Source: an uncultured Syntrophobacterales bacterium
Lineage (GTDB): Bacteria; Desulfobacterota; Binatia; UBA9968; JAJDTQ01
Length of the DNA stretch: 64,000 nucleotides
NCBI GenBank assembly: GCA_964519455.1
Contig: CAZFIU010000022.1
Span: 461 to 64,460 of the forward strand
Direction of reading: 5' to 3'
Part shown: positions 1-64,000 of the stretch, one piece after another
Layout: each line of letters starts with the position of its first letter
How positions within the stretch are numbered: the stretch's first letter is position 1
Program-made: the position numbers and the translations under genes
The notes under the pieces: generated by a model
Databases searched by the model: none
Seen by the model: the letters and a program-made list of their open reading frames with translations, nothing else
Told to the model about the DNA's origin: nothing

Positions 1-710
1 TCGATCATGGCGCCGTCGGCGCCCGCGTGCGACACCACCACATCAACCCTGGGCAATGACTCCAACCCCGCCACGTCGAACTCGGTGGCGGTGGTGTGAG
101 GCTTGACGGTGCGGTGGTAGTAACACACGCTGCCGTCGCCGTCGGCGAAGCCCAGGGGCCCGAGGTCCCGTCCCTGGAACGCCTCCACACGGTACGTCGC
201 CGTCTTGGTCAGGTCACGGGCGCCGTAGATGCGGTCGTTCAGCACCGCCAGCACCCCCTGCCCGCGGGATTCCGGTTCCGCCGCCACGCGCACCGCGTTG
301 AACAGGTTCAGGTAGCCGTCCGCGCCCAGCGCCGACGCGGGCCGCATGGACCCCACCAGCACCACCGGCCGGTCGGTCTTGAGGACCAGGTTCAGGAAGT
401 AGGCGGTCTCTTCCAGGGTGTTGGTGCCGTGGGTGATGACCGCGCCGTCCGCCTCGCCGCGCTCGAAGATCCCGTGCAGCAACCCCGCCAGGTCGAGCCA
501 GTCCCGGTCCACCAAGGCATGGCTCGGCAATCGGCGGAACGGCACCTGGTCCACCTCGGCAATACCCGCAAGCTCGGGAACGGAACCCACCAACTCGCCG
601 TCGCCGAGCCGCTTGTTGTTCTCGATGTACCAGGCGAGGTCGAGCCGGTCGGCGCCAACCGAGTCGATGGTGCCTCCCGTGAGGACTAGGGCAACTTTGG
701 GCAGGGTCAT
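1..710 (-). CDS. L-asparaginase family protein (N-terminal part only; the gene runs off the window start)
   Basis: Hand translation of the minus strand from the ATG at 708-710 gives MTLPKVALVLTGGTIDSVGAD...VVLVGSMRPASALGADGYLNLFNAV...GVLAVLNDRIYGARD, including the asparaginase TGGTI signature. It is absent from the ORF track because no stop codon falls inside the window. Confidence 0.7.
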   Translation of the reverse strand, partial: MTLPKVALVLTGGTIDSVGADRLDLAWYIENNKRLGDGELVGSVPELAGIAEVDQVPFRRLPSHALVDRDWLDLAGLLHGIFERGEADGAVITHGTNTLEETAYFLNLVLKTDRPVVLVGSMRPASALGADGYLNLFNAVRVAAEPESRGQGVLAVLNDRIYGARDLTKTATYRVEAFQGRDLGPLGFADGDGSVCYYHRTVKPHTTATEFDVAGLESLPRVDVVVSHAGADGAMI

Positions 711-969
711 CTCGTGGTCCCGTGTCGACGAACGGAATGCAGCGTCTGATATGCACAAACCGGGCACAAAAACCGGCAGGAACCTATCCGACAAACCATC
801 GGCTGTCAATTGGGCGTCGGTCGCTTCGAGTCAGGAACGAGAACCCTGTCGATACCTGGACGCCGTACTCGATCCACTACAACGTAATACGGAACCTGGA
901 AAAACAGTCATCCGAGTTCCGTTTTTCCAGGTTCCAAACGTTTCCGAGCTCATACGAGGGAGCGCCCGG

Positions 970-2889
970 TCATGGTTCAGCTCTCGTCCGAGGCAGCGTC
1001 ATCCGCACCACGATCGGGTCATGGTCGCTGGCGCGCGCGGCAGTTTCCGCGAACTCGGCGTTGACGTGGACGATATCGACTTCGGCGGACGCGCTCAGCG
1101 CGGGACTCACCAGAACGTGGTCCAGGGACTGGGCGTTGCCCTCGAAGATGTAGGTGTAGCGCTCATTCGGAGGCAGCGTTTCGGTGAGGTTCCGGAGGCT
1201 GCGTTCGAGGACCCGGAGCGGAGAGACGAACGCGAACTCGTTGAAGTCGCCGAGCACGACGATGGCGGCGTCGGGCTGTGCCGCGAGCCGCCGGGCGACG
1301 AACGTCCGCACGGTCTCGGCCTGTCTCCGGCGGTTCTTCAGGCCGCCGTTCACCGAGGGATCTTCCTGGCCCTCCGTGAAGGGCTGGACCTCGCCGAACA
1401 GCGGGCTGCTGCCGCGCTTGGAGTTGAAGTGGTTGTTGACCACGGTCACGAGAGCATGGTCGGAAGCGCGGCGCCTGAAGCTCGCCGCCAGCGGCAGGCG
1501 GCCGTTGAAGAACGGGTTGCGCGGGTTGGTGCGCTGGTCCGCCGGGTCCGTGACCGTGGCCACCGAGCCGGGGACGAGTTCCACCCGCGCCGGGTTGTAG
1601 AGGAACGCCGCGCGGATGTTGCCGCCCGGTTGGCCGCCGCTGGTGTCGTCGCCGATGAACGGGTGGTCGATGAAGCGGTAGCGCACCGCTCCCAGCGCGG
1701 CGATGCGCTCCACGAGCAGGCGCAGCGTGGCGCCGGCGGCCTTGACTCCGGTCTTGGCGGAGCCGTCGTTATCCTGGATCTCCTGGAGTGCCACGATGTC
1801 GGGGTGCCGAAGGTTGCGGGCGATGATTGACGCCACGGCGTCGAAACGGCCGCTCGCCACGTCCGTGTCGCCGTCAGCGTCGTTGGGGTCGAGGTTGAGC
1901 ACGTTGAAGGTGGCGATGGTGAGGTGGTCGCCGCCGCCCCGCAAGGACGTGACCTCGGGCTTCAGCCCGCCCCGCGTGCGCCTGAAGCGCTCGGTGAACC
2001 GCACCTCGTAGTTGCCGAAGCCGTAGCTCATCACGCCGGTAACGTCGCCCAGGGAGTCGCCGACCTGCACGTGCGGCGTCGCCATGGGACTCAGTCCGAA
2101 GTCGTCGTCGATCTGGATGCGCTCGGGGTTGAAGTCGTCCCGGCGCAGCGTGAGGGTGCCGCGCGGGCTCAAGCCAGACGGGGCCGTACCGCGGGCGCGC
2201 ACGAAGATCTCGCCGAAGCGGCTGGTGGGGCTCACGGCCACCGCGTCTCTGACGGTGACGCGCATGCCTTCGAGGGTCTCGTAGAAGTCGATGCCGTCTT
2301 CTGCCGGATCGAACACCGCGAACCCGTCGTTGTCGATGACCCGGCCGGGCGGGATGCGCCCTCCGGACCCCAGCACGACCGGGGCGGGAAGCCGGTTGCG
2401 GCGGGACAAGCGCGTGAGCCGCGGGCGGGTGATCTGGGTGATGGTGAGGTTGCGGGTGGCCGCGCCACCGGGCTGGAACTCCGTGACCACGCCGCGCACG
2501 CGCAGCCGGTCGCCGGTGGAGGCCGCCGGAGCCCTTCGTGTGAAGACGAAGATGCCGTCCGAGGTATCGGGGTCGCCGTCCCCCGACGGGTCCTGCAGGT
2601 AGAAGCCATCCGTATCCACGGCGGTCACGATGCCGGTGGTGACGACCCGCCGTCCGCGAAAAGGCGAGATGTGGCCGCGCCCCTGGATCCGCCCGACGGC
2701 AGTCTCGGCGGCGGCCTGCGCGACGCGCGGCTCGCGCGCCGGACCCGCGCCGCCGGATGGGTGGGAACCCTTCGTGGGGCTCGCGGCCAGCGCCACGACC
2801 GCGGCCAGCGCCACGACGAGCAGCGTCCCGACCGCGGCAAGCCGCCCCCGCGGCCCAGCCAAACTGGAACGTTTCATACCGTATCCCAT
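970..2889 (-). CDS. Secreted endonuclease/exonuclease/phosphatase (EEP) family nuclease with an N-terminal OB-fold-like region
   Basis: 639-aa ORF with a signal-peptide-like N-terminus (MKRSSLAGPRGRLAAVGTLLVVALAAVVALAAS). The C-terminal half has EEP motifs (LTIATFNVLNL, IVALQEIQDNDGS, VLGDFNEFAF, SDHDPIVVRM). Confidence 0.8.
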   Translation of the reverse strand: MGYGMKRSSLAGPRGRLAAVGTLLVVALAAVVALAASPTKGSHPSGGAGPAREPRVAQAAAETAVGRIQGRGHISPFRGRRVVTTGIVTAVDTDGFYLQDPSGDGDPDTSDGIFVFTRRAPAASTGDRLRVRGVVTEFQPGGAATRNLTITQITRPRLTRLSRRNRLPAPVVLGSGGRIPPGRVIDNDGFAVFDPAEDGIDFYETLEGMRVTVRDAVAVSPTSRFGEIFVRARGTAPSGLSPRGTLTLRRDDFNPERIQIDDDFGLSPMATPHVQVGDSLGDVTGVMSYGFGNYEVRFTERFRRTRGGLKPEVTSLRGGGDHLTIATFNVLNLDPNDADGDTDVASGRFDAVASIIARNLRHPDIVALQEIQDNDGSAKTGVKAAGATLRLLVERIAALGAVRYRFIDHPFIGDDTSGGQPGGNIRAAFLYNPARVELVPGSVATVTDPADQRTNPRNPFFNGRLPLAASFRRRASDHALVTVVNNHFNSKRGSSPLFGEVQPFTEGQEDPSVNGGLKNRRRQAETVRTFVARRLAAQPDAAIVVLGDFNEFAFVSPLRVLERSLRNLTETLPPNERYTYIFEGNAQSLDHVLVSPALSASAEVDIVHVNAEFAETAARASDHDPIVVRMTLPRTRAEP

Positions 2890-2949
2890 GCCGACACCGT
2901 GTAGCAGGGTGGGTGCGGACCCTCAAAACGGCGGCCAATCGCCACAGGT

Positions 2950-3175
2950 TTCGTCAGGCTCCGAGGGTTGTCATCCCCGCGGATTCCCGCTTCCCAGACT
3001 GTGTCAAAACTCCGCTCGGAAAAGAAATGCTACCCATCCCCTGAACCGTCATTCCCGCGGAAGCGGGAATCCAGGGGTGGAGAGGGGCAAAACGGCGTAT
3101 TCCCCCCGCCTCACCCCGCCTGGATTCCCGCTTCCGCGGGAATGACGAATCGAGGGATCCGTGCCTCATGAGTCG
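2950..3175 (+). repeat. MITE/REP-like palindromic element, copy 1 (right end truncated)
   Basis: Contains cagactgtgtcaaaactccgctcgg, then hairpin gtcattcccgcggaagcgggaatccagg, a spacer, and the inverse hairpin cctggattcccgcttccgcgggaatgac. It matches nine other loci in the window. Confidence 0.85.
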
Positions 3176-3256
3176 TGATTCTTCGTTGCCTATTCCCCCT
3201 CCCGGCAGTATGCTGCAAGTGTGAGGTCAAGCGTGGTCTGGTGTTGCGTCCCTTTC

Positions 3257-3267
3257 GGAAAGGAGGG
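3257..3267 (+). promoter_or_regulatory. Shine-Dalgarno sequence (ggaaaggaggg) 7 nt upstream of the ATG at 3274
   Basis: Purine-rich AGGAGG core at the correct spacing before MSVIMIYEG. Confidence 0.6.
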
Positions 3268-3273
3268 CTCGTC

Positions 3274-4089
3274 ATGTCGGTCATCATGATCTACGAAGGT
3301 ATCCACGGCGCGGAGGCAGTCGCCAACCGGGTCGCGAAGTCCCTGAGCTACAAGTGCGTGGGACGTCAGGATCTGGCGGCCACTCTGCCGAACTACGGCG
3401 TGCCGCGCGCCAAGCTCGACGACATCACGGAGAAGGAGCCGCACTGGTGGGAACAGTGGCTGCAGGACTTGCGGCCCTACCGCATCGCGCTGCAGGCCGC
3501 CATGTGCGAGATGGCTCAGGCCGGCCCGATGGTCTACCACGGACACGTGGGCCACGAGCTGCTCCCCGGAGTCGCCCATGTGCTCAAGGTGTTCCTGACC
3601 GGTCCCATGGAGCTGCGCATCGACCTGCTGCGGTCGCGGCTGGCGGTGGACGAGGGCACCATCCGCAAGCAGCTCGAGCACACCGATCGGGCGCGCAGCC
3701 GGCGGCTCATGTCCCTGTTCGGCCACGACTGGCAGGACCCGAACCGCTACCACTTGGTGCTCAATCTCTCCATGGGCGTGGACGCCGCCAGTGAGGTCAT
3801 CGGCACCGCCGCCCGGCTCCCGGCGTTCGTTGAGACACCAGCCTCCAAGCAAGCCTTCGAAGACTTGGCACTGGCCAGGAAGACCCAGGCGACACTGCTT
3901 CAGTCCGACTTGTACCGCGGCCTGCCCATCGACGTGAAGGCGCACGACGGGACCGTGACGGTGTCCGGCATGGTCTCCCCGCCGGTTACCGTGGAAGGAG
4001 TGGTGGCGGCCGTCAAGAGCATCCCGGACGTCACCAAGGTGACCGCGAATCTCGTGGTGGTGCCGCGCAGCCATTCCGACATCGAATAG
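3274..4089 (+). CDS. Cytidylate kinase-like family protein with a C-terminal BON domain
   Basis: The internal start MSVIMIYEG follows an RBS. The body resembles the cytidylate-kinase-like AAA family, and the tail (DVKAHDGTVTVSGMV...VTANLVVV) is BON-like. The ORF-track start at 3175 is judged too long. Confidence 0.7.
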   Translation: MSVIMIYEGIHGAEAVANRVAKSLSYKCVGRQDLAATLPNYGVPRAKLDDITEKEPHWWEQWLQDLRPYRIALQAAMCEMAQAGPMVYHGHVGHELLPGVAHVLKVFLTGPMELRIDLLRSRLAVDEGTIRKQLEHTDRARSRRLMSLFGHDWQDPNRYHLVLNLSMGVDAASEVIGTAARLPAFVETPASKQAFEDLALARKTQATLLQSDLYRGLPIDVKAHDGTVTVSGMVSPPVTVEGVVAAVKSIPDVTKVTANLVVVPRSHSDIE

Positions 4090-4099
4090 CCGAGCCGAT

Positions 4100-5545
4100 A
4101 TGCCCAAGAGCCTGCGTACGTTCCTTGAAGACTGCCGCCGTGAGATCCCGGCCGAGGTAGTGCACGTCGAGCGGGAGGTGGACCCCGCCCGCTACGACGT
4201 GAGCGCCATCATCAAGCACCTGGGCGCCGCCCGGAAGTTCCCCATGCTGATCTTCGAGCGCCCGCGCAACCTGCACGGCCGGGTCGGCGACTTCAAGCTG
4301 GTGATGAATTTCACCATCTCCCAGCGCAAGACCCAGATCGCGCTCGGCCTGCCCAAGGAGATGACGCGCGCGCGGATGGCCGAGGCGTGCGTGGACATCG
4401 AGCGCAACCGCGTGGCGCCGGTGGTGGTGGAGAACGGCGAGGCGCCGGTGATGGAGAACGTCCGGAGCGGCGGCGACGTGGACCTCTACGAGCTCCCCAT
4501 CATGCGCCACCACTACATGGACGGCGGCCCGTACATCACGCTGTGCACCATCGCCAAGGACCGCCGCCAAGGCATCTACAACGCCTCGTATCACCGCATG
4601 GAGATCAAGTCGAAGAACCACACCTCCCACTACCACTCGCAACACCACCAGTGGATCATCTTCCGCGACTACGAGGACCAGGGCCTGGAATGTCCGGTGG
4701 CCACGGTGCTGGGACACCACCCGGCGTTCTACATGGGCGCGTGCTACACCGGCCCCTTCGAGGTGAGCGAATACGACGTCATCGGCGCCTATCTGGGCGA
4801 GCCGCTGCGCGTGACGCCGTCCACCACCTGGGGCGAGGACCTGCTGATACCCGCGGACGCGGAGATCGTCATCGAGGGCGCGCTGATCCCCGGCGAGCGC
4901 ATCGTCGACGGCCCCTTCGGGGAAGCGCCGGGCTACCTGGGACCGCAACGGTTCTTCTCCGCCTGCCGCTACGAGGTGCGCGCCATCAACTTCCGCAACC
5001 ACGCCATGTACCAGTCGGTGATCACGCCCGAGGGCGACAAGCCCTGGCTCGACCTGCCGCGGGAAGGCGCCTACCTGCGGCGCATCCGCGAGGCCGTGCC
5101 CGGCGTCACCGCCGTGTGCAAGGCCGGCCGCCACGCCCACTACAACATCTTCATCGCCATGAAGAAGCTCTCCGAAGGCGACCCCGGCCGCGCCGCGGCC
5201 GCCGCCCTCACCGAGCTCCACGCCAAGCACGTCTTCGTCTTCGACGACGACATCGACGTCTACAACCCCACGGAGATCCTGTGGGCCCTGGCCACCCGCG
5301 TGCAGCCCCACCGGCAGGTGTCCATCATGCAGCCCACCTTCACCGGCAACTACCTCGACCCCACGGTGGTGGACGAGACCAAGACCTCGGTGATGATCGT
5401 CGACGCCACCCGCCCCCTGGACCGGCCCTTCTCCCCCGTCTCCAAGGTCCCGGACGAGGCCATGGCCCGCATCAAGGTGGAAGACTACATCCCCGGCGAA
5501 GTGCTCGCGCACATCCCCGTGGACCGCACCACGTACTGGTCCTGA
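4100..5545 (+). CDS. UbiD-family (prFMN-dependent) decarboxylase
   Basis: 481 aa with full-length resemblance to the UbiD / 3-octaprenyl-4-hydroxybenzoate carboxy-lyase family (e.g. ...HRMEIKSKNHTSHYHSQHHQWIIFRDYED..., ...ILWALATRVQPHRQV...). Confidence 0.9.
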   Translation: MPKSLRTFLEDCRREIPAEVVHVEREVDPARYDVSAIIKHLGAARKFPMLIFERPRNLHGRVGDFKLVMNFTISQRKTQIALGLPKEMTRARMAEACVDIERNRVAPVVVENGEAPVMENVRSGGDVDLYELPIMRHHYMDGGPYITLCTIAKDRRQGIYNASYHRMEIKSKNHTSHYHSQHHQWIIFRDYEDQGLECPVATVLGHHPAFYMGACYTGPFEVSEYDVIGAYLGEPLRVTPSTTWGEDLLIPADAEIVIEGALIPGERIVDGPFGEAPGYLGPQRFFSACRYEVRAINFRNHAMYQSVITPEGDKPWLDLPREGAYLRRIREAVPGVTAVCKAGRHAHYNIFIAMKKLSEGDPGRAAAAALTELHAKHVFVFDDDIDVYNPTEILWALATRVQPHRQVSIMQPTFTGNYLDPTVVDETKTSVMIVDATRPLDRPFSPVSKVPDEAMARIKVEDYIPGEVLAHIPVDRTTYWS

Positions 5546-5579
5546 ACCGCCGGACGTTCACCACCCGTCAGTCCTGCCT

Positions 5580-5995
5580 CCCAGGCTGTGCCACACTCAT
5601 GAGGTAGAGACCCCTCGGATCTTCATTCCCACGGAACTGGGTGTGTCAATGCTCCACTCGGACACGCAAATGGCACCACACCCCGAATCGTCATTCCCGC
5701 GGAAGCGGGAATCCAGGGGTGGTGGGTGTGGCGGCCTCATTGCCCGGCCCCACCCCGCCTGGATTCCCGCTTCCGCGGGAATGACTCATTGGGGTGTAGT
5801 GGGATTTCGTAACTATCAGAGATCATTGAACAAGATTTTATTTCCATATCAATGACGATTCGGTGGGGTGTCTGCCTCATGAGTTTTGACACAGCCTGTT
5901 CCGCGGGAATGACGTATTATTCGTAATATCTCTGCGTGGAGAGTTTTGACACAGCCCCGGAAGTGGGAATCCGGACGGGGCAAGGCGGGGAGTAC
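5580..5995 (+). repeat. MITE/REP-like palindromic element, copy 2 (full length, right terminal inverted repeat duplicated)
   Basis: The left end (gtgtgtcaatgctccactcggacacgcaaatggcacc) is followed by both hairpins, a tail (...atcattgaacaagattttatttccatatcaatgac...), and the right inverted repeat gagttttgacacagcc, which occurs twice (about 5881 and 5941). Confidence 0.85.
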
Positions 5996-6078
5996 TCCGT
6001 CTCGCGGCCCGCACGGCGATCTGCTACAGATGATCGAGTCCGCCGCAAGAACCCGCGCAACCGCCCACCGAGGAACCC

Positions 6079-8823
6079 ATGAACGAGATCGAGATTCAAT
6101 TCGAGCTGAACGGCCAGGCGCGCCGCGCCACCGTGGCGCCGGAGCTTCTGCTGGCGGACTTCCTGCGCCGCGACTTGGAGCTCAAGGGCACGAAGACGAG
6201 CTGCGAGGTGGAGGTGTGCGGTTCCTGCACGGTGCTGGTGGACGGCCGCCCGGTGAGCGCGTGCACGACCCTGGCGCACGAGGTCAACGGGCGCTCGCTG
6301 ACGACCATCGAGGGTCTCGGCAGCGACGATGCGTTGGACCCGGTGCAGGAAGCGTTCTGGGAGGAAGGCGGGTTCGAGTGCGGCTTCTGTACGCCGGGCA
6401 TGATCCTGGCCGCCCGGGCTCTGCTGGACGAGAATCCCGACCCCTCGGAAGAGGAAATCAAGGCCGCCCTGGACGGCAACATCTGCCGGTGCACCGGCTA
6501 TCGGTCCATCATCCGGTCGGTGGACCGGGCCGCGGCGCTGCTGCGCGGGCAGGAGACGCCGGCGCCGAGGCCGCTCGACGAGCGCCGCCTCGACGGCGCC
6601 GCCAAGGTCCGCGGCGAGCCCGTGTACACCGCCGACCTGACGTACCCGGGCATGCTCTACGGGCGGGTCCTGCGCAGCCCCCACGCCCATGCGCGCATCC
6701 TCGGCATCGACACTTCCGCGGCCGAAGCGCATCCCGGCGTGGTGGCGGTGCTCACCGTCGCGGACCTCGCGGACATCGAGCACTACCACGGCCCGCTGGT
6801 GAAGGACACGCCGGTGCTGGCCACGGACAAGGTCCGTTACGAGGGCGACGCGGTGGCGGCGGTGGCGGCCGAGACCCTGGAGACGGCCACCGCGGCGCTG
6901 GCACTCATCCGGGTGGAATACGAGCCCCTGCCGGCGCTGATGACCATGGACGAGGCGCTGGACCCCGCTGCCCTGCCCATCCACGAGTCCGTCAGCGACG
7001 ACGCCCCGAGCTTTCCCGGGTATCCCGGCGTCGACGACGAGGCCAAGAAATACGCCAACGTGAGCTTCCACTACGAGCGCGGCAAGGGGGACGTCGACGA
7101 AGGGTTCGCCGCCTCGGAGCGGGTCTTCGAGCACACCTTCGATTTCCCCAAGATCGCCCACTACTCCATGGAGCCGCAGCTCGCCGTGGCCGAGTGGCGC
7201 GAGGACGGGTTCACCGTGTGGGCGTCCACCCAGCATCAGTTCATCGTGCGCAACGAGCTGGCGGAGATGTTCGGCGTGCCGCGCGAGCGCGCGCGGGTGG
7301 TGGTGCCGCTGGTGGGGGGCACCTACGGCAACAAGAACCACACCAAGCTCGAGCCCCTGGCGGTGGCGCTGTCCCGCAAGGCCGGACGGCGGGTGTTCCT
7401 GCACCTGTCGCTGGAAGAGGAGTCGCGCATCGTGAGCAAGCCGGCCGCGCGCGTCCGCATCCGCACCGGCGTGGACCGGGACGGGAAACTCGTGGCGCGG
7501 GACTGCCTGGTGTACGTGGACGGCGGCGCCTACTCGGACTCGGGTCCGCGAGTCACGCAGAAGGCGGGCTACCGCGCGCCCGGCCCGTACCGCATCCCAC
7601 ACCTCCGTTCCCACGCCTACACCGTCTACACCAACACCGTGCCGGCCGGCGCGTTCCGGGGCATGGGCACGCCACAGGTGGTGTGGGCCTACGAGTCGCA
7701 GATGGACATCATCGCGCGGGAGATGGGCTGGGACCCGGTGGAGTTCCGGCTCAAGAACCTGCTCGACAAAGGCGAAGACTTCGCCCCCGGCGAGACCCCC
7801 CTGGACACCGACCTCAAGGAAGGACTCCTGCGCGCCGCCAGGGAGATCGGCTGGGGGCAGGAGCTGGAGCCGGACTGCGGCATCGGCGTCACTTGCGGCT
7901 GCAAGGACGGCGGCGGCAACTTCAAGATCTCGTCCGCGCGGGTGGAGGTGGACGACGGCGGCGCCATCACCCTGCACGAGGGCACCATCGAGATCGGCCA
8001 GGGCTCCCACACCGCCATGGCGCGCATCACCGCCCAGGAGCTGGGCGTGCGCCCCTCGGCCGTGCAAGTGGCGTCCCTGGACACCGACTCGACCCCCTTC
8101 GACATGGGCACCTACGCCAGCAGCGCCACCACGGTCATGGGGCTGGCGGTGCAGAAGGCCGCCCGTGCCGTCCGCGACCAGCTCGTCGAGGCCGCCCGCT
8201 CCATGGGCAAGAGCCCCGACGCCGCCGCCACCCTGGCCAACGGCGAGGTGCGCCTGGCGGAGATCGCCTTTCCCTTCTCCGCGCTGGTACGGCACGTCAA
8301 GGGTGAGGGCGGCGTCATCACCGGAGAAGGCCGGCAGGTGAGCGAACGCGATCCCGACGCCCCCCTCGGCGCCCGGGCGCCGTTCTGGGAGGTGGGATGG
8401 GGCGCCGCCAAGGTGCACGTGGACCGGGACACCGGCGACGTGCGCGTGCTCAAGTACGTCGGCATCGCCGACGCCGGCAAGGCCATCAACCCCCAGCAGT
8501 GCCACACCCAGGAGCAGGGCGCGTTCCTGCAGGGGCTGGGCCAGGCGCTGTTCGAGGAGACCGTGTACGAGAACGGCCTGATGCTCACCCCCGACGCCCT
8601 CACCTACCGCCTGCCGAAGATCTCCGACCTGCCGGACCAGCAGGTCAACATCCTCTTCGAGAACGGCAACGGCGCCGGCCCCTACGGCGCAAAGGGGCTG
8701 GGCGAGAGCGGCATCCTGCCCGTTCCCTCGGCCATCGCCAACGCCGTGGACCAGGCCGTGGGCGTGCGCATCACCGACCTGCCCATCACCGGAGAGAAAA
8801 TCTGGCGGGCGTTGAGGAAATAA
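6079..8823 (+). CDS. MOP-type aldehyde oxidoreductase: 2Fe-2S ferredoxin domains fused to a molybdopterin-binding (xanthine dehydrogenase family) domain
   Basis: The N-terminus carries CoxS-like cysteine motifs (CEVEVCGSCTV, CGFCTPGM, CRCTGY). The rest aligns with the Mo-hydroxylase large-subunit family (GTYGNKNHTK, AGAFRGMGTPQ). No FAD-subunit gene is adjacent. Confidence 0.9.
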   Translation: MNEIEIQFELNGQARRATVAPELLLADFLRRDLELKGTKTSCEVEVCGSCTVLVDGRPVSACTTLAHEVNGRSLTTIEGLGSDDALDPVQEAFWEEGGFECGFCTPGMILAARALLDENPDPSEEEIKAALDGNICRCTGYRSIIRSVDRAAALLRGQETPAPRPLDERRLDGAAKVRGEPVYTADLTYPGMLYGRVLRSPHAHARILGIDTSAAEAHPGVVAVLTVADLADIEHYHGPLVKDTPVLATDKVRYEGDAVAAVAAETLETATAALALIRVEYEPLPALMTMDEALDPAALPIHESVSDDAPSFPGYPGVDDEAKKYANVSFHYERGKGDVDEGFAASERVFEHTFDFPKIAHYSMEPQLAVAEWREDGFTVWASTQHQFIVRNELAEMFGVPRERARVVVPLVGGTYGNKNHTKLEPLAVALSRKAGRRVFLHLSLEEESRIVSKPAARVRIRTGVDRDGKLVARDCLVYVDGGAYSDSGPRVTQKAGYRAPGPYRIPHLRSHAYTVYTNTVPAGAFRGMGTPQVVWAYESQMDIIAREMGWDPVEFRLKNLLDKGEDFAPGETPLDTDLKEGLLRAAREIGWGQELEPDCGIGVTCGCKDGGGNFKISSARVEVDDGGAITLHEGTIEIGQGSHTAMARITAQELGVRPSAVQVASLDTDSTPFDMGTYASSATTVMGLAVQKAARAVRDQLVEAARSMGKSPDAAATLANGEVRLAEIAFPFSALVRHVKGEGGVITGEGRQVSERDPDAPLGARAPFWEVGWGAAKVHVDRDTGDVRVLKYVGIADAGKAINPQQCHTQEQGAFLQGLGQALFEETVYENGLMLTPDALTYRLPKISDLPDQQVNILFENGNGAGPYGAKGLGESGILPVPSAIANAVDQAVGVRITDLPITGEKIWRALRK

Positions 8824-9112
8824 TCCGTCATTCCCGGCTCCCTCCGTCATTCCCGCTTTCCAGGCTGTGTCAAAACCCCGCTCGGCTACGAAGTGGAAGT
8901 GGCACCGCCACCCCATATCGTCATTCCCGCGCAAGCTTGCCCTCGACTCCGATCGGGGGCGGGAATCCATGGGTGGGGGGTGTGGCGACCTCACTGCCCG
9001 GCCCCACCCCGCCTGGATTCCCGCTTCCGCGGGAATGACTCATTGGGATGTAGCGGGGTTCCGTAACTACCAGAAATCATTGAACAAGACTTTATTTTCA
9101 TATCAATGACCC
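8824..9112 (+). repeat. MITE/REP-like palindromic element, copy 3
   Basis: Same architecture as copy 2. Hairpin 1 carries an insertion (tcattcccgcgcaagcttgccctcgactccgatcgggggcgggaatcc), and the right inverted repeat is missing. Confidence 0.85.
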
Positions 9113-9137
9113 GGAGGCGGCCAGCACGCCTAATTTC

Positions 9138-9911
9138 ATGAGTGACGTGAACGAACAGGCGCGCCACGACAGCTTCTACTTCAAGCTCTTCGACCGGCTC
9201 GACAAGCCAGGCTGCCCCATCTGCGCCATCGTCATCGACGACAGCCGCGCCTACCTGGACAGCGTCCTCTACGAACGCGTCACCGACGTGCCCACCCGCG
9301 AGGGGCTGCGGGAGTCCTTCGGCCTCTGCAACCCGCACACGTGGCTGCTGCGCGACCTGCCGGCATCCAGCGCCCCGGACCTGGGCTTCGCCATCATCGC
9401 CAGGGACCTGCTGAGCCGTTTCCACGACAGGGCCAATGCACCACGTGTGGCTGGATGGGCCACGCTCAAAGGTTGGCTGACACGCACTCGTTCAGGCCTC
9501 CGCGCACGACTCAAAAAGACGCCCTGTCCCGCCTGCGTGGTTGCCGCCCGGTCGGAGGCCGTCCACCTCCAACAACTGCTGGACCTGCTCGGAGACGGGA
9601 CCTTCGCCGAGCAGTACCGCAACTCTTTCGGTATCTGCATCCCGCATTTCCTCGTGGCCGAAGAAACCCATGGCGGCCACCCGCACTTCGCCGAACTCCG
9701 GCAACTCCAGATCCGCGCCGCACAATCCTTGCACGACACCCTCGACCGGTTCACCGAAAAACAGGACCACCGCGCGCGGGAGGAGGTCACCCCGGCCGAG
9801 GCCAGGGCGTGGACCGACGCCATGGAGTTTCTGAGAGGGAAGCGGGGTGTGTTCGACGGCGAGATGCGCCGGCCAGCTTCGCCGATATTTCCCAGGCTCT
9901 ACAAGCCGTAG
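9138..9911 (+). CDS. Hypothetical protein with an internally duplicated CxxC...C-x-P-H module (putative metal-binding; function unknown)
   Basis: 257 aa. The two halves share CPICA...FGLCNPHTWLL and CPACV...FGICIPHFLV. I recognise no characterised family with confidence. Confidence 0.6.
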   Translation: MSDVNEQARHDSFYFKLFDRLDKPGCPICAIVIDDSRAYLDSVLYERVTDVPTREGLRESFGLCNPHTWLLRDLPASSAPDLGFAIIARDLLSRFHDRANAPRVAGWATLKGWLTRTRSGLRARLKKTPCPACVVAARSEAVHLQQLLDLLGDGTFAEQYRNSFGICIPHFLVAEETHGGHPHFAELRQLQIRAAQSLHDTLDRFTEKQDHRAREEVTPAEARAWTDAMEFLRGKRGVFDGEMRRPASPIFPRLYKP

Positions 9912-9948
9912 GACCTGTGCGCGGCCCGCTTTCTTATCGCGCCTCGCC

Positions 9949-11133
9949 TCATCCCTCCGGGGCCGGCATCACACGGCGCAGGTAGGCGTCGAACAGCGGG
10001 ACGGTGAAGGCGGTGTCGCCGTGGGCGGGGCTGTAGATCATGCCTTTGCCGATGAGCTTCGCCCGGGTCGGGGCCACGACGCGGACGGACTGGCCGAGGA
10101 CGTCGGCGATTTCGCCGGAGCGGTGCGGGCCGGTGCCGAGTTCGGCCATGGCGCGGAGGTAGCGCTTTTCGGATGGCGCCAAGCGGTCGAAACGGGCGCG
10201 AAAGAAGCTGGCGTCCAGTTCGGCGGTTGCCTGTCGGGTGGCGGACTCGACGTCTTCCGCCGTCACCGGTGACGACCTGGCGCAATCCCAGCAGTGCTTG
10301 CCCCACTCCTGGAGGAAATAAGGGTAGCACTGGGTATCTTGCAGCACCGCATCCAGGGCAGCCGGTTGAAAGACGACGTCAAGGCGCCTTGCCGGCGCTT
10401 CGATGGCAAGCCTTGCGGAAACGGGGTCCAGCGGACCAATCCCCGGAAAAGTGAAGAGACGCTCGGAATAGGTCTTGGCGGACGCGGTGCGGGCGACCAG
10501 TTGCGGCAGACCCGCCCCCACCATAGTGACCGGCAAGCGGCTCTGGGCCGCGCGGTGCAGGGCGGCGATCAACGCGGCCAGTTCGCGTTCCTGCACATAC
10601 TGCAACTCGTCGACGAACAGCGCCACCGCCGTGTCCTGATCGCGGGCGGCTTCGCCGACGGATTCCAGGAGCGCCGTCAGGTCGGCGTCCAGGTTGCCGC
10701 TGTCGGCGAGGCCGTGTTCCGGGGCGAGATCCAGGCTGATGTTGAGGTCGCCGGTGCCTACCTTGATGGCGCTGACGAACCCGGCAAGCGCTCTGAGTGC
10801 CCGGCGGGCGGCGGCGCTGGCGGCAGCGATGCGATTCATGCGCACCAGCGCGGCGTGTAGCGGTGGAACAAGCAGGACGGGAAGCGACCTGTCTTCCGGC
10901 GCCTCCAGGAGGAGCGTTGTAAAGCCGCGGCCTCGGGCGTCGTCGCAGATCCGGTTGAGAAGGACGGTCTTGCCTACCCCCCGGAGACCCACCATCAGCA
11001 TGCTCTTGGCCGCCAAGCCGTTACGAATGCGGTCCAGGGCGATGGCAGCCTGCTCGATCAGCGCGTCTCGCCCAGCCAATTCCGGCGGCGGCGTCCCGGC
11101 CCCTGGTGCATAGGGATTCAGTCGTGGGTCCAT
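9949..11133 (-). CDS. ATP-binding protein (Arch_ATPase / AAA_16-like P-loop NTPase)
   Basis: Walker A (MVGLRGVGKTVLL) and Walker B-like (ALFVDELQY) motifs, about 390 aa, typical of the orphan ATPase-domain family. Confidence 0.8.
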   Translation of the reverse strand: MDPRLNPYAPGAGTPPPELAGRDALIEQAAIALDRIRNGLAAKSMLMVGLRGVGKTVLLNRICDDARGRGFTTLLLEAPEDRSLPVLLVPPLHAALVRMNRIAAASAAARRALRALAGFVSAIKVGTGDLNISLDLAPEHGLADSGNLDADLTALLESVGEAARDQDTAVALFVDELQYVQERELAALIAALHRAAQSRLPVTMVGAGLPQLVARTASAKTYSERLFTFPGIGPLDPVSARLAIEAPARRLDVVFQPAALDAVLQDTQCYPYFLQEWGKHCWDCARSSPVTAEDVESATRQATAELDASFFRARFDRLAPSEKRYLRAMAELGTGPHRSGEIADVLGQSVRVVAPTRAKLIGKGMIYSPAHGDTAFTVPLFDAYLRRVMPAPEG

Positions 11134-11237
11134 TTCAATCGAGGTTACCCAAGGTTACCTGAAATCGCAAACTTTCAGGCAAAGGACCCTCTCCTGCTAC
11201 GCGCGGGCCTCCGCCATCACCGTCGCAACGTTCGCCG

Positions 11238-12137
11238 TCAGTCCATGGTCCGCGGATCGAGGATGTCCCTCAGGCCGTCGCCGATCATGTTGAAGGCCAG
11301 GACCACGGCGAAGATGGCGGCGCCGGGGGCGATGGAGAGCCAGGGCTGGTTGAGGAGCTGGTTGACGCCGTCGCGGATCATGCCGCCCCAACTGGGGGTG
11401 GGGGGTTTCACGCCGAGGCCGATGAAGCTCAGGTTGGCTTCCTGGAGGATGGCGGTGGCGGTCCAGAGGCTTGCGACCACGAGCACCTCGTTCGAGATGT
11501 TGGGCAGGACGTGCTTGCAGATGATGCGCGCGTCGCTCATGCCGAGGGCGCGGGCGCCCTGGATGAAGTCCCGCTCCCGCAGCGAGATGGCGGAGCCGCG
11601 GGCGATGCGCGCGAAGCGCGGCGTGATGGCGATGGCGATGGCAATGGAGAGGTTCACCATGCCGGAACCCAGGACCGCCAGCACCATCAAGCCGAGGATC
11701 GTCGTGGGGAAGGTCATCAACAGGTCCGTCAGGCGGACCGTGACGGTATCGATGGCGCCGCCCTTGTAACCCGCGACGACCCCGAGGGTGCTGCCGAAGA
11801 TCAGCGCCATGCCCACCGCGGACAGGGCGATGCCCAGGGACACGCGTGCCCCCATGACGATGCGCGAGAGCACGTCCCTGCCGAAGCTGTCCGTGCCCAG
11901 AACGTGCTCCCCTCCGGGCGGCAAGTCTCCCTTGAGGAGGTTTTGCTGGACCGGATCGAAGGGGACCAGCCACGGGGCGAAAAGCGCCACCAGCAGGATC
12001 GCGGTGGTCAGGACAAGGCCTACCAACGTGGTCTTGTTGCGCTTCATGGCGCGCCAGACCCTGCTGCGGCGGCGGTGGCCGGACGAGACCGGGGCGCTCA
12101 CGGGTTCTTGTGTATCGGCGTTCATGGTTCGGTTCAC
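11238..12137 (-). CDS. ABC transporter permease (peptide/nickel type, DppC/OppC-like)
   Basis: Six TM segments and the EAA-like motif region (...ARALGMSDARIICKHVLPN...). Overlaps the upstream permease gene by 4 nt. Confidence 0.9.
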   Translation of the reverse strand: MNRTMNADTQEPVSAPVSSGHRRRSRVWRAMKRNKTTLVGLVLTTAILLVALFAPWLVPFDPVQQNLLKGDLPPGGEHVLGTDSFGRDVLSRIVMGARVSLGIALSAVGMALIFGSTLGVVAGYKGGAIDTVTVRLTDLLMTFPTTILGLMVLAVLGSGMVNLSIAIAIAITPRFARIARGSAISLRERDFIQGARALGMSDARIICKHVLPNISNEVLVVASLWTATAILQEANLSFIGLGVKPPTPSWGGMIRDGVNQLLNQPWLSIAPGAAIFAVVLAFNMIGDGLRDILDPRTMD

Positions 12138-13075
12138 TTGTACCGGATCCGCGGATCGATGAGGGCGTAAGTCAGGTCCGTCAACAGGTTCACCAGCACG
12201 ATGATTCCGGCGTAGAAGGTCATCACGGCCTGGAGCATCGCGTAGTCATGGGTGTTGATGCCGCCCACCATGAGCTTCCCCAGGCCCGGCCGGTTGAACA
12301 CGATGGTGACCAGGATGGAGCTGCCGATGAGGATGCCGGTGTAGATGCCGACCACGGAAACCACCGGCATCAGGGCGTTGCGGAGCGCATGCTTGTACAT
12401 CACCCAGCGCTCCTTGAGCCCCTTGGCCCGCGCCGTGCGCACGTACTCCATGTTGATGACCTCGAGGAGGGCGGACCGGGTGACCCGTGTGATGTAGGAC
12501 ATCATGGCCAACCCCACGCTCAGCGCCGGCAGCACCAGGTGGTGCAGACGGTCCCACGGGTCGTTCAGGTCGCCCGCGCCGATCACCGGGAAGAGGCGCA
12601 TCTGGTAGGCGAAGAAGAAGATCAGCAGAATGCCGAGGTAGAAGGACGGAGTGGAGATGCCCGCCAGCGAGAGCACCCTGGCGCAATAGTCCGTCATGGT
12701 GTTGCGCCGGCGCGCGGTGAGGATGCCCAGGGGAATGCCCAGCAGGAGACCCACCGCCAGTCCGGAGACGGCAAGGTCCAGCGTGTACGGAAGGGCGCGC
12801 CAGATCTGCGGCAGGATGGGCCTGCGGTTGGCCATGGAGATGCCGAGATCGCCCCGCAAGAGGCCCCAGACATAGTCCCGGAACTGGATCCACAGCGGCT
12901 CGTGGAGTCCCCAGCTCCGCCGGAACTGCTCCAGGGCTTCCGGCGGCGCCTCGTCGCCCAGGATGGCGTAGGCCGGATCGCCGGGCAGGATTCGCATCAC
13001 CACGAAAATGAAGACCATCACCCCCAGCATGGTGGGGATGGCCCACAGGGTCCTGCGAACGATGTATCCGCTCAT
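12134..13075 (-). CDS. ABC transporter permease (DppB/OppB-like)
   Basis: 313-aa BPD_transp_1-type permease (...YVRTARAKGLKERWVMYKHALRNAL...). Confidence 0.9.
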   Translation of the reverse strand: MSGYIVRRTLWAIPTMLGVMVFIFVVMRILPGDPAYAILGDEAPPEALEQFRRSWGLHEPLWIQFRDYVWGLLRGDLGISMANRRPILPQIWRALPYTLDLAVSGLAVGLLLGIPLGILTARRRNTMTDYCARVLSLAGISTPSFYLGILLIFFFAYQMRLFPVIGAGDLNDPWDRLHHLVLPALSVGLAMMSYITRVTRSALLEVINMEYVRTARAKGLKERWVMYKHALRNALMPVVSVVGIYTGILIGSSILVTIVFNRPGLGKLMVGGINTHDYAMLQAVMTFYAGIIVLVNLLTDLTYALIDPRIRYK

Positions 13076-13085
13076 TGCCGCCCGA

Positions 13086-14216
13086 TCAGTCGCTGATGTC
13101 CTGAAGGAACCAGCTCAGCGGCAACTCGTGGCCCAGGCCCCGGGCGCGGGCGCCCTCGTAGACCTTGCGGGCCGCTGCCGCGAACTGGATGGGTATGCCC
13201 TGGGTGACGAAGCAGGTGATTTCCCCGGAGGACGCCCTCCCGGGTTGGTTCCCGAGAACCACGTCGGAAAGGAACACCCGCTTCTCCCGGCCCATGGTCT
13301 GCTTCTCCCGGCGCAGCCACTCCGTGTCGATGGGCTCATAGCCCACGGCCGGGCGCCGTTCGGGGTCGGCGACGTGGTAGTCGGTTCTGGGCGTGCGGGA
13401 ATACACGTAGCGGTGGCACCGGCGGAACACGTCGTCGTCCATCTCGTTGGGCAACACGGCCAGGACGTGCATGCCGGGCTCCAGCCACTCTCCCTTGATC
13501 ACCGGCTCCAGCGAGTTGGTGCAGGCCGCGACGATGTCCGCCCCTTCCATCACGCGGCGCGGGTCGTCCACCGCCGCCACCGGGATTCCCAGGTTGGCGC
13601 CGGTGCGTTCGGCAAAGGCCGCCCGGTGCTCCGGGTTGGGGCTGTAGACGCGGACCTCGCGGATCGGCCGCACCTTGGCAATGGCCAGGGCGTGTGCCGT
13701 GGCCATGCCGGCTGTGCCGTAGAGACCCAGGACGGCGGCGTCCTCCCGGGCCATGTGCCTGACGCTGATGGCGCCCGCGGCCCCCACGCGCATGTGCTGG
13801 ACGTGGCCGTCGTTCATGATCGCCAGGGGCGCGCCGTCGTCGGTGCTGAAGAGCAGGATGAGGCCGCAGAACTTGCCCGGGGCGACGCAGTACTTCTTGA
13901 CCTGGGTGCCGGAGGCCGGAAGGATGTCCGACTTCATCCGGACGGCCAGCGCGTCCATCTTCGGGAGCGCCGAGGCCATGGGGTCCCAGGTGTACCAGCC
14001 GTCCCCGTCCGGCCGCGGCACCGAGTGCGTCGCCCGGGTGGCGGTGGCCCGCCCCAGACCCCACTCCCGGTAGGATTCCTCGACGGCGTCGATGGTGTCC
14101 TCCATGGTGAGGACCCGGGCCGCGGTCTCGTTGTCGATGAAGAGAACGCTCCGTTGCGCGATCTCCCGGTCGGCCTCGGTATTGCCGTGGTAGGTGACGT
14201 AGGCGTCGTTGTCCAT
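13086..14216 (-). CDS. Ornithine cyclodeaminase / mu-crystallin family protein
   Basis: Rossmann-fold segment LGLYGTAGMATAHALAIAKVRPIREVRVYSPN and overall length and family resemblance. Confidence 0.85.
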   Translation of the reverse strand: MDNDAYVTYHGNTEADREIAQRSVLFIDNETAARVLTMEDTIDAVEESYREWGLGRATATRATHSVPRPDGDGWYTWDPMASALPKMDALAVRMKSDILPASGTQVKKYCVAPGKFCGLILLFSTDDGAPLAIMNDGHVQHMRVGAAGAISVRHMAREDAAVLGLYGTAGMATAHALAIAKVRPIREVRVYSPNPEHRAAFAERTGANLGIPVAAVDDPRRVMEGADIVAACTNSLEPVIKGEWLEPGMHVLAVLPNEMDDDVFRRCHRYVYSRTPRTDYHVADPERRPAVGYEPIDTEWLRREKQTMGREKRVFLSDVVLGNQPGRASSGEITCFVTQGIPIQFAAAARKVYEGARARGLGHELPLSWFLQDISD

Positions 14217-14316
14217 GGTGCCGCCAGGCCCTCCCGGAACCTGCGCCTTGGTGCTTCGGTGCAGGGGCGACCGGCCGGCCGCCCCCGCACCGCGATCCGA
14301 TTACCGGGAAAGGCCG

Positions 14317-15390
14317 CTAACCCATCTTGGCATCCCACTTGAGCGGCACGCAGATGCACAGGTCCGACTCCAGCTTGAAGCCGATGTCGACGCTGGACTT
14401 GCGCGCGTAGACGTTCTTGATCTCGTGGGTGGGGAGTGCCGCCAGGTCCTCCAGGATCTTGACCTGGGCGTCCTCCCACGCCGCGATCTGCCCCCGCGGG
14501 TCCATCTGGGCCTTGGCCTTCTGAATGGACGGGTCCGCGCCGTTGAAATGGGAGAAGTTCCGTTTCGCGCCCTTGGCGAAGAACTCTTCCAGGATGAAGT
14601 TCGCCGTAGGGAAGCGCGTCGCCGCCCGCAGCACCAGCGGGTTGCTGCCCTCGTCGTTCTTCTTGTGCCAGGCCGGATGGGCGATGACGTTGATGTTGAT
14701 GTCGATGCCCACCTGCTGCAACTGGTTCTGGAGCACCTCGATGGGGCGCCGGAACATGGGCTTTTCGCTGATGAAGACCGGATCGATCTTGAAGCCCTTG
14801 GGGAAGCCGGCGTCGGCCAGAAGCTGCTTCGCCTTTTCCGGGTTGTAGTCGTACCGGAGTTCCGCGGGCACGTCCTTGAGGGAACCCACGAACGTGGGCG
14901 GGATCACCGAGTGAAGGACCGACGCCACGTCGGGGCCGATGAAGCGGACGAGCGCCTCGCGGTTGATGGAGTGGGCGATGGCCTTGCGCACCCGGAGGTC
15001 GTCCAGCGGCTTGCGCGTCCGGTCCATGTGAAGCTTCACCACCGTGGAAGGACCGAAGGACTCGATGGCCACGCCCGGGCCCTTGACCTGGTTGATGGCG
15101 CGCTGCTCCCGGGCCAATTCGATGATGTGCAACTCCCCGGCCTTGAAGGCGAGGTTCCGGCTGCTGGCGTCCGGCAGGAAGCGGAAATTGATCTGCCTGA
15201 TGTTGGGCTTGCCCCGGTAGTAGCCGTCGTTCCGAACCAGCACCAGCCGCTCCTGCGGTATGTGCTCCTTGAACGCGAACGGGCCGGTGCCGATGGGATG
15301 GGTCCGCCGGTGCTCCAGTGCCAGGCGTTCCAGTGCCGAGGTTCGATGTGGCTTTACCCGGTGATTTTCGCTATAGGTACACCCCGTATG
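14317..15390 (-). pseudogene. 5'-truncated ABC transporter substrate-binding protein (family 5, DppA/OppA-like); the N-terminal roughly 200 aa and the signal peptide are missing
   Basis: The reading frame is open back to a stop at 15391-15393, but the conserved region begins mid-protein (...HPIGTGPFAFKEHIPQERLVLVRNDGYYRGKPN...). No ATG is present and only an internal GTG is available. Repeat copy 4 and a plus-strand gene occupy the space where the 5' end should be. Confidence 0.65.
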
Positions 15391-15527
15391 TCACGCTCTC
15401 GTGAAAACCCGCGCACGAGCGCGGTTGAGCAAGGCCATATCAAAGCCCCGAACGCGCTGTCAACGACGTTCTTCGGCCTGCACGCGTCCCGGAATGACCG
15501 GATCAGGCCAAGGCGGCGCCGTACCAA

Positions 15528-15865
15528 CTCGTCATTCCGCGGAAGAGGCTGTGTCAAAACGTTGGCCGGACAAGAGGTGGCACCCACACCCCAATGAGTC
15601 ATTCCCGCGGAAGCGGGAATCCAGGGGTGGGGGGTCTGGCGGCCTTATTGCCCGGCCCCACCCCGCCTGGATTCCCGCTTCCGCGGGAATGACTCATTGG
15701 GGTGTGGCAGGATTCCGTAACTACCAGAAATCATTGGACAAGTTCTTATTTTCATATCAATGACGGTTCGGGGTGGCCGTGCCATTCCGTGTTCGTTTGG
15801 AGTTTTGACACAGCCTGGAAAGCGGGAATCCAGGCGGGGCGAGGCGGGGCTTTGACACCGCTCGC
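15528..15865 (+). repeat. MITE/REP-like palindromic element, copy 4 (full length plus a partial extra hairpin)
   Basis: Left end ggctgtgtcaaaacg, both hairpins, tail, and right inverted repeat gagttttgacacagcc, followed by tggaaagcgggaatccaggcgggg. Confidence 0.85.
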
Positions 15866-15874
15866 GATGCGACA

Positions 15875-16135
15875 TTGGCCCGGAAGGGAGCAGGCGTGAT
15901 TCGAGTCGACCCCCACAAGTGCGACGGCTGCGGCATCTGCGTGTACGACTGCGGCGCCGACGTGTTCCGCTTCACCAACAAGAAGGACAAGGTCTTCCCC
16001 TTCGGCAACAAGTACTGCGTCAACTGCTTCCTGTGCGAGCTGGTCTGTCCCGAAGACGCCATCGAGGTAGTGTTGCGGCCCAAGAAGAAAAAGGCCGCGG
16101 CGGCCGCCGGAGCCACCGGCTCGGCAGACGCATGA
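15875..16135 (+). CDS. 2[4Fe-4S] dicluster ferredoxin
   Basis: Two CxxCxxC...CP motifs (CDGCGICVYDC and CVNCFLCELVCP). A likely alternative GTG start at about 15896 follows the RBS gaagggag. Confidence 0.75.
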   Translation: MARKGAGVIRVDPHKCDGCGICVYDCGADVFRFTNKKDKVFPFGNKYCVNCFLCELVCPEDAIEVVLRPKKKKAAAAAGATGSADA

Positions 16136-16197
16136 GAAAGTTCATCGGGCGACACCGGCAGATGGGCCGGCACGCATAAGCCGGCCTCGGGAGACCC

Positions 16198-17874
16198 ATG
16201 AGCGATTCCATCCCCACCACCGACTGCGACGTACTCATCATCGGCGGCGGGCTGGCCGCGTGCATGGCCGCGTTGGAGGCCTCCAAGCGCAACATGGACG
16301 TGGTGCTGGTGGACAAGGGCCGGCTCGGGCGCAGCGGCTCCAGCCCCACTTCCGGCGGCGTCCCCCAGGCGGCCTTCGCCCACGCCGACCCCCGCGACAG
16401 CAAGGACATGCACTTCCGCGACACCATCGTGGGCGGCGACTTCATCCCCAACCAGAAGATCGTGCGCGCCATCGTCGACGAGGTTACCGACCGGGTCATC
16501 GAGCTGGAGGAGATGGGCCTTCACTTCAAGAAGACCCCGGACGGCAAGCAGTTCTACCAGGAGAAGCGCCTGGGCAGTTCCTACGCGCGAAGCTGTCCGC
16601 CGGTGGGCGGCAGCGTGGGCATGCTGGGCTACCTCCGCAAGGAGGTCTTCAACCGGGAAGTCCAGGTTCGGCAGTGGACCATGGTGACGAAGCTGCTGCG
16701 CCGGAACGGCCGGGTCACCGGCGCCTTCGGCATCAACGTCCAGAAGGGCACCTACGAAGCCTTCCGAGCCCGCGCCGTCGTGCTGGCCGCGGGCAGCGCC
16801 ATCGCGATCCAGAAGTACACCAGCGCCAACTTCCTCACCACGGGCGACGCCTACGTCGCGGCCTTCGACATCGGCGCCCCCTTGGCCAACCTCGAATTCC
16901 TGGAGTTCACGCTGATCCCGGCCCCTGGCGGCGAGGCCATCTCCATGGCCGGCCTGTCGCCGTTCACCAGCAAGGGCGGCCGCTTCTTCAACTCCCTGAA
17001 CGAGCGCTTTCTGGAACGGTACGACCCGGAGCGGCTGGAAGGCACCACGCGTGCCATCCTGGTGGGCGCCACCTACAAGGAGATGCTCGAAGGCCGCGGC
17101 CCCGTCTGCCTGGACCCGTCCTACATCCCGGACGAAAAGTGGGACGACGAGATCCAGTTCGAGTACACCCCCAAGCTCGGCAAGGCCGGCGTCAACCCCC
17201 GCTCCGACCGCTTCGAGTGGGTGCCCGCGCTGCACACCTTCCTGGGCGGCCTCGACATCAACGAACGTTGCGAGGTGGCCGGAGTGGAGGGTTTGTACGC
17301 TTCGGGCGAGTCCGCCACCGGCACCCACGGCTCCAACCGGCTCAGCGGCAACGCCATCGCCAGCGCCTTCGCCCTGGGCGCGCGGTCGGGCAAGTACGCC
17401 GCCATCTACGGCGCGGACGAGGAGATGGGAGAAGTGGACCCCGACGAGACCGCTGCCGAGATCGCGAGGATCGAGTCCTTCAAGCGCGACGACGGACTGG
17501 ACCCCGCCGAGCTGCACGAAGAGATCAAGAACGTCGCCTGGGAGAGCACCGGAGTCGTGAGGAACGAGCGCGGCCTGACCGCCGGTCTGGAGCGCTTCCG
17601 GGAAATCCGCAACGAAAAGGTCCCCCGGCTCAAGGCCGACGACCTCCGCGGCCTCATCAAGTCCCTCGAATGCTCGAACCTCTCATGGGTAGGCGAGATG
17701 GTTGCCGCCTGCGCCCTGGAACGCAAGGAATCCCGCGGCCAGCACACCCGTGACGACTACCCCGAACGGGACGACAAGAACTGCCTCAACTGGATCTCGG
17801 TGGAGAAGGAAGGCGACCGGGTGAAGGCGGTGGTCAAGCCGATCCCTTTCGAGGAGGGGGATCTGAAGCCCTGA
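16198..17874 (+). CDS. FAD-binding oxidoreductase of the succinate dehydrogenase / fumarate reductase / AprA / NadB flavoprotein family
   Basis: N-terminal FAD fold DVLIIGGGLAACMAALEA. Also HFRDTIVGGDFIPNQ (like the SdhA H-x-x-D-T-x-x-GGD motif) and the C-terminal capping-domain motif ESRGQHTRDDYPERDD. Confidence 0.85.
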   Translation: MSDSIPTTDCDVLIIGGGLAACMAALEASKRNMDVVLVDKGRLGRSGSSPTSGGVPQAAFAHADPRDSKDMHFRDTIVGGDFIPNQKIVRAIVDEVTDRVIELEEMGLHFKKTPDGKQFYQEKRLGSSYARSCPPVGGSVGMLGYLRKEVFNREVQVRQWTMVTKLLRRNGRVTGAFGINVQKGTYEAFRARAVVLAAGSAIAIQKYTSANFLTTGDAYVAAFDIGAPLANLEFLEFTLIPAPGGEAISMAGLSPFTSKGGRFFNSLNERFLERYDPERLEGTTRAILVGATYKEMLEGRGPVCLDPSYIPDEKWDDEIQFEYTPKLGKAGVNPRSDRFEWVPALHTFLGGLDINERCEVAGVEGLYASGESATGTHGSNRLSGNAIASAFALGARSGKYAAIYGADEEMGEVDPDETAAEIARIESFKRDDGLDPAELHEEIKNVAWESTGVVRNERGLTAGLERFREIRNEKVPRLKADDLRGLIKSLECSNLSWVGEMVAACALERKESRGQHTRDDYPERDDKNCLNWISVEKEGDRVKAVVKPIPFEEGDLKP

Positions 17875-17911
17875 AACAAGCGCACCAATCGTCCCGCACA
17901 GACGTGGAGCC

Positions 17912-18937
17912 CTACGGTTCCTGTTCGCCCCTCGGCCCGCCGAAGGCCGACAAGTGCTCCTTGAGAGTGCGGAACCCGGCTTCGTTCAGCCCCGTCGCGG
18001 CCTCGATCACATCCCAGGTCACCCCGACCCTCAGAAAGCCCTCAACTACCTCCACCTTGCCGCGTTGTGCGCCTTCCGCCAGCCCTTGGCCACGGCCTTC
18101 CTCACGTCCTTGGCTCCGGCCTTCCTCACGGCCTTGGCTCCGGCCTTCCGCTCTACCCTCTTCCAGGAGTTGTTGAGCATATGACATGATCTCGCCTCCC
18201 TGCTCGCGGCCACGGCGCCGCAACGCTTCGTTGAAAGCCAGCGCTCCCGCTTCATCCTGTGTCGCCATCACGTACACCATGAATAGACGAATATAGTTCA
18301 CCCCGCCACCTGAAAACAACGTCGCCAGCAACCTCGCCGCGGCGTCCATCGCCAGACCCACGTTCCGTCCATAGGCCGCCATCATCAACAACTGCGCGAT
18401 GCGCCCCTTGACCCCTCCCTCCACGCCGTCCGGACCGAGACTCGTCTGGTCCACCAGCACGTGCTCGAACCGAGGCACCCACGGCCATCCCCGAACCGCC
18501 GCAGGAAACAGGTCCGCGAACTCCGTCGAGTGCCCCCATCCGCGGCCTCCCTGGTAGAACACCACCGGCACGATGGGATGCAACCCCGGCCGCCCCGCCT
18601 CGTCCCGCAGCCCCGCATCCCAGATCCGGCAGCAATACTTGAGCAACCGGAACCGCATCCATGCGTCCGACGTCGATTGATGCTCGAACAGCAGGTACAG
18701 CCATATCCGCTCTGTGTCCTCCCCATACACCGCCTCGTACAGCAGGTCCGACTCGCTCTCCCGCAGGGCGTCGTCCAGGAACGTTCCCTCCAGCAGGTTC
18801 AGCGTCTCCCAATCCACCCTGTCCCGGAATCCGGCGGGCAAAGCCGCCCGCAACAGGCCGGCGGCTTCCGCCGCATCCGAAAACACCGCGCGGAACAGCC
18901 GGTCGTGGGGATGCTCTACTTCGTGGGCCATGGACAC
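17912..18937 (-). CDS. Rpn-family recombination-promoting nuclease / putative transposase (YhgA-like, PD-(D/E)XK)
   Basis: N-terminus HDRLFRAVFSD...LLYEAVYGEDTERIWLYLLFEHQS is characteristic of Rpn/Transposase_31 proteins. The C-terminus carries imperfect tandem 8-aa repeats (GRAEGRSQGREEGRSQGREEGRGQG). Confidence 0.8.
   Translation of the reverse strand: MSMAHEVEHPHDRLFRAVFSDAAEAAGLLRAALPAGFRDRVDWETLNLLEGTFLDDALRESESDLLYEAVYGEDTERIWLYLLFEHQSTSDAWMRFRLLKYCCRIWDAGLRDEAGRPGLHPIVPVVFYQGGRGWGHSTEFADLFPAAVRGWPWVPRFEHVLVDQTSLGPDGVEGGVKGRIAQLLMMAAYGRNVGLAMDAAARLLATLFSGGGVNYIRLFMVYVMATQDEAGALAFNEALRRRGREQGGEIMSYAQQLLEEGRAEGRSQGREEGRSQGREEGRGQGLAEGAQRGKVEVVEGFLRVGVTWDVIEAATGLNEAGFRTLKEHLSAFGGPRGEQEP
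18084..18155. repeat. Three 24-bp tandem repeats inside the Rpn-family gene (ccttggc(c/t)(a/c)cggccttcctcacg(t/g))
   Basis: Direct repeats are visible in the sequence and encode the octapeptide repeats of the protein. Confidence 0.8.
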
Positions 18938-19405
18938 ACCTCCCGGGTCTGGACAAAGACGGCGAGGATTGTTCGCCGCCTGTCCTATGATATTCGGCCC
19001 TTTCCGGTGAGACTTTAGGCCCAGGCTGGATTGTCTTTCCCCTTATCGACCAGTGCGTTCGATCAGGGGTTCAATTCGGCGACGGGTCCGAGTTGAAATG
19101 TCAAAGGGCGGCCTTGAGGTGCGCTCGTCCGGGGCACGCATTCTCGACCACGTGTTTGAGGTCCGCGATTCGGCACGGAGAGACTGTGGCTCTGAGCCCC
19201 GTCAACCCGATGGACTTCCTGTTCCTCGGGAGATGCTGCTCCGCCACCGCGAAGAAAAGCCATTGGCGGGGACCGCTGTGATTGGCATACCTATCGCGCC
19301 TCTCGTCATGCCATGCAAAAACACAGATATCCGCTGGCCGTCCCGGAGAGTCCACCCATCGACTCCCGTCCCCTCAATCGGGTTTGGAGACAAGCTTTCG
19401 CAGGA

Positions 19406-20020
19406 TCACGGATAGGTGAACGTCGGAGGAAGTACGTTGCCAAGGAATGGCCGTCCGAAGTTGTTGCGGATTGTCAAGGCGGATGTCGGATCACGGCGAA
19501 AACGTGAATCGCCAATCTCCCCCTTCACCTTGATGCCGACGTGCTGCTTGAGCGCCTCCTGCACCACTACCTCCACGTCCTCGATCCGCTGCCCCGGATG
19601 ACAGGTCACTTCCGCCCAGCAGAACCAAGTGCGGTCAAGCATTGCCTTGACCGTTTCCCGACTTGTCTTGTCACCCCGACCCTTGACCATGTCGATCGCG
19701 CTTGAGTTTAAGACTCCTACCGGATCCGCTAGGAAATCAACTACGTTCCTCGGGATAGAGAAACACACAGGGTTCTTAAACCAGGAAATCCGTTGCCCGT
19801 CGCTGTCTCGTTTGCCGGCCCCGTGCACATGTTCGTACCAGCGCCTGCCGATGTCGTCTGACTTACCAACGTAATAGCCCGCGTAGGCGTCGCCGGTGGT
19901 TGCCATCACAAAAATGTAGACACCAGTGCCAAGGTAGGGGCAATACCAGTTCGAATAGGGCTCGGGCTCGATCGCTCCCATCGGGACCGATTTCCAATGT
20001 AGATCATAGGTGCCGGACAT
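19406..20020 (-). CDS. GIY-YIG nuclease family protein
   Basis: Motifs GVYIFVMATTGDAYAGYYVGKSDDIGRRWYEH (GIY ... YVG ... R ... E). The internal start MSGTYDL is chosen; the ORF-track N-terminal extension overlaps the upstream gene and is low complexity. Confidence 0.7.
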   Translation of the reverse strand: MSGTYDLHWKSVPMGAIEPEPYSNWYCPYLGTGVYIFVMATTGDAYAGYYVGKSDDIGRRWYEHVHGAGKRDSDGQRISWFKNPVCFSIPRNVVDFLADPVGVLNSSAIDMVKGRGDKTSRETVKAMLDRTWFCWAEVTCHPGQRIEDVEVVVQEALKQHVGIKVKGEIGDSRFRRDPTSALTIRNNFGRPFLGNVLPPTFTYP

Positions 20021-20097
20021 GTTTATGTTCTCCTGTGCCGCGATCCGTAGTTGGTGGGCTTTACCCGGTTCTGGACCGGACACCCGATCTGCTGTAC

Positions 20098-21096
20098 TCA
20101 CCTGTGAGACGAGTAACCGCGATGGTGTGCGGCGAGCGAAGCGCACATTGCCGCAAGCCGCTGGCGAAGGCTGGGCGGCTCCAGGATTGTCACGCTTTCT
20201 CCCCATGTCACGAGATGCCAACAAATTTCTTCGACGCCTCCCGCCCTGAAACGCACCGTCAGCGAGTCGTCGCTGTTCTCAGTGATGGTCTGGCTTGGAT
20301 GGAATTGAAACGCCTTGGCGTCCTGCGCGGCGTCGGCATCGAAGTGGAGCACCACGTCGAAGGGTTCCTCCTGGAAAGTGCCAAATGAACGCTCGGCGTA
20401 CCGCCTCAAATCGAAAGCCGGGTCGCCTTCGAATGGCTCATCGGTGATCTGCGCCTCGCTGATGTTTCCGAGTCTCCAGAGCCTCGGCTTGTTTCCCTGA
20501 TCGGTTCGTCCCACCAGGAAAGCACGGTTGCCGTAAAGAACCCCATAGGGGCAAACCCGCTGGCGGTCCCGCCGCCCCGTTCCTCGTGAAGAATATCTGA
20601 TATAGATCTTACGGTACGTCGTCACGGCCTCTCGCACGAGCGAAAGCAGGCCCTCTTCGAAGCTCTCCCTAGGGCCGGCCCGCATCGCGAGGCCTTCCGC
20701 CTCCATGAGAGCCTCAAGCGCAGCGTCGAACTCTTCGGAAGAGTGTTGGTGCGACGCAGCCCGCAGTTTGACCACAAGACCGCTCACGCGCTCTGCGAGG
20801 TCGGCACGACCTAGACTGCCAGCCACCGCTTCAAGGTCCGCAAGGTCCTCAGGTGTGATGGAGATAAACGGGTTCAGGGCGCGCGACCGAAGCCGCCAAT
20901 GAATCCGACGGTCGCCACTGTCCGTGTCCACAACCTCCAGCGGCCCAAATGCTGCCTCGACGGCATCACGCATTCGCTCCGCCGTACGTCGACTTACGGA
21001 GAACTCGCCCTGGATGTCGGCGATGGTTACGCCGCGGTGGCTTCCTTGGAGGTAGATGGCAAGGCAAACAAGCTCTACGAGGCGTTCGTGACGCAT
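20098..21096 (-). CDS. WYL-domain transcriptional regulator (HTH - WYL - WCX; YafY/BrxR/CapW-like)
   Basis: N-terminal HTH (LVELVCLAIYLQGSHRGVTIADIQGEFSVSRRTAERMRD), a central WYL-like segment (IYIRYSSRGTGRRDRQRVCPYGVLYGNRAFLVG) and a C-terminal extension. Confidence 0.85.
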   Translation of the reverse strand: MRHERLVELVCLAIYLQGSHRGVTIADIQGEFSVSRRTAERMRDAVEAAFGPLEVVDTDSGDRRIHWRLRSRALNPFISITPEDLADLEAVAGSLGRADLAERVSGLVVKLRAASHQHSSEEFDAALEALMEAEGLAMRAGPRESFEEGLLSLVREAVTTYRKIYIRYSSRGTGRRDRQRVCPYGVLYGNRAFLVGRTDQGNKPRLWRLGNISEAQITDEPFEGDPAFDLRRYAERSFGTFQEEPFDVVLHFDADAAQDAKAFQFHPSQTITENSDDSLTVRFRAGGVEEICWHLVTWGESVTILEPPSLRQRLAAMCASLAAHHRGYSSHR

Positions 21097-21122
21097 TCAT
21101 TCTCGGGGCGGAGGGGGGATTG

Positions 21123-21731
21123 TCACCAACGGTGGAGCCCGCCCCACCCGTGTTTATCAATCTTCCCGTAACGCCAAGCAGGAATACCTTTGGGGCCAGC
21201 GCTGCCGATCAGGAAGAGATACTCCGCATTGCTTGCTTCTCCGCATTGGTTGTTAACTGCAACGTGCATACGACATAGGATGTCGAGTTTCCGTTCGAGC
21301 CACATCCTCCTCGCTTCGATGTTCAACTGGTCTTCGGGGTAATCGTAAAAGACCAACACCTTCAAGGGAGAACGGAACATCAATAGCTTCCACATCTCCG
21401 TTTCCACATCTGCCCCATTCTCGTGCTCAACTAGTACGTGCATACCATCTGGATACACTCCTCCACCGCCAGGACGGAAAGTAGCCGTGTCTTCGTCATA
21501 GAAGACGGTATCCAGCGTGTACCATTCCCTCCCCATCGTCAGAGTTCGCCCGGCAACAGGAGGTAGCCTTACCGACAATCGTTCCAGGAAAGAACCGTTC
21601 CCTGCCAGCATGTATCGCGTCCATTCGCGGTCGGTCTGGTAAGCTTGTCGAATGTCGTCTTCCCGCTGCAAAACGTCGTCTTCCCACTGTTGGCAAAATG
21701 CAATGCAGAACTCTTCGGCAGTAGGCATCAA
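21123..21731 (-). CDS. Hypothetical protein (no confident family; possible nuclease-like core VLVEHEN...E.EMWK)
   Basis: 202-aa ORF tightly packed between the AAA gene and the WYL gene, with no recognisable domain. Confidence 0.55.
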   Translation of the reverse strand: MMPTAEEFCIAFCQQWEDDVLQREDDIRQAYQTDREWTRYMLAGNGSFLERLSVRLPPVAGRTLTMGREWYTLDTVFYDEDTATFRPGGGGVYPDGMHVLVEHENGADVETEMWKLLMFRSPLKVLVFYDYPEDQLNIEARRMWLERKLDILCRMHVAVNNQCGEASNAEYLFLIGSAGPKGIPAWRYGKIDKHGWGGLHRW

Positions 21732-21780
21732 CTAAGTCCTCCGTCGTCAATCCGTGAAGATGAAACAGTTGGTAGCACAT

Positions 21781-23868
21781 CTACACGGCAAAACCTATTC
21801 TCTGCGGGTAGGCTGACTTGGCTTCACATTCCTCCCGCAACATTTCCACCACGGCTTTCGGGCGTCTGCGGGAGCCCAGAATCTCCGCCTTTCGGCGCAC
21901 GAGGGCAAAGTCACCCAGTGTCAGGGTGTGAAAACTCGCAATGTCCTCCGGAGGCTCCATCCCCAAGTAAACACGGAAAGCCGCCCTGGCCTGCTCGGAC
22001 GACAGGTAGTCAAGCGCAATCTTGAAGGTGAATCGCCGCAAAGTCGCCGGGTCGAGACGCGCTCCGAAGTTGGTCGTGCAAGCAACCGGGAAGGGATGGC
22101 TCTCCATCCAAGTCAGCATCTCGTTGACTTGGCTCACCTCCCAGTGCCATTCGGCGAGGCGCCGGTCGGCCAGCAGTGAATCGGCTTCGTCGAAGACGAG
22201 GAACGCCTCGGCGTCGCGGGCCTCGGCAAAGGCTTTGGCGATGTTCGTCTCCGTTCCACCGACCCACATCGACATCAGGTCGGATGCACGCTTCTGCACG
22301 ACTTCGAGGCCGAGCCGGCCGGCGAGATACCGGACATATGCGCTCTTTCCCGTGCCCGACGGCCCTTGAAGACACAGCGAGAAGCTCCGAGCACCGCTGG
22401 CAACGAGGCAGTCTGCGAGTTGCACCGGGTCCATGTCGGCGCGGATCAGTGCTGGATCGTACTTGTCTGGTGTCCGTTGACTTGTCGGAGTATCGCCTGA
22501 CAGCACCCGAGCGAGTCCGCGCACGCCGCGATGCACGTCGGCCACGGTCCGGCCACCCATTCCCGCGGCCGCGGTGACGCCGGAAGCCACTCCCGGCGTT
22601 ACGTCAAATTCTCGTGCGAGGGCGCGGGCATCTTCCGGGTCCGCCTTGATGCCGTGGTGCGTCAACTGTCGCACCCAGATGCGTTCCCGTACCTTGGGAG
22701 GCGGTTGACGCAGTTCCAGGGCGAACATCATGCGGCGCAAGATGACGGGACTGGTGGAACGGGCGGCGTTCGATGTCCACAGGATTGGCACCGGCGTCTG
22801 CTCCAGTAGCCTATTCATGAACACTTTCGAGCCTTCAGCCGAACGCTCGGGGACACGGCGCGGCCCCAACCATGCCGCAAGGACCTCCCCCTGTCTGGAG
22901 AGCAAATCCTCCATCTCGTCGAAGAGCAGGATCGAGCGCCGGTCTCCGGCCAGCAAGCCTTGAGCGAGCCGGAGATCCTGTATCCGCTCGCGACGGGAAG
23001 GTTCGTCGCCCGTGGCATCCGATTCTCCCACGACGTAGAGCGGAGCTGCCAGCCGCGAGGCCAAGGTCCGGCAGAACTCCGTCTTGCCCGTGCCGGGCGG
23101 CCCATAGATGAGCACATTGACACCCTTCTGGCCGCTCCGTAACGCTCCGCTCAAGATCCGTGCGAGATGGTCCCGATCGCCGGCGACATGGTCGAAATCG
23201 GACCAGAGCAGCTCGCCAGGGCCGGCCTCGTCAAGTAACAGGCGCTGCACGTTGGCGTCATGCTCGTTCGGAACCCAGTGCAATCGAGTCAACCGGTCGA
23301 TAGTCGCCAAGTCGCCATCGTTGTCGATGGATACCAACCCCGATGTTATGAGGGGCGCGTCGGGAGCCAAGCGGCGATGGACCGTGCCGGCCGACAGACC
23401 GAGCAAGCGTGGGAAAAGCGGGTTGTTCATTCCGAAGCCGTTTCCCCTCCAGTACGGACTCTCGCAAATCGCGTCGACCATCAACGCCACAGGTGATCCG
23501 GTACGGTGTCGCAGCAATAACTCCAGGATCGCGGTATCGGTCCGGGAAAGACGCGTAGCCTTTGCGAGACGACGGAGGCGCCTCGCGGTCCGATCCGGGC
23601 GTACGTGTTGAGCCGCAAGCAAGGCGCCTTTGGAAGCCTCTCCCACGCGCTGCCACACCCGCGCCGGGAGATCGTAGTCTCGCAACCCTCGTTCCAATGC
23701 AACTTGGGCTTCATCGTCCTCTCGCAGCAAGTACGGAAGACCCAGTTGGTCCTCATTCTCTCCTAGCCACAGCACCAGGTCCTTGGCCTGCTGGTCGCGG
23801 CACTGGAGGTGCGGAACGACGTTCGACAGGTAGAAGAGGATGAGACGGCGTTCGTATGCAGACAGCAT
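21781..23868 (-). CDS. Tandem classic-AAA+ ATPase (N-terminal roughly 240-aa unknown domain followed by two AAA modules)
   Basis: First module: Walker A VLIYGPPGTGKTE, Walker B ILLFDEMEDLL, sensor-1 TSN. Second module: Walker A LQGPSGTGKSA, SMWVGGTETNIAKAF, Walker B FLVFDEADSLL, sensor-1 CTTN and the arginine-finger region LDPATLRRFTF. The true start MLSAYERRL is at 23866-23868, preceded by a G-rich RBS. The ORF-track extension to 25083 is an antisense artefact over the LLM gene. Confidence 0.8.
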   Translation of the reverse strand: MLSAYERRLILFYLSNVVPHLQCRDQQAKDLVLWLGENEDQLGLPYLLREDDEAQVALERGLRDYDLPARVWQRVGEASKGALLAAQHVRPDRTARRLRRLAKATRLSRTDTAILELLLRHRTGSPVALMVDAICESPYWRGNGFGMNNPLFPRLLGLSAGTVHRRLAPDAPLITSGLVSIDNDGDLATIDRLTRLHWVPNEHDANVQRLLLDEAGPGELLWSDFDHVAGDRDHLARILSGALRSGQKGVNVLIYGPPGTGKTEFCRTLASRLAAPLYVVGESDATGDEPSRRERIQDLRLAQGLLAGDRRSILLFDEMEDLLSRQGEVLAAWLGPRRVPERSAEGSKVFMNRLLEQTPVPILWTSNAARSTSPVILRRMMFALELRQPPPKVRERIWVRQLTHHGIKADPEDARALAREFDVTPGVASGVTAAAGMGGRTVADVHRGVRGLARVLSGDTPTSQRTPDKYDPALIRADMDPVQLADCLVASGARSFSLCLQGPSGTGKSAYVRYLAGRLGLEVVQKRASDLMSMWVGGTETNIAKAFAEARDAEAFLVFDEADSLLADRRLAEWHWEVSQVNEMLTWMESHPFPVACTTNFGARLDPATLRRFTFKIALDYLSSEQARAAFRVYLGMEPPEDIASFHTLTLGDFALVRRKAEILGSRRRPKAVVEMLREECEAKSAYPQRIGFAV

Positions 23869-23984
23869 GACAACCCCCCATTTGTGACGTCCATGGGGGA
23901 CCGTAGCGTGAATGTGCGTCAGTTTCGGACGTACCCGGCTGTCCTCGACGCAGATTTTTCTGGAAGTGGCGAGAGGCGCGGTCC

Positions 23985-24992
23985 TTACACCCGCGGCAGC
24001 ACCGCCGAACCGAACAGTTCCATCGCTGCGAGGATGTCCTTCTGCTCCAGCCCCGGCGTCCAGTCGAAGCGCAGCAGCAGCAAATCCGGCTTGAGCGACT
24101 CCTCGTAGGAGCGGATCTCTTCGATGCAGTCCTCGGGGGAGCCGAGGATGAAGCGGTGGCGGGCGAGGCGGTCGAAGTCCCAGGTTAGCTCGTCGGGGTT
24201 GGTCATGGCCTCGTCCTGGCCCCACTTGACGTAGACGTCGCGGTAGAGCTTGTCGAGGCAGGGGCGGGCCTTGGCCACGGCCTCGTCGCGGGTGGGGGCG
24301 ACGAAGCATTCCCGGACCATGACCAGGGCGCCGGCGCCTGGCTTGCCGGTGTCGGCCCATGCTTGGCGGAAAAGCGTAGTCTGTTCCTTCAACTCCTCGA
24401 TGGCTGAATGGGGTCCCACGAGCCAGCCGTCGCCGATGCGGGCGGCGCGCTTGACGCCCGTGTCGCCGTTGGCGGCGATCCAGACGGGCGGGCGCGGCTT
24501 CTGCAGCGGGCGCGGGGCGATGGTGACGTCCTTCAGTTCGAAGGCGTTGCCTGAGAACGAGACGTGTTCCTCGGTCCAGAGACGCTGGACGATTTCGACA
24601 CCTTCCACGAAACGGTCGAAGCGTTGCTTCTTTGTGAGGTTGAACGCGTCCAACTCCTGCTGCCGGTAACCCAGGCCGAAGGAAAAGACGGCGCGGCCCT
24701 CGTTCATGACGTCGATGGTGGCCAGCTCCTTGGCGATGACCACGGGGTCGTGGAGGCCGAGGAGCGTGGCGGCGGTGCCGACGCTGGCCCGCTTGGCCTC
24801 GGCGCAGAGCCGGCCCAGGAGCGGCACTTGGTGCAGCCGCTGAAAGCCGGGGATGTTGTAATGCTGGCCCATGGTGATGGCCTCGAACCCGGCTTCGTCG
24901 GCCACCCGGGTCTGTTCCGCCAGCGTGGGCAGGAGGGTCTCGGGGGGCTTCTCGATGGAAACCTGGGGATTGAGTTGGATACCGAATCTCAT
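23985..24992 (-). CDS. LLM-class (luciferase-like) flavin-dependent oxidoreductase
   Basis: 335 aa of TIM-barrel LLM family (MRFGIQLNPQ..., ...FSFGLGYRQQELDAFNL...). Confidence 0.9.
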   Translation of the reverse strand: MRFGIQLNPQVSIEKPPETLLPTLAEQTRVADEAGFEAITMGQHYNIPGFQRLHQVPLLGRLCAEAKRASVGTAATLLGLHDPVVIAKELATIDVMNEGRAVFSFGLGYRQQELDAFNLTKKQRFDRFVEGVEIVQRLWTEEHVSFSGNAFELKDVTIAPRPLQKPRPPVWIAANGDTGVKRAARIGDGWLVGPHSAIEELKEQTTLFRQAWADTGKPGAGALVMVRECFVAPTRDEAVAKARPCLDKLYRDVYVKWGQDEAMTNPDELTWDFDRLARHRFILGSPEDCIEEIRSYEESLKPDLLLLRFDWTPGLEQKDILAAMELFGSAVLPRV

Positions 24993-25167
24993 GGTGAACT
25001 CCTGTGGCGGCCGCGGGGGGAAGGTCCTCGTTCCAGGACATTGGCGTCAGGACATCCCGCCCAATTCCCGCGGCATGCCTCAAGGCGCATTGTCAGCCGC
25101 AAGTTCGAGACGTGAACGAACGGGGATCGGCGTAATCCGCCGTCTCCGCGACTTGCAGGCGGCGACT

Positions 25168-25482
25168 TCACGCTCGCCTCGTACCGGACAACCGCTCCGC
25201 GGTAGTCCGCTCCCGGCGCGCTTGCGCCAACTCATAGCTCGCCTGCATTCGCATCCAATGCTCCGCCGTGCCCCAACCTATTTCCTCCAGCGCCAGCGCC
25301 ATGTTCGCGGACACGCCCGCCTTGCCGTTGAGCAGGCGCGAGAGCGTCCCGCGTTCACAGCCCAGGCGGGCCGCCGTCTCAGTAACATTCCAGCCGGTTT
25401 CTTCCATGCTCTCGCGGATCAGGTCGCCCAAATGCGGCGGGTTCAGCATGGCGCCTACACGTTCGGCCTGGTGGTCGCTCAT
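25168..25482 (-). CDS. higA: HigA-family antitoxin (XRE-type HTH)
   Basis: 104 aa with HTH TETAARLGCERGTLSRLLNGKAGVS. It follows the toxin gene on the same strand, which is the characteristic Hig order (toxin first). Confidence 0.8.
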   Translation of the reverse strand: MSDHQAERVGAMLNPPHLGDLIRESMEETGWNVTETAARLGCERGTLSRLLNGKAGVSANMALALEEIGWGTAEHWMRMQASYELAQARRERTTAERLSGTRRA

Positions 25483-25501
25483 CGTCCTTGCTCCCTTCCT
25501 G

Positions 25502-25774
25502 TCAGTGATAGTCGACGAGGTCCAGGTCTACGACTTCGCCGTCCACGAACCTGCAGACGACGCGCCAGTTACCGGATACGCGAACACTCCACTGACCCGC
25601 CCTGTCTCCCTTCAAAGGATGTAACCGAAAACCGGGTGCGTCAGCGCTGCGTGGGTGCGTCGCCTCTTGCAGCCGGAACAGGATGCGCCGAAGTCGTGGC
25701 ACCAGACTGGCGGGGAGCTGAGCCGGGTCGTCCCGCTCGTGCAGTGCCCGCAAGCCCTTGTGCCGGATCTTCAT
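25502..25774 (-). CDS. higB: HigB-like RelE/ParE-superfamily toxin
   Basis: 90 aa (MKIRHKGLRALHERDD...HPLKGDRAGQWSVRVSGNWRVVCRFVDGEVVDLDLVDYH), the typical plasmid-killer HigB signature. Confidence 0.8.
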   Translation of the reverse strand: MKIRHKGLRALHERDDPAQLPASLVPRLRRILFRLQEATHPRSADAPGFRLHPLKGDRAGQWSVRVSGNWRVVCRFVDGEVVDLDLVDYH

Positions 25775-25846
25775 CTACCGACTGTAGCGCGGCGCGTTAC
25801 GCGCCGCAAGGAATTCGCCTTGGACTCAACGCTTGATTCCCGTTCT

Positions 25847-28114
25847 TCAACCCTTGCGGCCGAGCGCCCTCCACACGCGCTCCGGCGTCAGCGGCAACTC
25901 CCGGATACGCACTCCCGTGAGCCGGGCGACAGCATTGGCCACGGCCGGCGCCACCGCGACGATGCCGGACTCGCCCATGCCCTTGGCGCCCCAGGGGCCG
26001 GGGCCGTCCTGGTTCTCGGTCAGGGCCACTTCGAAACGGCGCGGCATTTCCGCGAAGCCCGGCACCTTGTAGTCGATCAGATTGGGATTGAGGGGCTGGC
26101 CGTTGTCATAGAGCAGGCTCTCGCACAAGGTGTGGCCCATGCCCATCATGGCGGCGCCTTCGTCCTGGGCCTCGGCCTGGAGCCGGTTGATGGCCTTGCC
26201 TACGTCGGCGACGCTGGCGTAGTGCGGGACGCGCACCTCGCCGGTCTCCTGGTCCACGGTTACCGCCGCGGCGCCCATGCCGGTCTCCCAGAACACCGGG
26301 AACTGTGCGGGGATGCCGCCGCCGGCGCGCACGTAGCCGCGGCCGATGAACTCGCCGCCGGGCATGGCGAAGTAGGCCCGCACCACGGCGCCGTAGTCCA
26401 TGCGCTTGCCGTCGGCCTCGGCCCATCCGTTCTCCAGGGACACGGCGGGCGCTTCGCAGCCCATGGCCTCGGCCGCCGCCTTTCGGATCTGCTCCCGCAG
26501 ATCCCCGGCCGCGAATTTCACCGCGGTGCCCATCACCGTGGTGGAACGGCTCGCGCCGGTGGAGCGGTCGAAGGGCGTCACGTCCGTATTGGTGGCGCGC
26601 ATGACGATCCGTTCCGGCGGAAGGCGCAACTCCTCGGCGGCCACCTGGCCCAGCACGGTGCGCGCCCCCTGTCCCACCTCGGTGCTGCCGGCCATGAGCA
26701 CCACGCTGCCGTCGCTCAGAAGGCGCAGGATGGCGGTGGACACGGGCATGGCCTCGGAGTCGGTGACGCCCACGGCGATGCCGAGGTTGTCCGCCGGCGC
26801 ACCCTGCTTCTCGTCCCAGCCCACCATGGACGCGCACTGCCGCAGGTCCATGTGCAGGTCCGCGTCCATGGGCTTGGCGCCGGGCTTCAGCTCCTCGTCG
26901 CGGCGCAGCAGGTTCTTGAGGCGGAACGCCAGCGGGTCGATTTCCAGGCCCCTCGCGATGTCGTCCATGTGGCACTCCAGCGGGAAGATGGACTGGGGTC
27001 CGCCGATGGAGCGCATGGAGCCCGCGGGCGCGGTGTTGGTGTACACGGCGTAGACGTCGATGCGGTAGTGGGGAATGCGGTAGGGGCCGTGGATGCGCGT
27101 GGCCACGCGCTTGGCCACGCGCGGGCCGTTGTCGGCGTAGGCGCCGGTGTCCAGGTGGACCTGCGCCTCCCGCGCCACCACGGTACCGTCCTTTCGCACC
27201 CCGGTCTTCACCCTGCAGCGGGCGGAGTGGCGCCGGATGGTGAGCATGGACTCGGATGCGCTCTGGGCCAAGCGCACGGGACGCCCGCCGGCGGTGCGCG
27301 CCAGTGCCACCGCCAGGGGTTCGATCTTGAAGTAGGACTTGCCGCCGAAGGCGCCGCCCACGTAGGGCACGGTCACGCGCACGTTGGGCATGGGTACCCG
27401 GAACATCTGGGCGATCTCGGCGCGGATGAGGAAGGGGTGGGCGGAGGAGGTCCAGAGCGCGATCTCGTCACCCTCGAACCGTGCCACCGCGGTGTGGGGC
27501 TCCAGGGAGTAGTGGCAGATCATCGGGAACTCGAAGGTGTCCTCGAAGACCGCGTCCGCCTGCACGAAGCCCGCGGCCACGTCGCCCGCCTCCAGCCGCT
27601 CGTGGTGGCAGACGTTGAGCGGAGGCTCCTCCTCCAGCGCCGCCAGCTCGTGGTACTCCCCGGCCAGGGCCTTGGTGTCGTGCAACACCGGCGCGTCCGG
27701 CGCCAGCGCCTCGTCCAGGGTGGCGGCGGCCGGGACCTCCCGGTAACGCACGCGCACCAGGGACAGCGCCTGTTCGGCGATGTCGCCGCTCTCGGCCGCC
27801 ACGGCCACCACCGGCTCGCCGACGTAACGCACCCGGTCGGTGGCGATGAGCGGCCGGTCCCGCAGGCAGTGGCCGTAGTAGGGGTCGATGTCCTTGACGG
27901 ATTCGCGGGTGAGAACGCCGTGGACGCCCGGAAGCGCCTCGGCCGCGCGCACGTCGATGCTCTCGATCAGGGCATGGGGAAACGGGCTGCGGAGGACCCT
28001 GCCCTCCAGCAGCCCGGGGAAATCGAGATCGGCCGTGAACCGGGCCTTGCCGGTGACCTTCTCCACCCCTTCCGCGCGGCGGATGGAGCGGCCGACCGTG
28101 GTGAACCGCGCCAT
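25847..28114 (-). CDS. Xanthine dehydrogenase / CO dehydrogenase-family molybdopterin-binding large subunit (orphan)
   Basis: Start at MARFTTVGRSIRRAEGVEKVTGKARF. Conserved motifs include GGAFGGK, APAGSMRSIGGPQ and GKAINRLQAEAQDEG. No small (2Fe-2S) or medium (FAD) subunit gene is adjacent. Confidence 0.85.
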   Translation of the reverse strand: MARFTTVGRSIRRAEGVEKVTGKARFTADLDFPGLLEGRVLRSPFPHALIESIDVRAAEALPGVHGVLTRESVKDIDPYYGHCLRDRPLIATDRVRYVGEPVVAVAAESGDIAEQALSLVRVRYREVPAAATLDEALAPDAPVLHDTKALAGEYHELAALEEEPPLNVCHHERLEAGDVAAGFVQADAVFEDTFEFPMICHYSLEPHTAVARFEGDEIALWTSSAHPFLIRAEIAQMFRVPMPNVRVTVPYVGGAFGGKSYFKIEPLAVALARTAGGRPVRLAQSASESMLTIRRHSARCRVKTGVRKDGTVVAREAQVHLDTGAYADNGPRVAKRVATRIHGPYRIPHYRIDVYAVYTNTAPAGSMRSIGGPQSIFPLECHMDDIARGLEIDPLAFRLKNLLRRDEELKPGAKPMDADLHMDLRQCASMVGWDEKQGAPADNLGIAVGVTDSEAMPVSTAILRLLSDGSVVLMAGSTEVGQGARTVLGQVAAEELRLPPERIVMRATNTDVTPFDRSTGASRSTTVMGTAVKFAAGDLREQIRKAAAEAMGCEAPAVSLENGWAEADGKRMDYGAVVRAYFAMPGGEFIGRGYVRAGGGIPAQFPVFWETGMGAAAVTVDQETGEVRVPHYASVADVGKAINRLQAEAQDEGAAMMGMGHTLCESLLYDNGQPLNPNLIDYKVPGFAEMPRRFEVALTENQDGPGPWGAKGMGESGIVAVAPAVANAVARLTGVRIRELPLTPERVWRALGRKG

Positions 28115-28245
28115 GGAGTCCTTCGACTTCGCGACGCTACGCCCGTCCGACGCCTGTCGAAAGGCTTCGGACGAACGCAGCAAAAAGGACCCGCGGCTTC
28201 ATGTCAGCGTCTTCGTGAAACGGGACATTGAAGTGGTCCCCGGGG

Positions 28246-28599
28246 TCACTTCTTGTAATAGCGGCACTCGAACGTGATGCAGCCGTTGGGGCTCTTGTAG
28301 GGCCCGTGCACCATGCCCGGCGGGCGGCAACCGTACATGCCCTTGGTGAACTCCTGGTTCAGGCGGGTGTCGATGAGGCTGCCTTCGAGGATGATGACCT
28401 CTTCCCAGAAATCGTGCACGACGGTCTCGTCGGTTTCCACGCCGGCGGGGAAGTTGACCATGCGGGCGTAGTCACCCGTGTCCGGGTCCTCGCTCAAGAT
28501 CTTCTCCATGATCCCTTCGGCCGTGGCTCCCGAGCCCGCGCCCACGGGGCGCCAGTCGATGGTGTCGGTGTCGAAAAACTCTCGCTCTTCCTTGGGCAT
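28246..28599 (-). CDS. Cupin-domain protein (paralogue of 45234..45572)
   Basis: 117 aa. It shares HDFWEEV.I.EGS...KGMY.CRPPGM.HGPY with the second cupin. Confidence 0.75.
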   Translation of the reverse strand: MPKEEREFFDTDTIDWRPVGAGSGATAEGIMEKILSEDPDTGDYARMVNFPAGVETDETVVHDFWEEVIILEGSLIDTRLNQEFTKGMYGCRPPGMVHGPYKSPNGCITFECRYYKK

Positions 28600-28657
28600 C
28601 TATTCTTCTCCCTTCAAGCTATTGGCTTGTCGTTGTCCATTGCTTCGTCGTTGTTCT

Positions 28658-29455
28658 CTAATCGATCAGGACCCTGTCATGGAACGCCGAGAACACGGTC
28701 CGGATATTCGGTATCTGGGCCAAGTCCAATTCTCCCCGCACGACGCATTCGCCGTCGCCGCCGGCCGCCAGCGCCGTGCCCCAGGGATCGGCCACCGTGC
28801 TGTGGCCGACGAAAGCCTTGCCCCGGTTGGCGCCGGTGCAGTTGCTGGAAACCAGGTAGACCTGGTTCTCCAGCGCGCGCACTCGGTTCAGCAGGAGCCA
28901 GGCCTCCAGCCGGGGATACGGCCACGCCGACGCCACCAGAAAGACCTCGGCTCCGGCCACGGCCATCTGGCGGTACAACTCGGGGAAGCGCAGATCGTAG
29001 CAGGTGGACAGTCCGAACTTGCCCAGCTCCGTTTCCACCACCGTGGGCGCCTGCCCCCGCGTCAGCAGGCGCGCCTCCTCGGACTGGTACCCGAAGAGAT
29101 GGATCTTGCGGTAGGTGCCGATGATCTCGCCCTGCCGGTCGATCAGGACGCTCGTGTTGTAGTACGCGCCGCCGTCCTCCTCCACGAAGCTGCCGCCGAA
29201 CAGGTACACTCCCTTGGCCGCGGCCTTCTCGCACAGCATGGACACGGTGGGGCCCGACAGGCTCTCGCTCTCGGCGCTGTAGTCGTCGAAGGCGAAGTAG
29301 CCGACGTTCCAGATCTCGGGCAGCAGGATCAGGTCGGCGCCGTCCACCCCGTCGATGAGGGCCGCGGCGCGCTGGATGTTGGAGGCCTTTCCTTCGTCGT
29401 CCATGCCCATCTGGATGGAGGCGACGCGGATCCGCCGTTCTTTGTGGTCGCTCAC
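28658..29455 (-). CDS. Carbon-nitrogen hydrolase (nitrilase-superfamily) protein
   Basis: The catalytic triad context is present (E in LLPEIWNVGY, K in YRKIHLF, C in GLSTCYDLRFPE). Confidence 0.85.
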   Translation of the reverse strand: MSDHKERRIRVASIQMGMDDEGKASNIQRAAALIDGVDGADLILLPEIWNVGYFAFDDYSAESESLSGPTVSMLCEKAAAKGVYLFGGSFVEEDGGAYYNTSVLIDRQGEIIGTYRKIHLFGYQSEEARLLTRGQAPTVVETELGKFGLSTCYDLRFPELYRQMAVAGAEVFLVASAWPYPRLEAWLLLNRVRALENQVYLVSSNCTGANRGKAFVGHSTVADPWGTALAAGGDGECVVRGELDLAQIPNIRTVFSAFHDRVLID

Positions 29456-29490
29456 GATATCCCTCGATTCGCCGGCAACCGTCCCGGCGG

Positions 29491-30189
29491 CTACACCAGC
29501 CAGTCCATGGGGCGGATGCGGTAGTTCACCGAAAGCTCCCGCCCGAGCACCTCGTCCGAAAGGCGTCCCTCGAAGGTGGGCGAGAACAGCAGCTCGCCGC
29601 CCAGGGTGGGGATGGTGCCCATGAACAGCACCATGCCGTCGAACTCGCCGTCCGCCACCACCGACCTCACGCCGGCGAGAAAGTCATCCACGGTGAGGAA
29701 CTCGGCCAGGGAGCCCTCCTGGTAGAGCGTCCGCCCGCCGTCGGCCTCCACCCAGCTCCGGATCTTCAACCGCTCCCAGTGGGGCCGCAGGTCCGCCAGC
29801 GGCCACACCTCCTGGGACAGCACCTTGATGCACATGACCTTGGACTTGGGGATGCTGTCCTTCTCCAGCTCCCGGTCCGTGTGGTCGCTGCCCACCGCGA
29901 TGTAGGTCTGGTCTCCCTTGAAGAGGAACACCACCTCCACCTCGCCGGAGGTGGTTTCGCCCAGCACCTCGATCTCGTCGCCGGTCGTGACCATGTGCCG
30001 CGGCACCGCGTAGTAGGCTGGAATGCGGTCCGGCGCCGCCACGCCGTGGGCCTTGAGCTCCTCGACATGCTTCATGGCGCCTTCCCGGTTCTTGCCCGTG
30101 AAGCCGGCTTCGAGAAGCCGCGCAACGGGGAACTCAATGTCCGACCGGCCGCCTTTGGCGTCGACTACGGTTAGATTCAACGTCGTCAC
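29491..30189 (-). CDS. DUF2848-family protein
   Basis: 232 aa with the family pattern ...LEAGFTGKNREGAMKHVEEL...IAVGSDHTDRELEK... Confidence 0.75.
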   Translation of the reverse strand: MTTLNLTVVDAKGGRSDIEFPVARLLEAGFTGKNREGAMKHVEELKAHGVAAPDRIPAYYAVPRHMVTTGDEIEVLGETTSGEVEVVFLFKGDQTYIAVGSDHTDRELEKDSIPKSKVMCIKVLSQEVWPLADLRPHWERLKIRSWVEADGGRTLYQEGSLAEFLTVDDFLAGVRSVVADGEFDGMVLFMGTIPTLGGELLFSPTFEGRLSDEVLGRELSVNYRIRPMDWLV

Positions 30190-30244
30190 GTGAGGTTCTC
30201 CTGTAACTTCACCAACCCCTGCAACCGCACCAACATCCGTTCCT

Positions 30245-30510
30245 CCCGGCTGTCATTCATCCGCTCCCCCCGATTGTCATTCCCGCGGAACAGGCCGTGT
30301 CAAAACTCTGCTCAGACACGAAATGGCACCAACCCCCCATACCGTCATTCCCGCGGAAGCGGGAATCCAGGGGTGGTGCGGCGGGGAATACGGCCGTTTG
30401 GCCCCTCCCAACCTCTGGATTCCCGCTTCCGCGGTAATGACGACTCGAGGGGTCTCAGCCTCATGAGTCCTGACACGACCCACTTTCGCGGGAATGATAA
30501 TCGAGAATGA
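30245..30510 (+). repeat. MITE/REP-like palindromic element, copy 5
   Basis: A degenerate left partial is followed by caggccgtgtcaaaactctgctcagacacgaaatggcacc, both hairpins (second variant gcggtaatgac), and gcctcatgagtcctgacacgacc. Confidence 0.85.
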
Positions 30511-30555
30511 CTATTGCCGGGATCGTGCGCCATTCTCATGGCAACGGCATGCCCG

Positions 30556-31551
30556 CTACGCAAAGTGCGGCATGATCTTGTCCGCGATCAACTCCACCTG
30601 CTCGATGTCCGGTCCGGCGGGTTGCAGCGTGACGTGCTCCATGCCCGCGTTCTCCAGTATCCTCAGCTTCTCCACGATCTGGTCGATGCTGCCCACCATG
30701 TAGCACTCCTGCAGGTGTTCCCAGCTCCGGTTGCTGCCCATCATGCGCTCCATGTGCGGCCGCTGGAGCCGCAGTGCCTCTTCCGGGTCCTGGGTATCCA
30801 CCACCCAGGTGGCCTGCACGTGACCGAAGCCCAGGGTGGCGGGATCGCGTCCGACGGACTTGAGGAACTCGGCGACGGTGTCGAAGTCGCGCTTGACCCA
30901 CTCCAGCTTGCCCGAGGCGCGGCAGGTGAAGACATCGGCGTGCTTCGCGATGCGCTGCATCACGGTCTTCACCATGTAGGGCTTGTCCGGCGACAGCTTG
31001 TCCGGGATGCGCGAGCCGCCCGCCACCCACACTTCCGGGTACTTGGGCGGCATGGGGTCGATGGTCACGTCGTCGAACTGGAAGAAGTCACCCTTGAACG
31101 ACACGTGCTTCTCGGTCAACAGCAGTTTGCACGCGTCCAGTATCTCGTCGGTGCGGCGGCCCCGCTCGCGCAGGTCGATGCCCATGGCGTCGAACTCGGG
31201 CTTGCTCCACCCGGGTCCCACGCCGAAGAAGAAGCGCCCGCCGGAGATGTAGTCCAGCGTGGCGATCTCCTTGGCCAGCAGCACCGGATGGCGCAACGGC
31301 AGCACCAGGATGTGGGTGCCCAGCTTGATGCGCTCGGTGCACGCGGCCGCCGCCGAGAGGCAGATGAGCGGGTCCATCCACGAGCCGCCGTACAGCCCGG
31401 GCGCGTCCGTCAGGTGGTCCCACACGGTCAGAGACTCGAAACCCATCTCCTCGGTGCGCCTGGAATAATCCTGCACGACGGTGTGCGCCATGCGGTAGTC
31501 CATGTCCGGCCAGGTGTAGGTGGGGATGGTGATGCCAAGCTTGAGACTCAC
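30556..31551 (-). CDS. LLM-class flavin-dependent oxidoreductase
   Basis: 331 aa (...GRFFFGVGPGWSKPEFDAMG...), clearly of the LLM family. It is a distant paralogue of 23985..24992. Confidence 0.9.
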   Translation of the reverse strand: MSLKLGITIPTYTWPDMDYRMAHTVVQDYSRRTEEMGFESLTVWDHLTDAPGLYGGSWMDPLICLSAAAACTERIKLGTHILVLPLRHPVLLAKEIATLDYISGGRFFFGVGPGWSKPEFDAMGIDLRERGRRTDEILDACKLLLTEKHVSFKGDFFQFDDVTIDPMPPKYPEVWVAGGSRIPDKLSPDKPYMVKTVMQRIAKHADVFTCRASGKLEWVKRDFDTVAEFLKSVGRDPATLGFGHVQATWVVDTQDPEEALRLQRPHMERMMGSNRSWEHLQECYMVGSIDQIVEKLRILENAGMEHVTLQPAGPDIEQVELIADKIMPHFA

Positions 31552-31693
31552 GTTTGCTCCTTCGGTGGCTCGATGCGGGTTGATCCCGAACAGTTAGAGA
31601 GCCCGGCCCGCAATGTCAAGGACGCGGTCCGTTCGCAGACGGGGCGGGACCGGCATTCGGCTTCCGCCAACGAACAAACGCCCTGCGCACCGG

Positions 31694-32845
31694 CTAGAAA
31701 AAGTCGCCCTCCCAAAGCCTTTCAAGGAACGTGGCGTAGTGAAGCATCTCGATGCCGTCGTCCGTGGTGCGGTCGTGGGGGTCGAGGGAGACGATGACAC
31801 GGCGTCTGGTTTCCGGGTGGTCGACGACCAGTTCCCGCAGGCCACGGGCGTGGTCGGCGCGGATGCGTTGGACCGCTTTCGTTTCGATGGCGCAGTCGAT
31901 GTGGTTGACGACGAAATCGACCTCGATGCCGGAGCTCAGGCGCCAGTAATGGAAATCCGCGTAGCGGGCCCGATACGAGTTGTAGCAGCAGAGCTCGTGA
32001 AATACCCAGTTCTCGAACGCCTTGCCGAACAGTTCTCCACCAGGGCTCAACACGCCGCGCTTGGCCAGGAAGTTCACTATGCCGACATCGCCGAAGTAGA
32101 ACTTGGGCGCGGCGACGGTCCTGCGCTTCGGGCGCCGTCGATACGCCGGGAGGAAACGTCCCAACAGCGTATCCTCGAGAATTTCGAAGTAGGACCGGAC
32201 CGTCTGGCCGGCCACCCCGGTGTCGCGCGCGATGGTCGTGTAGCTGACCACCTCGCCGTCGGAGAGCGCGGCGAGGGCGAGGAAATCCGCGTACGCCGGC
32301 AACCGGCGGGACAGCCCCTCGGCGGCCACTTCCTCCTTCAGGTACTGCGAGATGTAGCCGTCCAAGAGCGGCAAGGGCCGCACCGCGCCGTAGATACGTG
32401 GGAGATAGCCATGGTTCAGGAGCCGGACAAGGTCCACGTCCGGTCCGATTTCCATGGCCGACAGACCGTAAAGCTCCCGGCTTTCCGCGCGCCCGCCGAG
32501 GAGATTGGCGTGCCCGCGCCGAACCTTGCGCGCGCTCGACCCGCACAGCGCGAAGTGAACGCCCCGGTGCTCCATCAGCCAGTGCACCGCGTCGAGCAGC
32601 GCCGGCACCTTCTGTACCTCGTGGATGACCATGAACCCGGCGCCGTGCCGGCGCTGTTCCTCGATCAGCATCTCCGGCGCCTGCAGGTACCGGCGGTAGG
32701 ACTCGGGCCGCAGGAGATCGATCCACGGCACCTCGGGGAAATGCTCGGCGAGAAGCGTGCTCTTGCCCGTCTGGCGCGGCCCCCATAGAAAGAAGGTGCA
32801 GGGAGTCGTGTCGCTCAAGGTCAGCAGACGCCTGAAGATCTCCAT
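31694..32845 (-). CDS. ATP-binding protein (AAA_14 ATPase with DUF4143-type C-terminal domain)
   Basis: True start MEIFRRLL at 32843-32845. Walker A LWGPRQTGKSTLL. The ORF-track extension to 33754 is antisense to the amidohydrolase gene. Confidence 0.8.
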   Translation of the reverse strand: MEIFRRLLTLSDTTPCTFFLWGPRQTGKSTLLAEHFPEVPWIDLLRPESYRRYLQAPEMLIEEQRRHGAGFMVIHEVQKVPALLDAVHWLMEHRGVHFALCGSSARKVRRGHANLLGGRAESRELYGLSAMEIGPDVDLVRLLNHGYLPRIYGAVRPLPLLDGYISQYLKEEVAAEGLSRRLPAYADFLALAALSDGEVVSYTTIARDTGVAGQTVRSYFEILEDTLLGRFLPAYRRRPKRRTVAAPKFYFGDVGIVNFLAKRGVLSPGGELFGKAFENWVFHELCCYNSYRARYADFHYWRLSSGIEVDFVVNHIDCAIETKAVQRIRADHARGLRELVVDHPETRRRVIVSLDPHDRTTDDGIEMLHYATFLERLWEGDFF

Positions 32846-33123
32846 TTCAAATTGAATTTCGCATGTATTTCCGTATTTGACAATCCGAGTTGCTAACCAG
32901 GGCTTCGGAGGACTTGCCGCCTCTTGCTTTACTCGGGAAATTCTATACCTTGAGGGCACTTCGTCGTCGGCAAGGCGCGATGACTTGTAGGGGCGACCCG
33001 CGGTCGCCCCTCTGGCGGGCGCCACGCGAGGAAGACCCCCGGGCCAGGCCCGGAGTGACGCCATGCAGCCGGCGGCGCAAGAACCCGTGGATTCATCAAG
33101 CCATTCGTGACCCAGGACACCAC

Positions 33124-33132
33124 GCAGGAGGA
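33124..33132 (+). promoter_or_regulatory. Shine-Dalgarno sequence (gcaggagga) upstream of the ATG at 33140
   Basis: AGGAGG core 8 nt before the start of MDKVPIIDADGH. Confidence 0.55.
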
Positions 33133-33139
33133 CCGATCC

Positions 33140-34180
33140 ATGGACAAGGTTCCGATCATCGACGCCGACGGGCACATTCTCGAAGACAACGACGAGCTCG
33201 AGAGCTACTTCGAAGGCCCGTACGAAGGACACCGCAGGCACAAGGTGTTCGGGCTGTTCCCGTCGCTGGACGGCTGGCCCCGGGGCGCGGTCAAGGGGGT
33301 GAAGAAGGCCAGCCAGACCTCGCCCGAGAGCTGGCTCGAGTTCATCGACGGCGCCGGTATCGACGCGGCGGTGCTCTATCCCACCGCCGGACTCGCCTTC
33401 GGCCTGATCCAGGATTCCGACTGGGCGTGCGCGCTGGCGCGCGCTTACAACAACTGGTTCCACGACAAGTACACGCGCACGAGCCCGCGCCTGAAGGGAG
33501 TTGCGATTCTGCCGGTGCACGACGTGCCGCTGGCCGTGGAGGAACTGCGCCACGCGGTGACCGAGCAGGGCATGGTGGGCGGCCTCCTGCCCGCCGTCAA
33601 CGTACTGCACAAAGGCTTCGGCCACTCGGACTTCCACCCCCTCTACGAGGAGGCGCAGCGGCTGGACACCCCCCTGGCCATCCACGGCGCGCCGAGCCAG
33701 GGGCTCGGCTTCGACTACCTCCAGACCATGTCCATGATCCACACCCTGGAGCACCCCATCGCGCAGATGATCCAGATGGCCAGCATGGTGCTGGACGGCG
33801 TGTTCGAGCTGTTTCCGAAGCTAAAGGTGGGCTACCTGGAGGCCGGCGCCGGCTGGGTCCCGTACATGATGGAGCGCATGGACGACAAGTTCCACGTAGA
33901 CCGCAAGCGCAAGCACTTCCCGTTGAAGAAGCTCCCCAGCGAGTACGTGAAGGAAGGCAACGTATTCGTCACCTGCGAACTGGACGAGAAGATCCTCGAC
34001 GTGGTGGCGCGGGAGATGGGCGAGGACTGTCTGATGTACCCCTCGGACTACCCTCACGAGAAGGCAATGACCGAGTTCGGCACCGACATCCCCGAGTTCC
34101 TGGAACGCCCCGACCTGTCGTCGGACCTCAAGAAAAAGATCCTCTGCGACAACGCCAAGCGGTTCTACGGGATCTCATAG
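33140..34180 (+). CDS. Amidohydrolase-2 family protein (ACMSD / LigW-like metal-dependent hydrolase or decarboxylase)
   Basis: The N-terminal metal-ligand motif IIDADGH, ...HGAPSQG..., and an overall TIM-barrel amidohydrolase pattern. Confidence 0.85.
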   Translation: MDKVPIIDADGHILEDNDELESYFEGPYEGHRRHKVFGLFPSLDGWPRGAVKGVKKASQTSPESWLEFIDGAGIDAAVLYPTAGLAFGLIQDSDWACALARAYNNWFHDKYTRTSPRLKGVAILPVHDVPLAVEELRHAVTEQGMVGGLLPAVNVLHKGFGHSDFHPLYEEAQRLDTPLAIHGAPSQGLGFDYLQTMSMIHTLEHPIAQMIQMASMVLDGVFELFPKLKVGYLEAGAGWVPYMMERMDDKFHVDRKRKHFPLKKLPSEYVKEGNVFVTCELDEKILDVVAREMGEDCLMYPSDYPHEKAMTEFGTDIPEFLERPDLSSDLKKKILCDNAKRFYGIS

Positions 34181-34184
34181 ACCG

Positions 34185-34545
34185 TTTCCCACCCCGCCTC
34201 GAAACGTCATTCCCGCGGAACAGGCTGTGTCAAAACTCCACTTGGAGTGGAACTGGCACCGACCTCCAGAATCGTCATTCCCGCGGAAGCGGGAATCCAG
34301 GGGTGGAGAGGGGCAAACGGGCTGTTCCCCGCCTCACCCCACCTGGATTCCCGCTTCCGCGGGAATGACGGTTCTGGAGGTCGGCGCCAATTTTGGGGGT
34401 TCGTGCCAGTTCGTGTCTGAGCAGAGTTTTGACACGACCTGTTCCGCGGGAATGACGGTTCGGGGCGTGGTGCCATATTCGTGTCCGAGCGGAGTCTTGG
34501 CACAGCCTGGGAAGCGGGAATCCAGGGGTGGGGGTGTGGCGGGAT
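34185..34545 (+). repeat. MITE/REP-like palindromic element, copy 6 (full length, with two right-end repeats)
   Basis: Contains gtcattcccgcggaacaggctgtgtcaaaactcc...both hairpins...gagttttgacacgacc...gagtcttggcacagcctgggaagcgggaatccagggg. It ends directly against the stop codon of the 34548 gene. Confidence 0.85.
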
Positions 34546-34547
34546 GG

Positions 34548-36002
34548 TCAGCCCAGCCGCACCGACAGATCCGGCCTCCGTATATAGATCTGCTTGGTCT
34601 CGGAGCGCTCCGTGAGCGACCGGATCAGCCCCACGAGCCCGCTGCCGTTGCGTGACCGCGGCGGCGCCTGCTGCATGGCGCGCACGTCTTCCTCGGAGGT
34701 GAAGTAGCGCAGCAGCAACTCGTCGTCGGACACACCGGGGCCGCCGATCTTCTCCCGCAACTCCTGCACCGAGGTGTCGGGCGGCTGCCAGCTCCGCAGT
34801 TCCTTGGCCCGCGGCCGGTCGAGGATCCGGTCGCGCACGTCCGGGTCCATGGACGAGGCCTCCTCATCGCCCCACAGGCCCATGGCGTACTGGATCACCT
34901 CGTCGGTGACCTGTTCGTAGCGCTTGCCCAGGATCACGTTGATGGCACACTGGCTGCCGACGAACTGGGAGTACGGCGTGACCATGATGGGATAGCCGAA
35001 CTCCTCGCGCACCCGGCAGGCCTCTTCCAGAACCTCGCCGAGGCGGGCGCCCATGCCGATGTTGGCGAGCTGGTGCCGCAGGTTGGAGATCATGCCGCCG
35101 GGCACCTGGTGCTGGAAGTGATAGGCGTCGTAGTGAAGCGGCTCGCCGATGGGGAAGCCTTCCTCCTTCGCCACCCGGGTGAAATGCTCCGACACCGGCC
35201 GGAGGCCCTCTTCGTCGATGACCGGGTTGTAGCCCAGGGCACGGGCATTGCGCGTGATGTTGAACAGCGACGGGTTGGACGAGCCGTCCGACAGCGGCGG
35301 CAGCGCCGCGTTGATGATGGGGATGCCAGCCTCGATGGCGTCCAGCGTACACAAGGGACCGAGGCCGCTGTTGCAGTGGGTGTGGAACTCCACGGGGACG
35401 TCGCCGGCGTTCTCCAGCACCACCGGCGCCAGCGACCGCGTGCGGTCCGGCGTGAGCAGCCCGCCCGGGTCCTTGAGGCAGATGCGCTTGACCGGGAGCT
35501 TCACGGCCGCGCGGGTGCGCTCCGCGTAGTACTCGTCCGTATGCTTGGGGGAGATGGAGAAGATCAGGTTGACGATGGTGTCGAGGCCGGCGGCGGTAGC
35601 GGTGCGCACCTGCTCGGCCCACACCGCCGGAGTGTTGGACGGGTCCGACGTGCGCGCCTCGCTGATGCCGTTGGCGGCCAGCCGTTCGAGCCAGAGCTGC
35701 TGCACGGCCGGCGGGGTGTGCTGGAACGCGGCCATGTAGCGGTTGCGGATGAGGCGCAGCGGGGTCTTGGGCACCTGTTCCTTCACCCGCCGTACGCGCG
35801 CCCAGGGGTCGTCCTTCAATTCGCGCACGCACTTCTTGAAGAAGGCCGAGGCGATGATCTCCATGGCGAGGAAACCGGCATCGTCCATTTGCGCGGCCAC
35901 GGGCAGCATCATGTCGGTGCGGATACCCATGGCCCACAGGCTCGACGGACCGTCGCGCAGGGTAGTGTCGACGAAATGGATGTCCTTCATGCGGGGCAGC
36001 AT
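34548..36002 (-). CDS. Carboxyltransferase-domain protein (pyruvate carboxylase subunit B / oxaloacetate decarboxylase alpha-like; HMGL-like domain, no biotinyl domain)
   Basis: HFVDTTLRDGPSS and FHTHCNSGLGPLCTLDAIEAG motifs plus the C-terminal PYC_OADA-like region. The alternative start MKDIHF lies 12 nt downstream. Confidence 0.8.
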   Translation of the reverse strand: MLPRMKDIHFVDTTLRDGPSSLWAMGIRTDMMLPVAAQMDDAGFLAMEIIASAFFKKCVRELKDDPWARVRRVKEQVPKTPLRLIRNRYMAAFQHTPPAVQQLWLERLAANGISEARTSDPSNTPAVWAEQVRTATAAGLDTIVNLIFSISPKHTDEYYAERTRAAVKLPVKRICLKDPGGLLTPDRTRSLAPVVLENAGDVPVEFHTHCNSGLGPLCTLDAIEAGIPIINAALPPLSDGSSNPSLFNITRNARALGYNPVIDEEGLRPVSEHFTRVAKEEGFPIGEPLHYDAYHFQHQVPGGMISNLRHQLANIGMGARLGEVLEEACRVREEFGYPIMVTPYSQFVGSQCAINVILGKRYEQVTDEVIQYAMGLWGDEEASSMDPDVRDRILDRPRAKELRSWQPPDTSVQELREKIGGPGVSDDELLLRYFTSEEDVRAMQQAPPRSRNGSGLVGLIRSLTERSETKQIYIRRPDLSVRLG

Positions 36003-36184
36003 ATAGAATTCGGCGGCCGATGGACAGCCGGGGACCGGCGAAGCCGCGTTGTGGATTCAACACCGACGTGCTACGCGTTCATCGAAGGGCGGCATCCTCC
36101 CGGAGCCGTCACGGAGAACGCCGAGCCTCCAAGCGGGCCGCCGCATCCTTACCTTCACCACCCGCGCACCAGGCGCCGACGAAC

Positions 36185-37060
36185 ATGGCTTCAACCGAAT
36201 CGAGCAAAAAGAAGTGGCTCGCGTGGACCGCGATCGCGATGTTGCTGATCATGGCGGCGGTGGGTGCGTGGATATGGTCGTCCCTGGGCTACATCACCAC
36301 CGACGACGCTCGGGTCAAGGCCGACATCGTCACCATCAGCACCGAGGTGCCCGGCCGGATCGGCGTGCTGCGCAAGGACGAGGGCGACGCGGTCAGGCCC
36401 GGCGAGGTCATGGTGGAACTCGACACGCGCGGGATCCGCATCCGCATCGAGCGGCACAAGGCGGCGGTGGACTACGCCCGCAGCCAGTTGCCGCAGGCGG
36501 AGCGGGAGAGCAGCCACGCGGGCGACGCACAACAGCGTGACATCCGGGAAGCCGACATGCTCGCCGGCAAGGCGCGGGTGCGGGAGGCCGAGGCGGCCTT
36601 GCAGGAGTTGGAGTTCCGGCTGGGGCTGATGACATTGCGAAGTCCGGTGCAGGGCCTCGTGGTGAAGAAGAACGCCCACCGGGGGGAGTTCGTGAAGCCG
36701 GGCCAGCCCGTGTTCATGGTGGTGGACTCCAGCCGCTACTGGGTGGAAGCCAACGTGGACGAGACGCAGATCCGCTTCGTCAAGCCGGGCAGCAAGGCCA
36801 CCGTGCGGCTGGATTCTTATCCTGGCGTCCAGTTCGACGGCGAGGTCACGGACGTGGGCGGGGCCACCACCTCCGAGTTTTCGCTGTTCTCGCCGCAGAA
36901 GCTGACCGGGGTGTTCATCAAGTCCACCCAGAAGCTGCCCGTGAAGATCGCGGTGAAGGACACCGACGGCATCCTCCGCGTCGGCATGCTCGCGGTGGTG
37001 CGGATCGAGAAGCCAGAAGGCCGGCAAGATGGGCTGCACGCCGGTGGTGCAGGCCAATAA
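36185..37060 (+). CDS. HlyD/EmrA-family membrane fusion protein
   Basis: Internal start MASTESSKKKWLAWTAIAMLLIM (TM anchor), then coiled-coil and beta-barrel segments typical of EmrA. It sits immediately upstream of a DHA2 MFS gene. Confidence 0.8.
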   Translation: MASTESSKKKWLAWTAIAMLLIMAAVGAWIWSSLGYITTDDARVKADIVTISTEVPGRIGVLRKDEGDAVRPGEVMVELDTRGIRIRIERHKAAVDYARSQLPQAERESSHAGDAQQRDIREADMLAGKARVREAEAALQELEFRLGLMTLRSPVQGLVVKKNAHRGEFVKPGQPVFMVVDSSRYWVEANVDETQIRFVKPGSKATVRLDSYPGVQFDGEVTDVGGATTSEFSLFSPQKLTGVFIKSTQKLPVKIAVKDTDGILRVGMLAVVRIEKPEGRQDGLHAGGAGQ

Positions 37061-37078
37061 CGGCCGGCGCGCCATGCC

Positions 37079-38674
37079 ATGAGCTCCGCCACGCCGCCTG
37101 CCCAGGTCTACGACCCCGCCCGGAAGTGGCCCATCACCATCACCCTCTCCCTGGGGATGATCAGCGTCGGCTTGGGCATCACCGGCGTCGACACCGCCAT
37201 CCCGGCGATGATGTCGTCCCTGGGCACCTCGCTCCAGCGGATCCAGTGGGTGCTGATCGCGTTCATGATCACGCGCACCGTGCTGATCCCCTGCGTGGGC
37301 TGGCTGGGACAGCGCATCGGCGACCGCAACCTGTTCATCCTGAGCGCCGCCGTCTTCGGCGCCGGCTCGTTCCTGTGCTCCATCGCCTGGGACGTCAACT
37401 CGCTCATCTTCTTCCGCATCATCCAGGGCATGGGGGTGGGTCCGCTCATCGGCGTGTCCATGTCCATCATGTACGAAGCCTTCCCCCGGAACGAGCGCGG
37501 GCTGGCCATGGGCCTGTTCATGACCGGCTGGTCGCTGGGGCCGTTCTTCGGACCGCCGGCGGGCGGCTACCTGGCCCAGTACATCAGTTGGCGGACGATC
37601 TTCTATCTGCCCCTGCCGACCCTGATCCTGGCGGTGATGGCGGCCATCCTCATCCTTCCCCGGCGGTCCTCGTCCCACAAACCCTCCGCCTTCGACGTGC
37701 TGGGCTTTCTCACCCTCACCGGCGGGCTCGTGGCCATGCTCCTGGGCCTCACCCAGGGCCAGACGGAGGGCTGGACCAGCCCCCGGATCCTGTCGTTGTT
37801 CGGAACCGCCGCCCTGCTCATCGCGGCCTTCATCATCGCGGAGCTCAGGGCCGAACACCCTTACGTCCAGATCCGCTACTTCAAGGACCTCAACTTCAGC
37901 ATCTCCAGCACGATCGTGCTGGTACGGGTCATGGGCTTCCGCGGCACCAGCTTCATCCTGAACCTGTTCCTGCAGAAGGCGCTCTTCTACCCGCCCCTGC
38001 AGGCCGGCATCTTCATGCTCCCCGCCGCCGTTGCCGTGGGTATCGTGTCGCCCTTCGCCGGCATGCTGTCGGACCGGTTCGGGCCGAAGATCCTGCTGGT
38101 GGCGGGCCTCGCGCTTCTCACGGTCACCCTGTTCAGCCTCGCCAACATCACCATCTGGACCGGCGCGGGCGTGATCTACTTCCTGGTGATCCTCAAGAGC
38201 ATCGGCCAGTCCACCATCAACGCGCCGCTCAACTCCATCGCCCTGGGCGCCCTCCCCGAAGGCGAGTCGCGCATGGGTAGCGGCATCCTGGGCCTCGCCC
38301 GCGGCCTCGGCGAAGCCTTCGGCATCGCCACCCTGAGCTTCCTCCTGGAACGCCACATCTTCTACAAGGTCGAAGCCATGACCCCGGCCCTGGGCGCCCG
38401 CCTCGGCGAGAGCCTGCACGCCGACGTCATGCTCCAGATCCGCGCCCTGCTCCAGCACGCCGGCCAGTTCGGCATCGGCCTGGACCAACGCGCCGAGTCC
38501 CTGCTGGGGTTCAGCCTGCTGACCGAGGGCGTGACCCTGGCCTACCACCAGCTCTTCATCATGATCGGAGTCATGTACCTGGGGTTGGTGGCGATGGTTT
38601 GGCTTCTGAAGACGCGGAGGGAGCAGGAGAAGCCGGCGATGATACCCGGGACGACAGAGGTGAAGACGCCATGA
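37079..38674 (+). CDS. MFS transporter, DHA2 (EmrB/QacA) family, 14 TMS
   Basis: 531 aa with MFS signature regions (GWLGQRIGDRN, FFRIIQGMGVGPLIG). Confidence 0.9.
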   Translation: MSSATPPAQVYDPARKWPITITLSLGMISVGLGITGVDTAIPAMMSSLGTSLQRIQWVLIAFMITRTVLIPCVGWLGQRIGDRNLFILSAAVFGAGSFLCSIAWDVNSLIFFRIIQGMGVGPLIGVSMSIMYEAFPRNERGLAMGLFMTGWSLGPFFGPPAGGYLAQYISWRTIFYLPLPTLILAVMAAILILPRRSSSHKPSAFDVLGFLTLTGGLVAMLLGLTQGQTEGWTSPRILSLFGTAALLIAAFIIAELRAEHPYVQIRYFKDLNFSISSTIVLVRVMGFRGTSFILNLFLQKALFYPPLQAGIFMLPAAVAVGIVSPFAGMLSDRFGPKILLVAGLALLTVTLFSLANITIWTGAGVIYFLVILKSIGQSTINAPLNSIALGALPEGESRMGSGILGLARGLGEAFGIATLSFLLERHIFYKVEAMTPALGARLGESLHADVMLQIRALLQHAGQFGIGLDQRAESLLGFSLLTEGVTLAYHQLFIMIGVMYLGLVAMVWLLKTRREQEKPAMIPGTTEVKTP

Positions 38675-38869
38675 ACTACAAGCACTCTCATCGGCCTCGA
38701 AGCTATCGAGCGGGGCCTCGACAATATCCTCTCCCACCCCCCTGCGGTCGAGATGGGTGCAGACCTCTCTCGGCAGCGGAGAGTGCGATAATCAAACTGT
38801 CAGGACGATGTGGCGGTTCGAGAAGCTGGCCGATGTGTGCGAGGAAACCCATTTCATCGTCGCCGCCTC

Positions 38870-39202
38870 CTATCCGAAGATCGTAGCGAGCCGGGCCACC
38901 ACGTCGTCGATGATGTGTTCGGGGGCAGCTTCAAGGCGTCTCCCCTTCCGCGCGAACAGATCGAGCGTGCGGGGCTGGTCGCAACGGATCACGCCGACGG
39001 TTCGGGTGCCTGCGCCATCGAGCGAAACGGCAAACCCGCGCTGGCGGGCGAAGCCCCCGCCCGTGGTGATGGGCAACACGACTGGCGCCCGGGTCAGTTC
39101 GTTGAAGGAAGCGGGCGAAACGATAAGTACCGGACGGGTCCCCTGCTGTTCATGGCCGGCTACGGGATCAAGGCTGACCAGCCAGATTTCCCCCCGTTTC
39201 AC
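38870..39202 (-). CDS. mazF: MazF/PemK-family endoribonuclease toxin
   Basis: MKRGEIWLVSLDPVAGHEQQGTRPVLIVS... is the canonical MazF/PemK N-terminus. Confidence 0.8.
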   Translation of the reverse strand: MKRGEIWLVSLDPVAGHEQQGTRPVLIVSPASFNELTRAPVVLPITTGGGFARQRGFAVSLDGAGTRTVGVIRCDQPRTLDLFARKGRRLEAAPEHIIDDVVARLATIFG

Positions 39203-39456
39203 TAAAGTAGCTCTTTGCCGACCGGCTTGGCATCGAGCCAGACGCGATCCTCCGAGGAAGGGGGCTCGTCTCGGTCACACTGCGCAAGGAGCTCATCAAG
39301 GGTGTAGCGCGGTCGCGCCTTGGGCTCGATGACGAGCCGACCGTTCTCCACGCCGATGCCCACCGGAGCCCCGACACCGAGGTTCAGGAGGTCGAGGAGG
39401 GCCGGGGGTACTGCAAGCATGATGGAACCGCCAACCTTGCGCAGATTCGTCGTGTG
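39202..39456 (-). CDS. mazE: MazE/PemI/ChpS-like antitoxin (SpoVT/AbrB fold)
   Basis: MHTTNLRKVGGSIMLAVPPALLDLLNL is the ChpS/PemI signature. It overlaps the toxin start by 1 nt. Confidence 0.7.
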   Translation of the reverse strand, partial: HTTNLRKVGGSIMLAVPPALLDLLNLGVGAPVGIGVENGRLVIEPKARPRYTLDELLAQCDRDEPPSSEDRVWLDAKPVGKELL

Positions 39457-39546
39457 CATAAGCACCTCCATATTATACGCAAATATAACCACAGCCGCTT
39501 GGTAATTCAAGCTCCGCGAAGCCGGTTATGTGTCGATGCGCCGCAT

Positions 39547-41856
39547 TCAGCGTTCCTCTCTCACTCCACGTTCCTCCTGGACCGTAGTCGTATAACGCAC
39601 CCCCCTCGGCACCGGCACCGCCTGATGCACGGTGGTGCCGTGCTTGCCCTCGGTGCGCTGGCTCGCGTCGACGGCGACGAAGGCCGTGTAGTCGCTCATC
39701 AGGCCATATTCCAACGCCGTCTTCTTGATGGCGCCGGCCAACTCGTCGTGGGTGTCGTGGGTCCAGGCCTGGCGGTCGGCGAGGTCGGCGATGCGGAGGC
39801 GCGCCCAGATGCTCGGGATGAAGGCGTGGGCCGCTTCATTGCCGGACCGGGGCACGGCGTATTCCACGCGCTGTCCGCCGGCGCGGCCGCGCACCACGGG
39901 CTTGCCCGGTTCACCCATGAACTTGCCGGTGACCACCACGGCGCGGCCGACGAAGAGGTCCGGCAGCCGTTTGGGGTAGGTGTCGGTCACCTGCATCGTT
40001 CCCCAGTCGATCTCGACGTGCGACAGGACCGGCCGGCTGATGCGGTTGAAGAAGTAGCGCATGACTTCCACGCCGGAATCGTCCAGTGCCAGATAGGCGG
40101 CGGCACCGCGGCCCACCTTGGCCATGCGGTTCAGGAGATAGCGGTTGACCGAGTCGCCGACGCCGAAGCTGAAGATTCTCGACTCCCCGATGGACTTGTG
40201 GATGGCGTCCAGTATCTCGACCTCGTTGCCGATGTAGCCGTCGGTCAGGAAGGTCACGAAGCGCAGGCGCCGGGGGTCGTGGGGAAAGTTCAGGGCGGCG
40301 CGGATGCCTTCGATCATTTCCGTGCCGCCGCTGCCCTCGAGTTGCCGGACGTACCGTTTCGCCCGGGCGACGTTCTCCGGCGTGGCGGGAACGGGGTCCG
40401 GCCCGAACCGGCTGGCATTGTTGGAGAAACGGATGACCTGAAAGGTGTCTCCGGGCTCGAGCAGGTCGAGGGCCGCGAGAATGGCCGCCTTGGCCTGCGC
40501 GATGGGCTCGCCATGCATGGAGCCGGAGGAGTCCAGCACGAACACCATTTCCATGGGATGCCGCGGCGCGGCGTCCAGGTGTTCGGGTGGATACAGCACC
40601 ATCGTGAAGTAACCCTGCCCCTTCTTGCGGTCCACGTGGGTCAGGAGGTTTGTCTTGACGCGCCCGCCCGCCACCTTGAACTTGAGGACGAAGTCCCGGT
40701 TGGGGATCGTCTCCTGGTCCGCGAGCCTGATGGTGGCGGCGGCGGGACCCGTGCGTGTCCGGTCGATGCGGTGACTCGACTCGATGGCCTCGATGGCGAC
40801 GCCGGCGTCGAGCTTCACCGTGATGCCGATATCGTGTCCGGATCGTTCCTCGGGCCGCAGATACCGTACCGCGGTTCCGGTCGATACCGGTTGAACGTGC
40901 GAGCGCGGCAGCGCGTGCACGGGGTCCTTGGAGCCGGGCGGGTTGTAGCGCGGACCCACCACGGTGGGCAGCACGAACGTGTACCAGCCGTCGCGGTAGG
41001 CCAGCGAGTGGAAGTAGCGGATGTTCACGTCGATGCGCTTGCCGGGCTCGATGTTGGCCACCTTCTGCTCGAAGATGTTGGGGCGGTGCTGGGTCAGCAG
41101 GCTGGCCTGGTAGCCCTGCGCGCGCGCCTCCCGGTAGATGGCCTCGGCCTCCTCCTTCTCCCTCAGGATGCCGCGGATGCGGCGTTCGCCGATGGTCATG
41201 ACGAACTCGCTTACGGCCGCCTTCTCGGGCAGCGGGAACATGTAGACGGCCTCGATCTTCTCGTCGAAAGGGTTCGCAAACTGTTGGGTGACATCCACCG
41301 TGCCGACGTACCCGGTGACCGCCGCGTGGACCTCGGTGTGCTCGAGAGGAAGCGGGATCTTCTTCTTGTCCTCCCCGGCGGAGGGGCGGGTGGCCACCAG
41401 CGCCCCCGAGCCCGGCTGTTCCGGCTCCGCGGGGGTTTGCGCCGCATCGACCGGCCGGTGCGGCACGATGATCCAAAGCTCTTCATCCGGGTCCGGAGAC
41501 CGCGCCGGCCCGGTGGCGAGGTCGGCGGTTACCGATTGGGCCATCAGCGGCAGCAGCCCCCTTCCACCGCGCCCTCCCATCTTCTCGAAGGCCCGGCGCC
41601 GCCTCAAGGACCGCGGCATGGGCGACGCGGCGGGGCTGCCGGTTCCGCGTTCGAGAGCGGCCCCGGCGGCCGGCGGAGACGGGACACCGGAGACCTGTCC
41701 GGCGGCGCCCTCGGGCGAGGCCGGTCCCGCGGGGGTGCTACCCGGCCCGGAGTGCGGCGCCTCGGGCGCGCATGCCCCCGCCGTCAGGAGCATGCACAGC
41801 GCGGCCACGGCCGTCCATGGGTTGGCAACTCCCTGCTGGATTGCTTGCTGTTTCAT
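39547..41856 (-). CDS. VIT-domain plus von Willebrand factor type A domain lipoprotein
   Basis: Lipoprotein-like signal (LLTAGAC), a VIT-like region (VTGYVGTVDVTQQFANPFDEKIEAVYMFPLPEKAAVSEFVM) and a VWA domain with MIDAS motif (VFVLDSSGSMHGE). Confidence 0.85.
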   Translation of the reverse strand: MKQQAIQQGVANPWTAVAALCMLLTAGACAPEAPHSGPGSTPAGPASPEGAAGQVSGVPSPPAAGAALERGTGSPAASPMPRSLRRRRAFEKMGGRGGRGLLPLMAQSVTADLATGPARSPDPDEELWIIVPHRPVDAAQTPAEPEQPGSGALVATRPSAGEDKKKIPLPLEHTEVHAAVTGYVGTVDVTQQFANPFDEKIEAVYMFPLPEKAAVSEFVMTIGERRIRGILREKEEAEAIYREARAQGYQASLLTQHRPNIFEQKVANIEPGKRIDVNIRYFHSLAYRDGWYTFVLPTVVGPRYNPPGSKDPVHALPRSHVQPVSTGTAVRYLRPEERSGHDIGITVKLDAGVAIEAIESSHRIDRTRTGPAAATIRLADQETIPNRDFVLKFKVAGGRVKTNLLTHVDRKKGQGYFTMVLYPPEHLDAAPRHPMEMVFVLDSSGSMHGEPIAQAKAAILAALDLLEPGDTFQVIRFSNNASRFGPDPVPATPENVARAKRYVRQLEGSGGTEMIEGIRAALNFPHDPRRLRFVTFLTDGYIGNEVEILDAIHKSIGESRIFSFGVGDSVNRYLLNRMAKVGRGAAAYLALDDSGVEVMRYFFNRISRPVLSHVEIDWGTMQVTDTYPKRLPDLFVGRAVVVTGKFMGEPGKPVVRGRAGGQRVEYAVPRSGNEAAHAFIPSIWARLRIADLADRQAWTHDTHDELAGAIKKTALEYGLMSDYTAFVAVDASQRTEGKHGTTVHQAVPVPRGVRYTTTVQEERGVREER

Positions 41857-42323
41857 TTACGCGATCTCCCTGGCTGGATGTCGAGATGTATGGCGGCGGA
41901 CACGGGTTCGCCCTCGGCGTTGCCTGCCGTGACCAGTCTCAGAACGTAATCGGGTTCGCCGGCACCCGTGAGCCGAACGTGAACGGTCGCGATGCGGACC
42001 CGGCCCATCGGGAGTTCGCTACCGGGCCGCAACGTGAAATCGGCGACGATGATGCGGTCGGCGCGGCCGTCGCTGACAGCCTCGCGGTCATAGTAGGGCG
42101 CCCTGGCGAACGCCGGACTGTCCCCGTTCTCGACCCCCACCACTCGCATCCGGCCGCCGGCTTCGGACAACTCGAACTGCCACGCCGCCACGGGCTCGGC
42201 AGATTCCAGGTGGACGTCCAGCGCCGCGAAACGGACCTTCGTCTCTTCCGCGGACGACCAGGCCGGCGCGGCCGTGCTCCACAGGACGGAGCAAAACAGG
42301 AGCGTCCGGCGCCAGGCGTTCAC
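41853..42323 (-). CDS. Secreted hypothetical protein (GTG start overlapping the anti-sigma stop)
   Basis: GTG at 42321-42323 overlaps the TGA of the upstream gene (GTGA). It is followed by a signal peptide (RRTLLFCSVLWSTAAPAWS | SAEE). The ORF-track N-terminal extension is low complexity. Confidence 0.5.
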   Translation of the reverse strand: MNAWRRTLLFCSVLWSTAAPAWSSAEETKVRFAALDVHLESAEPVAAWQFELSEAGGRMRVVGVENGDSPAFARAPYYDREAVSDGRADRIIVADFTLRPGSELPMGRVRIATVHVRLTGAGEPDYVLRLVTAGNAEGEPVSAAIHLDIQPGRSRK

Positions 42324-42808
42324 AGCTTCTCCTCGGGCCGGTCCAACGCCACGACGCTCATGGCCAGGGCGTCGATCCGCGTCCGAGCGGCCGGCGCCTC
42401 TTCCCCGCGAGCCGTCCGGGCCAGGGCGAACGCGTCGAGAATATCCACGGTGCCAGAGCCGTCGACGTCGTCCGGCATGCCGGCAACCGTCGCGACCCGG
42501 AAGTCGGCGGGTCCCATCGGGGCCTGCGTTCGCCAGAGAAGGACACCCACCAGGAGACTCGCGGCCAGGCTGCCGGCCATGGCCCACCGCGGTCCGGCCC
42601 GACGCCTGCGCCGCGGCCGGTCCCTGAAGTGCTCCCTCGCCGCCTCGACGATGCGCCGGTCCGCCTCCGGAGACATGACCGCCACGGTCTTGTCGAGGCG
42701 AGACAGTCCCTGGATCAACTCCTCGGGCAGGTCGACCTCTTCTTCGGCGTGCGGCACGCCGTGCGGCGGCCCTACGGGCCGGATCGTTCTGTGGTCATCG
42801 CGTTCCAT
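42320..42808 (-). CDS. Putative anti-sigma factor (membrane-anchored, C-terminal dockerin-like DVDGSGTVDILD motif)
   Basis: Lies immediately downstream of the ECF sigma gene. It has one TM segment (MAGSLAASLLVGVLLW) and a Ca-binding-like repeat at the C-terminus. Confidence 0.6.
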   Translation of the reverse strand: MERDDHRTIRPVGPPHGVPHAEEEVDLPEELIQGLSRLDKTVAVMSPEADRRIVEAAREHFRDRPRRRRRAGPRWAMAGSLAASLLVGVLLWRTQAPMGPADFRVATVAGMPDDVDGSGTVDILDAFALARTARGEEAPAARTRIDALAMSVVALDRPEEKL

Positions 42809-42846
42809 CGTTCCACCCCGTTAAGCGCGCGAGACCGGCAAAAGGT

Positions 42847-43428
42847 TCACGGCTCGCCGAAATCCTTGATCTCGGGACTGTCCCGCAACTCCCTGACGGC
42901 GAGATGAAGCCGGGACTTGACCGTGCCCAGGGGTATGGAGAGGGTGTCGGCGATGTCTTGCAGGGACATGTCGTCGACGAAGCGCAGCAGCAGCACCTCG
43001 CGGCGCTCGGCGGGCAGGCGGCCCATGGCCGCGGACAAACGCGCCCGATCACGCTCCGCCGGATCAGCGCCGCTCGGCGCCGGCAGCCGGTCCGGGTCGA
43101 ACTCCTCGGAGTCGTCCAGGCGCGCGCGTTGGCGCAGGGATGAAAGGGTCAGGTTCTTGGCAACCGGATAGAGCAACGACCGGAGCTGCGCCGTCAGCAC
43201 CAGTCCTTCGCCGGTGGGGGGGAACTTCTTCAGCAGGTAGAGAAACGTCTCCTGCAACACGTCGACGGCCGCGTCCCGGTCGGCGCCGAACCGCAGCGCC
43301 ACCCGCGTGACGTAGTCGCGGTGCCGCCGGTACAGCGTTTCGAAGGCCTGGACCGCCTCATCGCGGTCGCCGCGGTTGCATAGCTCCACCAGCTCCCTGT
43401 CGCTGCGTCGGTCCAACGCATGTGCCAT
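42847..43428 (-). CDS. ECF-subfamily RNA polymerase sigma-70 factor
   Basis: Sigma region 2 (VQAFETLYRRHRDYVTRVALRF) and region 4 (REVLLLRFVDDMSLQDIADTLSIPLGTVKSRLHLAVRELR). Confidence 0.85.
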   Translation of the reverse strand: MAHALDRRSDRELVELCNRGDRDEAVQAFETLYRRHRDYVTRVALRFGADRDAAVDVLQETFLYLLKKFPPTGEGLVLTAQLRSLLYPVAKNLTLSSLRQRARLDDSEEFDPDRLPAPSGADPAERDRARLSAAMGRLPAERREVLLLRFVDDMSLQDIADTLSIPLGTVKSRLHLAVRELRDSPEIKDFGEP

Positions 43429-43479
43429 GGAGCGTCCAGTATAGGGGTTCCCTGGCGGCGGGGAAATTCCGTCTCGCCG

Positions 43480-43902
43480 TCACTTATGGAAACCGGACTT
43501 GCCGGCCATCCACAGACCCACCTGGCGCAGCCGCCGGAACCACGGGTAGAAAAAACGCGCCCGTCCGGAACTGGACCCCACCCATCGCGTCAGCATGTTG
43601 ACCCAACCGGATTCGGCGGCCATGGTGCCCAGCACCTCCATGGCCTCGGCTCCCTGATAACGCCGGCCATGCAACACGAGGATCATGCCGTCCTCGAGGT
43701 CGCAGCCATTCCGCCGCAGCTCATCCACCAGGTCGGGGGCGTTCCTGCCGTCGATGAACCGCAGCCGCCTCCCATCCGGGGTCCGGAAGCGGGACCTCCG
43801 CGCATACGTCCGGCAGTAGACGCATTCGCCGTCGTAGAGCAGGAAGTCGTTCTGTGAGAATTTTACGACAGGCTCTTCACCCACGGAGTTTGACGCAGTC
43901 AC
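43480..43902 (-). CDS. DCC1-like thiol-disulfide oxidoreductase family protein (DUF393)
   Basis: YDGECVYC matches the family's F/YDGxCxxC motif; 140 aa. Confidence 0.65.
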   Translation of the reverse strand: MTASNSVGEEPVVKFSQNDFLLYDGECVYCRTYARRSRFRTPDGRRLRFIDGRNAPDLVDELRRNGCDLEDGMILVLHGRRYQGAEAMEVLGTMAAESGWVNMLTRWVGSSSGRARFFYPWFRRLRQVGLWMAGKSGFHK

Positions 43903-43977
43903 TCATTCTCCTTACAGCCCCACCTCCCACCGCAATATCGAGACCATGTTGGCACCACGAACTCTGTTTGAATTTGC

Positions 43978-44406
43978 TCATTTCGACAACGCCCGCAGAA
44001 TTTGACGGTCCTCGTGCATAATCTCATCGGCCAATGCGACCTGGCGGCCCGTTTCTGGCTCATCGAGCGCAACGCTGACCCTGCCGGCCCGCTTGCGAGT
44101 TGTCCGGCGAATGAAGATCTCCACATCACGCCACAGGGCCGTCAACAAACGAAGAAGGCGCTCAATGGAATACTCTCGAAAATCTCCTCGCAGAAGCCGT
44201 GAAACATCGGGTTGGGCCAAACCCATCAATCTCGCCGCCTCGACCTGTTTAAGTCCACGTCGGCGAATAATCTCTTCGATGCGACTGACGAGTTCCGCCT
44301 TCAAGAAATGCGCGTCCGCCTCGGGGTGCCCGAGGTCACTGAACACGTTGCCGCCACTCCGTTCAATCCTGGTCTCTTTCCTATCCATTGCTCTATCCTT
44401 CGCCAT
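43978..44406 (-). CDS. XRE-family HTH protein (antitoxin-like, orphan)
   Basis: HTH LKQVEAARLMGLAQPDVSRLLRGDF preceded by RIERSGGNVFSDLG, typical of RelE/HigB2-partner antitoxins. No toxin gene is adjacent. Confidence 0.65.
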   Translation of the reverse strand: MAKDRAMDRKETRIERSGGNVFSDLGHPEADAHFLKAELVSRIEEIIRRRGLKQVEAARLMGLAQPDVSRLLRGDFREYSIERLLRLLTALWRDVEIFIRRTTRKRAGRVSVALDEPETGRQVALADEIMHEDRQILRALSK

Positions 44407-44528
44407 CGTAGGTCTGGCTATAGTGTTGTTCCGCCGCCTTCAACCTGCGTTTGATCAAATCGATTTCCGGTTTGAAGGCCCAGTGGTCGCGGGTTGACCG
44501 CCGTTCCGGGTCAGCCTATGATTTTTGC

Positions 44529-45164
44529 ATGTGGAAGCGTAAGTACTCCCGCCGCGGCGCCTTGATCGCCGCGGCAGCCGCGGGTGTCACGGGCCTGTCG
44601 TGGCTGGCCCGTTCGCGGGCGACGCTCCTGGACTATCCGTTTCCCGGCCCCGCGGCCGACCGCTCGCTTGGACTGGCGCCGCCGCTTGCCTGCACGCGTG
44701 CCATACCCGAGCTGACCGAGGGACCGTTCTACTCCCCTGGGACGCCGCTTCGGACGAACCTGCGTGAACCGGACACGAGCGGGCGACCGCTTGTAGTGCA
44801 GGGCCTGGTGCTTGCGCCGGACTGCCGTCCCATCGGCGGCGCCGTGGTGGACATCTGGCATGCCGACGAGCACGGCCGCTACGACAATTCCGGTTTCCGG
44901 TACCGCGGCCATCAGTACACCGACGCCGCCGGGGCGTTTCGCTTCGAGACCATCCGGCCGGTACGCTATACGGGCCGCACGCCGCACATTCACGTCAAGG
45001 TTCAAGGCCCGTCCACGCCTCTGCTCACCACCCAGCTCTACTTCCCCGACATGGCCGGCGAGAACGCCCGTGACCGGATCTATCACGACGACCTCCTGAT
45101 GGAGCTGAGCCGCGCCCCGCAAGGCTGGCTCGGGCGCTTCGACTTCGTGCTCGCGCCGGCCTGA
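44529..45164 (+). CDS. Intradiol ring-cleavage dioxygenase family protein with twin-arginine signal
   Basis: Tat motif SRRGALIAAAAAG. Intradiol motifs TEGPFY and VDIWHADEHGRYDN. Confidence 0.75.
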   Translation: MWKRKYSRRGALIAAAAAGVTGLSWLARSRATLLDYPFPGPAADRSLGLAPPLACTRAIPELTEGPFYSPGTPLRTNLREPDTSGRPLVVQGLVLAPDCRPIGGAVVDIWHADEHGRYDNSGFRYRGHQYTDAAGAFRFETIRPVRYTGRTPHIHVKVQGPSTPLLTTQLYFPDMAGENARDRIYHDDLLMELSRAPQGWLGRFDFVLAPA

Positions 45165-45233
45165 TCCAACCGCCGGCTCAACGATTTGACCGCGCAGCGC
45201 CCACACATGCGTCCCGGGGCACGGCGGTCCCGT

Positions 45234-45572
45234 TCACACCCTCCGCACGTAGCGAAACTCCAGCGTGGTGCAGCCCTCCTCGGTGCGGTAAGGACCATGC
45301 TTCATCCCCGGGGGACGGCAGGCATACATCCCCTTCTTGAGCAGCCGGTCCCCATCCCACTGGCTTCCCTCCACGATGTACACCTCCTCCCAGAAGTCGT
45401 GGACGAAGGTCTCCGTGCTCGCGCCACCAGGGTCCACCTTGAGTAGCCGGGTAACGAACCCGATCTCCGGGTCCTCGGTCAGGATCTTCTGGTAGTGACC
45501 CGGGGGCGCACCCTCCACCGCCACCCAGGGCAGGTCGTCCACCGGGAAGAACTCGAGCTCTGGCTTGGGCAT
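45234..45572 (-). CDS. Cupin-domain protein (paralogue of 28246..28599)
   Basis: 112 aa sharing HDFWEEVYIVEGS...KGMYACRPPGMKHGPY with the other cupin. Confidence 0.75.
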   Translation of the reverse strand: MPKPELEFFPVDDLPWVAVEGAPPGHYQKILTEDPEIGFVTRLLKVDPGGASTETFVHDFWEEVYIVEGSQWDGDRLLKKGMYACRPPGMKHGPYRTEEGCTTLEFRYVRRV

Positions 45573-45630
45573 GGCGATCCTCCTTGGTTCGTTGTTCCTA
45601 TGTACCGGCGGCTATCCTATCATACGAAGC

Positions 45631-46866
45631 ATGGAGCGCGGCACGCGGGAAACTTACATCATCGCCGTCTTCTGCCTGGCGCAATCGCTGGCTCAGATCG
45701 GCGCCATGGCGTTCGCGGCGCTGCTGCCGGCGTTCTTCGCGGAATGGTCCCTCAGCCACGCGGAGGCGGGCTGGCTTTCCGGGATCATGTTCGGCGCCTA
45801 CGCCGCCGCGGTGCCGCTCCTGCTGCCCCTGACGGACCATACGGACGCGCGCAGGGTCTACATGTGCGCGGTCTCCACCACCATGCTGTCCCATCTCGGC
45901 ATGGCTTTCCTCGCGGACGGCTTCTGGACCGGCCTCGTCTTTCGCGCGCTCAACGGCATCGGCTGGGCCGGCACCTACATGGTGGGACTCAAGGCGTTGT
46001 CCGACCAGGTGGAAGGGCCGGCGCAATCGCGCGCGGTGGCCGTGCACGGCGCCAGTACGGGCATCAGCAGCTCGTTCTCCTTCGTCATCGCCGGCGCGGT
46101 GACGGCGCCCTTCGGCTGGCAGGCCGCGTTCATGGTCGGGGCCGGCGGAGCGTTCGGGGCGTTGCTCGTGGCCCTGACCCTGTTCCCGCCAAGTCCGCGG
46201 AAGGAACGGCCGGTCTCCGCGCCGCGGATCCTCGACTTCAAGCCGGTGCTGCGCAACGCCTCGGTCATGGCCTATGCGCTGGGCTACTGCGTGCACACCT
46301 GGGAAATGTTCGTCGTCCGTTCCTGGATGGTGACGTTCCTGACCTTTGCCGCGGCCCAAGGGGACGGTGCGCCGGGTCTCCTGGTCCCGACCATGGTGGC
46401 GACCCTGGCGAGCCTGCTCGGCACGGCCTCCAGCGTTGCCGGCAACGAGATGGCCCGGCGCCTGGGCCGCAAGCGCTGGATCCTGCTCGTCTTCACGATA
46501 TCCATGGCCTTGGCGCTGGTGGTGGGCTTCACGGCGGGGGCGGGCTACGGCACGGCCGCCGCCGTCTGTCTCCTCTACAACGCCGCGATCTACGCGGATT
46601 CGTCATCGCTCACCGCCGGCACGGTCGGCAACGCCGACCCCGAGCGACGCGGCGCCGCGCTGGCCGTGCACGCCATGCTGGGTTACGGCGGCGGGTTCGT
46701 CGGACCGCTGGCCTTGGGGCTGATCCTGCACGTGCTCGGCGGCGAAAGCGTGCTCAACTGGGGCATCGCCTTCGGCCACATCGCCATCGTGCTGCTCGTG
46801 GGGCCGCTGGCCATCCGCGCCCTCAACCCCCGCGACCTGCCCGGCGACCGTCCGAGCGGGGACTAG
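45631..46866 (+). CDS. MFS transporter (12 TMS)
   Basis: Start MERGTRETYIIAVFCLAQ, with hydrophobic helices throughout and the MFS loop 2-3 motif region (RALNGIGWAG). Confidence 0.8.
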   Translation: MERGTRETYIIAVFCLAQSLAQIGAMAFAALLPAFFAEWSLSHAEAGWLSGIMFGAYAAAVPLLLPLTDHTDARRVYMCAVSTTMLSHLGMAFLADGFWTGLVFRALNGIGWAGTYMVGLKALSDQVEGPAQSRAVAVHGASTGISSSFSFVIAGAVTAPFGWQAAFMVGAGGAFGALLVALTLFPPSPRKERPVSAPRILDFKPVLRNASVMAYALGYCVHTWEMFVVRSWMVTFLTFAAAQGDGAPGLLVPTMVATLASLLGTASSVAGNEMARRLGRKRWILLVFTISMALALVVGFTAGAGYGTAAAVCLLYNAAIYADSSSLTAGTVGNADPERRGAALAVHAMLGYGGGFVGPLALGLILHVLGGESVLNWGIAFGHIAIVLLVGPLAIRALNPRDLPGDRPSGD

Positions 46867-46879
46867 CCCCGCGTCCCGA

Positions 46880-47701
46880 TCAGGAATATCGCCGCAGGGA
46901 GCTGGCGAGCCCCACGACGGAAAGACTGTAGATGAGCCACTTGGACGGATCGAAGTTGTACCACTGAGGGCCGTTCCTATAGTCGCTTTGATACCTGTGG
47001 TGATAGTTGTGGTATCCCTCGCCGAAGGTGACGAGCGAGACCCACCAACTGTCGCGACTGGAGTCGGATGCTCCGTGAGGTTGGGCACCCCACAGGTGGC
47101 AAATGGAATTGATGCAAAACGTGGAGTTCAGGACAAAGAAGGTCCGCCCGACTCCGGCGAGCAGGAAACATCCCAGCCCCCCGAACCAGCCGTCGTACAA
47201 GAAGCCCACCACGAACGGCAGCGCCAGGCCGGAAAGGACAATGGGGATGTAGTAGCGGTGTTGCCACATGACCACGGCGTCCTGTTGCAGCTTGCGGGCA
47301 AACTTGTCGTCCCTGTGAGGATCGCTCCAGAACAACCAGCCACAATGGCTGTGCCAGAACCCCCGCTTGGCATTGTAGGGGTCTTGTTCCTGGTCGCACC
47401 GGGCATGATGGCGGATGTGGTCCGCGGTCCATCTGAGGCCCGAGTTTTGCAACGCCCACCCTCCCGCGATCAGGAGGAGGCCTTTCACCCAACCGGTGCA
47501 GGTAAAACTGCGATGAGCCAGCAAACGGTGGTATCCCACGGTGATGCCCAGCCCCGTGACGATATAGAGCATGACGAACATGACCCAATCGACCAGAGAA
47601 TAACCATAAAAATACGCGTGCGCCGGCAACCCGATGATCGCACCGGCCGTGACACCGGCAAACAGCGTCACGTTCAAAAGATTAAGCGTTCGTCCTGGCA
47701 T
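46880..47701 (-). CDS. Acyl-CoA (stearoyl-CoA delta-9-type) fatty acid desaturase
   Basis: Three histidine boxes (HRLLAHRS, HRHHA, HNYHH) and four TM helices. Confidence 0.9.
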   Translation of the reverse strand: MPGRTLNLLNVTLFAGVTAGAIIGLPAHAYFYGYSLVDWVMFVMLYIVTGLGITVGYHRLLAHRSFTCTGWVKGLLLIAGGWALQNSGLRWTADHIRHHARCDQEQDPYNAKRGFWHSHCGWLFWSDPHRDDKFARKLQQDAVVMWQHRYYIPIVLSGLALPFVVGFLYDGWFGGLGCFLLAGVGRTFFVLNSTFCINSICHLWGAQPHGASDSSRDSWWVSLVTFGEGYHNYHHRYQSDYRNGPQWYNFDPSKWLIYSLSVVGLASSLRRYS

Positions 47702-47777
47702 TCAAACTTCCTCTACCTTTCTCTTGTACCCAACCAGTCTCCTGCACGGGTCACGTCAACCCACGCGGTCCTTCTCT

Positions 47778-49232
47778 CTACTTGTCATCCAGTATGCTGC
47801 CCCGCTCGATCACGAACGTCCGGTCCAGCAGGCGGGCGATGTGGACGTCGTTGGACTCGGCCACCAGCACGGAGGCGCCCTCCTTCTTGAGGTCGTCGAG
47901 TATCTCCACCATGCGCTGGGCGAAGATGGGTGCGATGCCTTCGCCGGGCTCGTCCAGCAAGAGCAGCCGGGTGCCGCACATCAGCGCGCGGGCGAAGGCG
48001 ACGAACTTCTGCTGGCCGCCGGACAGGCTGGTGGCGCCGCGGTGACGGAACTCCTCGACCTCCGGCATGAGGCCGTAGATCCACCGGAGACGCTCCAGCG
48101 CGTTGTCCGCGCGGGTAGCCCACACGGGCAGCAGGATGTTCTCCTCGGCGGTCAGCTCGGGAACCAGCCGGCGGTCCTCGGGCATGAAGCCGATGCCCAG
48201 GTGGGCGCGGCGATGGGCCGGGGTCGCGGCCAGGTCGACGTCGCCCAGCCGGACCGTGCCCCGCCGGACCGGGAGCGCACCCATGACCGCGCGCATGAAA
48301 GTGGTCTTGCCCGCGCCGTTGCGGCCGATGAGGCCGCACATGGATCCCGACGGCACGCTCAAGTGGACGCCGCGCAGGATCGGGGTGGCGCCGATGCTCA
48401 CGTCCAGGTCGCTGACGGCGAGGGTCTCCTCCCCGGATGAGGAACGCGCCGATGCCGCCGCCGCGCGTGCTTCCGCGCCCGCGTCATGCCCCCGGCCCAG
48501 CACGTATTCCCGCACGCCGTCGTCCCGCATGGCTTGTGCGGTAGGCGCGTCGCAGATGATCTCCCCCTGGTAGAAGGCGAGCACGCGGTCCACGTAGCGT
48601 TCGACGATCTCCATGTCGTGCTCGATGAACAGGACGGTGGTGCGCTCCTTCTTCAACGCCTGCATGAGGATGTCCATGATGGCGAACTTCTCTTCCGCGC
48701 TGATACCGCTGGTGGGCTCGTCCAGCATGAGCAGCCTGGGCTTGCGCACCGTGGCCATGGCGATGTCCAGGAGCTTGCGGATGCCCTGGGGCAGCGCGGA
48801 GCCGATGACGTCCCGGTACTCCGCGATCTGGTAGCGCGCCAGATGGGCTTCCACCCGGGCCGCCCGCTCTTCCTCCATGAGCGGCATCAACAGGCCCGCG
48901 CCGTCCTCTTCGGCGACGCCGAAGGCCATCATCAGGTTGTCGAAGACGGTCTCCGAGAGGAAGACCTGGGGCACCTGAAAGGAACGGCAGAGGCCCAGGC
49001 GCGTGATCGCCCGCACCGAGAGGCCGAGGATGCTCCGGCCCATGAATTCCACGGTGCCGCCGCCGGGCGGGAGATGGCCGGTGACCAGGTTGACGAACGT
49101 GGTCTTACCCGCGCCGTTGGCGCCGATGACGCCGACGGTCTCGCCTTCCTCCACCACGACGTTGATGTCGTGGGCGGCCACCACCGCGCCAAAGGACTTC
49201 TCGAGGTCGTGTACTTCCAGGACGGCGGACAC
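47778..49232 (-). CDS. Fused LivG-LivF-type branched-chain amino acid ABC transporter ATP-binding protein (two ABC domains in one frame)
   Basis: GTG start at 49230-49232, immediately after the livM stop. Two Walker A motifs (GANGAGKTTFVN, GRNGAGKTTFMR) and two ABC signatures (LPQGIRKLLDIA, LSGGQQKFVAFA) are joined by an Ala/Ser-rich linker with no intervening stop. Confidence 0.8.
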   Translation of the reverse strand: MSAVLEVHDLEKSFGAVVAAHDINVVVEEGETVGVIGANGAGKTTFVNLVTGHLPPGGGTVEFMGRSILGLSVRAITRLGLCRSFQVPQVFLSETVFDNLMMAFGVAEEDGAGLLMPLMEEERAARVEAHLARYQIAEYRDVIGSALPQGIRKLLDIAMATVRKPRLLMLDEPTSGISAEEKFAIMDILMQALKKERTTVLFIEHDMEIVERYVDRVLAFYQGEIICDAPTAQAMRDDGVREYVLGRGHDAGAEARAAAASARSSSGEETLAVSDLDVSIGATPILRGVHLSVPSGSMCGLIGRNGAGKTTFMRAVMGALPVRRGTVRLGDVDLAATPAHRRAHLGIGFMPEDRRLVPELTAEENILLPVWATRADNALERLRWIYGLMPEVEEFRHRGATSLSGGQQKFVAFARALMCGTRLLLLDEPGEGIAPIFAQRMVEILDDLKKEGASVLVAESNDVHIARLLDRTFVIERGSILDDK

Positions 49233-49237
49233 GGCGG

Positions 49238-50230
49238 CTAGGCCTCTTCCTCTTTCGTTCGGAGCCGGTCGGGGGACCCGGACCCTCCCCCGCTCCGCCG
49301 CCGTTCCACCAGCGACCACAGTCCGTTGGGCAGGAACATGATGATGGCGAGCAGCGTCCCGCCCATGATCAACTGCCAGATTCCCGGGAACTGGTCGAAG
49401 GCATAGGTGCGGATGAGCTCGTACATCAACGCGCCGATGAAGGGCGCGACGACGTTGCCGGTGCCGCTCAGGATGGCGATGAAGACGAAGTCCCCGGACA
49501 CCGGCCAGTACACCATGGAATCGGGGTCCACGTGGCCGATGGTGAGAGCGGCGACGGCGCCGCCGAAGCCGCCCAGCAGTCCGGAGATCACGTACTTTGC
49601 ATGGACCGCCCGCTCCGCGGAGTAGCCCAGGTAACCCAGCCGGATCTCGTTCTCGCGCACCGCGATGGTCATGTTGCCCAGGGTGGAGCGGAGGTAGAGA
49701 TGCGCCAGCACCGCCACCCCCCAGGTCAGGATGGCCGCGAAAACAAACAGCGCGGTCTTGTTCTCCGCCCCCAGGGGCGCGTACCAGAGGTAGGTGGTCG
49801 CCTCGATGCTGATGCCGTCGGTAGACCCCAACTCCTCGAGCTTGGCCAGCACGCCGTAGAGGATCATGGAGAACGCCATGTTCAACAGCGCGAAGAAGAT
49901 GCCCCGGTACTGCCGCAGCAGGAACCCCAGGGCGTACGCCAGAAGGCCCGCCGCCACCACCCCGCAGGCGATGGTCAGGAAGGCGTCGGTGATGCCCAGG
50001 TACCGGCTCATGAGCCCCACGGTATAGGCGCCGAAGCCGAAGTAGAGCGCATGGCCGAAGGAGATCAGCCCGCAACGCCACAGCACCAGCAGACCCAAAG
50101 CCACCGAACCCCGGGCCAGTGAAAGCGTCAGGATGTTGGTGAACCAGTCGGGCACCACGAAGTTGAGCAGCAGCAGCACGGCGAGGCCCAGGGTGAGTCC
50201 CCACAGGGTCTTGTCCCGGCGCCAGCTCAT
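49238..50230 (-). CDS. livM: Branched-chain amino acid ABC transporter permease (LivM-like)
   Basis: 330-aa LivM-family permease. Confidence 0.9.
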   Translation of the reverse strand: MSWRRDKTLWGLTLGLAVLLLLNFVVPDWFTNILTLSLARGSVALGLLVLWRCGLISFGHALYFGFGAYTVGLMSRYLGITDAFLTIACGVVAAGLLAYALGFLLRQYRGIFFALLNMAFSMILYGVLAKLEELGSTDGISIEATTYLWYAPLGAENKTALFVFAAILTWGVAVLAHLYLRSTLGNMTIAVRENEIRLGYLGYSAERAVHAKYVISGLLGGFGGAVAALTIGHVDPDSMVYWPVSGDFVFIAILSGTGNVVAPFIGALMYELIRTYAFDQFPGIWQLIMGGTLLAIIMFLPNGLWSLVERRRSGGGSGSPDRLRTKEEEA

Positions 50231-51129
50231 ATGGTCCTCGGCTTGGCCGGCGCGAACAGCCCCTGCGGCCGGACGATGAGCACCGCGGCCATGATCATGT
50301 AGATGACGAACAGCTCCAGGGCCGGCTCCTGGTGCACCGCGAAGGCCCGCGCCACGCCCACGATCACCGACCCGATCAGCGCGCCGGGAATGCTGCCCAT
50401 GCCGCCGATGACCACCACGGCGAAGGCCAGCACGATCACCTCCACCCCGATGCCCGGCTGCACGGAAATGGCCGGCGCCTGGTAGGCTCCGCCCAGCGCG
50501 CCCAGGAACGAGCCCAGCATGAAGGTCAGCAGAAAGATCCGGTTGACGTTGATCCCCATGGCCTGGGCCAACTCCCGGTCATGGATCACCGCCAGCAGCA
50601 GCTTGCCGAACTGGGTCCGGTTGAGCCCGTACCACAGCGCCGCAGCCACCACGGCCGAGAGCAGCACCATGGACAGGCTGTAGTTGTCGAAGGGAAGCCC
50701 GGCGATCTCCGTCGAGCCCAGCAAGCCCAGGGGCTCCGGGGCGAGATAGGGGTCGGTGCCCCAGATCAGCAACAGCACGTCCTCGAGCACCAGGAAAGCC
50801 GCGAAGGTCGCCAGCACGATGATGTGCTCGTCCTCGTGATAGAGATGGCGCAGGAGGCCGCGCTCGATGATCAGGCCGAAGACCACGCCGAGGAACAGCG
50901 CCGACAGCAGCATGACCGCGAAGGCGCCGAACTGGGGCCAATCCAGCCGGAAATAGAGGATCAGCAGCGTGGCCGCGAGATAGGCGCCGAAGGCGTAGAG
51001 CGCTCCGTGGGTGACGTTGAGGAGCTTCTGGACGCCGCAGATGACGGTCAGGCCCACCGCCACCATGAACAGGTACGAACCGTAGACGAGTCCGTCGACG
51101 AGGATGATGAGTAGCAGCTCGGGATCCAA
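50227..51129 (-). CDS. livH: Branched-chain amino acid ABC transporter permease (LivH-like)
   Basis: 300-aa LivH-family permease, overlapping livM by 4 nt. Confidence 0.9.
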   Translation of the reverse strand: MDPELLLIILVDGLVYGSYLFMVAVGLTVICGVQKLLNVTHGALYAFGAYLAATLLILYFRLDWPQFGAFAVMLLSALFLGVVFGLIIERGLLRHLYHEDEHIIVLATFAAFLVLEDVLLLIWGTDPYLAPEPLGLLGSTEIAGLPFDNYSLSMVLLSAVVAAALWYGLNRTQFGKLLLAVIHDRELAQAMGINVNRIFLLTFMLGSFLGALGGAYQAPAISVQPGIGVEVIVLAFAVVVIGGMGSIPGALIGSVIVGVARAFAVHQEPALELFVIYMIMAAVLIVRPQGLFAPAKPRTI

Positions 51130-51223
51130 CGGTTCCCCCGTGCGCGGGAATGGAGGAGGAAGATAGACCCGGGCACCGGCACTCCGGCGCCCGGGTCACG
51201 AAGACACTAGGCCGGAGCGCCGC

Positions 51224-52540
51224 TCAGTCGCACTTGGCGCCCTTCATGCCGCTCTTGACCCAGTCCGCCGCGTTGACCCCTTCCGGCGGGTTCACGCACT
51301 CGGCCTTGAACTCCACCACGTCCCGGACCACGATCTCGCCCTTGGCGTCGTCCCACTCGGCATAGCCCCAGCGGTCCGAGGTGACCGCCTGATGCCCCTT
51401 GCCGAGGGACATCTTGACCCTGGCGGCGAGGATGTCGAAAGTGGCGTGCTCCAGCGCCTTGATCACCTGGTCGTCGGACGGGAACTTGCCGCCGTTGGCC
51501 TTCATGGCCGTGTCGTAAGCGTACTTGGCCGCCAGGATGCTGTCGGCGTAGTGATAGGCCGGCGACGAGGGCGACTGCTTGTACGCCTTGCGGAATTCGC
51601 TCCGGAACCACTTGTTGAGCGGGGTGTCGATGCCCTCCGCGTACAAGCCGTAGGGACCGCGCGCGAGCTGGCCCTTCGGGAACTTCTTGCCCAGCCGGTG
51701 GGCCGTGATCTCGCCCACCGGCCAGATGAACGTCTTGCGCTCGAACAGCCCCCTGGCCGTGCCCTGGGCGATGAAGGCCTCGAGGTCGCCGCCCCAGAAG
51801 CTCGAGTGCACCAGCCTCTGCTTGGCCCTGAGCAGCACCGAGATCTCGGTGCCGTACTGGCCGGAGAAGAGCTTGGGGAACTGCTGCTTCTTGGCCGGCT
51901 TGAACTCCGGCGACAGGGTCTGCATGGCCAGATTGAAATCGCGCCAGGCATCCTGGCCCCAGGCGTAGTTCTGGTTGATGCCGATGTAGCCGTCCTTGAC
52001 TTCGCCCCGGAGCTTCCGGACGACGTAGTGCGCGGCGCCCACGTTGCCGCCCGTGCTGTGGTTGATGATGCGGAAGAGGTACTTGGGCTCCTTCACCAAC
52101 TCCTCGAAGATGCGCGGCGTGCCGCATATCGACAGCAGGGTCAGGACCCGGAGCTCCTCGGCCACCCGGGCGATGGCCGCGCAGCTCCCGGAGGAGATGT
52201 AGCCGGCCACGACGTCCACGCCCTCCTTCTGCACCTTGTTGCGCAGCTCCGTGACCTGCTTGGTGCCGCCGCCGCTTTCGTCGTACACCACGAGGTCCAC
52301 CTTGCGGCCCGCCATCCCGACGCTGTCGTAGGGCGCCGGCAGAGTGCCTTCGTTGATGGCGCGGACCACCAGGTCCACGCCGTTCTTGGCGGGGACGCCG
52401 TAGGTCGGCGCGCCGCCGCCGGTAAGGAACGTCGGGACCGCCACCTTGACGGTCTGTGCCGAGGCGGCGGCCGCCGCCAGCAGCAACACGGCCAGGGCCG
52501 CGGCCAACGCCAAGAATCTCGCACGGGGAATTGCGTTCAT
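51224..52540 (-). CDS. ABC transporter substrate-binding protein (LivK / PBP1 family) with signal peptide
   Basis: Start MNAIPRARFLALAAALAVLLLAAAAASAQ after the RBS gggagg. The periplasmic-binding-protein type I fold is evident (VKVAVPTFLTGGGA...). Confidence 0.85.
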   Translation of the reverse strand: MNAIPRARFLALAAALAVLLLAAAAASAQTVKVAVPTFLTGGGAPTYGVPAKNGVDLVVRAINEGTLPAPYDSVGMAGRKVDLVVYDESGGGTKQVTELRNKVQKEGVDVVAGYISSGSCAAIARVAEELRVLTLLSICGTPRIFEELVKEPKYLFRIINHSTGGNVGAAHYVVRKLRGEVKDGYIGINQNYAWGQDAWRDFNLAMQTLSPEFKPAKKQQFPKLFSGQYGTEISVLLRAKQRLVHSSFWGGDLEAFIAQGTARGLFERKTFIWPVGEITAHRLGKKFPKGQLARGPYGLYAEGIDTPLNKWFRSEFRKAYKQSPSSPAYHYADSILAAKYAYDTAMKANGGKFPSDDQVIKALEHATFDILAARVKMSLGKGHQAVTSDRWGYAEWDDAKGEIVVRDVVEFKAECVNPPEGVNAADWVKSGMKGAKCD

Positions 52541-52715
52541 GTCAGCCTCCCATGTCTCCAGGATCGCGGCCGGACATACGCCCGCGACAGGCCGGGTACC
52601 GGTGAGCCGGGCGCGCGACGTGCTCGCCCGCGACGCACCGATTACGCTATACCGTACAGCGCAAATCACTCTCAAAGCAAGCTCAAGGCACGGCGCGGAA
52701 CGCCGTTGCCGTCGC

Positions 52716-52723
52716 GGAAGGAG
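52716..52723 (+). promoter_or_regulatory. Shine-Dalgarno sequence (ggaaggag) upstream of the ATG at 52730
   Basis: Correct spacing (6 nt) before MAKNMTQRG. Confidence 0.55.
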
Positions 52724-52729
52724 AACCAC

Positions 52730-53350
52730 ATGGCCAAGAACATGACCCAACGAGGCAAGGTGGACCTGGAGGGGCTGCGCGGTCCCGATGTCCGGGCGAT
52801 GAAGGGCATCCAGCCGCCGGCCGACATGCCCTTCCGCATCGGCAACATGGGGCACGCGGTGCTGGTGGTCCGGGACATCGACGCGTCGGTCCGGTTCTAC
52901 ACCCAGGTGCTCGGCTTCAAGGTCTCCGACGTCTACCCGGAGAGCATGGTGCCGGGCCGGATGGTGTTCATGCGCTTCAACGAGGACCATCACGGCCTCG
53001 GCCTCATCGGCCAGGGCAGCGAGGTTTCCCCGGGCCGGGAACTGCACCACCTGGCCTTCGAGGTGCCCAGCCTCGACGACGTCTTCCGCGCCCGGGAGCA
53101 CCTGGAGAAGCACGACGTGCCCATCGACTTCCACGGCCGCCGGCGCGCCGGCTGCCAGGTGTCGGTGGAATTCCGCGACCCGGACGGCCACAGCCTGGAG
53201 ATCTTCTGGGGGCTCGACCAGGTGGACTGGGACGGCGAAGCCCGGCCGCCCGAGGAATGGGCGCCAAGACCCTCGCTCGAAGAGGCGCTGGACGAAACGC
53301 CCCCGGGACAGGACACCACCCTCGCCGATCCGGGCCTGCGGCGGAAGTAG
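52730..53350 (+). CDS. VOC-family protein (glyoxalase / bleomycin-resistance / extradiol dioxygenase fold)
   Basis: HAVLVVRDIDASVRFYTQVLGFKV and HHLAFEV are VOC metal-ligand contexts. Confidence 0.8.
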   Translation: MAKNMTQRGKVDLEGLRGPDVRAMKGIQPPADMPFRIGNMGHAVLVVRDIDASVRFYTQVLGFKVSDVYPESMVPGRMVFMRFNEDHHGLGLIGQGSEVSPGRELHHLAFEVPSLDDVFRAREHLEKHDVPIDFHGRRRAGCQVSVEFRDPDGHSLEIFWGLDQVDWDGEARPPEEWAPRPSLEEALDETPPGQDTTLADPGLRRK

Positions 53351-53396
53351 TCGCCGGCCGCCGCGGGCGTTGGGAGAAAACGGGTTGCCGGCGCGA

Positions 53397-55973
53397 CTAC
53401 CAGTTCATGCCGGCGCTCAGCATGACACCCTGGTTGCTCGAGCCCCGGGCCGGGTCGTCGTGCACGCCTTCCAGGCTCATGGCGATCCACGATCCTGCCT
53501 TGAACCGCCCGCCCAGGCTGAGCCGCCGTGACCCCGCCTCGGAGAGCGACACGTCGGTGTAGGGCGTGAGCACACCCCGGCCGCCCCACCCGGTGCCGAG
53601 ACCATAGGCGATCCGTGCATGGACCCGCCCCGTTCGGTCCTCCGCCGCCAAGCCCCCGGCCCCGCTGTTCCACAAGCGCCGCACGCCCCCCGCCGTCTGC
53701 CCCCACGCCGGGCGCAGGCTCACCGCGAACCCGCGGCCCGCCTCCCCCGGATCGAGCCGCACCAGTCCGCTCACCCCCCACTCCTCGTAATCCTCGCCGT
53801 GGGCGAACAGCGTCCGCGCCCGGCCTTCCAGCGTCAGCCCCGACGCCGCGTCCGCAACGCGCAACCCACCTCCGGTCTCGACACTGCCGCCCGTGTCCCC
53901 GTCCCCGCCGTCGTAGCGCATGCCCACCTCGATGGACGGCGTGAACACGGCCCCCGACGCGAGTTTCCGCTCGTGCACCCATTCCAGCATCAGCCGCTGC
54001 CGGCTGGCGCTCAACGTCGTTTCCTCGAGACTCCCGGAGCCTTCGATGTCCGCCCACGAAAACGCCGCCTCGCCTTTCAGTCGCAGGTTCGTGGTCCCGC
54101 CCCCGATCATCTCATCGCCGGACATCAGAGGCCCGCTCACGCCCACCGCCACCATCCGCTGGGTCAGGTCGCTCGCCTGCGTGCCCTCCGACTCGTCGAG
54201 ATCCACCTCGCCCCAGCCATAGCCCACCGTGACCCACAGGTTCATGCCCCCCGAGGACTGCCAGCCCACATAGGGGTTGACGCTCGTCAGGGTCGTGGCG
54301 GACTCTCCGCCCGCCCCCGCGGCCGTGTAGTCCACGGTGCCTCGCGACCACGCCAGCGACACCCCCGCCAGCACCTCCTCGCTCAGCCTCGTGTCCACCC
54401 CGAGGTTGGCGCTCACCACGTTGCCGTGGTAGTCCACGGTCTCCGCGTTGCCGCCCGAGAAGTTGCGGTAGTCGCCCCCTCCCCAGAACGCGAGGTTCCC
54501 CAGCAGGCCACCGCCTCCAGTGCGCGCCGCGTTGAGCGGCAGGGTGAAGGACGAGCCCGCGAGCAACCGGCCGAGGTCGAACGTGCCGTTCCGCAGTGAC
54601 CGCGCGCTGGTCAGAAGGACGTCGGGAAACGTCGATGCGGCGCCGAGCTTGAACCCCTGGGCCGGCGCGGTGCCGGCGGCGGCCTGCCGGATACGGCCCG
54701 AGACGGCGTCGACGGTGCCGGCGGTCATGGCCCGCATGACCTGGGGCAGCACCGACTTCACGGCCGTGTTCCGGCGCGCGGCCACCACGTTGGGTGAGCT
54801 CCGGTAGAAACCCGAACCGACGATGAAGTTGAGTGGACGTGTTCCGCCTTGCCACTCGACTTCACCTGTGAACACTCTTGCATAGCCTGTCTTGGGTATC
54901 TCGGCGCTGTCGGTGTCGTCCGTGGGATCGTCGAAGTGGTATTGCCAGAAGCCGCCTTCCGGACTACTGTCCGCCGCGGCGAAGACCTGGTCCGCGATGC
55001 GTACCCCGGTCACGGCGTCTACGGAAATTCCCGGCTGCCGCAACTCGAACCGGTCCGGATCCGCCCCGTGAAACAGGATCGTGTCGGAGATGCGATCGAT
55101 GACGAAGAGGTACACGTTGCCGTGTCGCCAGGGCCCGTTCGTATCCCGCAAGGCAATGAACGCTTCCGCGCTGGCGGCCGGATCTCCGCTCTGCAGGAGT
55201 TCGATAATGTAATTCCCCGCTTCCGTGACGAAGGCCTTCAACGTTCCGCGGTCCACCACGTCGCTGGCGGTAGTGGCCGGGTCGCCGTAATCGATTTGTT
55301 CCGAAGACAAGGGAACCAGGTGCGACTCGCCGAGATCGAAGCCGGCAAGCGCCACGAAGGGGAGTCCCCCATAGGCGGCCGAGACATAGGAGCTGGCATG
55401 GCCGGCGGCGCCCGGTACGGCGTCCGTTCCATCAAACGGAGCGTCCGGTGCTTGTGACAATGTGGCAATGAAGGCGGCTTGAGCGCGCCCGGCGGTGGCA
55501 GGGTCGGGAGACCTCAAGTCGGCCAGGACTGTCCGAGGGACTCCCAGCGCGGAGAGGATCGCCCCATGGATCGACGGGTGGAGGCGCCTGCCCGTCAGCG
55601 CCATGTCCTTCGTATGCAGGAACAGCCTGCCGTCGGCCGACAGTACCACGACGTAGGTGGAACCGGCACGCCAAGGGCTCCCCTCCTGCCTCAGGAGACA
55701 CGAGAAGTACAGGAACGGCCCGAGATCCGCCGACTCGTTCTGCTCCCTGAACTGCGCCGTCACGGCCATAGCGAAGTCCCTCAGACTGCCGCCGTCTTCC
55801 ACCTGTTGCGCGGTCACGGGCGGGGACGGAGGAGCCGTCACGCCGTCAGGGAGCGGACAAGCCTCTCCCGGCTGCGCCATGACCGGAGACGCACCGGCAA
55901 AGACCCCCGCCAGCACCAGCAGGCCGGCACAAAGAACCATGACTATCGACGTGAACGACACTCCGGTCTTCAT
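53397..55973 (-). CDS. Autotransporter (type Va) with duplicated sensor-like passenger modules and a C-terminal beta-barrel
   Basis: Signal peptide (MKTGVSFTSIVMVLCAGLLVLAGVFAGASPVMA) and two similar modules (GPFLYFSCLLRQEGSPWRAGSTYVVVLS / GPWRHGNVYLFVIDRISDTILFHGAD). The Gly-rich beta-barrel ends in ...SAGMNW (aromatic terminal residue). Confidence 0.75.
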   Translation of the reverse strand: MKTGVSFTSIVMVLCAGLLVLAGVFAGASPVMAQPGEACPLPDGVTAPPSPPVTAQQVEDGGSLRDFAMAVTAQFREQNESADLGPFLYFSCLLRQEGSPWRAGSTYVVVLSADGRLFLHTKDMALTGRRLHPSIHGAILSALGVPRTVLADLRSPDPATAGRAQAAFIATLSQAPDAPFDGTDAVPGAAGHASSYVSAAYGGLPFVALAGFDLGESHLVPLSSEQIDYGDPATTASDVVDRGTLKAFVTEAGNYIIELLQSGDPAASAEAFIALRDTNGPWRHGNVYLFVIDRISDTILFHGADPDRFELRQPGISVDAVTGVRIADQVFAAADSSPEGGFWQYHFDDPTDDTDSAEIPKTGYARVFTGEVEWQGGTRPLNFIVGSGFYRSSPNVVAARRNTAVKSVLPQVMRAMTAGTVDAVSGRIRQAAAGTAPAQGFKLGAASTFPDVLLTSARSLRNGTFDLGRLLAGSSFTLPLNAARTGGGGLLGNLAFWGGGDYRNFSGGNAETVDYHGNVVSANLGVDTRLSEEVLAGVSLAWSRGTVDYTAAGAGGESATTLTSVNPYVGWQSSGGMNLWVTVGYGWGEVDLDESEGTQASDLTQRMVAVGVSGPLMSGDEMIGGGTTNLRLKGEAAFSWADIEGSGSLEETTLSASRQRLMLEWVHERKLASGAVFTPSIEVGMRYDGGDGDTGGSVETGGGLRVADAASGLTLEGRARTLFAHGEDYEEWGVSGLVRLDPGEAGRGFAVSLRPAWGQTAGGVRRLWNSGAGGLAAEDRTGRVHARIAYGLGTGWGGRGVLTPYTDVSLSEAGSRRLSLGGRFKAGSWIAMSLEGVHDDPARGSSNQGVMLSAGMNW

Positions 55974-56079
55974 TCCGAGGCTCCTCCTGCCTGGTAGGCC
56001 GATGGGACCCGCGAACAAGCTCGAGAAAATAAAGAGCGCCTTGCTACGCGTTGACTCTTGAAACCGCGTTTGCAGGGAG

Positions 56080-56400
56080 TCAGGCGGTGCCCGGTTGCCG
56101 TGACGCCGCCATCACTCCGGCCCGTTCGTCGCCCGGATTGACGATGAAGGCTTCGCCGCGCGTGAAGAAGTCGCGGACCAGGGCGACGAACCGTTCGGGC
56201 TGGTCCACTTCGATGTTGTGGCCGGCGTCGTAGACGTAGACCAGCTTGGCGTGGGGGATCTCCCGCGCCAGGAGTTGTCCGCTCTCGGGCGGCATCATGC
56301 CGTCCTTGGTTCCCTGCAAGACCAGGGTCTGCTGCTCGAACTCGGCACCTTGGTGTCGATCCCCGCGCGGAAAATCCGCACGCCGGTCTCGTCCGTCACT
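56080..56400 (-). pseudogene. 3' remnant of an alpha/beta-hydrolase gene (C-terminal roughly 75-100 aa only)
   Basis: ...TLVLQGTKDGMMPPESGQLLAREIPHAKLVYVYDAGHNIEVDQPERFVALVRDFF is the canonical C-terminal end of the alpha/beta-hydrolase fold. The upstream coding space is occupied by serS on the same strand. Confidence 0.45.
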
Positions 56401-56472
56401 TCGGTGCCGCGAGTATATTCACGGCTTGCGCTCGAATACAACCCAGAACCGTTCCCGTGGACCAGGATACTC

Positions 56473-56526
56473 CGGCGGTTCGAACCGCCGAGTCGGGAGC
56501 GGTTAACTGTTCCCGTTCCGGAACGG
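56473..56526. other. Two adjacent perfect palindromic hairpins (ggcggttcgaaccgcc and ccgttccggaacgg) downstream of serS
   Basis: Seen in the sequence. They are T-arm-like (GGTTCGAAC) but I could not fold a full tRNA around them, and there is no U-tract. Confidence 0.3.
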
Positions 56527-56623
56527 GCGGCGGGCGATTCCGAAATGGACGGCCCTCTATTCCGATTTGGACGGTGTCCCGCTTGGGCTGAACCTTCAAG
56601 GAGGCCCGAGTGAGGCCGTGGGC

Positions 56624-57898
<1,275 letters not shown>

Positions 57899-57964
57899 TC
57901 ATCCCTTCCGATGGAGCGTACGCCATTCCACTTGAGAACAGTCCCCACCACCGCCTGCCTGCGA

Positions 57965-58100
57965 ACCATTCCCGCTTTACCCACCTACGACTCGCCCTCC
58001 CTACCACCGAGGCATTCCCTCCCTACCACCTTCGAGTCATTCCCGCGGAAGCTTGCCCTCGACCCCGATCGGGGGCGGGAATCCAGGGGTTGGGGAGGGG
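57965..58100. repeat. MITE/REP-like element, copy 7 (partial; variant hairpin with a long loop)
   Basis: Contains gagtcattcccgcggaagcttgccctcgaccccgatcgggggcgggaatccagggg, the same loop insertion seen in copy 3. Confidence 0.7.
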
Positions 58101-58111
58101 AGCGCATCGCC

Positions 58112-58483
58112 CTACGGCTCCGAGAAATCGAACGCATGCCGCACGTGGCGCACCGCCGGCGGGTCCGAGCGCAACGAAATGCCGACCACGTCGAACTGCA
58201 CGTCCCGGTCATGCAAGTGATGTCTGTTGAGATAGTGCAGCGCGGCGCGCTTCAACCGCCGCTGCTTGGCGCCGTTGACCGATTCCAGCGGCGCCCCCGA
58301 CGTGTCCACCCTGCGGGTCTTCACCTCCACGAACACCACGGCGCGCTTGTCCAGTGCGATCAGGTCGATCTCGCCCAACGGGCACCGATAGTTGCGCTCG
58401 ACGATGGCATAGCCCTGGCGCTTGAGGTAACGTTCGGCGAGTTCTTCCCCCGCCTTGCCCATAGACTGCCGCGGATCACTCAT
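58112..58483 (-). CDS. yraN: YraN-family protein (UPF0102, predicted endonuclease)
   Basis: ...GEELAERYLKRQGYAIVERNYRCPLGEIDLIALDKRAVVFVEVKTRR... is the family pattern. Confidence 0.8.
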   Translation of the reverse strand: MSDPRQSMGKAGEELAERYLKRQGYAIVERNYRCPLGEIDLIALDKRAVVFVEVKTRRVDTSGAPLESVNGAKQRRLKRAALHYLNRHHLHDRDVQFDVVGISLRSDPPAVRHVRHAFDFSEP

Positions 58484-58569
58484 TCCTCATTTTGTGGCAC
58501 CTGAGAGCGGCACCGGCAAGCCTTGTCCTCAGGATTCGCCGAACTGCGCTTGAATACGCGAGGGCACCG

Positions 58570-58695
58570 AGGCCCGGAACCGTCATTCCCGCGGAACAGG
58601 GTGTGTCAGAACCCCGCTCAAGCAGGAGACAGCACGGCCCCCCCCCCCCCCGAAACGTCATTCCCGCGGAAGCGGGAATCCAGGCGGGATGGGCT
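58570..58695 (+). repeat. MITE/REP-like element, copy 8 (left half plus hairpin 1), containing a 13-nt poly-C tract
   Basis: Contains gtcattcccgcggaacagggtgtgtcagaaccccgctc...ggC13gaaacgtcattcccgcggaagcgggaatccaggcggg. Homologous spacers in other copies carry only 4-6 C. Confidence 0.8.
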
Positions 58696-59428
58696 GGGGA
58701 TAGTGCCCCGGGCTGTGCCGTTCCGCCGACTCCCGGACGGGCTTGAAGCTCCGCCGGTGGACGGGACAGGGACCGTAACGGTCAAGGGCCGCGGAGTGGC
58801 GGCGGCTGCGGTAGCCCTTGTGGCTGGCGAACCCGTACTCCGGATACGCGGCGTCCAGCTCCACCATCATGCGGTCCCGCGCCACCTTGGCGATGATGGA
58901 CGCGGCCGCGATGGAGAAGCACACCCGATCGCCCCCCTTGATGGTGCGTTGCGCCGGCGGCGCAACGCGGCAACCATCCCCCTCCAGGAAGCTGGCGGTG
59001 GGAATGCCGTAGGGTCCGTCGATCATGAGAAAGTCCGGCGCGACTTCCAGGCCCCGGACCGCCCGCGCCATGGCCAGCAGGCTCGCGCGCAGGATGTTGA
59101 GGCGGTCGATCTCGCCCGGATCGGCCACCCCCACGGCCCAGGCAGCCGATCGGTCCCGGATCCATCCGGCCAGACGCTCGCGCTTCCTGGGCGTCAGCAG
59201 CTTGGAGTCCTTGATGTCGGGATTGAAGACGCCGGGCTCGAACACCACCGCCGCGGCCACCACCGGCCCCGCCAGCGGGCCGCGCCCGACCTCGTCCACG
59301 CCGGCGACGTGCCGGAAGCCGCGCGCGAGCGCGTCCATTTCAAAAACGGTGCCGTCGGGTCCGCGGGGCTCCGGCGCGAGCAGCCGTCCGGGACGGGAGG
59401 TTGTAGAGGGAGTTCGTTTGCCGCGCAT
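58658..59428 (-). CDS. rnhB: Ribonuclease HII (3' end runs about 20 codons into repeat copy 8)
   Basis: The core motif GVDEVGRGPLAGPVV and ...SIIAKVARDRMMVELD... are present. The C-terminal tail ...PIPPGFPLPRE is the translation of the repeat. An alternative start MDALARGF lies 90 nt downstream. Confidence 0.85.
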   Translation of the reverse strand: MRGKRTPSTTSRPGRLLAPEPRGPDGTVFEMDALARGFRHVAGVDEVGRGPLAGPVVAAAVVFEPGVFNPDIKDSKLLTPRKRERLAGWIRDRSAAWAVGVADPGEIDRLNILRASLLAMARAVRGLEVAPDFLMIDGPYGIPTASFLEGDGCRVAPPAQRTIKGGDRVCFSIAAASIIAKVARDRMMVELDAAYPEYGFASHKGYRSRRHSAALDRYGPCPVHRRSFKPVRESAERHSPGHYPQPIPPGFPLPRE

Positions 59429-59453
59429 TCGACCCGCATGATAAGAAATCGGC

Positions 59454-59741
59454 GTGAAAATCACCAGCGAAGAGGTCCGGCATGTCGCCACCCTCGCCCG
59501 CCTTGACCTCTCTCGGGACGAGCAGGAACGGCTGGCCGGCGAGCTCGACCGCATCCTCGAGTACATGGACAAGCTCAACGAGCTCGACACCGACGGCGTC
59601 GAGCCCCTGTCCCACGCGGTGGACGTGGTCAACGTCCTGCGCCCGGACCGGGTCGTCAACCAGCCGCGCACCGAGGACCTGCTGCGCAACGCCCCCGCCC
59701 GGGACGACGACTTCCTGAGCGTCCCCAAGATCATCGAATGA
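59454..59741 (+). CDS. gatC: Asp-tRNA(Asn)/Glu-tRNA(Gln) amidotransferase subunit C
   Basis: 95 aa (MKITSEEVRHVATLARLDLSRDEQERLAGELDRILEYMDKLNELDTDGVEPL). Confidence 0.9.
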   Translation: MKITSEEVRHVATLARLDLSRDEQERLAGELDRILEYMDKLNELDTDGVEPLSHAVDVVNVLRPDRVVNQPRTEDLLRNAPARDDDFLSVPKIIE

Positions 59742-59837
59742 CGGTTCACGACCTCCGCGATGCTCTGATCGATCGCCGTCCTGATCGGTCCAGTCTCCGT
59801 TCGTCCTGAGCGTAGCGGAGCGAAGTCGAAGGACGCC

Positions 59838-61322
59838 ATGACCACCGATCCGTGTTTCCTCGGCATCCATGAACTGCACGACCGGCTGTGCCGCCGCGAA
59901 CTGAGCGCCGTCGAGTTGGCGGAAGCGCTGTTCGGGCGCATCGACGCCACCGACCACGCCATCGGCGCCTACCTCGCCGTGTCACGCGAGCAAGGCATGG
60001 AGGCCGCGCGCCGGGCGGATGCGCGCTTCGCCGCGGGCGACGTGTCGTCGAAGCTGCTCGGCATTCCCGTGGCGCTCAAGGACGTGCTCCTCACCGACGG
60101 TGTCGCCACCACGTGCGCATCCAGGATCCTGAATGGGTTCACACCGCCCTACGACGGCACCGCGGTGCGCCGCCTCAAGGACGCTGGGGCCGTGCCCCTG
60201 GGCAAGACCAACATGGACGAGTTCGCCATGGGCTCCTCCAGCGAGAACTCCGGCTACGCCATCACCCGCAACCCCTGGAACCTCGACCACGTGCCGGGCG
60301 GCTCCTCCGGCGGTTCCGCCGCCGCGGTGGCCGCCGGCCAGTGCATCGCCGCGCTGGGGACGGACACCGGCGGGTCCATCCGCCAGCCGGCGTCGTTCTG
60401 CGGCATCGTCGGGCTCAAGCCCACCTATGGGCGGGTGAGCCGGTACGGCGTAGTGGCGTATGCGTCCTCGCTGGACCAGGTGGGCCCCATGACCCGGGAC
60501 GTCACCGACTGCGCGCTGGTGCTCCAGGCCATCGCCGGCCACGACCCCGCGGACTCCACCTCGGGGGACGTGCCCGTGCCCGACTACGCCGCGGCGTTGA
60601 CCGGCGACGTCAAGGGAATGCGTATCGGCGTGCCCCGGGAATTCTTCGCGACCGGGCTCCAGCCCGACGTGGAACAGGCGGTGCGGCAAGCCATCCGGGA
60701 ACTGGAGAAGGCCGGCGCCGTGGTGATGGAGGTATCGCTCCCGCGGAACGATTACGCCGTGGCCGCCTACTACGTCATCGCCGCCGCCGAGGCCAGCTCC
60801 AACCTGGCGCGCTACGACGGCATGCGCTACGGCCCCCGCGCCGACGCCGGCGACCTCACCGCCACCTACATGAAGAGCCGCGCCCAGGGATTCGGAAAGG
60901 AAGTGAAACGGCGGATCATGCTCGGCACCTACGTGCTGTCCGCCGGCTACTACGACGCCTACTACCTCAAGGCGCAGAAGGTCAGAACGCTGCTCAAGCA
61001 GGACATGGAATCGGCCCTGAGCGGCTGCGACGCCATCGTCGCCCCCACCTGCCCCACCACCGCCTTCAAGCTCAACGAAATGACCCACGACCCGCTGCAG
61101 ATGTACCTGTCCGACATCCTCACCATCTCGGTGAACCTGGCGGGGCTCCCCGCGCTGTCAGTGCCGTGCGGCTTCGATACCGCTGGTCTGCCCATCGGCA
61201 TGCAGATCATCGGGAAGCACTTCGATGAGGCCACGGTGCTGCGACTGGGATACGCCTACGAGCAGGCGACGGAGTGGCATACGTGGAAGCCGGCGCTGCC
61301 GTTGCCGGCAACTTCCTCGTAA
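59838..61322 (+). CDS. gatA: Asp-tRNA(Asn)/Glu-tRNA(Gln) amidotransferase subunit A
   Basis: Amidase signature ([14 protein letters not shown]...[16 protein letters not shown]) in a 494-aa protein. Confidence 0.95.
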
Positions 61323-61339
61323 ATCTCCTCTGCGGTTCT

Positions 61340-61530
61340 CCGGGAATCGCCTCCGCCCCCTGCTAGTTACGGAATCCCGCTACCCCCCAACGAGTCATTC
61401 CCGCTTCCGCGGGAATGACTCGTTGGGGGGTAGCGGGATTCCATAACTAGCAGAAATCATCGAACAAGATTTTATTTTCGGATCAATGACGGTTCGAGGG
61501 GTGTCTGCTTACTGAAGTCATTGCATAATA
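61340..61530. repeat. MITE/REP-like element, copy 9, built around a 94-bp near-perfect palindrome (61360..61453)
   Basis: Sequence ctgctagttacggaatcccgctaccccccaacgagtcattcccgc-ttcc-gcgggaatgactcgttggggggtagcgggattccataactagcag (45-bp arms, 1 mismatch). It is followed by the family tail ...atcatcgaacaagattttattttcggatcaatgacggttcg... Confidence 0.85.
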
Positions 61531-61587
61531 TTCAATGACGGCAAGCCGTGGCGCGAATGAGCAGGTGAAGGCGCACGCGCACCGGGC

Positions 61588-62742
61588 TTACGCCGTACCC
61601 AGTATCAGCGTCGCGTGCATGGCCAGGCTGCCGCCGTGGCCGCTGATGATGCCGGCCTTGGCATCGGCCACCTGGCGCTCGGACTCGACCTCGTTGCCGC
61701 GGAGCTGGCGGGCGCCTTCGGTGAGGTGCAGCATGCCCTCCAGGTGCGCCTGGGACAGGAGGCCGCCGTGGGTGTTGAGGGGGATCTCGCCGCCGATGCC
61801 GATGCGGCCGTCCTTGACGAAGTCCTTGCCCTCGCCTTTCTCGCAGAAGCCATAGTCCTCCAGGGTGATCATGGCGGTGATGGTGAAGCAGTCGTACAAC
61901 TCGGCGAAGTCCATGTCCCTGGGCTCAAGGCCGGCCATGTCGTAGGCCATGCGCGAGGACTTGCGGCCGCCCAGAGTGGTGAGGGTGGGCGCGTCCAGCA
62001 GGCTGAAGTGGGGATGGTGTTGCCCCATGCCGAGGATCACCACCGGCGGCTTGGGGAAGTCCCTGGCGCGCTCCAGGCTGGTGACCAGGACGGCGCCGCC
62101 GCCATCGGATTCCAGCGAGCAGTCCAGCAGGTGCAATGGCGCGACGATCATGCGCGACTGCTGGTGGTCCTCCAGCGTGATGGGCTTCTTCATGGTGGCG
62201 TTGGAGTTGAGCGATGCGTGCCGGCGGGTGGAGATGGCGATCTCCGCCAGGTCCTCGCTGCGGGTGCCGAACTCGTACATGTGGCGCTGGGCGGCCAGCG
62301 CGTGGCCGGCGGCGGCGGCGAAGTGCCCCCAGGGCCGCTCCCAGTGCTCGTCGCCCCGGCGGATGGGGTAGCCGGGGGTGGCGTCGCCGGTGGAACGCTT
62401 GCGCGCGTGCACGCACACCACCGTGTGGCACATGCCCGCGTCGATGGCCATGACCGCGTGCTGCACCATGGCGATGGGCGTGGCGCCGCCGAGCGCCAGG
62501 TCGGTGGCGTACACCGGAGTGATGCCGGCCATGTGCGCCAGCCGCACGGCGTAGCTCCGGTGAGCGTCGTTCAGCGGCTGGTTGGTGACAAAGCCGTCCA
62601 CCGCGTCGCCGCGGATGCCCGCGTCGTCGAGACAGGCACGGATGGCTTCCAGGTGCAGCGAATGCGTGGTTCCGTCCGGACGCTTGCCCACCTGCGTCTC
62701 GCCCACGCCGACGATGGCGTACTTGCCTCCGAGATTGGCCAT
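61588..62742 (-). CDS. Thiolase-like protein (SCP-x / nonspecific lipid-transfer-protein-type thiolase)
   Basis: 384 aa with thiolase fold markers (IVGVGETQVGKRPDG, CHTVVCVHARK, NTHGGLLSQAHLEG). Confidence 0.85.
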   Translation of the reverse strand: MANLGGKYAIVGVGETQVGKRPDGTTHSLHLEAIRACLDDAGIRGDAVDGFVTNQPLNDAHRSYAVRLAHMAGITPVYATDLALGGATPIAMVQHAVMAIDAGMCHTVVCVHARKRSTGDATPGYPIRRGDEHWERPWGHFAAAAGHALAAQRHMYEFGTRSEDLAEIAISTRRHASLNSNATMKKPITLEDHQQSRMIVAPLHLLDCSLESDGGGAVLVTSLERARDFPKPPVVILGMGQHHPHFSLLDAPTLTTLGGRKSSRMAYDMAGLEPRDMDFAELYDCFTITAMITLEDYGFCEKGEGKDFVKDGRIGIGGEIPLNTHGGLLSQAHLEGMLHLTEGARQLRGNEVESERQVADAKAGIISGHGGSLAMHATLILGTA

Positions 62743-62869
62743 GCTTCCTCCTTGGCGGGGCGCAGCCCCTGCGCGGCAGAGTGATTCCGAATCCGTACCA
62801 GCAAAGGACGAATGGCGTCAAGAATGACCCTTTCCCCCGGGAGCCCAACCTGCCCGCCTGGACCCCCCG

Positions 62870-63215
62870 CTCTCCAGGCTGTGCCGAATCTCCGCTCCGA
62901 AGAGAAATGGTGTCACCCCCCGAGTCGTCATTCCGGCGAAACAAGGGTGTGCCAAGACTCCGCTCGGACACGAAACGGCACCACCCTCCCGAAACGTCAT
63001 TCCCGCGAAAGCGGGAATCCAGGCGGGGGAGGGCGGGGAATACGCCGATTGCCCCACCCCACCCCTGGATTCCCGCCTTCGCGGGAATGACGTTTCGGGG
63101 GACCTATGCCTATGAGTCTTGACGCAGCCTGTTTCGCGCGAATGACGACTCGTAGGATCCACACCTCGCAAGCTTCGACGCAGCCCTGTTGCGCGGGAAT
63201 GACGTATTCGGGCCG
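62870..63215 (+). repeat. MITE/REP-like palindromic element, copy 10 (most divergent; left module duplicated)
   Basis: Contains caggctgtgccgaatctccgctccg...ggtgtgccaagactccgctcggacacgaaacggcacc...gtcattcccgcgaaagcgggaatccaggcggg...cctggattcccgccttcgcgggaatgacg...tatgagtcttgacgcagcc...cttcgacgcagccctgttgcgcgggaatgacg. Confidence 0.8.
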
Positions 63216-63271
63216 TTGGCGCCAACCAGGCGCGATTGCGGCCCCACCGCCTTTCTGTTACCTGCCGGAGC

Positions 63272-64000
63272 ATGAGCTACGAAACGGTCATCGGCCTGGA
63301 GGTACACGCGCAAATCCTCACGGAATCGAAGATTTTCTGTGGCTGTTCCACGCGCTTCGGCGAGGCGCCGAACCGGAACACCTGCCCGGTGTGCATGGGC
63401 TTTCCGGGGGTGCTGCCAGTGCTGAACCGGAAGGTGGTGGAGCACACGATCCGCACCGGGCTGGCAACCCACTGCGCCATTGCCCGGCACAGCCGCTGGG
63501 CGCGCAAGAACTACTTCTACCCGGACCTGCCCAAGGGCTACCAGATCAGCCAGTACGAGCTGCCGCTGTGCACGGGGGGCCACGTGGACGTGAGCGTGGA
63601 CGGCGCGGCGAAGCGGGTGCGGCTGACGCGCATCCACATGGAGGAGGACGCCGGCAAGAACATCCACGACGCGCGCGGCGACCACAGCCTGGTGGACCTC
63701 AACCGCGCGGGCGTGCCGCTCATGGAGATCGTGAGCGAGCCCGACATGCGCGACCCGGGCGAGGCCGGCGAGTACCTGAGGACTTTGCGCTCGATCCTGG
63801 AGTACCTCGAGGTGTGCGACGGCAACATGGAGGAAGGGAGCTTCCGCTGCGACGCCAACGTGTCGCTGCGGGAGGCGGGGGACGCCGAACTGGGCGTCAA
63901 GGTGGAGATCAAGAACCTCAACTCCTTCAAGGCGGTGGAGAAGGCGCTGGAATACGAGATCCGGCGCCAGGGGCAGGCGCTTTCAGAGGGGGACGCGGTG
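63272..64000 (+). CDS. gatB: Asp-tRNA(Asn)/Glu-tRNA(Gln) amidotransferase subunit B (5' part; runs off the window end)
   Basis: Hand translation from the ATG at 63272 gives [52 protein letters not shown]..., the canonical GatB N-terminus. It is not in the ORF track because no stop falls within the window. Confidence 0.9.

Follow-up and report, generated by a model that had tools for sequence, protein, structure and literature searches.

What kind of element recurs between the genes of the 64-kb stretch of DNA analysed here (the window), and what maintains it? It had been described as a high-copy, REP-like palindromic family at about ten intergenic sites covering roughly 4% of the sequence, and in these respects the original prediction was borne out. 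Self-BLAST of the ten sites returned exactly 10 repeat-bearing intervals, which we call arrays; all 10 are intergenic, one of them overlapping the 3' end of rnhB, and they range from 177 to 408 bp and sum, as delimited here, to 2748 bp or 4.3% of the window. Their supposed presence at almost every gene junction in the right half was overstated: on an approximate gene map, an array occupies 5 of the 12 gaps longer than 60 bp there, and 4 of these 5 arrays are crowded into 57.9-63.2 kb. The asymmetric arrays do all face the same way, on the + strand, in numbers too few for statistics. Three arrays (1, 4 and 10) lie between divergent genes.

The arrays are built on a 28-base core hairpin, GTCATTCCCGCGGAAGCGGGAATCCAGG (H), which occurs in the window in 14 copies at ≤3 mismatches, 10 of them exact, against an expectation of 0. 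Likewise, GGCTGTGTCAAAACTC has 11 copies at ≤2 mismatches (0.01 expected), and the dRS3 core ATTCCC-N8-GGGAAT has 14 exact and 2 one-mismatch matches (0.07 expected). According to PMC11893778 (Nat Commun 2025), NTS/dRS3, the Neisseria Transformation Sequence, is the single-stranded DNA (ssDNA) target of the GIY-YIG nuclease SsnA in Neisseria, which cleaves a few nucleotides upstream of the motif; its 28-nt consensus is CGTCATTCCCGCGMAVGCGGGAATCYRG, scored by those authors with a tolerance of one mismatch, and the determinants of SsnA recognition are GTC upstream of the palindrome and C right after it, the loop not being essential. The dominant copy in the window, (C)GTCATTCCCGCGGAAGCGGGAATCCAGG, departs from this consensus by a single mismatch, a G at M, which is a loop position. 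Across 130 copies compared, the 28-mer is nearly invariant, including its unpaired GTCA and CCAGG flanks: the G and T of the GTC flank never vary, its C and the C after GGGAAT are each kept in 129/130, and much variation is confined to one site in the loop and, outside the 28-mer, to the first and the second-to-last base of the 31-mer. Flanks as invariant as the stem point to sequence-specific recognition by a protein. Agreeing with the 28-nt consensus, the dRS3 core and the conserved flanks alike, the window hairpin is, at the level of sequence, the already described Ssn-related NTS/dRS3 motif.

Around this hairpin, a typical array forms a long palindrome of the form (half-hairpin + A)n, H, 40-nt spacer, H', (A' + half-hairpin)n, with whole or half hairpins separating the modules. 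Module A is ~52-60 nt long, and its units with a half-hairpin are repeated head to tail up to three times; the spacers (Sa/Sb) are ~40 nt long and fall into two main families, each strand orientation being present among loci; an AT-rich T module (T0/T, ~70 nt) and a 24-bp module I are optional. Of 147 A termini, 85 abut a hairpin arm and loop, with the junction always directly after the loop. The ssDNA folds are predicted to be very stable (z = -12 and z = -16).

The A termini are paired at arrays 2, 4, 6 and 10. Array 2 (5567-5974, no strand assigned) runs from a degenerate A+ through a variant left half-hairpin (5622-5636), A+ (5637-5689), H (5690-5717), Sb, H' (5758-5785), the T0/T AT-rich module (5786-5856), A- (5857-5898), a half-hairpin (5899-5913) and A- (5914-5958) to a variant right half-hairpin (5959-5974). 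Its outer halves read as one split hairpin on the + strand, TTCATTCCCAC-GGAA on the left and GGAA-GTGGGAATCCGG on the right: the arm variant CCCAC of the left half is complementary to GTGGG in the right half, 320 bp away, and the GGAA loop stands on both sides. Array 4 (15530-15838, +; 15530-15849 by self-BLAST) comprises a left half-hairpin (15530-15545), A+, H (15598-15625), Sb, H' (15666-15693), T0/T (15694-15764), A- and a right half-hairpin, GAAAGCGGGAATCCAGG (15818-15834), and we read it as a hairpin whose loop was split by the composite. Array 6 (34188-34545, no strand assigned), between convergent genes, consists of an A+ remnant, a half-hairpin (34206-34220), A+, H (34274-34301), Sa, H' (34342-34369), A-, a half-hairpin (34442-34456), A- and a right half-hairpin (34510-34526). 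Array 10 (62857-63208, no strand assigned; 62859-63208 by self-BLAST), between a thiolase-like gene and gatB, opens with the left half CCTGGACCCCCCGC-TCTC (62857-62874), continues with A+, a half-hairpin, A+, H (62996-63023), Sa, H' (63064-63091), A-, a half-hairpin and A-, and closes with the right half TTGC-GCGGGAATGAC (63189-63203).

The other six arrays are composed as follows. In array 1 (2970-3177, no strand assigned), degenerate half-hairpins precede A+ (2995-3047), H (3048-3075), the spacer Sa (3076-3118), H' (3119-3146) and a truncated A- remnant; array 5 (30255-30511, no strand assigned) has a half-hairpin, then A+ (30291-30343) and H (30344-30371), an inversely oriented Sa, H' (30414-30441), a degenerate A- and a half-hairpin (30484-30498). 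In array 3 (8826-9110, +), short half-hairpin repeats and A+ (8861-8919) lead to an H split after its loop by the 24-bp I (8935-8958), then Sb, an intact H' (9012-9039) and T0/T (9040-9110). Array 7 (57918-58106, +), between serS and yraN, contains short half-hairpin-like repeats and a single H split by I (58036-58087; I at 58051-58074). Array 8 (58540-58716, +) is a half array: an A+ remnant and a half-hairpin (58582-58596) come first, then A+, which contains a C14 tract (58638-58651), H (58657-58684) and a spacer's left half. It has inserted at the point where, in relatives, rnhB overlaps yraN, and supplies the stop codon and the last ~18 residues of rnhB. Array 9 (61330-61541, +), between gatA and the thiolase-like gene, centres on a symmetric hairpin, GTCATTCCCGCTTCCGCGGGAATGAC (61394-61419), which together with T0' and T0 on its sides forms a near-perfect palindrome of 94 nt; after it come the T tail and, at 61517-61539, a small AT hairpin.

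These layouts fit a mosaic of modules joined at the NTS/dRS3 hairpin better than the ~300-bp MITE unit bounded by 16-bp terminal inverted repeats, as which the copies had been described. The 16-mer stands at both ends of only 4 of the 10 sites (2, 4, 6 and 10) and, rather than bounding the element, is an internal landmark of module A, recurring head to tail with half-hairpins on its own flanks. The inverse hairpin pair of that description is present at 6 sites, plus one at which one hairpin is interrupted, and missing from the rest; the AT-rich tail is found at 4 sites, of which 2 match at ≤3 mismatches, and not at the others. The 18-nt A termini, CAGGCTGTGTCAAAACTC ... GAGTTTTGACACAGCCTG, do form 19 innermost inverted pairs 189-288 bp apart, and they are also tandemly repeated and lie inside longer palindromes. 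The suggested search for target-site duplications gave a mixed answer, in that the loop 4-mer is duplicated directly at arrays 2, 4, 6 and 10, whereas most A-bounded pairs have inverted half-hairpins at their flanks instead; simple loop insertion with target duplication therefore does not account for the majority.

The window genes are 91-94% identical in nucleotide sequence to the Binatia MAG jk18x27bins.63, one window protein is 97% identical to jk18x7bins.45, and the homologues are named Binatia or Binatota; by these matches the host is a Candidatus Binatia chromosome, with a G+C content of 66%. Arrays are common to two close MAGs, with copies on at least 43 different 8-kb blocks, which supports the predicted high copy number and shows dispersed copies rather than segments of one duplicated region. 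In five syntenic but more distant relatives, single hairpins number at most 0-3 per ~21-23 kb, and the accessory modules were not found in these stretches; modules A, T and I occur only in the window's lineage, and the density that had seemed unusual is lineage-specific. Turnover, put forward earlier as recent activity, is visible in orthologous arrays, which differ by module indels and swaps at the same junctions (window versus L078, and versus L107 at four junctions). The array 3 orthologue in L107 is ~97% identical and carries I additionally in H', a 24-bp indel; the site orthologous to array 5 in L078 has a different module set; array 7 is missing from L104-L106, where the spacer is 15-38 bp; and the array 10 spacer in L105 and L106 holds one intact hairpin, CCTGGATTCCCGCTTTCGCGGGAATGAC. 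In one Binatia lineage, the arrays have expanded recently. The close and distant relatives offer a natural time series, from none or a single hairpin through doublets to nested arrays, which reveals the entry point of new material, right after the loop, and the pace of array turnover, and makes directly testable how NTS/SRM repeats multiply.

Other genomes point to the enzyme that might recognise the hairpin. In L034 and L093 a GIY-YIG gene adjoins an identical hairpin, and the hairpin is present at 56 of 80 metagenomic Ssn-type loci (single-domain GIY-YIG, cd10448-type). Among the 64 Ssn-type genes with room on both sides, H(+) lies ≤150 nt upstream of the start in 27, mostly at 4-20 nt, and H(-) ≤150 nt past the stop in 23, mostly at 2-15 nt; 16 have both, and the reverse orientation was seen in just 2 and 5 cases, respectively. 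In these genomes, the motif is physically associated with ssn genes. We found no ssn homologue in the 64-kb window or in ~350 kb of sampled Binatia blocks; because the search covered the window and these blocks, the link for the window's host rests on the other genomes and on a statistic of PMC11893778: among genomes with >200 such motifs, 81% encode Ssn. The window contains no transposase, and the IS200/IS605 TnpA suggested earlier as the cognate enzyme gave way to a different candidate: Y1_Tnp was not found among the window proteins scanned, and the likely cognate family is the GIY-YIG ssDNA nuclease Ssn, whose genes the hairpin brackets elsewhere. Since the same hairpin has the same inverted arrangement in both, H-spacer-H' looks like a gene-less miniature of an H-ssn-H' cassette.

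The best explanation, which we consider probable, is that these are mosaic arrays on an NTS/dRS3-type hairpin in Binatia, with an Ssn nuclease encoded elsewhere in the genome and miniature doublets. Hairpins would extrude in single-stranded DNA, where the nuclease would bind and nick them, and the H-spacer-H' doublets may stand to the H-ssn-H' cassette as REPINs stand to RAYT cassettes, as its non-autonomous miniatures. Arrays could grow by palindromic modules inserting into hairpin loops, insertions that would be tolerated because loop identity is dispensable for Ssn, and also by fold-back (inverted) duplication, and recombination between the many identical hairpins might reshuffle them, as proposed for neisserial NIMEs. 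No excision or insertion intermediates were observed. The activity of SsnA demonstrated so far, as described in PMC11893778, is ssDNA cutting and modulation of transformation, and repeat mobilisation lies outside it. We consider it unlikely that the NTS hairpin is, beyond being a nuclease target, a dedicated integration and excision site at which the Ssn nuclease moves palindromic cargo as single-stranded DNA between or into hairpins, leaving nested arrays as footprints; the cargo would then include the spacers, the A composite and the I module, and in other genomes ssn itself. If true, transposition would here be driven by a GIY-YIG ssDNA nuclease, in a system analogous but unrelated to the "peel and paste" of IS200/IS605.

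Some of the same observations fit the A-bounded composite being a classical TIR MITE, for which a DDE transposase acting in trans targets the loop of the NTS hairpin, so that the arrays are landing pads plus cargo. The inverted pairs of 18-nt termini, the constant apposition of A termini to a hairpin arm and loop, the four loop duplications, the compensatory arm variant in both halves at array 2 and the single intact hairpin of relatives at the position of array 10 would all be expected, and REP hairpins are known targets of IS3, IS110, IS4, IS256 and IS5 family elements (PMC1525189). However, the window, the ~350 kb of Binatia blocks and viral contigs yielded neither a full-length element nor a transposase with these termini; most pairs have a half-hairpin in inverted orientation at each flank, with GGAA at one end and TTCC at the other, which extends the "TIR" to 33 bp with no target duplication; the half-hairpin + A unit is repeated head to tail, unlike MITEs; and paired termini are missing at arrays 7, 8 and 9. 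We regard such a MITE as possible, if not expected, and it could coexist with the Ssn explanation. A site-specific recombinase that swaps cassettes between hairpins at the dRS3 core, on the model of the IS110/Piv-type transposase of dRS3-integrating neisserial filamentous phages, would explain why every module junction falls at the same hairpin point, why orthologous arrays show cassette swaps and why spacers lie in both strand orientations between inverted hairpins, and has a precedent in Neisseria (PMC1797815). Yet no IS110/Piv-like gene was found in the window or the sampled blocks, the hairpin and the A terminus have no match in viral contigs, and homologous recombination between ~130 identical 28-mers would yield similar products, leaving this reading improbable.

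A primary role in RNA, as terminators, mRNA-stabilising hairpins or small RNAs, draws on the stable predicted folds and on arrays 7 and 8, which lie within the co-oriented rnhB-yraN-serS cluster and are probably transcribed. It is very unlikely: the hairpins lack T-runs and are followed by GGGGTGG instead, terminator-like sites are not enriched (14 versus 11.1 expected), three arrays separate divergent genes, Rfam yields no match, the unpaired flanks vary as little as the stem, and SsnA does not bind the RNA form of the motif (PMC11893778). The terminator function proposed earlier fails on the first three of these counts. REPs typically carry a GTAG flank. A REP/BIME system kept by a RAYT, an IS200/IS605-type Y1 transposase, would account for a high-copy extragenic palindrome family with inverted doublets resembling REPINs or BIMEs, but the window hairpin is flanked by GTCA, in other genomes this exact hairpin brackets a gene for a GIY-YIG nuclease, and the scanned window proteins have no Y1_Tnp domain; we give this reading hardly any credence.

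NIME-type arrays had been described as peculiar to Neisseria; the same hairpin, unpaired flanks included, forms comparable arrays here in an uncultured high-G+C phylum. This accords with Ssn-associated hairpins being a system that structures genomes widely. Close relatives differ in intergenic content at the arrays, and the C-terminus of RNase HII has been rewritten by one of them, so they bear on the annotation and assembly of Binatia MAGs.

The closest known counterparts are the NTS/dRS3/Ssn motifs of PMC11893778, which share with our repeats the consensus (except G at M), the dRS3 core, the SsnA determinants, an extragenic and clustered placement, and, in metagenomes, the bracketing of Ssn-type genes. 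The host differs, Binatia not being among the taxa named in the available text of that paper; the arrays here are palindromic, with lineage-specific modules and many half-hairpins, and the window contains no ssn gene. In neisserial NIMEs, the repeat (RS) elements flanked by dRS3 inverted repeats come in families of ~50-150 bp and cluster into arrays, and NIMEs were stated to be absent outside Neisseria (PMC1797815). Our arrays similarly use dRS3-type inverted repeats to separate families of repeat modules ~40-70 nt long, differ in length and content at syntenic intergenic sites among related genomes, and border variable gene content, but they are strongly palindromic, contain tandem half-hairpin units and lie in a G+C-rich genome; in module architecture and syntenic variation they correspond to NIMEs, and because the host is Binatia we call them NIME-like. 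With REP/BIME/REPIN systems and their RAYTs they share extragenic palindromes in inverted doublets with a fixed spacer, a lineage-specific expansion, a single-copy nuclease gene bracketed by the same palindromes and a proposed action on ssDNA hairpins, although the associated enzyme is GIY-YIG rather than HUH/Y1, the hairpin sequence and flanks differ, and the role of Ssn in mobilisation is putative. Insertion sequences that target REPs (IS1397, ISKpn1, IS621 and ISPpu9), of which IS1397 and ISKpn1 target REP loops (PMC1525189), resemble module A in that its terminus falls at one position of a repeated hairpin, with the loop 4-mer on both sides in four arrays; module A differs in having no known transposase gene and, in most copies, no direct duplication. 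Overall, we see the arrays as a repeat system of the NIME/BIME-like, Ssn-associated sort that occurs here in a new phylum, known in kind, and new in its host and in its architectural details.

The hairpin GTCATTCCCGCGGAAGCGGGAATCCAGG occurs in 14 copies in the window at up to three mismatches, 10 of them exact, compared with none in shuffled sequences, and GGCTGTGTCAAAACTC occurs in 11 copies at up to two mismatches, compared with 0.01 expected. The AT-rich tail is sparser, with two matches at up to three mismatches and four once greater divergence is tolerated. Self-BLAST of the ten sites returned ten repeat-bearing intervals and no others, exactly the number of intergenic sites that the original prediction had put at about ten. 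All ten arrays, numbered 1 to 10, are intergenic on a GC3-based gene map with Pfam checks, three lying between divergent, five between tandem and two between convergent gene pairs. The predicted coverage of about 4% likewise agrees with the 2748 bp (4.3%) to which the arrays sum, given their limits as drawn in this analysis. The repeats have no Rfam match at gathering thresholds, the tRNA scan returned zero genes, and exact look-up of a 914-aa window protein returned no record.

The ATTCCC-N8-GGGAAT of this hairpin is the neisserial dRS3 repeat. A longer form of dRS3, CGTCATTCCCGCGMAVGCGGGAATCYRG, has been described as the 'Neisseria Transformation Sequence' (NTS) and defined as the ssDNA target of SsnA, a 94-aa GIY-YIG nuclease (Nat Commun 2025, PMC11893778, in excerpt), and the sole difference between it and the window hairpin is a G at the M loop position. 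According to excerpts of that paper, SsnA binds the hairpin as ssDNA only, and its cut falls a few nucleotides upstream. Cleavage is sensitive to the three bases that precede the palindrome, and binding above all to the C that immediately follows it; the identity of the loop is dispensable, and a split hairpin is still cut (PMC11893778). The same excerpts place NTS-like 'Ssn-related motifs' (SRM) in many phyla, report that 81% of genomes with more than 200 SRM encode an Ssn homologue, and liken NTS-ssnA-NTS to an insertion sequence, the authors' analogy being REP/RAYT/BIME (PMC11893778).

Each stem and flank position of the 28-mer hairpin is conserved in at least 125 of 130 copies from the window and close relatives. 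Within the upstream GTC, the G and T never vary, and the C, like the C after GGGAAT, is present in 129 of the 130. Substantial variation is confined to one loop position and to the first and second-to-last positions of the 31-mer (the 28-mer with outer bases), both outside the 28-mer, whereas the flanking modules are only 60-90% alike. Such near-invariance of stem and flanks beside loosely similar modules fits sequence-specific protein recognition, and a purely structural RNA or DNA role would not fit this pattern of conservation. The stem varies so little among the 130 copies that no analysis of covariation within the hairpin family was possible. By sequence, the window hairpin qualifies as an SRM of the NTS/dRS3 type.

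An element of about 300 bp bounded by 16-bp terminal inverted repeats (TIRs), as originally proposed, turned out to be too simple a description, the 16-mer being the start of a module, A, that is mirrored within long palindromes. The core of the arrays is the hairpin itself (H), with an 8-bp stem (ATTCCCGC/GCGGGAAT), a GGAA loop and fixed unpaired flanks, GTC(A) and CCAGG, usually in the form of an inverted doublet in which a spacer separates H from its inverted copy H'. The spacer is 39-44 nt long in 57 of the 63 doublets found and belongs to two main families, Sa and Sb, each seen in either strand orientation among the loci. Module A opens with the 16-mer CAGGCTGTGTCAAAACTC, continues for ~35-45 variable nucleotides and ends in CCCCGAAxC; before each A stands a half hairpin (arm and loop), and after it the next GTCATTCCC. 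Units of half hairpin plus A run head to tail, up to three in succession (comparison loci L052 and L076), and because their mirror images stand across the doublet, whole arrays form long palindromes. As ssDNA, array 10 has a predicted fold of -112 kcal/mol (z = -12), and the 94-nt palindrome of array 9, a near-perfect palindrome with a symmetric hairpin at its centre, one of -59.8 kcal/mol (z = -16). The AT-rich 'tail' (T0/T) is itself a stem-loop, GTCATTGA...TCAATGA, and the 24-bp module I (8935-8958 and 58051-58074) interrupts the hairpin directly behind its loop. As sequence strings, neither the A terminus nor the hairpin gave a match in the literature. Module A of array 8 contains a run of 14 C at 58638-58651, which could be slippage-prone or a weak point of sequencing or assembly.

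In the window and all fetched loci together, a recognisable hairpin arm and loop adjoin 85 of 147 A termini, and in those 85 the junction is always directly after the loop. The sequence preceding the terminus is GTC-ATTCCCGC plus a loop, mostly GGAA or GAAA, in 74 cases and TGG-ATTCCCGC plus TTYC in 11. Most A pairs have flanking half-hairpins that are inverted, not direct. The loop 4-mer is directly duplicated at the split hairpins of arrays 2, 4 and 6, as at array 10. The halves at array 2 stand 320 bp apart, with arm variants (CCCAC and GTGGG) that complement each other at an arm pair that is invariant in 130 intact hairpin copies.

Six orthologous loci were fetched for comparison, five of them from more distant relatives with GatA or XDH proteins 88-90% identical. 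These five keep the gene order; hairpins number just 0-3 per ~21-23 kb in their loci, from which modules A, T and I are absent. The serS/yraN spacer of the window measures 213-216 bp, a range that depends on the calling of gene ends, against 15-38 bp in relatives. The rnhB and yraN genes overlap in relatives, whereas the window has array 8 inserted at this point (rnhB 3' end 58658-58716; yraN start 58463-58483); the array encodes the last ~18 residues of RNase HII, with the stop codon in the GTCA flank of the hairpin. The protein ends in ...SPGHYPQPIPPGFPLPRE in the window versus ...AEATEAGLPVRLFAARKRDGR in relatives; array 8 has replaced the C-terminal tail and uncoupled the conserved overlap. 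The thiolase/gatB spacer holds one intact hairpin, CCTGGATTCCCGC-TTTC-GCGGGAATGAC, in two relatives (L105 and L106), and in the window CCTGGACCCCCCGC-TCTC, then 310 bp of A, H and S modules, then TTGC-GCGGGAATGAC. Array 10 would be a hairpin split in its loop, with a loop tetranucleotide on both sides, the orthology of the halves being likely though not certain because the left arm has diverged.

The sixth locus, L107, comes from the closest of the genomes compared, the Candidatus Binatia MAG jk18x7bins.45 (bins.45; GCA_022824205.1). Array 3 is ~97% identical between it and the window, with module I in both hairpins of L107 and in one of the window, a clean 24-bp indel right after the loop; the double I of L107 suggests that a change on one arm of the palindrome may be copied to the other. 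Arrays 1 and 2 have the same junctions in L107 with other inner modules (T present or absent; Sa versus Sb), and array 5, compared with a second close MAG, jk18x27bins.63 (bins.63), combines the same junction with different internal modules. Empty or single-hairpin sites in relatives, together with these module indels and swaps, indicate that the family has grown in this lineage and that its remodelling continues, bearing out the recent activity that the original prediction had suggested.

Other repeats are found at junctions of the window's arrays in two relatives from which those arrays are missing (L109 at 9600-9800 and 6800-7050, L104 at 12800-13000). They include ~20-nt tandem repeats (GGTGTTCGCGGTGACGTTGCA...), tandem half-hairpin units (GGCCGGAATGACCGAGGGTGG...) and further hairpins, such as CCTGGACCCCGGGTCAAGCCCGGGGTGAC, in which the CCTGG...TGAC flanks are kept and the stem is different, which suggests that these spacers are occupied by several SRM-like families in turn. 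The junctions of arrays 2 and 3, or nearby regions, hold different accessory genes in relatives (L107 at 14099-19936; L108 at 8101-9854 and 13715-14791; L109 at 13752-15313), among them AAA_21 plus DUF4276 (PARIS-like), a SIR2_2 protein, a PIN protein and a HipA toxin module. These spacers are hot spots of gene-content variation, and the extra genes of L107 are not bracketed by arrays. Within 59838-63997 of the window, a thiolase-like gene (61588-62742) lies between gatA and gatB in the opposite orientation; all three relatives examined (L104-L106) share this arrangement, so it is ancestral to the clade and not a repeat-mediated insertion. An AAA_14/DUF4143 ATPase gene at 31694-33754 on the minus strand may be mobile or frequently relocated; in L105 and L106 the gene with these two domains has another location, adjoining serS.

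The exact 28-mer, sought in 185,579 species genomes, matched at least 103 blocks. Among the matches listed, the phyla or classes with single copies number well over ten (MAGs assigned to Nitrospirota, Omnitrophota, Chloroflexota, Acidobacteriota, Spirochaetota, Planctomycetota and several Proteobacteria classes, among others), and multi-copy blocks occur only in bins.45 and bins.63. In the non-Binatia blocks, the single 28-mer is nearly always paired with a heterologous inverted hairpin in which the ...ATGAC flank is retained, usually 15-40 nt further on. Window genes have 91-94% nucleotide identity to bins.63, one window protein is 97% identical to bins.45, and window homologues bear Binatia/Binatota names. 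Modules A, T and I are confined, among the matches listed, to these two bins, with the exceptions of one probably misbinned contig from the same study and single matches in two other Binatia genomes. Two 'Gemmatimonadetes' contigs of that study carry Binatia-array repeat sequence (L001, A and I modules; L019, a T0/T-like flank and an Sb-type spacer) and are probably misbinned.

Searches with an Ssn-type protein (tblastn and phmmer) against the window and all loci found no Ssn-type gene in the window and only two matches elsewhere, L034 and L093, in both of which the identical hairpin adjoins the gene. Metagenome contigs were scanned with an alignment of these two proteins, and 80 loci were kept. 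The window's hairpin is present at up to three mismatches in 56 of the 80, and module A in none. Among the 64 Ssn-type genes with room on both sides, H in the plus orientation lies within 150 nt upstream of the start codon in 27 (mostly 4-20 nt), inverted H lies within 150 nt after the stop in 23 (mostly 2-15 nt), and 16 have both; the opposite orientation is rare (2 and 5 cases). The doublet H-spacer-H' thus has the structure of H-ssn-H' with ~40 nt replacing the gene, the same relation as that of a REPIN to a RAYT cassette.

Several candidates for a cognate gene or element were rejected. One, the small nuclease gene that separates arrays 7 and 8, is housekeeping UPF0102/YraN in conserved synteny, and a 204-aa GIY-YIG-domain protein (19406-20019, minus strand) has only the core/catalytic motif in common with Ssn (hhalign probability 27%). 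This protein is encoded in a low-G+C island at 17900-25100 (58-63%, versus ~66% elsewhere), together with a YhgA/Rpn-like 'Transposase_31' PD-(D/E)XK protein (17912-18937), a WYL-WCX regulator (20098-21096), a 202-aa ORF with no assignment and a 1100-aa double-AAA ATPase with IetA-like hits (21781-25083), all on the minus strand. The island looks like an acquired defence-type island, and no hairpin repeats lie within or adjoining it. When ORFs near arrays were clustered all against all, the only groups to emerge were metabolic paralogues (xanthine-dehydrogenase-like, UbiD-like, amidohydrolase and luciferase-like). A pair of A modules in opposite orientations 2.3 kb apart in L027, the only pair separated by kilobases, was rejected as a full-length element, its right end being poor and its 648-aa ORF having tested without a Pfam domain.

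The A composite may be a TIR MITE that targets hairpin loops, for which REP-targeting IS elements offer a precedent (PMC1525189), but the search for a cognate transposase found none with A termini in the window, in the sampled Binatia blocks (~350 kb) or in viral contigs. A dRS3-specific IS110/Piv recombinase is a weaker explanation, the hairpin and the A terminus each giving 0 matches in viral contigs. Mobilisation of the RAYT type is also weaker, since the hairpin brackets Ssn-type GIY-YIG genes in metagenomic loci, and so are RNA-level roles of the repeats, since a terminator and promoter scan of 1-20 kb of the window found no enrichment and three arrays lie between divergent genes.

On the most likely reading, the hairpins would act in ssDNA as sites for an Ssn-type nuclease whose gene lies in another part of the genome, and the doublets would be non-autonomous derivatives of the Ssn cassette. 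New material would enter at the loop, where recognition would be undisturbed. The symmetry of the arrays would come from fold-back (inverted) duplication, as suggested by the near-perfect palindrome of array 9 and the inverted half-hairpins of most A pairs. Recombination among nearly identical hairpins would shuffle the cassettes, as proposed for neisserial intergenic mosaic elements (NIMEs; PMC1797815). We give a modest probability to a further possibility, a GIY-YIG-based mechanism of ssDNA mobilisation.

As of Bentley et al. 2007, NIME arrays were not observed outside Neisseria (PMC1797815); the 2025 Ssn paper broadened the range of the hairpin, its excerpts naming neither such arrays nor Binatia (PMC11893778). 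The arrays described here offer useful comparative detail on array growth, working like either NIMEs or BIMEs, but in a host that is not neisserial and with modules that are lineage-specific.

What the first reader, a model, noticed from the sequence alone, without database searches (positions are those of the whole stretch)
14317..15865. The peptide-type ABC transporter cassette is decaying: the substrate-binding gene is 5'-truncated at a repeat copy and no ATPase genes are present
The DppA/OppA-like frame is open back to 15391 but lacks the first roughly 200 residues, the signal peptide and any ATG. Repeat copy 4 and the ferredoxin gene occupy the space where the 5' end should be. The permease genes (12134..13075, 11238..12137) are intact, but no DppD/F-type ATPase genes follow them. 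An ornithine cyclodeaminase gene is embedded in the operon. Together with the alpha/beta-hydrolase remnant at 56080 this points to ongoing gene loss, possibly linked to the repeat expansion.
Basis: partly seen in the sequence, partly recalled or inferred. Interest (0 to 1): 0.55.

Follow-up and report, generated by a model that had tools for sequence, protein, structure and literature searches.

The report
Strain-specific deletion in transporter binding-protein gene
In this sponge-associated Binatia bacterium, a clean 603-base deletion has knocked out the binding-protein gene of an uptake operon; the deletion does not touch the nearby repeat, and the "missing" ATPase genes are absent from every relative too, so this is one ordinary recent gene loss, not a decaying cassette.

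Summary

**The truncation.** The family-5 solute-binding-protein (SBP) gene on the minus strand is truncated. Its homology to intact genes runs only from 15303 down to 14317. Close relatives carry an intact 523-aa gene (L008, 96.5% nt identity; also L004 and L009). Aligned against them, the window has an exact 603-bp deletion. It removes the Shine-Dalgarno sequence, the ATG, a twin-arginine signal peptide and codons 1-195.

**The repeat is not involved.**
- The junction (15304/15305) lies in unique sequence, about 180 nt from the repeat.
- About 190 nt of conserved leader is retained.
- L008 has the same repeat in the same place with an intact SBP gene.
- The ferredoxin gene is the ancestral divergent neighbour.

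**The deletion is real.** Independent assemblies from other sequencing runs span the junction (L001, L003; L002 at 98.8%).

**The missing ATPases are not decay.** No Binatia locus examined has DppD/F genes within ±10 kb. Neither do three further relatives down to 56% permease identity. All four operon genes are under strong purifying selection (dN/dS 0.04-0.28). The ATPases are therefore presumably supplied in trans, which I infer but did not show.

The repeat core matches the published NTS/SRM hairpin repeats.

Interest is low.

The parts
14317..15303 (-). Remnant of the family-5 (DppA/OppA/opine-type) substrate-binding-protein gene: codons 196-523 plus the stop codon. No RBS, native start or signal peptide.
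   Evidence: Pfam SBP_bac_5 from profile position 109 of 368. Aligns to residues 196-523 of the intact 523-aa orthologues in L004, L008 and L009. No internal stops. pN/pS against L008 is 0.08, so there is no further decay.
15304..15305 (-). Deletion junction. 603 bp present in L004, L008 and L009 are absent here: 18 nt of 5' UTR including GGAAAGGAG, the ATG, the Tat signal MREIDRRTFLKG... and codons 1-195.
   Evidence: blastn and MAFFT alignments. The junction bases GG are ambiguous, with at most 1-2 nt of microhomology. The same junction occurs in L001, L002 and L003.
15306..15485 (-). Retained ancestral upstream region of the operon. It carries a conserved TTGACA-N17-ATATGG promoter-like block and a conserved leader block (CTACCTATAGCGRAAATCACCGGGTAAAGCCA).
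   Evidence: Conserved across 8 Binatia genomes, with or without the repeat. No Rfam family. No convincing conserved RNA structure. The strict sigma-70 scan found nothing.
15486..15869 (.). Mosaic repeat insert ('repeat copy 4') in the divergent ferredoxin-SBP intergenic region. It holds two inverted copies of the 28-nt core GTCATTCCCGCGGAAGCGGGAATCCAGG at 15598-15625 (+) and 15666-15693 (-). Boundaries are approximate.
   Evidence: the repeat finder and core search. Present identically in L008, which has an intact SBP gene. Absent from L006, L010 and L012-L014, whose intergenic region is about 205-225 bp. The core equals the NTS/SRM motif of PMC11893778 with one mismatch.
13086..14216 (-). 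Ornithine cyclodeaminase/mu-crystallin family gene, intact; second gene of the operon.
   Evidence: PF02423, E = 3e-46. All NCBIfam equivalogs are below their cut-offs. Best solved relative is a delta1-pyrroline-2-carboxylate reductase, 6t3e. Same position in L008-L014. Absent from the 64-66% clade L007, L015 and L017.
12134..13075 (-). DppB/OppB-type permease gene, intact.
   Evidence: BPD_transp_1_N plus BPD_transp_1. 93-99% identical full-length orthologues. dN/dS 0.06-0.08. The EAA coupling motif [28 protein letters not shown] can be read in the translation.
11238..12137 (-). DppC/OppC-type permease gene, intact; last gene of the operon.
   Evidence: OppC_N plus BPD_transp_1. Orthologues in L008-L014. 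dN/dS 0.04-0.13. Followed by an AAA_16 STAND-like gene at 9949-11133, not by ABC ATPases.
15875..17874 (+). Divergently transcribed 2x[4Fe-4S] ferredoxin gene (15875/15896-16135) and 558-aa FAD flavoprotein gene of the succinate dehydrogenase/fumarate reductase type (16198-17874). These are conserved neighbours of the operon.
   Evidence: Pfam Fer4 families, and FAD_binding_2 plus Succ_DH_flav_C. Same divergent arrangement in L006, L008, L010 and L012-L014. Relatives align to the ferredoxin from residue 8, so GTG at 15896 is the likelier start.

Best explanation
**Organism and locus (shown).** The window comes from a sponge-associated Candidatus Binatia bacterium. It carries a conserved locus with two divergent halves:
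- a ferredoxin gene and an FAD flavoprotein gene on one side;
- a four-gene operon on the other: a Tat-exported family-5 SBP, an OCD/mu-crystallin-family enzyme, a DppB-like permease and a DppC-like permease.

**The lesion (shown).** In this strain lineage, a single 603-bp deletion with no meaningful end homology removed the ribosome-binding site, the start codon, the Tat signal peptide and the first 195 codons of the SBP gene.

**Consequence (inferred).** The remaining 328 codons cannot yield an exported, ligand-binding SBP. High-affinity uptake through this module is therefore disabled, unless another SBP docks on the permeases. The promoter/leader and the three downstream genes are untouched and may still be transcribed.

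**What is unrelated to the deletion (shown).** The neighbouring hairpin repeat is an older insertion into the divergent intergenic region. The ferredoxin gene is the ancestral neighbour.

**The missing ATPases.** The lack of DppD/F genes is the ancestral architecture of this transporter clade (shown). The nucleotide-binding subunits must then be encoded elsewhere and shared, as with the MsmX/MsiK-type 'multitask' ATPases of sugar importers (inferred, not shown).
For: **Deletion**
- L004 positions 1-34 match window 15337-15304, and L004 from 638 onward matches 15303 downward.
- A four-way alignment with L008 and L009 shows a 603-nt gap and otherwise collinear sequence, including the repeat in L008.
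- tblastn finds no trace of the N-terminal 200 residues elsewhere in the window.

**Real, not an artefact**
- L001 (a contig seen in 7 samples) and L003 (a different run) are 100% identical across the junction. L002 is 98.8% identical and has the same junction.
- These short-read contigs break inside the repeat at 15613, not at the junction.

**Intact in relatives**
- A 523-aa SBP is present in L004, L006, L008, L009, L010, L012, L013 and L014.

**ATPase absence is ancestral**
- No Walker-A plus LSGGQ open reading frame occurs within ±10 kb in L006-L017. Most more distant homologues (L019-L033) have DppD and DppF directly after the second permease.
- Three more relatives at 80%, 72% and 56% permease identity also lack them.

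**The ATPase-less clusters are functional**
- dN/dS is 0.04-0.28 for all four genes at dS of about 0.06-0.6. It is still 0.10-0.16 against L007.
- EAA coupling motifs are intact.

**Precedent for shared ATPases**
- PMC7658222.
Against: - No DppD/F-type ATPase of a Binatia genome was actually found. A homology search seeded with the nearest cis-encoded DppD returned no recognisable Binatia hit among its 120 listed hits. Energisation in trans therefore remains an inference.
- Expression of the remnant and of the downstream genes is untested.
- The intact alleles come from other strains (at most 96.5% nt identity). Polarity rests on the parsimony argument that a full-length, conserved SBP is ancestral.
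- L002 is a metagenome contig and could be a strain chimera.
Confidence: 0.88

Rival explanations
1. Repeat-mediated truncation: insertion or recombination of the dispersed repeat removed the 5' end of the SBP gene, and the repeat and ferredoxin gene now sit where it used to be.
For: A repeat copy lies upstream of the remnant at about 15486-15869. The repeat family has about 8 loci in the 64 kb.
Against: - L008 has the same repeat at the same site and an intact SBP gene.
- About 180 nt of ancestral, cross-genome-conserved leader separate the repeat from the junction.
- The sequences at the two deletion ends are unrelated to the repeat and share at most 1-2 nt.
- The ferredoxin gene is the divergent neighbour in all relatives.
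Confidence: 0.03
2. Assembly or sequencing artefact: the 5' part exists in the organism but was lost through a collapse or mis-join, or it is present in another frame.
For: Repeats nearby are known to break short-read assemblies. L001-L003 all end at 15613, inside the repeat hairpin.
Against: - The junction is in unique sequence.
- Three other assemblies from at least two further sequencing runs, one of them a diverged strain, reproduce it exactly.
- No N-terminal SBP coding sequence occurs in any frame of the window.
- 603 bp are missing outright, so this is not a frameshift.
Confidence: 0.03
3. The whole cassette is decaying: the ATPase genes were lost first, the SBP gene is now truncated, and the OCD and permease genes will follow.
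For: No DppD/F genes are present. The SBP gene is truncated. There is one other gene fragment in the window, at 56083-56418.
Against: - The ATPase-less layout is shared by all Binatia relatives and by a wide clade down to 56% permease identity.
- Purifying selection acts on all genes in those clusters.
- In the window, the OCD and permease genes are full length. pN/pS is about 0-0.13 between the two deletion alleles.
Confidence: 0.05
4. The SBP-null allele is not neutral decay. It is favoured and is spreading between strain backgrounds by homologous recombination, and the permeases keep working with another, orphan SBP.
For: Between the window and L002, divergence is:
- 0.1% in the SBP remnant;
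- 3 differences in the 1313 nt around the deletion;
- 0.6% in the OCD gene, 1.4% in permB and 1.9% in permC;
- 91 differences in the next 4290 nt (Fisher p = 9e-8).
Downstream genes stay intact.
Against: - L002 is a metagenome contig and may be a consensus or chimera of co-occurring strains.
- The gradient could equally come from recombination that imported the permease end.
- No orphan SBP was identified.
- There are only two backgrounds.
Confidence: 0.12

Closest known systems
Dpp/Opp/Nik 'PepT' family ABC importers (TC 3.A.1.5), e.g. E. coli DppABCDF
   Same: A family-5 SBP, a DppB-like permease and a DppC-like permease with the N-terminal extensions BPD_transp_1_N and OppC_N, and EAA coupling loops.
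   Different: - No DppD/DppF genes in the operon or within ±10 kb in any Binatia relative.
- An OCD-family enzyme gene sits between the SBP and permease genes.
- All NCBIfam equivalogs score far below their cut-offs, so the substrate is unknown.
- In this strain the SBP gene is deleted at its 5' end.
Incomplete ABC importers energised by a shared 'multitask' ATPase (B. subtilis MsmX, S. pneumoniae MsmK, Streptomyces MsiK)
   Same: Operons that encode an SBP and two permeases but no nucleotide-binding subunit, yet are maintained and functional (PMC7658222). Here this is supported by conservation and dN/dS.
   Different: - The known cases are carbohydrate (CUT1) importers with a single homodimeric ATPase. 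This is a PepT-family module that normally needs a DppD/DppF pair.
- The shared ATPase was not identified here.
Opine-type family-5 SBPs and their catabolic loci on Agrobacterium/Rhizobium plasmids
   Same: - The best plasmid matches to the intact SBP are mostly Agrobacterium (88 of 149 records, 37-39% identity).
- In pTi Kin003 the homologue sits beside FAD and 2Fe-2S oxidoreductase genes and PepT permease genes. So transport genes are interleaved with redox and catabolic genes, as here.
- The closest solved structure is 6tfq, an 'ABC transporter substrate-binding protein', E = 2e-98.
   Different: - Identity is only about 37-39%.
- The Ti-plasmid locus has its own fused ATPase gene.
- The catabolic partners differ: here an OCD-family enzyme plus a ferredoxin and an SdhA-like flavoprotein.
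- No substrate can be assigned.
NTS / Ssn-related motif (SRM) hairpin repeats; Neisseria dRS3/NTS, targets of the GIY-YIG ssDNA nuclease SsnA (PMC11893778)
   Same: - The 28-nt core of the window's repeat, GTCATTCCCGCGGAAGCGGGAATCCAGG, equals the published NTS CGTCATTCCCGCGMAVGCGGGAATCYRG except for one loop base.
- It is intergenic, oriented and hairpin-forming, and occurs in many unrelated genomes.
   Different: - Here the core is embedded in longer lineage-specific mosaic units, usually as an inverted pair.
- No GIY-YIG gene was seen in the window.
- It plays no detectable part in the SBP deletion.

Membership tests
PepT (Dpp/Opp/Nik) ABC importer | Periplasmic family-5 solute-binding protein | tested here: met
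   PF00496, E = 6e-51, on the remnant. The intact 523-aa orthologue matches the NikA, GsiB and DppA models below their cut-offs. In the window itself only residues 196-523 are encoded.
PepT (Dpp/Opp/Nik) ABC importer | Two BPD_transp_1 permeases of DppB and DppC type with EAA coupling loops | tested here: met
   PF19300 plus PF00528, and PF12911 plus PF00528. EAA motifs can be read in the translations.
PepT (Dpp/Opp/Nik) ABC importer | Two cognate ATPases (ABC_tran plus the oligo_HPY C-terminal domain) encoded with the permeases | tested here: not met
   None in the window. None within ±10 kb in L006-L017 or L192-L194. They are present in the more distant L019-L033.
Pseudogene created by deletion | Collinear intact orthologue in close relatives, with a defined missing segment that includes translation signals | tested here: met
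   A 603-bp gap relative to L004, L008 and L009. The RBS, ATG, Tat signal and codons 1-195 are lost.
Pseudogene created by deletion | The lesion is real in the population, not an assembly error | tested here: met
   The same junction occurs in L001 (7 samples), L002 and L003. Direct read mapping is not possible with these tools.
Multitask-ATPase-dependent incomplete ABC importer | Operon lacks an NBD gene but is evolutionarily maintained | tested here: met
   Conserved ATPase-less synteny. dN/dS 0.04-0.28.
Multitask-ATPase-dependent incomplete ABC importer | An orphan or shared NBD encoded elsewhere that energises the module | not testable with these tools
   Whole Binatia chromosomes could not be scanned. 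A homologue search with the L019 DppD gave no recognisable Binatia hit among the 120 listed.
Ornithine cyclodeaminase / mu-crystallin family | PF02423 domain over the full length | tested here: met
   E = 3e-46, residues 36-358.
Ornithine cyclodeaminase / mu-crystallin family | Assignment to a specific activity (ornithine cyclodeaminase proper, alanine dehydrogenase, Pyr2C/Pip2C reductase, etc.) | tested here: not met
   Every NCBIfam equivalog scores far below its cut-off; the best is 139 bits against a cut-off of 409. The best solved-structure match is a Pyr2C reductase, E = 1e-32.
NTS / SRM (Ssn-related) hairpin repeat | Oriented core motif CGTCATTCCCGCGMAVGCGGGAATCYRG, or the degenerate SRM pattern | tested here: met
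   14 core copies with at most 3 mismatches in the window, against 0 expected. One loop-base difference from the published consensus.
NTS / SRM (Ssn-related) hairpin repeat | Associated ssnA (single-domain GIY-YIG nuclease) gene in the genome | tested here: inconclusive
   No GIY-YIG hit among the window's main open reading frames. The rest of the genome is not available.

The most novel reading that the evidence does not exclude
A broad clade of PepT-family importers runs without dedicated ATPase genes, on a shared DppD/F-like pair. The clade covers Binatia and relatives down to about 56% permease identity. This would be the peptide/opine-family counterpart of the MsmX/MsiK 'multitask ATPase' systems. 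Within it, the SBP-null allele seen here is being passed between strain backgrounds by homologous recombination and retained. That would make it an adaptive or host-specific loss of one uptake specificity in a sponge symbiont, while the permease and OCD genes stay in use.
Probability: 0.12. Interest if true: 0.45.

Novelty: new member of a known kind. Interest (0 to 1): 0.2.

Why it matters
Mostly it matters as a correction. The locus is not evidence for repeat-driven genome erosion or for a decaying transporter. It is a single recent 603-bp deletion in one strain lineage of a sponge-associated Binatia species.

Two by-products have modest value.
- A large, conserved clade of peptide/opine-type ABC modules lacks its own ATPase genes. 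This bears on how 'incomplete' transporters in MAGs should be scored in metabolic reconstructions.
- The deletion allele is a convenient natural marker for strain-level variation and recombination in these uncultured symbionts.

The identification of the window's dispersed repeat with the published NTS/SRM (Ssn-target) hairpin family is relevant to whatever separate finding concerns the repeat.

Tried and rejected
1. **Missing 5' part elsewhere in the window.** blastn with word size 7 and tblastn with the N-terminal 200 residues found nothing.
2. **Trans-acting DppD/F in Binatia.** I searched with the closest cis-encoded DppD (from L019). None of the 120 listed hits lay on a known Binatia chromosome or carried a Binatia name. 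A permease-B search then found only more ATPase-less modules.
3. **Riboswitch or RNA element in the conserved leader.** There was no Rfam hit apart from miRNA-like noise on the repeat hairpin. RNAalifold gave a weak structure with an unfavourable covariation term. Rejected as an RNA-structure candidate; a promoter/operator is more likely.
4. **Strict sigma-70 promoter scan.** Nothing found.
5. **Substrate assignment.** No equivalog passed its cut-off in NCBIfam. A literature search for PDB codes 6TFQ/6TFS/6TFX returned only unrelated 'six transcription factors' papers.
6. **Relaxed selection on downstream genes since the deletion.** Too few substitutions to test. The values seen are low.
7. 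**Literature search for the peptide strings encoded by the repeat.** No hits. A DNA-string search did succeed.
Full report
**What is in the sequence**

On the minus strand, the frame that ends with a stop at 14317-14319 is open back to 15391 and has no in-frame ATG. The first ATG/GTG/TTG codon is GTG at 15243. Pfam places the translated frame in SBP_bac_5 (E = 6e-51), but the match begins only at profile position 109 of 368.

Downstream on the same strand lie three intact genes:
- an OCD/mu-crystallin gene (13086-14216);
- a DppB-type permease gene (12134-13075);
- a DppC-type permease gene (11238-12137).

The next gene (9949-11133) is an AAA_16/STAND-like NTPase, not an ABC ATPase. A six-frame motif scan found Walker-A plus LSGGQ only at about 47.8-49.2 kb. 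Pfam shows that this pair belongs to a complete Liv-type branched-chain amino-acid transporter operon.

**Where the window comes from and what the intact locus looks like**

Exact-protein look-up of the permease returned contigs from other assemblies. A scan of species-representative genomes returned Candidatus Binatia MAGs and complete chromosomes. The closest is JAJEAI010000201.1 (isolate jk18x7bins.45). The 'jk18x7bins' prefix is used for MAGs from the Caribbean sponge Ircinia cf. reteplana in PMC9531527, which reports 14 Binatia MAGs from Caribbean Ircinia.

The arrangement is the same in L008 (96.5% nt identity over the operon), L009, L010, L012, L013, L014 and the two ends of OY282432.1 (L006/L011):
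- FAD flavoprotein and ferredoxin genes, transcribed divergently from the operon;
- then SBP (523 aa), OCD, permease B and permease C.

The intact SBP starts MREIDRRTFLKG..., a twin-arginine (Tat) signal by the S/T-R-R-x-F-L-K consensus (sequence; the motif is established knowledge).

**The lesion**

L004 positions 1-34 align to window 15337-15304, and L004 from 638 onward aligns to 15303 downward. A four-way alignment with L008 and L009 shows an exact 603-nt gap in the window. The gap begins 18 nt upstream of the ATG, so the GGAAAGGAG Shine-Dalgarno sequence is lost. It ends after codon 195.

The flanks at the two ends share at most 1-2 nt (AG/G). This is an end-joining or slippage-type deletion without meaningful homology. 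The remaining 328 codons have no further stops or frameshifts, and pN/pS against L008 is 0.08, so the deletion is the only lesion. tblastn with the missing 200 residues finds nothing elsewhere in the 64 kb.

**The repeat and the ferredoxin gene are bystanders**

L008 has the same 588-bp ferredoxin-SBP intergenic region, with the same repeat insert, together with an intact SBP gene. More distant genomes (L006, L010, L012-L014) lack the insert and have a 205-225-bp intergenic region.

The SBP-proximal part of that region, about 180 nt, is conserved in all eight genomes. It carries TTGACA-N17-ATATGG and the block CTACCTATAGCGRAAATCACCGGGTAAAGCCA. It is fully retained in the window at 15306-15485.

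The order on the minus strand is therefore: ferredoxin start, repeat insert (about 15869-15486), conserved promoter/leader (15485-15306), deletion junction (15305/15304), SBP codon 196 onward. The repeat predates the deletion and is separated from it by ancestral sequence.

**Not an artefact**

L001 is a Logan contig recorded in 7 samples, and L003 comes from a different run. Both are 100% identical to the window from 15613 across the junction. L002 comes from a third run, is 98.8% identical, and carries the same junction. All three contigs end inside the repeat hairpin at 15613, which is where short-read assemblies would be expected to break. None breaks at the junction.

The 308-aa ORF called from the remnant is recorded on 4 contigs, the longest 65,292 bp.

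**The missing ATPases**

None of the Binatia-type loci L006-L017 (permease C at least 71% identical) has an ORF with DppD/F-type Walker-A and signature motifs within ±10 kb. Most more distant homologues (L019-L033) have DppD and DppF directly after permease C.

Three more relatives, chosen from a permease-B search at 80%, 72% and 56% identity, again end the module at permease C.

In the ATPase-less clusters all genes are under purifying selection. dN/dS is 0.17-0.28 for the SBP gene, 0.08-0.18 for OCD and 0.04-0.13 for the permeases, at dS of about 0.06-0.6. It is still 0.10-0.16 against the 65%-identical L007. The permease EAA coupling loops are intact.

The simplest reading is that the nucleotide-binding subunits are encoded elsewhere and shared. 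This is established for carbohydrate importers (MsmX, MsmK, MsiK; PMC7658222). I could not show it here.

**What the module probably does**

All NCBIfam equivalogs for the SBP, the OCD-family protein and the permeases score far below their cut-offs. The nearest solved SBP is 6tfq (E = 2e-98, named only 'ABC transporter substrate-binding protein').

tblastn against plasmids gives mostly Agrobacterium and Rhizobium records at 37-39% identity. In pTi Kin003 the homologue sits among FAD and 2Fe-2S oxidoreductase genes and PepT permease genes. The OCD-family protein is closest to a delta1-pyrroline-2-carboxylate reductase structure.

I infer an uptake-plus-catabolism module for an opine-like, imino-acid or amino-acid-derived compound rather than for ordinary peptides. 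The substrate is unknown.

**Population detail**

The deletion-bearing sequences cluster together (window = L001 = L003; L002 at 98.8%). Intact alleles are at most 96.5% identical to the window.

Between the window and L002 there are 3 differences in the 1313 nt from 15613 to 14300. There are 91 in the next 4290 nt (Fisher p = 9e-8). Divergence rises with distance from the deletion:

| Segment | Divergence, window vs L002 |
|---|---|
| SBP remnant | 0.1% |
| OCD | 0.6% |
| permB | 1.4% |
| permC | 1.9% |

This fits transfer of the deletion-bearing segment between backgrounds by recombination. It could also be a chimeric metagenome contig. I treat it as a lead only.

**The repeat itself (side issue)**

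The 28-nt core GTCATTCCCGCGGAAGCGGGAATCCAGG occurs 14 times in the window with at most 3 mismatches, against 0 expected. The copies are usually inverted pairs. Among the loci fetched before the metagenome scan (L001-L071), only L008 carries the exact core.

Their flanks range from 30 to 70% GC and show no conservation. Partner hairpins often carry compensatory stem changes.

The core equals, with one loop-base difference, the published Neisseria Transformation Sequence / Ssn-related motif. That motif is the ssDNA target of the GIY-YIG nuclease SsnA (PMC11893778). No GIY-YIG gene was seen in the window.

**Verdict**

This is a real, recent, strain-specific 603-bp deletion that inactivates the SBP gene of an otherwise intact and conserved operon. 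It is unconnected to the repeat. The absence of ATPase genes is ancestral. This is an ordinary event in an uncharacterised but not unusual kind of locus.

Noticed in passing
window ~2980-3180, 5620-5980, 8840-9120, 15486-15869, 30270-30470, 34190-34540, 58030-58730, 61310-61500, 62860-63120; loci L072-L191: The dispersed repeat has a 28-nt core, GTCATTCCCGCGGAAGCGGGAATCCAGG. This equals the published NTS / Ssn-related motif (PMC11893778) with one loop-base difference. Partner hairpins often carry compensatory stem changes. No GIY-YIG (ssnA-like) gene was seen in the window.
   Followed up: partly
window 58112-58486 (-), flanked by repeat units at 58036-58095 and 58542-58700: A UPF0102/YraN-like (PD-(D/E)xK, NERD/Mrr_cat-like) small nuclease gene is bracketed on both sides by repeat units. 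This resembles the NTS-gene-NTS arrangement described for ssnA, but the nuclease fold is different. It sits next to an RNase HII gene, so this may be coincidence.
   Followed up: no
window 15306-15485 (-); L006, L008-L010, L012-L014 upstream of the SBP gene: About 180 nt upstream of the SBP start is conserved across 8 Binatia genomes. It contains TTGACA-N17-ATATGG and the block CTACCTATAGCGRAAATCACCGGGTAAAGCCA, with a TACC...GGTA inverted repeat. There is no Rfam hit and no convincing covarying structure. It is probably a promoter plus operator, and it is retained in the deletion strain.
   Followed up: partly
window 9922-11133; L008 12192-18357: The region just downstream of permease C is a variable hotspot with defence-like genes. 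The window has an AAA_16/STAND-like gene. L008 has an extra 6.2 kb between that gene and the DUF6062 gene, encoding a 1225-aa SIR2_2 protein and a DUF4276 plus AAA_21 pair. L010, L012 and L014 have other inserts, and L011 has none.
   Followed up: partly
window 17912-23985: Between the flavoprotein gene and the luciferase-like monooxygenase gene lies a YhgA-like Transposase_31 gene (17912-18937). Next to it is a low-GC (55-61%) island with a WYL/WCX regulator gene (20098-21096), a 734-aa double AAA+ ATPase frame (21784-23985) and unannotated ORFs. L006 has different genes (Mrr_cat and others) at this position.
   Followed up: no
window 56083-56418 (-): A 112-codon open frame matches only the C-terminal end of alpha/beta-hydrolase models (Abhydrolase_1 positions 194-240 of 245; Abhydrolase_4 32-95 of 103). 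The space upstream is occupied by the seryl-tRNA synthetase gene. It is not adjacent to a repeat copy.
   Followed up: partly
window 15613-10012 vs L002: Divergence between the two deletion-bearing alleles rises with distance from the deletion: SBP remnant 0.1%, OCD 0.6%, permB 1.4%, permC 1.9%, with 10 differences clustered in the 100-nt SBP-OCD spacer. This suggests a recombination tract or a sweep around the deletion, or a chimeric contig.
   Followed up: partly
window 15875-16135 (+): Relatives align to the ferredoxin only from residue 8, and an RBS-like GGGAGCAGGC precedes GTG at 15896. The true start is probably 15896 rather than the TTG at 15875.
   Followed up: no
L013 ~8401-8403; L015 ~9908-9939: There are apparent single-base frameshifts in the OCD gene of L013 and the permease B gene of L015, both in MAG assemblies. 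They could be assembly or sequencing errors rather than real pseudogenes; this was not checked.
   Followed up: no
window 47778-53191 (-): A complete Liv-type ABC importer operon (Peripla_BP_6, two BPD_transp_2 permeases, two ABC_tran ATPases) with its own ATPase genes. This contrasts with the ATPase-less PepT module in the same window.
   Followed up: no

Follow-up and report, generated by a model that had tools for sequence, protein, structure and literature searches.

A lower-GC island in an uncultured Syntrophobacterales bacterium links a tandem AAA+ ATPase to a predicted DriD-type activator and interchangeable putative nuclease genes

The window analyzed here is a 64,000-nucleotide stretch of DNA from an uncultured Syntrophobacterales bacterium (GCA_964519455.1), which contains four tightly spaced genes on the minus strand, encoding, in order, a tandem AAA+ ATPase, a 202-aa orphan protein, a WYL-domain regulator and a GIY-YIG-type protein (Table 1). 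The intergenic gaps are 49-52, 26, and 77 nt, confirming the spacing given in a preliminary description of this DNA. The orphan is 202 aa long when read from TTG, and public gene calls start it at an ATG at position 21728, giving 201 aa. Terminator-like sites within the four-gene unit are not in excess (5 found versus 4.7 expected), and a promoter-like site lies just 5' of the WYL gene. The segment had been described by eye as less GC-rich than both flanks, and this was upheld quantitatively: the GC content of positions 18938 to 21780 is 0.578, whereas non-overlapping segments of the same size have 0.665 ± 0.015 with a minimum of 0.633 (z = −5.9). No lower value occurs within the 64 kb, and the dip is real. 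It is strongest in the orphan (0.532) and GIY-YIG (0.564) genes, the WYL and AAA genes having 0.611 and 0.628. The adjoining Rpn-family gene, earlier presented alongside the module, belongs instead to the backbone of this lineage and lies outside the conserved module; among related loci it is found in the closest relatives only (L005, L109, and L110).

Table 1. Features of the AAA-WYL locus, in coordinates of the 64-kb window.
Feature	Position	Strand	Description
Predicted DriD-type operator	23915-23933	minus	Pseudo-palindrome TACGTCCGAAACTGACGCA; occupies the -35 position before the AAA gene
-10-like hexamer	23900-23905	minus	TACGGT; 9 nt downstream of the operator
Leader hairpin	23875-23899	minus	CCCCCAT ... 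ATGGGGG; predicted transcript start pairs with the AAA Shine-Dalgarno region
AAA gene	21781-23868	minus	695 aa; tandem (type II) classic-clade AAA+ ATPase
AAA N-domain	23179-23868	minus	aa 1-230; family-specific
AAA D1, Walker A	23080-23103	minus	D1 at aa ~231-470
AAA D2, Walker A	22342-22365	minus	D2 at aa ~471-695; pore loop MWVGGTE
Cargo gene 1 (orphan)	21123-21731	minus	202 aa; predicted restriction-endonuclease-fold (PD-(D/E)XK, BamHI/NucC-like) nuclease
WYL gene	20098-21096	minus	332 aa; DriD-type wHTH-WYL-WCX transcription activator
Cargo gene 2 (GIY-YIG)	19406-20020	minus	204 aa; predicted GIY-YIG-fold nuclease of a rare family
Right-hand junction of fast-diverging segment	19361-19374		From comparison with L005
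Rpn/Transposase_31 neighbor gene	17912-18937		Domain identified by PF04754 (131 bits) and TIGR01784 (64.8 bits)

The 695-aa protein contains two AAA modules by Pfam (PF00004, 7.7e-31). Its best solved relatives in the PDB are Cdc48, p97, and VAT, with both modules in the alignment, and across 20 homologs there is no variation in the Walker A, Walker B, sensor-1, or Arg-finger residues, the invariant columns including GPPGTGKT, DEMED, GPxGxGKS, FDEADS, TTN, RRF, and WVG. The two modules and the aromatic-hydrophobic-Gly pore loop place it among the classic-clade type II AAA+ unfoldases and, to judge from these motifs, both modules are catalytically complete and the pore loop is p97-like. Homologs of the protein form more than 2400 clusters, with at least 573 genomic relatives. 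Its N-domain has no Pfam match and shows only weak winged-helix hints; it is confined to the N-terminus of this AAA family (226 representatives) and shows the fastest divergence of the island relative to the backbone. Assignment as a Cdc48/p97 ortholog was rejected (TIGR01243, 53 bits versus a cut-off of 803, and no Cdc48-type N-domain), as was assignment as IetA (NF042959, 90.7 bits versus an equivalog cut-off of 510, with D2 alone matching), and the protein falls far below all of the NCBIfam equivalog cut-offs for FtsH, CDC48, PAN, and IteA. Among PADLOC models, D2 is closest to the defense ATPase IetA (~90 bits), and there are also weak matches to TRIP13.

Pfam detects WYL and WCX domains in the 332-aa regulator. 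With phmmer it matches the Caulobacter DriD structures 8tp8 and 9pfq at E = 9e-59 (203 bits, query residues 1-315) and PafC at 33 bits, and across the whole PDB at E <= 0.01 the DriD entries and PafC are its only matches. Structures of both BrxR and CapW are deposited in the PDB. The preliminary description had pointed to WYL regulators of the BrxR and CapW types as controllers of phage-defense islands and DNA-damage responses; the PDB-wide search, together with a published phylogeny in which the BrxR/CapW repressors and the DNA-damage WYL activators form separate clades (PMC12392091), leads us to reject a BrxR/CapW identity in favor of a DriD-type DNA-damage activator, whose cognate operator stands before the AAA gene. 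The recognition helix RRTAERMRDAV is identical between the regulator and Caulobacter DriD, and five of the seven published ssDNA-contact residues of DriD (PMC9186387) are kept (Y168, R178, K202, R204, and W206), with two changed (Y192 to F and S172 to G). By sequence, the protein is a close, full-length homolog of Caulobacter DriD, an ssDNA-activated DNA-damage activator, and by analogy with this homolog of modest sequence identity (E = 9e-59) it would itself bind, and be activated by, ssDNA. Caulobacter DriD activates the nuclease gene bapE as well as recJ and dnaG. It does not regulate itself, its levels are constant, and the driD neighborhood contains no AAA gene, the divergent operon encoding an unknown protein and a TonB-dependent receptor; the link between an AAA gene and a DriD-type gene is therefore without experimental precedent.

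The published DriD box is CGAC-N7-GTCG (PMC9186387, PMC12392091), and the operator box has a single match in the whole window, where the predicted operator agrees with the Caulobacter didA DriD site ATACGTCCGTTTCTGGCGCA at 15 of 20 positions (site from PMC9186387). Where an orthologous WYL gene is present, 54 of 56 loci carry the box at a constant position 5' of the AAA start, versus 7 of 20 where it is missing (Fisher p = 4e-8), the background rate being 6 matches per 1.25 Mb; its place before the AAA gene is kept in different phyla and goes with the regulator. A plasmid of a cultured strain (L090) and proviral contigs also bear the same box, and cultured carriers of the cassette include Fuscovulum blasticum (pRsa), Leisingera thetidis, Azospirillum brasilense, and Novosphingobium humi. 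When about 60 loci are aligned on the box, conservation in the TAnnnT columns of the -10-like hexamer is 92%, 100%, and 97%. Promoter sequences of didA, bapE, and CCNA_03891, solved with DriD-RNAP, are available (PMC13004042 Methods), and by our own reading of them the box lies 9 nt from CAATCT, CAAGGT, and CAAGCC in the three Caulobacter promoters, as here. The promoter has the DriD-type arrangement, with a cognate 20-bp operator over the -35 position and a set spacing to the -10. The leader hairpin has a minimum-free-energy fold of −12.6 kcal/mol, and an equivalent anti-SD/SD hairpin forms in 48 of 52 loci, whereas 200 shuffles of the 5' part give 29.9 ± 3.4 and never more than 40. The arms differ by locus (CTCTCC/GGAGAG, CCCTCATT/AATGAGG, and TCTTCAG/CTGAAGA), and the conserved hairpin is predicted to mask the AAA ribosome-binding site.

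The 202-aa orphan has no Pfam match and is predicted to adopt a BamHI/NucC-like nuclease fold with a restriction-endonuclease-like alpha/beta core; D74, E102-x-E104, E112, and K115 are invariant and are candidate catalytic residues. The 204-aa protein scores 20.8 bits against the GIY-YIG Pfam model, just below the gathering cut-off of 22.6, with an intact motif (GIY and YIG tyrosines, catalytic Arg, and metal-binding Glu) and I-TevI among the matches, and it is predicted to be a GIY-YIG-fold nuclease. Of the family calls made earlier, the two AAA modules, the WYL and WCX domains and the absence of a Pfam family for the 202-aa protein all stand, and the GIY-YIG call is borne out by the motif if not by the Pfam score. 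The two families are rare and patchy (41 and 18 clusters), and each gene can also be found by itself in unrelated settings, one of them an ICE. At one chromosomal site in close relatives they are present, absent, or swapped between slots (L005, L093, and L109), the two having exchanged positions in L093; they are interchangeable cargo, not components of a fixed four-gene system. Elsewhere the slots hold non-homologous nuclease genes (Mrr_cat at L014 and L015, PDDEXK_4 at L018 and L070), while DUF2779 and AddAB-like nucleases lie downstream of the AAA-WYL pair in relatives and other cargo includes HEPN, ADP-ribosylglycohydrolase, and AbiEii-like ATPase genes. The earlier expectation that nucleases would be recurrent partners is thus matched by several nuclease families in or near related loci. 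Nuclease families lie downstream of the operon at 22 loci and upstream at 7, of 63, an excess that is biased because the families were picked from downstream genes. Since genes beyond the pair are on the opposite strand in many loci, the "cargo" is partly mere neighborhood.

Of 79 related loci, drawn from many phyla, ~59 have the AAA and WYL genes side by side, an arrangement seen on plasmids and proviral contigs as well. The WYL gene follows the AAA gene immediately and in the same orientation in 44 loci, follows it after an insert in 13, and lies upstream in divergent orientation in 2. The pair forms the conserved core and shows co-evolution (Mantel r = 0.86, with 0 of 999 permutations as high). 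An AAA gene without an orthologous WYL gene is found in about 11-20 loci, in some of which an ADP-ribosylglycohydrolase is paired with the AAA gene instead (L007, L009, L012, L024, L034, and L035). The order AAA, orphan, WYL, GIY-YIG is retained in L109 and L110, where the AAA protein is 68% and the orphan 54% identical to those of the window, versus about 92% for backbone proteins. The four homologs are therefore co-localized elsewhere, and their proposed co-occurrence holds for the AAA-WYL pair in most loci and for the full order in these two, but not as a fixed system. Compared with L005, identity is 95-97% over the DNA between 19374 and 14869, whereas beyond the junction GIY-YIG, WYL, and AAA are 66%, 86.5%, and 87% identical and the orphan is absent; an extra HTH and 184-aa gene pair stands at the junction in L005, L109, and L110. 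The cassette is patchily distributed across phyla, with two to three copies in some genomes, and within the Binatia-like clade at least six contigs carry the block at one shared chromosomal site, flanked by a luciferase-like monooxygenase and a flavoprotein. Together, these observations support functional linkage and horizontal acquisition of the genes. PADLOC matched the four proteins to no system, in keeping with the earlier remark that the combination fits no named one, and gave only a handful of matches among 150 downstream neighbors of related loci, where defense genes are sparse; no protease gene, such as one for the serine protease IetS, is present in the cluster. Neighbors in relatives include Ogt, a DEDDh exonuclease, glyoxalase/bleomycin-resistance proteins, and DnaB, and toxin-antitoxin pairs, integrases, and an MmeI-type restriction-modification gene lie near related loci.

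The reading that we favor, at a probability of roughly 0.55, is that the four genes are one unit of a mobile, ssDNA-responsive "AAA-DriD" cassette that mounts a damage-inducible DNA-processing response; of the "defense or stress module" originally proposed, the stress option fits better than defense. ssDNA that builds up when DNA is damaged, or when incoming DNA is replicated or processed, would enter the WYL/WCX pocket, and the freed winged-helix domains would occupy the operator that replaces the -35 before the AAA gene and recruit RNA polymerase. We infer a transcript spanning the genes for the AAA protein, the 202-aa nuclease, and the activator, giving positive feedback, and probably that for the GIY-YIG nuclease, whose place in the same transcript is assumed; the hairpin burying the ribosome-binding site would add a translational brake on the AAA protein. 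The constant output would be a double-ring, Cdc48-like protein unfoldase whose fast-evolving N-domain presumably picks the substrate, and the variable outputs would be small nucleases in two slots, the gap between AAA and regulator genes and the position after the regulator. The targets that the unfoldase strips or remodels would be proteins on DNA or else the activator complex, and the nucleases would cut DNA, to the presumed physiological benefit of the cell.

A dedicated anti-phage or anti-plasmid defense of a new type is possible, though not probable. Here invader ssDNA would trigger the activator, the AAA protein and a plug-in nuclease would act as effectors of abortive infection or invader degradation, and DNA damage would be an incidental trigger. 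The mobility, multiple copies, and divergence would be expected of a conflict system more than of a repair function: the cassette is patchy across phyla, occurs two to three times in some genomes, and is found on plasmids and proviral contigs, the low-GC island diverges far faster than the backbone, the AAA N-domain most of all, and the cargo is interchangeable and effector-like (NucC/BamHI-like, GIY-YIG, Mrr, PDDEXK_4, HEPN, ADP-ribosylglycohydrolase, and AbiEii-like ATPase). Nearby toxin-antitoxin, integrase, and MmeI-type genes, the resemblance of D2 to IetA among PADLOC models, and the related activator DdaA, which controls CRISPR, restriction-modification, and Zorya systems (PMC12392091), point the same way. 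However, the regulator groups with DriD and not with the repressors CapW and BrxR, no PADLOC system was recovered at the locus and few matches downstream, and several neighbors are classical repair genes (Ogt, AddAB-like, exonuclease). We put forward only tentatively that the AAA-DriD cassette is an unrecognized, widespread mobile immune or abortive-response family combining ssDNA sensing, an unfoldase with a hypervariable, target-recognizing N-domain, and a plug-in nuclease; if true, it would give the first bacterial defense centered on a p97-like segregase and the first DriD switch that is both mobile and self-amplifying.

It is rather unlikely that the AAA and WYL genes are the sole functional pair and that the orphan and GIY-YIG genes are selfish, homing-endonuclease-like inserts in intergenic gaps. 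The rarity of both nuclease families, their lowest GC in the island, their occurrence alone in unrelated contexts including an ICE, their presence/absence and slot swaps among close relatives (L005, L093, and L109), and the classic homing-endonuclease fold of the GIY-YIG protein, with I-TevI among its matches, would suit such inserts. Yet at least six nuclease families recur in or beside the operon across phyla, which makes recruitment for function likelier than chance parasitism, and the four-gene order is kept in L109 and L110 despite the AAA protein being at 68% identity.

We think it unlikely that the AAA protein is a regulatory partner, an unfoldase resetting the ssDNA-bound DriD-like dimer, so that the pair is a portable damage switch for adjoining genes, much as TRIP13/Cap6 resets HORMA in CBASS and the Mpa-proteasome removes PafBC. 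Such a role would account for the tight linkage and co-evolution of the pair while all else varies and for the weak TRIP13 matches, and a regulator within its own induced operon implies positive feedback that would need an off-switch. In actinobacteria, PafBC, a WYL-type, ssDNA-activated damage activator, is genetically tied to the Pup-proteasome AAA ATPase. Against this, the AAA gene occurs without an orthologous WYL gene in about 11-20 loci, some with an ADP-ribosylglycohydrolase, suggesting a role for the ATPase independent of the regulator; moreover, the operator precedes the AAA gene and not the cargo, and downstream genes are often on the other strand. A housekeeping role for the AAA protein, as a chaperone or protease-associated ATPase of conserved synteny whose cluster neighbors are there by chance, a possibility raised in the preliminary description to which the shared site in at least six Binatia-like contigs might lend itself, is effectively refuted by a patchy, multi-copy, plasmid- and provirus-borne distribution and by 68% identity versus about 92% for backbone proteins, as well as by scores far below every NCBIfam equivalog cut-off and the dedicated conserved operator.

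The sensor family is known, but our reading of the literature turned up no account of it as a conserved partner of this ATPase and of interchangeable nucleases in many bacterial phyla. Like Cdc48, p97, and VAT, the ATPase has two tandem classic AAA modules with complete motifs and an MWVGG pore loop in D2; its N-domain is unrelated to theirs by sequence and restricted to its own family. IetA/IteA of the IetAS (Gao_Iet) system is the best PADLOC/NCBIfam match of D2, and both are classic-clade AAA proteins, but IetA is a single module of about 370 aa and its IetS protease partner is missing here. PafBC and the Pup-proteasome similarly couple a WYL-type damage activator to an AAA+ unfoldase pathway, although PafBC is a heterodimer that matches the window protein weakly (33 bits), Mpa is a single-module AAA protein with OB domains, and genes for Pup, Dop, and the proteasome are absent from the cluster. 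The CapW/BrxR operons of CBASS and BREX also place an ssDNA-sensing wHTH-WYL-WCX regulator, sensing being predicted here, beside variable mobile cargo, but these regulators are repressors in a clade apart from DriD (PMC12392091) and no CBASS or BREX gene is found at the window locus. DdaA of Moraxellaceae is a DriD-related WYL activator coupling DNA damage to nuclease-based defense genes; it differs in belonging to another WYL clade, in its motif CGWCA-N5-TGWCG, and in being a chromosomal master regulator with no compact mobile cassette (PMC12392091). The closest counterpart is Caulobacter DriD, which shares the architecture, full-length homology, identical recognition helix, a CGAC/CGTC-N7-GACG operator over the -35 at 9 nt from the -10, and a nuclease output, there bapE. 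In contrast to the constant levels of Caulobacter DriD, the window regulator lies inside an operon predicted to be its own target. Its conserved target, a tandem AAA+ ATPase, does not figure in the described regulon, and the module here is mobile and spread over many phyla, the descriptions of DriD being for the Caulobacteraceae (PMC12392091).

The four genes of the cluster lie on the minus strand with intergenic gaps of 49-52, 26 and 77 nt, and upstream of them are a luciferase-like monooxygenase, a HigBA pair and a molybdenum hydroxylase. GC content is 0.578 at 18938-21780 versus 0.665 ± 0.015 (minimum 0.633) in the rest of the window, a significant dip with its centre at the genes of the 202-aa (0.532) and GIY (0.564) proteins. 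The preliminary description of the cluster was therefore correct, since its gene layout, gaps and domain assignments were borne out and the GC dip that it had claimed was confirmed by the quantitative GC check. Internal terminators splitting the cluster were rejected, the terminator-like sites being at shuffle expectation. Within the C-terminal part of the neighboring Rpn protein, three tandem 24-nt repeats of its gene (18071-18149) give a GREEGRSQ-type repeat.

Features of the AAA-WYL cluster and its surroundings in the window
Feature	Position	Strand	Remarks
HigBA pair	25005-25846 (HigB 25502-25774, HigA 25168-25482)		Between molybdenum hydroxylase and monooxygenase
DriD-type operator, TACGTCCGAAACTGACGCA	23915-23933		About 46 nt 5' of the AAA start codon
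-10-like element, TACGGT	23900-23905		Window form of TAnnnT
Leader hairpin, CCCCCAT ... ATGGGGG	23875-23899	-	-12.6 kcal/mol
Tandem AAA protein, 695 aa	21781-23868	-	Pfam: two AAA modules
Orphan protein, 202 aa (201 aa from the ATG at 21728)	21123-21731	-	Pfam: no match
Regulator, 332 aa	20098-21096	-	Pfam: WYL and WCX
GIY-YIG-like protein, 204 aa	19406-20020	-	Pfam GIY-YIG match slightly below threshold
Rpn/Transposase_31 protein	17912-18937		Downstream neighbor of the cluster

The WYL protein matches the structures of DriD, the ssDNA-activated DNA-damage activator of Caulobacter, over its full length (E = 9e-59, 203 bits). PafC was matched with only 33 bits and no further WYL structure was matched; the BrxR/CapW-type regulator suggested in the preliminary description was rejected, because the matches are DriD and PafC alone. 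The recognition helix RRTAERMRDAV is identical in the WYL protein and DriD, as are five of the seven published ssDNA-contact residues of DriD (PMC9186387). The DriD-type operator 5' of the AAA gene is the sole such site in the window; it fits the CGAC-N7-GTCG consensus and agrees with the didA DriD site at 15 of 20 positions. In the related loci the DriD box occupies a constant place, approximately 60-70 nt 5' of the AAA start, and it is also found 5' of the AAA-WYL pair on a Fuscovulum plasmid and on viral contigs. Its presence tracks that of the regulator (Fisher p = 4e-8; background of 6 matches per 1.25 Mb): where an orthologous WYL gene is present, the box is present in 54 cases and absent in 2, and where the WYL gene is absent, the box is present in 7 and absent in 13. 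A TAnnnT hexamer located 9 nt after the box is 92-100% conserved in the related loci, and the same 9-nt spacing between box and -10 occurs in the three promoters solved with DriD and RNA polymerase, which DriD activates by taking over the -35 contact (PMC13004042). In Caulobacter itself, the same AAA gene was rejected as the neighbor of driD, the divergent operon there encoding an unknown protein and a TonB-dependent receptor. Our literature search found no paper tying DriD or any WYL regulator to this AAA ATPase.

The 5' bases of the predicted AAA transcript, directly after the -10, pair with the Shine-Dalgarno region. Such pairing is found in 48 of 52 loci, compared with 29.9 ± 3.4 (maximum 40) in shuffles. 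The arms of the hairpin covary among loci (CTCTCC/GGAGAG, CCCCCAT/ATGGGGG, CCCTCATT/AATGAGG), with complementarity kept, and no Rfam family matched. The hairpin looks like a conserved translational brake, although an RNA thermometer-like element could also account for it.

The AAA family is large and well conserved. It comprises more than 2400 clusters, many of which have approximately 695 aa and 57-89% identity, and scanning one genome per species gave at least 573 relatives. We examined the best 79 of these, with 8-kb flanks. The 79 loci come from metagenome-assembled genomes of Binatia, Thermodesulfobacteriota, Latescibacterota, Acidobacteriota, Gemmatimonadota, Nitrospirales, Alphaproteobacteria, and Gammaproteobacteria, several of which carry two or three AAA copies; going loosely by their names, many of the carrier genomes look like sponge-symbiont bins. 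Gene calls at the related loci, on which the neighborhood statistics rest, were heuristic and GC3-guided, and in some cases took a WYL gene for an antisense ORF (cluster c12); WYL counts therefore come from six-frame phmmer searches with the window protein. A WYL orthologue lies directly 3' of AAA on the same strand in 44 of the 79 loci, 3' of AAA with an insert between them in 13, and divergently, 5' of AAA, in 2. The same six-frame search detected the 202-aa orphan in a single locus (L065), the GIY-like protein in three, and Rpn in one locus, a close relative. The identity matrices of the AAA and WYL proteins are strongly correlated (Mantel r = 0.86; 0/999 permutations as high). The AAA-WYL pair is also encoded on plasmids of cultured Alphaproteobacteria, namely Fuscovulum blasticum 28/5 (plasmid pRsa; AAA B6K69_RS17550, WYL RS17555), Leisingera thetidis (pBMJM1_5), Azospirillum brasilense, and Novosphingobium humi KACC 19094. 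Six of 11 related IMG/VR viral contigs carry it too, and it appears in PHROGs as a family labelled just "ATPase". These related-locus counts and the co-variation indicate that the conserved unit is AAA plus WYL and not four genes: of the linkage proposed in the preliminary description, the neighborhood check kept the AAA and WYL genes, whereas the orphan and GIY genes fell away.

The cassette decays in some genomes. In L088 (1917-5246), two DDE transposase genes are inserted between the DriD-box promoter and AAA, and the ATPase is truncated at its N-terminus; in L089 the AAA gene is broken into 280-aa and 377-aa pieces. Four large IMG/VR contigs (L104-L107, 462-561 kb) encode AAA homologs with 38% identity and a further viral contig (L108) encodes one with 31% identity, all without a WYL gene and without a DriD box. 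Either jumbo phages have their own version of the ATPase, or these contigs are cellular DNA that was mis-binned.

In both AAA modules of the ATPase, the Walker A/B, sensor-1 and arginine-finger residues are invariant, the D2 pore loop MWVGGTE is p97-like, and the closest solved proteins are Cdc48, p97, and VAT. With complete motifs and these nearest structures, the protein is classified as a type II classic-clade unfoldase. Membership of CDC48, FtsH, PAN, EccA, and IetAS/IteA was rejected, scores being far under the curated cut-offs, and judged by its sequence the ATPase is an orthologue of no named family. Its 230-aa N-domain is confined to this AAA family (226 representatives, always N-terminal); no other architecture carries it, and annotation searches returned only weak winged-helix hints (Pfam WHD PF22977, E = 0.005-0.02).

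Two slots, one between AAA and WYL and one after WYL, hold cargo that differs between loci. For the 202-aa protein, sequence searches of Pfam, NCBIfam, PADLOC, PHROGs, and PDB were without match and the fold search alone was informative; the 204-aa protein has a GIY-YIG fold with an intact motif. Both families are rare (41 and 18 clusters, respectively). In the window, L065, L087-L089, L109, and L110, the orphan sits between AAA and WYL; its more distant homologs are solitary and in unrelated contexts. Two of these solitary homologs (L084, 7001-8911; L086, 5271-7588) adjoin luciferase-like monooxygenase genes, which is also the setting of the cassette in the window. The shared setting may be accidental, given how abundant the monooxygenase family is in these genomes, or the two homologs may be what is left of decayed cassettes. 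The GIY gene comes after WYL in the window, L005, L109, and L110, lies between AAA and WYL in L093 and directly 3' of AAA in L006, and is inside an ICE in L094. Elsewhere the AAA-WYL slot contains Mrr_cat nucleases (L014, L015), PDDEXK_4 nucleases (L018, L070), MORN-repeat proteins or, in L078 (10244-12230), an AAA_21/AbiEii-type (OLD/ABC-like) ATPase with a 249-aa partner, a gene-pair type of abortive-infection systems.

Recurring downstream genes encode DUF2779, AddAB-like helicase-nuclease pairs, ADP-ribosylglycohydrolases, and HEPN proteins, and further ones encode Ogt, DEDDh exonuclease, glyoxalase/bleomycin-resistance proteins, DnaB, integrases, and toxin-antitoxin pairs. Among the 63 loci with full flanks, one of these nuclease families occurs within 6 kb downstream in 22 and within 6 kb upstream in 7, a contrast that is biased because the families were picked from downstream genes. 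The AddAB-like pair, a PD-(D/E)XK protein of approximately 910 aa and a UvrD-family helicase-nuclease of approximately 1140 aa, follows AAA-WYL in L041, L058, L059, L071, L082, and plasmids L090-L092, and in the metagenome-assembled loci it is usually preceded by a conserved 180-aa protein (cluster c21) that belongs to no known family. The position of an ssDNA-making end-processing enzyme beside an ssDNA sensor may be no coincidence. An ADP-ribosylglycohydrolase, sometimes fused to an inositol-monophosphatase domain, is encoded directly 3' of AAA or AAA-WYL in L007, L009, L012, L024, L034, L035, plasmids L090 and L091, and viral contig L103, including loci without the WYL regulator and without a DriD box. 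This suggests that the ATPase may be connected with reversal of ADP-ribosylation; a literature search found nothing relevant on WYL paired with ADP-ribosylglycohydrolase.

In the Binatia-like clade, the block always lies between the luciferase-like monooxygenase and a flavoprotein, and its content and sequence turn over far faster than the backbone. The divergence of AAA is mostly in the N-domain, with 46-59% identity versus 72-78% in the ATPase modules. A defined mobile element with ends was rejected, there being no tRNA, Rfam family or meaningful flanking direct or inverted repeats. At the right junction (approximately 19361-19374), L005, L109, and L110 have two extra genes between GIY and Rpn, one for an antitoxin-like HTH protein (143-145 aa) and another whose family is unknown (184 aa in both L109 and L110); the window has 468 bp only, and therefore carries a deletion or an alternative allele. 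L087, L093, and L109 have just about 230-290 nt of intergenic DNA at the HigBA position, so HigBA is a separate insertion in the window genome.

Identity between the window and two related loci
Segment	L005 (nucleotide)	L109 (amino acid)
Backbone, 19374 down to 14869	95-97%	
Monooxygenase		92.5%
AAA	87%	68%
202-aa orphan	Absent	54%
WYL	86.5%	83%
GIY	66%	90%
Rpn		91.7%

The regulatory logic is the best-supported part of our interpretation. A DriD-type, presumably ssDNA-activated activator would drive the promoter 5' of the AAA gene, and because the activator is in the same transcription unit as its target, it would be expected to boost its own synthesis. A Cdc48-like unfoldase would be the constant output and nucleases the variable outputs. 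The cluster in the window would then represent a self-amplifying, mobile cassette that joins a DriD switch to an AAA+ partner so far uncharacterised and to interchangeable nucleases. The preliminary description had considered a stress or defence module; the stress reading fits better and gains a concrete trigger and promoter, whereas a classical defence island was rejected, since PADLOC gave only scattered candidate matches among 150 downstream neighbors (PDC-S26 and mad8, four each). The benefit of the cassette may be repair or tolerance of DNA damage, for which the kinship with DriD, the repair-type neighbors and the lack of PADLOC matches argue. Its mobility, its occurrence in multiple copies, the hypervariability of the N-domain and the resemblance of the cargo to effectors point to a conflict system that defends against invading DNA. 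These readings are not mutually exclusive, since a related WYL activator controls both damage-response and defence genes (PMC12392091). The cargo genes could also be selfish homing-type nucleases, and the ATPase might serve to reset the activator.

Read as a DriD-switched cassette, the cluster makes several questions testable: what task a p97-like unfoldase has in a bacterial ssDNA response, why non-homologous nucleases and ADP-ribosylglycohydrolases are repeatedly recruited to the AAA-WYL core, and whether a DNA-damage activator serves as an infection sensor. It also gives a compact, sequence-defined, putatively ssDNA-inducible promoter/activator pair with many natural variants, and two small predicted nuclease families (202-aa and GIY) receive fold-level annotation. 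Compared with known systems, the PADLOC match of the ATPase to IetA of IetAS covers D2 alone. Work on DriD has until now centred on Caulobacter, where its regulon is small and chromosomal. In the cassette, a DriD switch with the same operator and promoter geometry is combined with a tandem AAA+ unfoldase, itself uncharacterised, into a two-gene core that is portable and has spread over at least eight phylum-level groups (Binatia, Thermodesulfobacteriota, Latescibacterota, Acidobacteriota, Gemmatimonadota, Nitrospirota, Alphaproteobacteria, and Gammaproteobacteria), plasmids, and proviruses.
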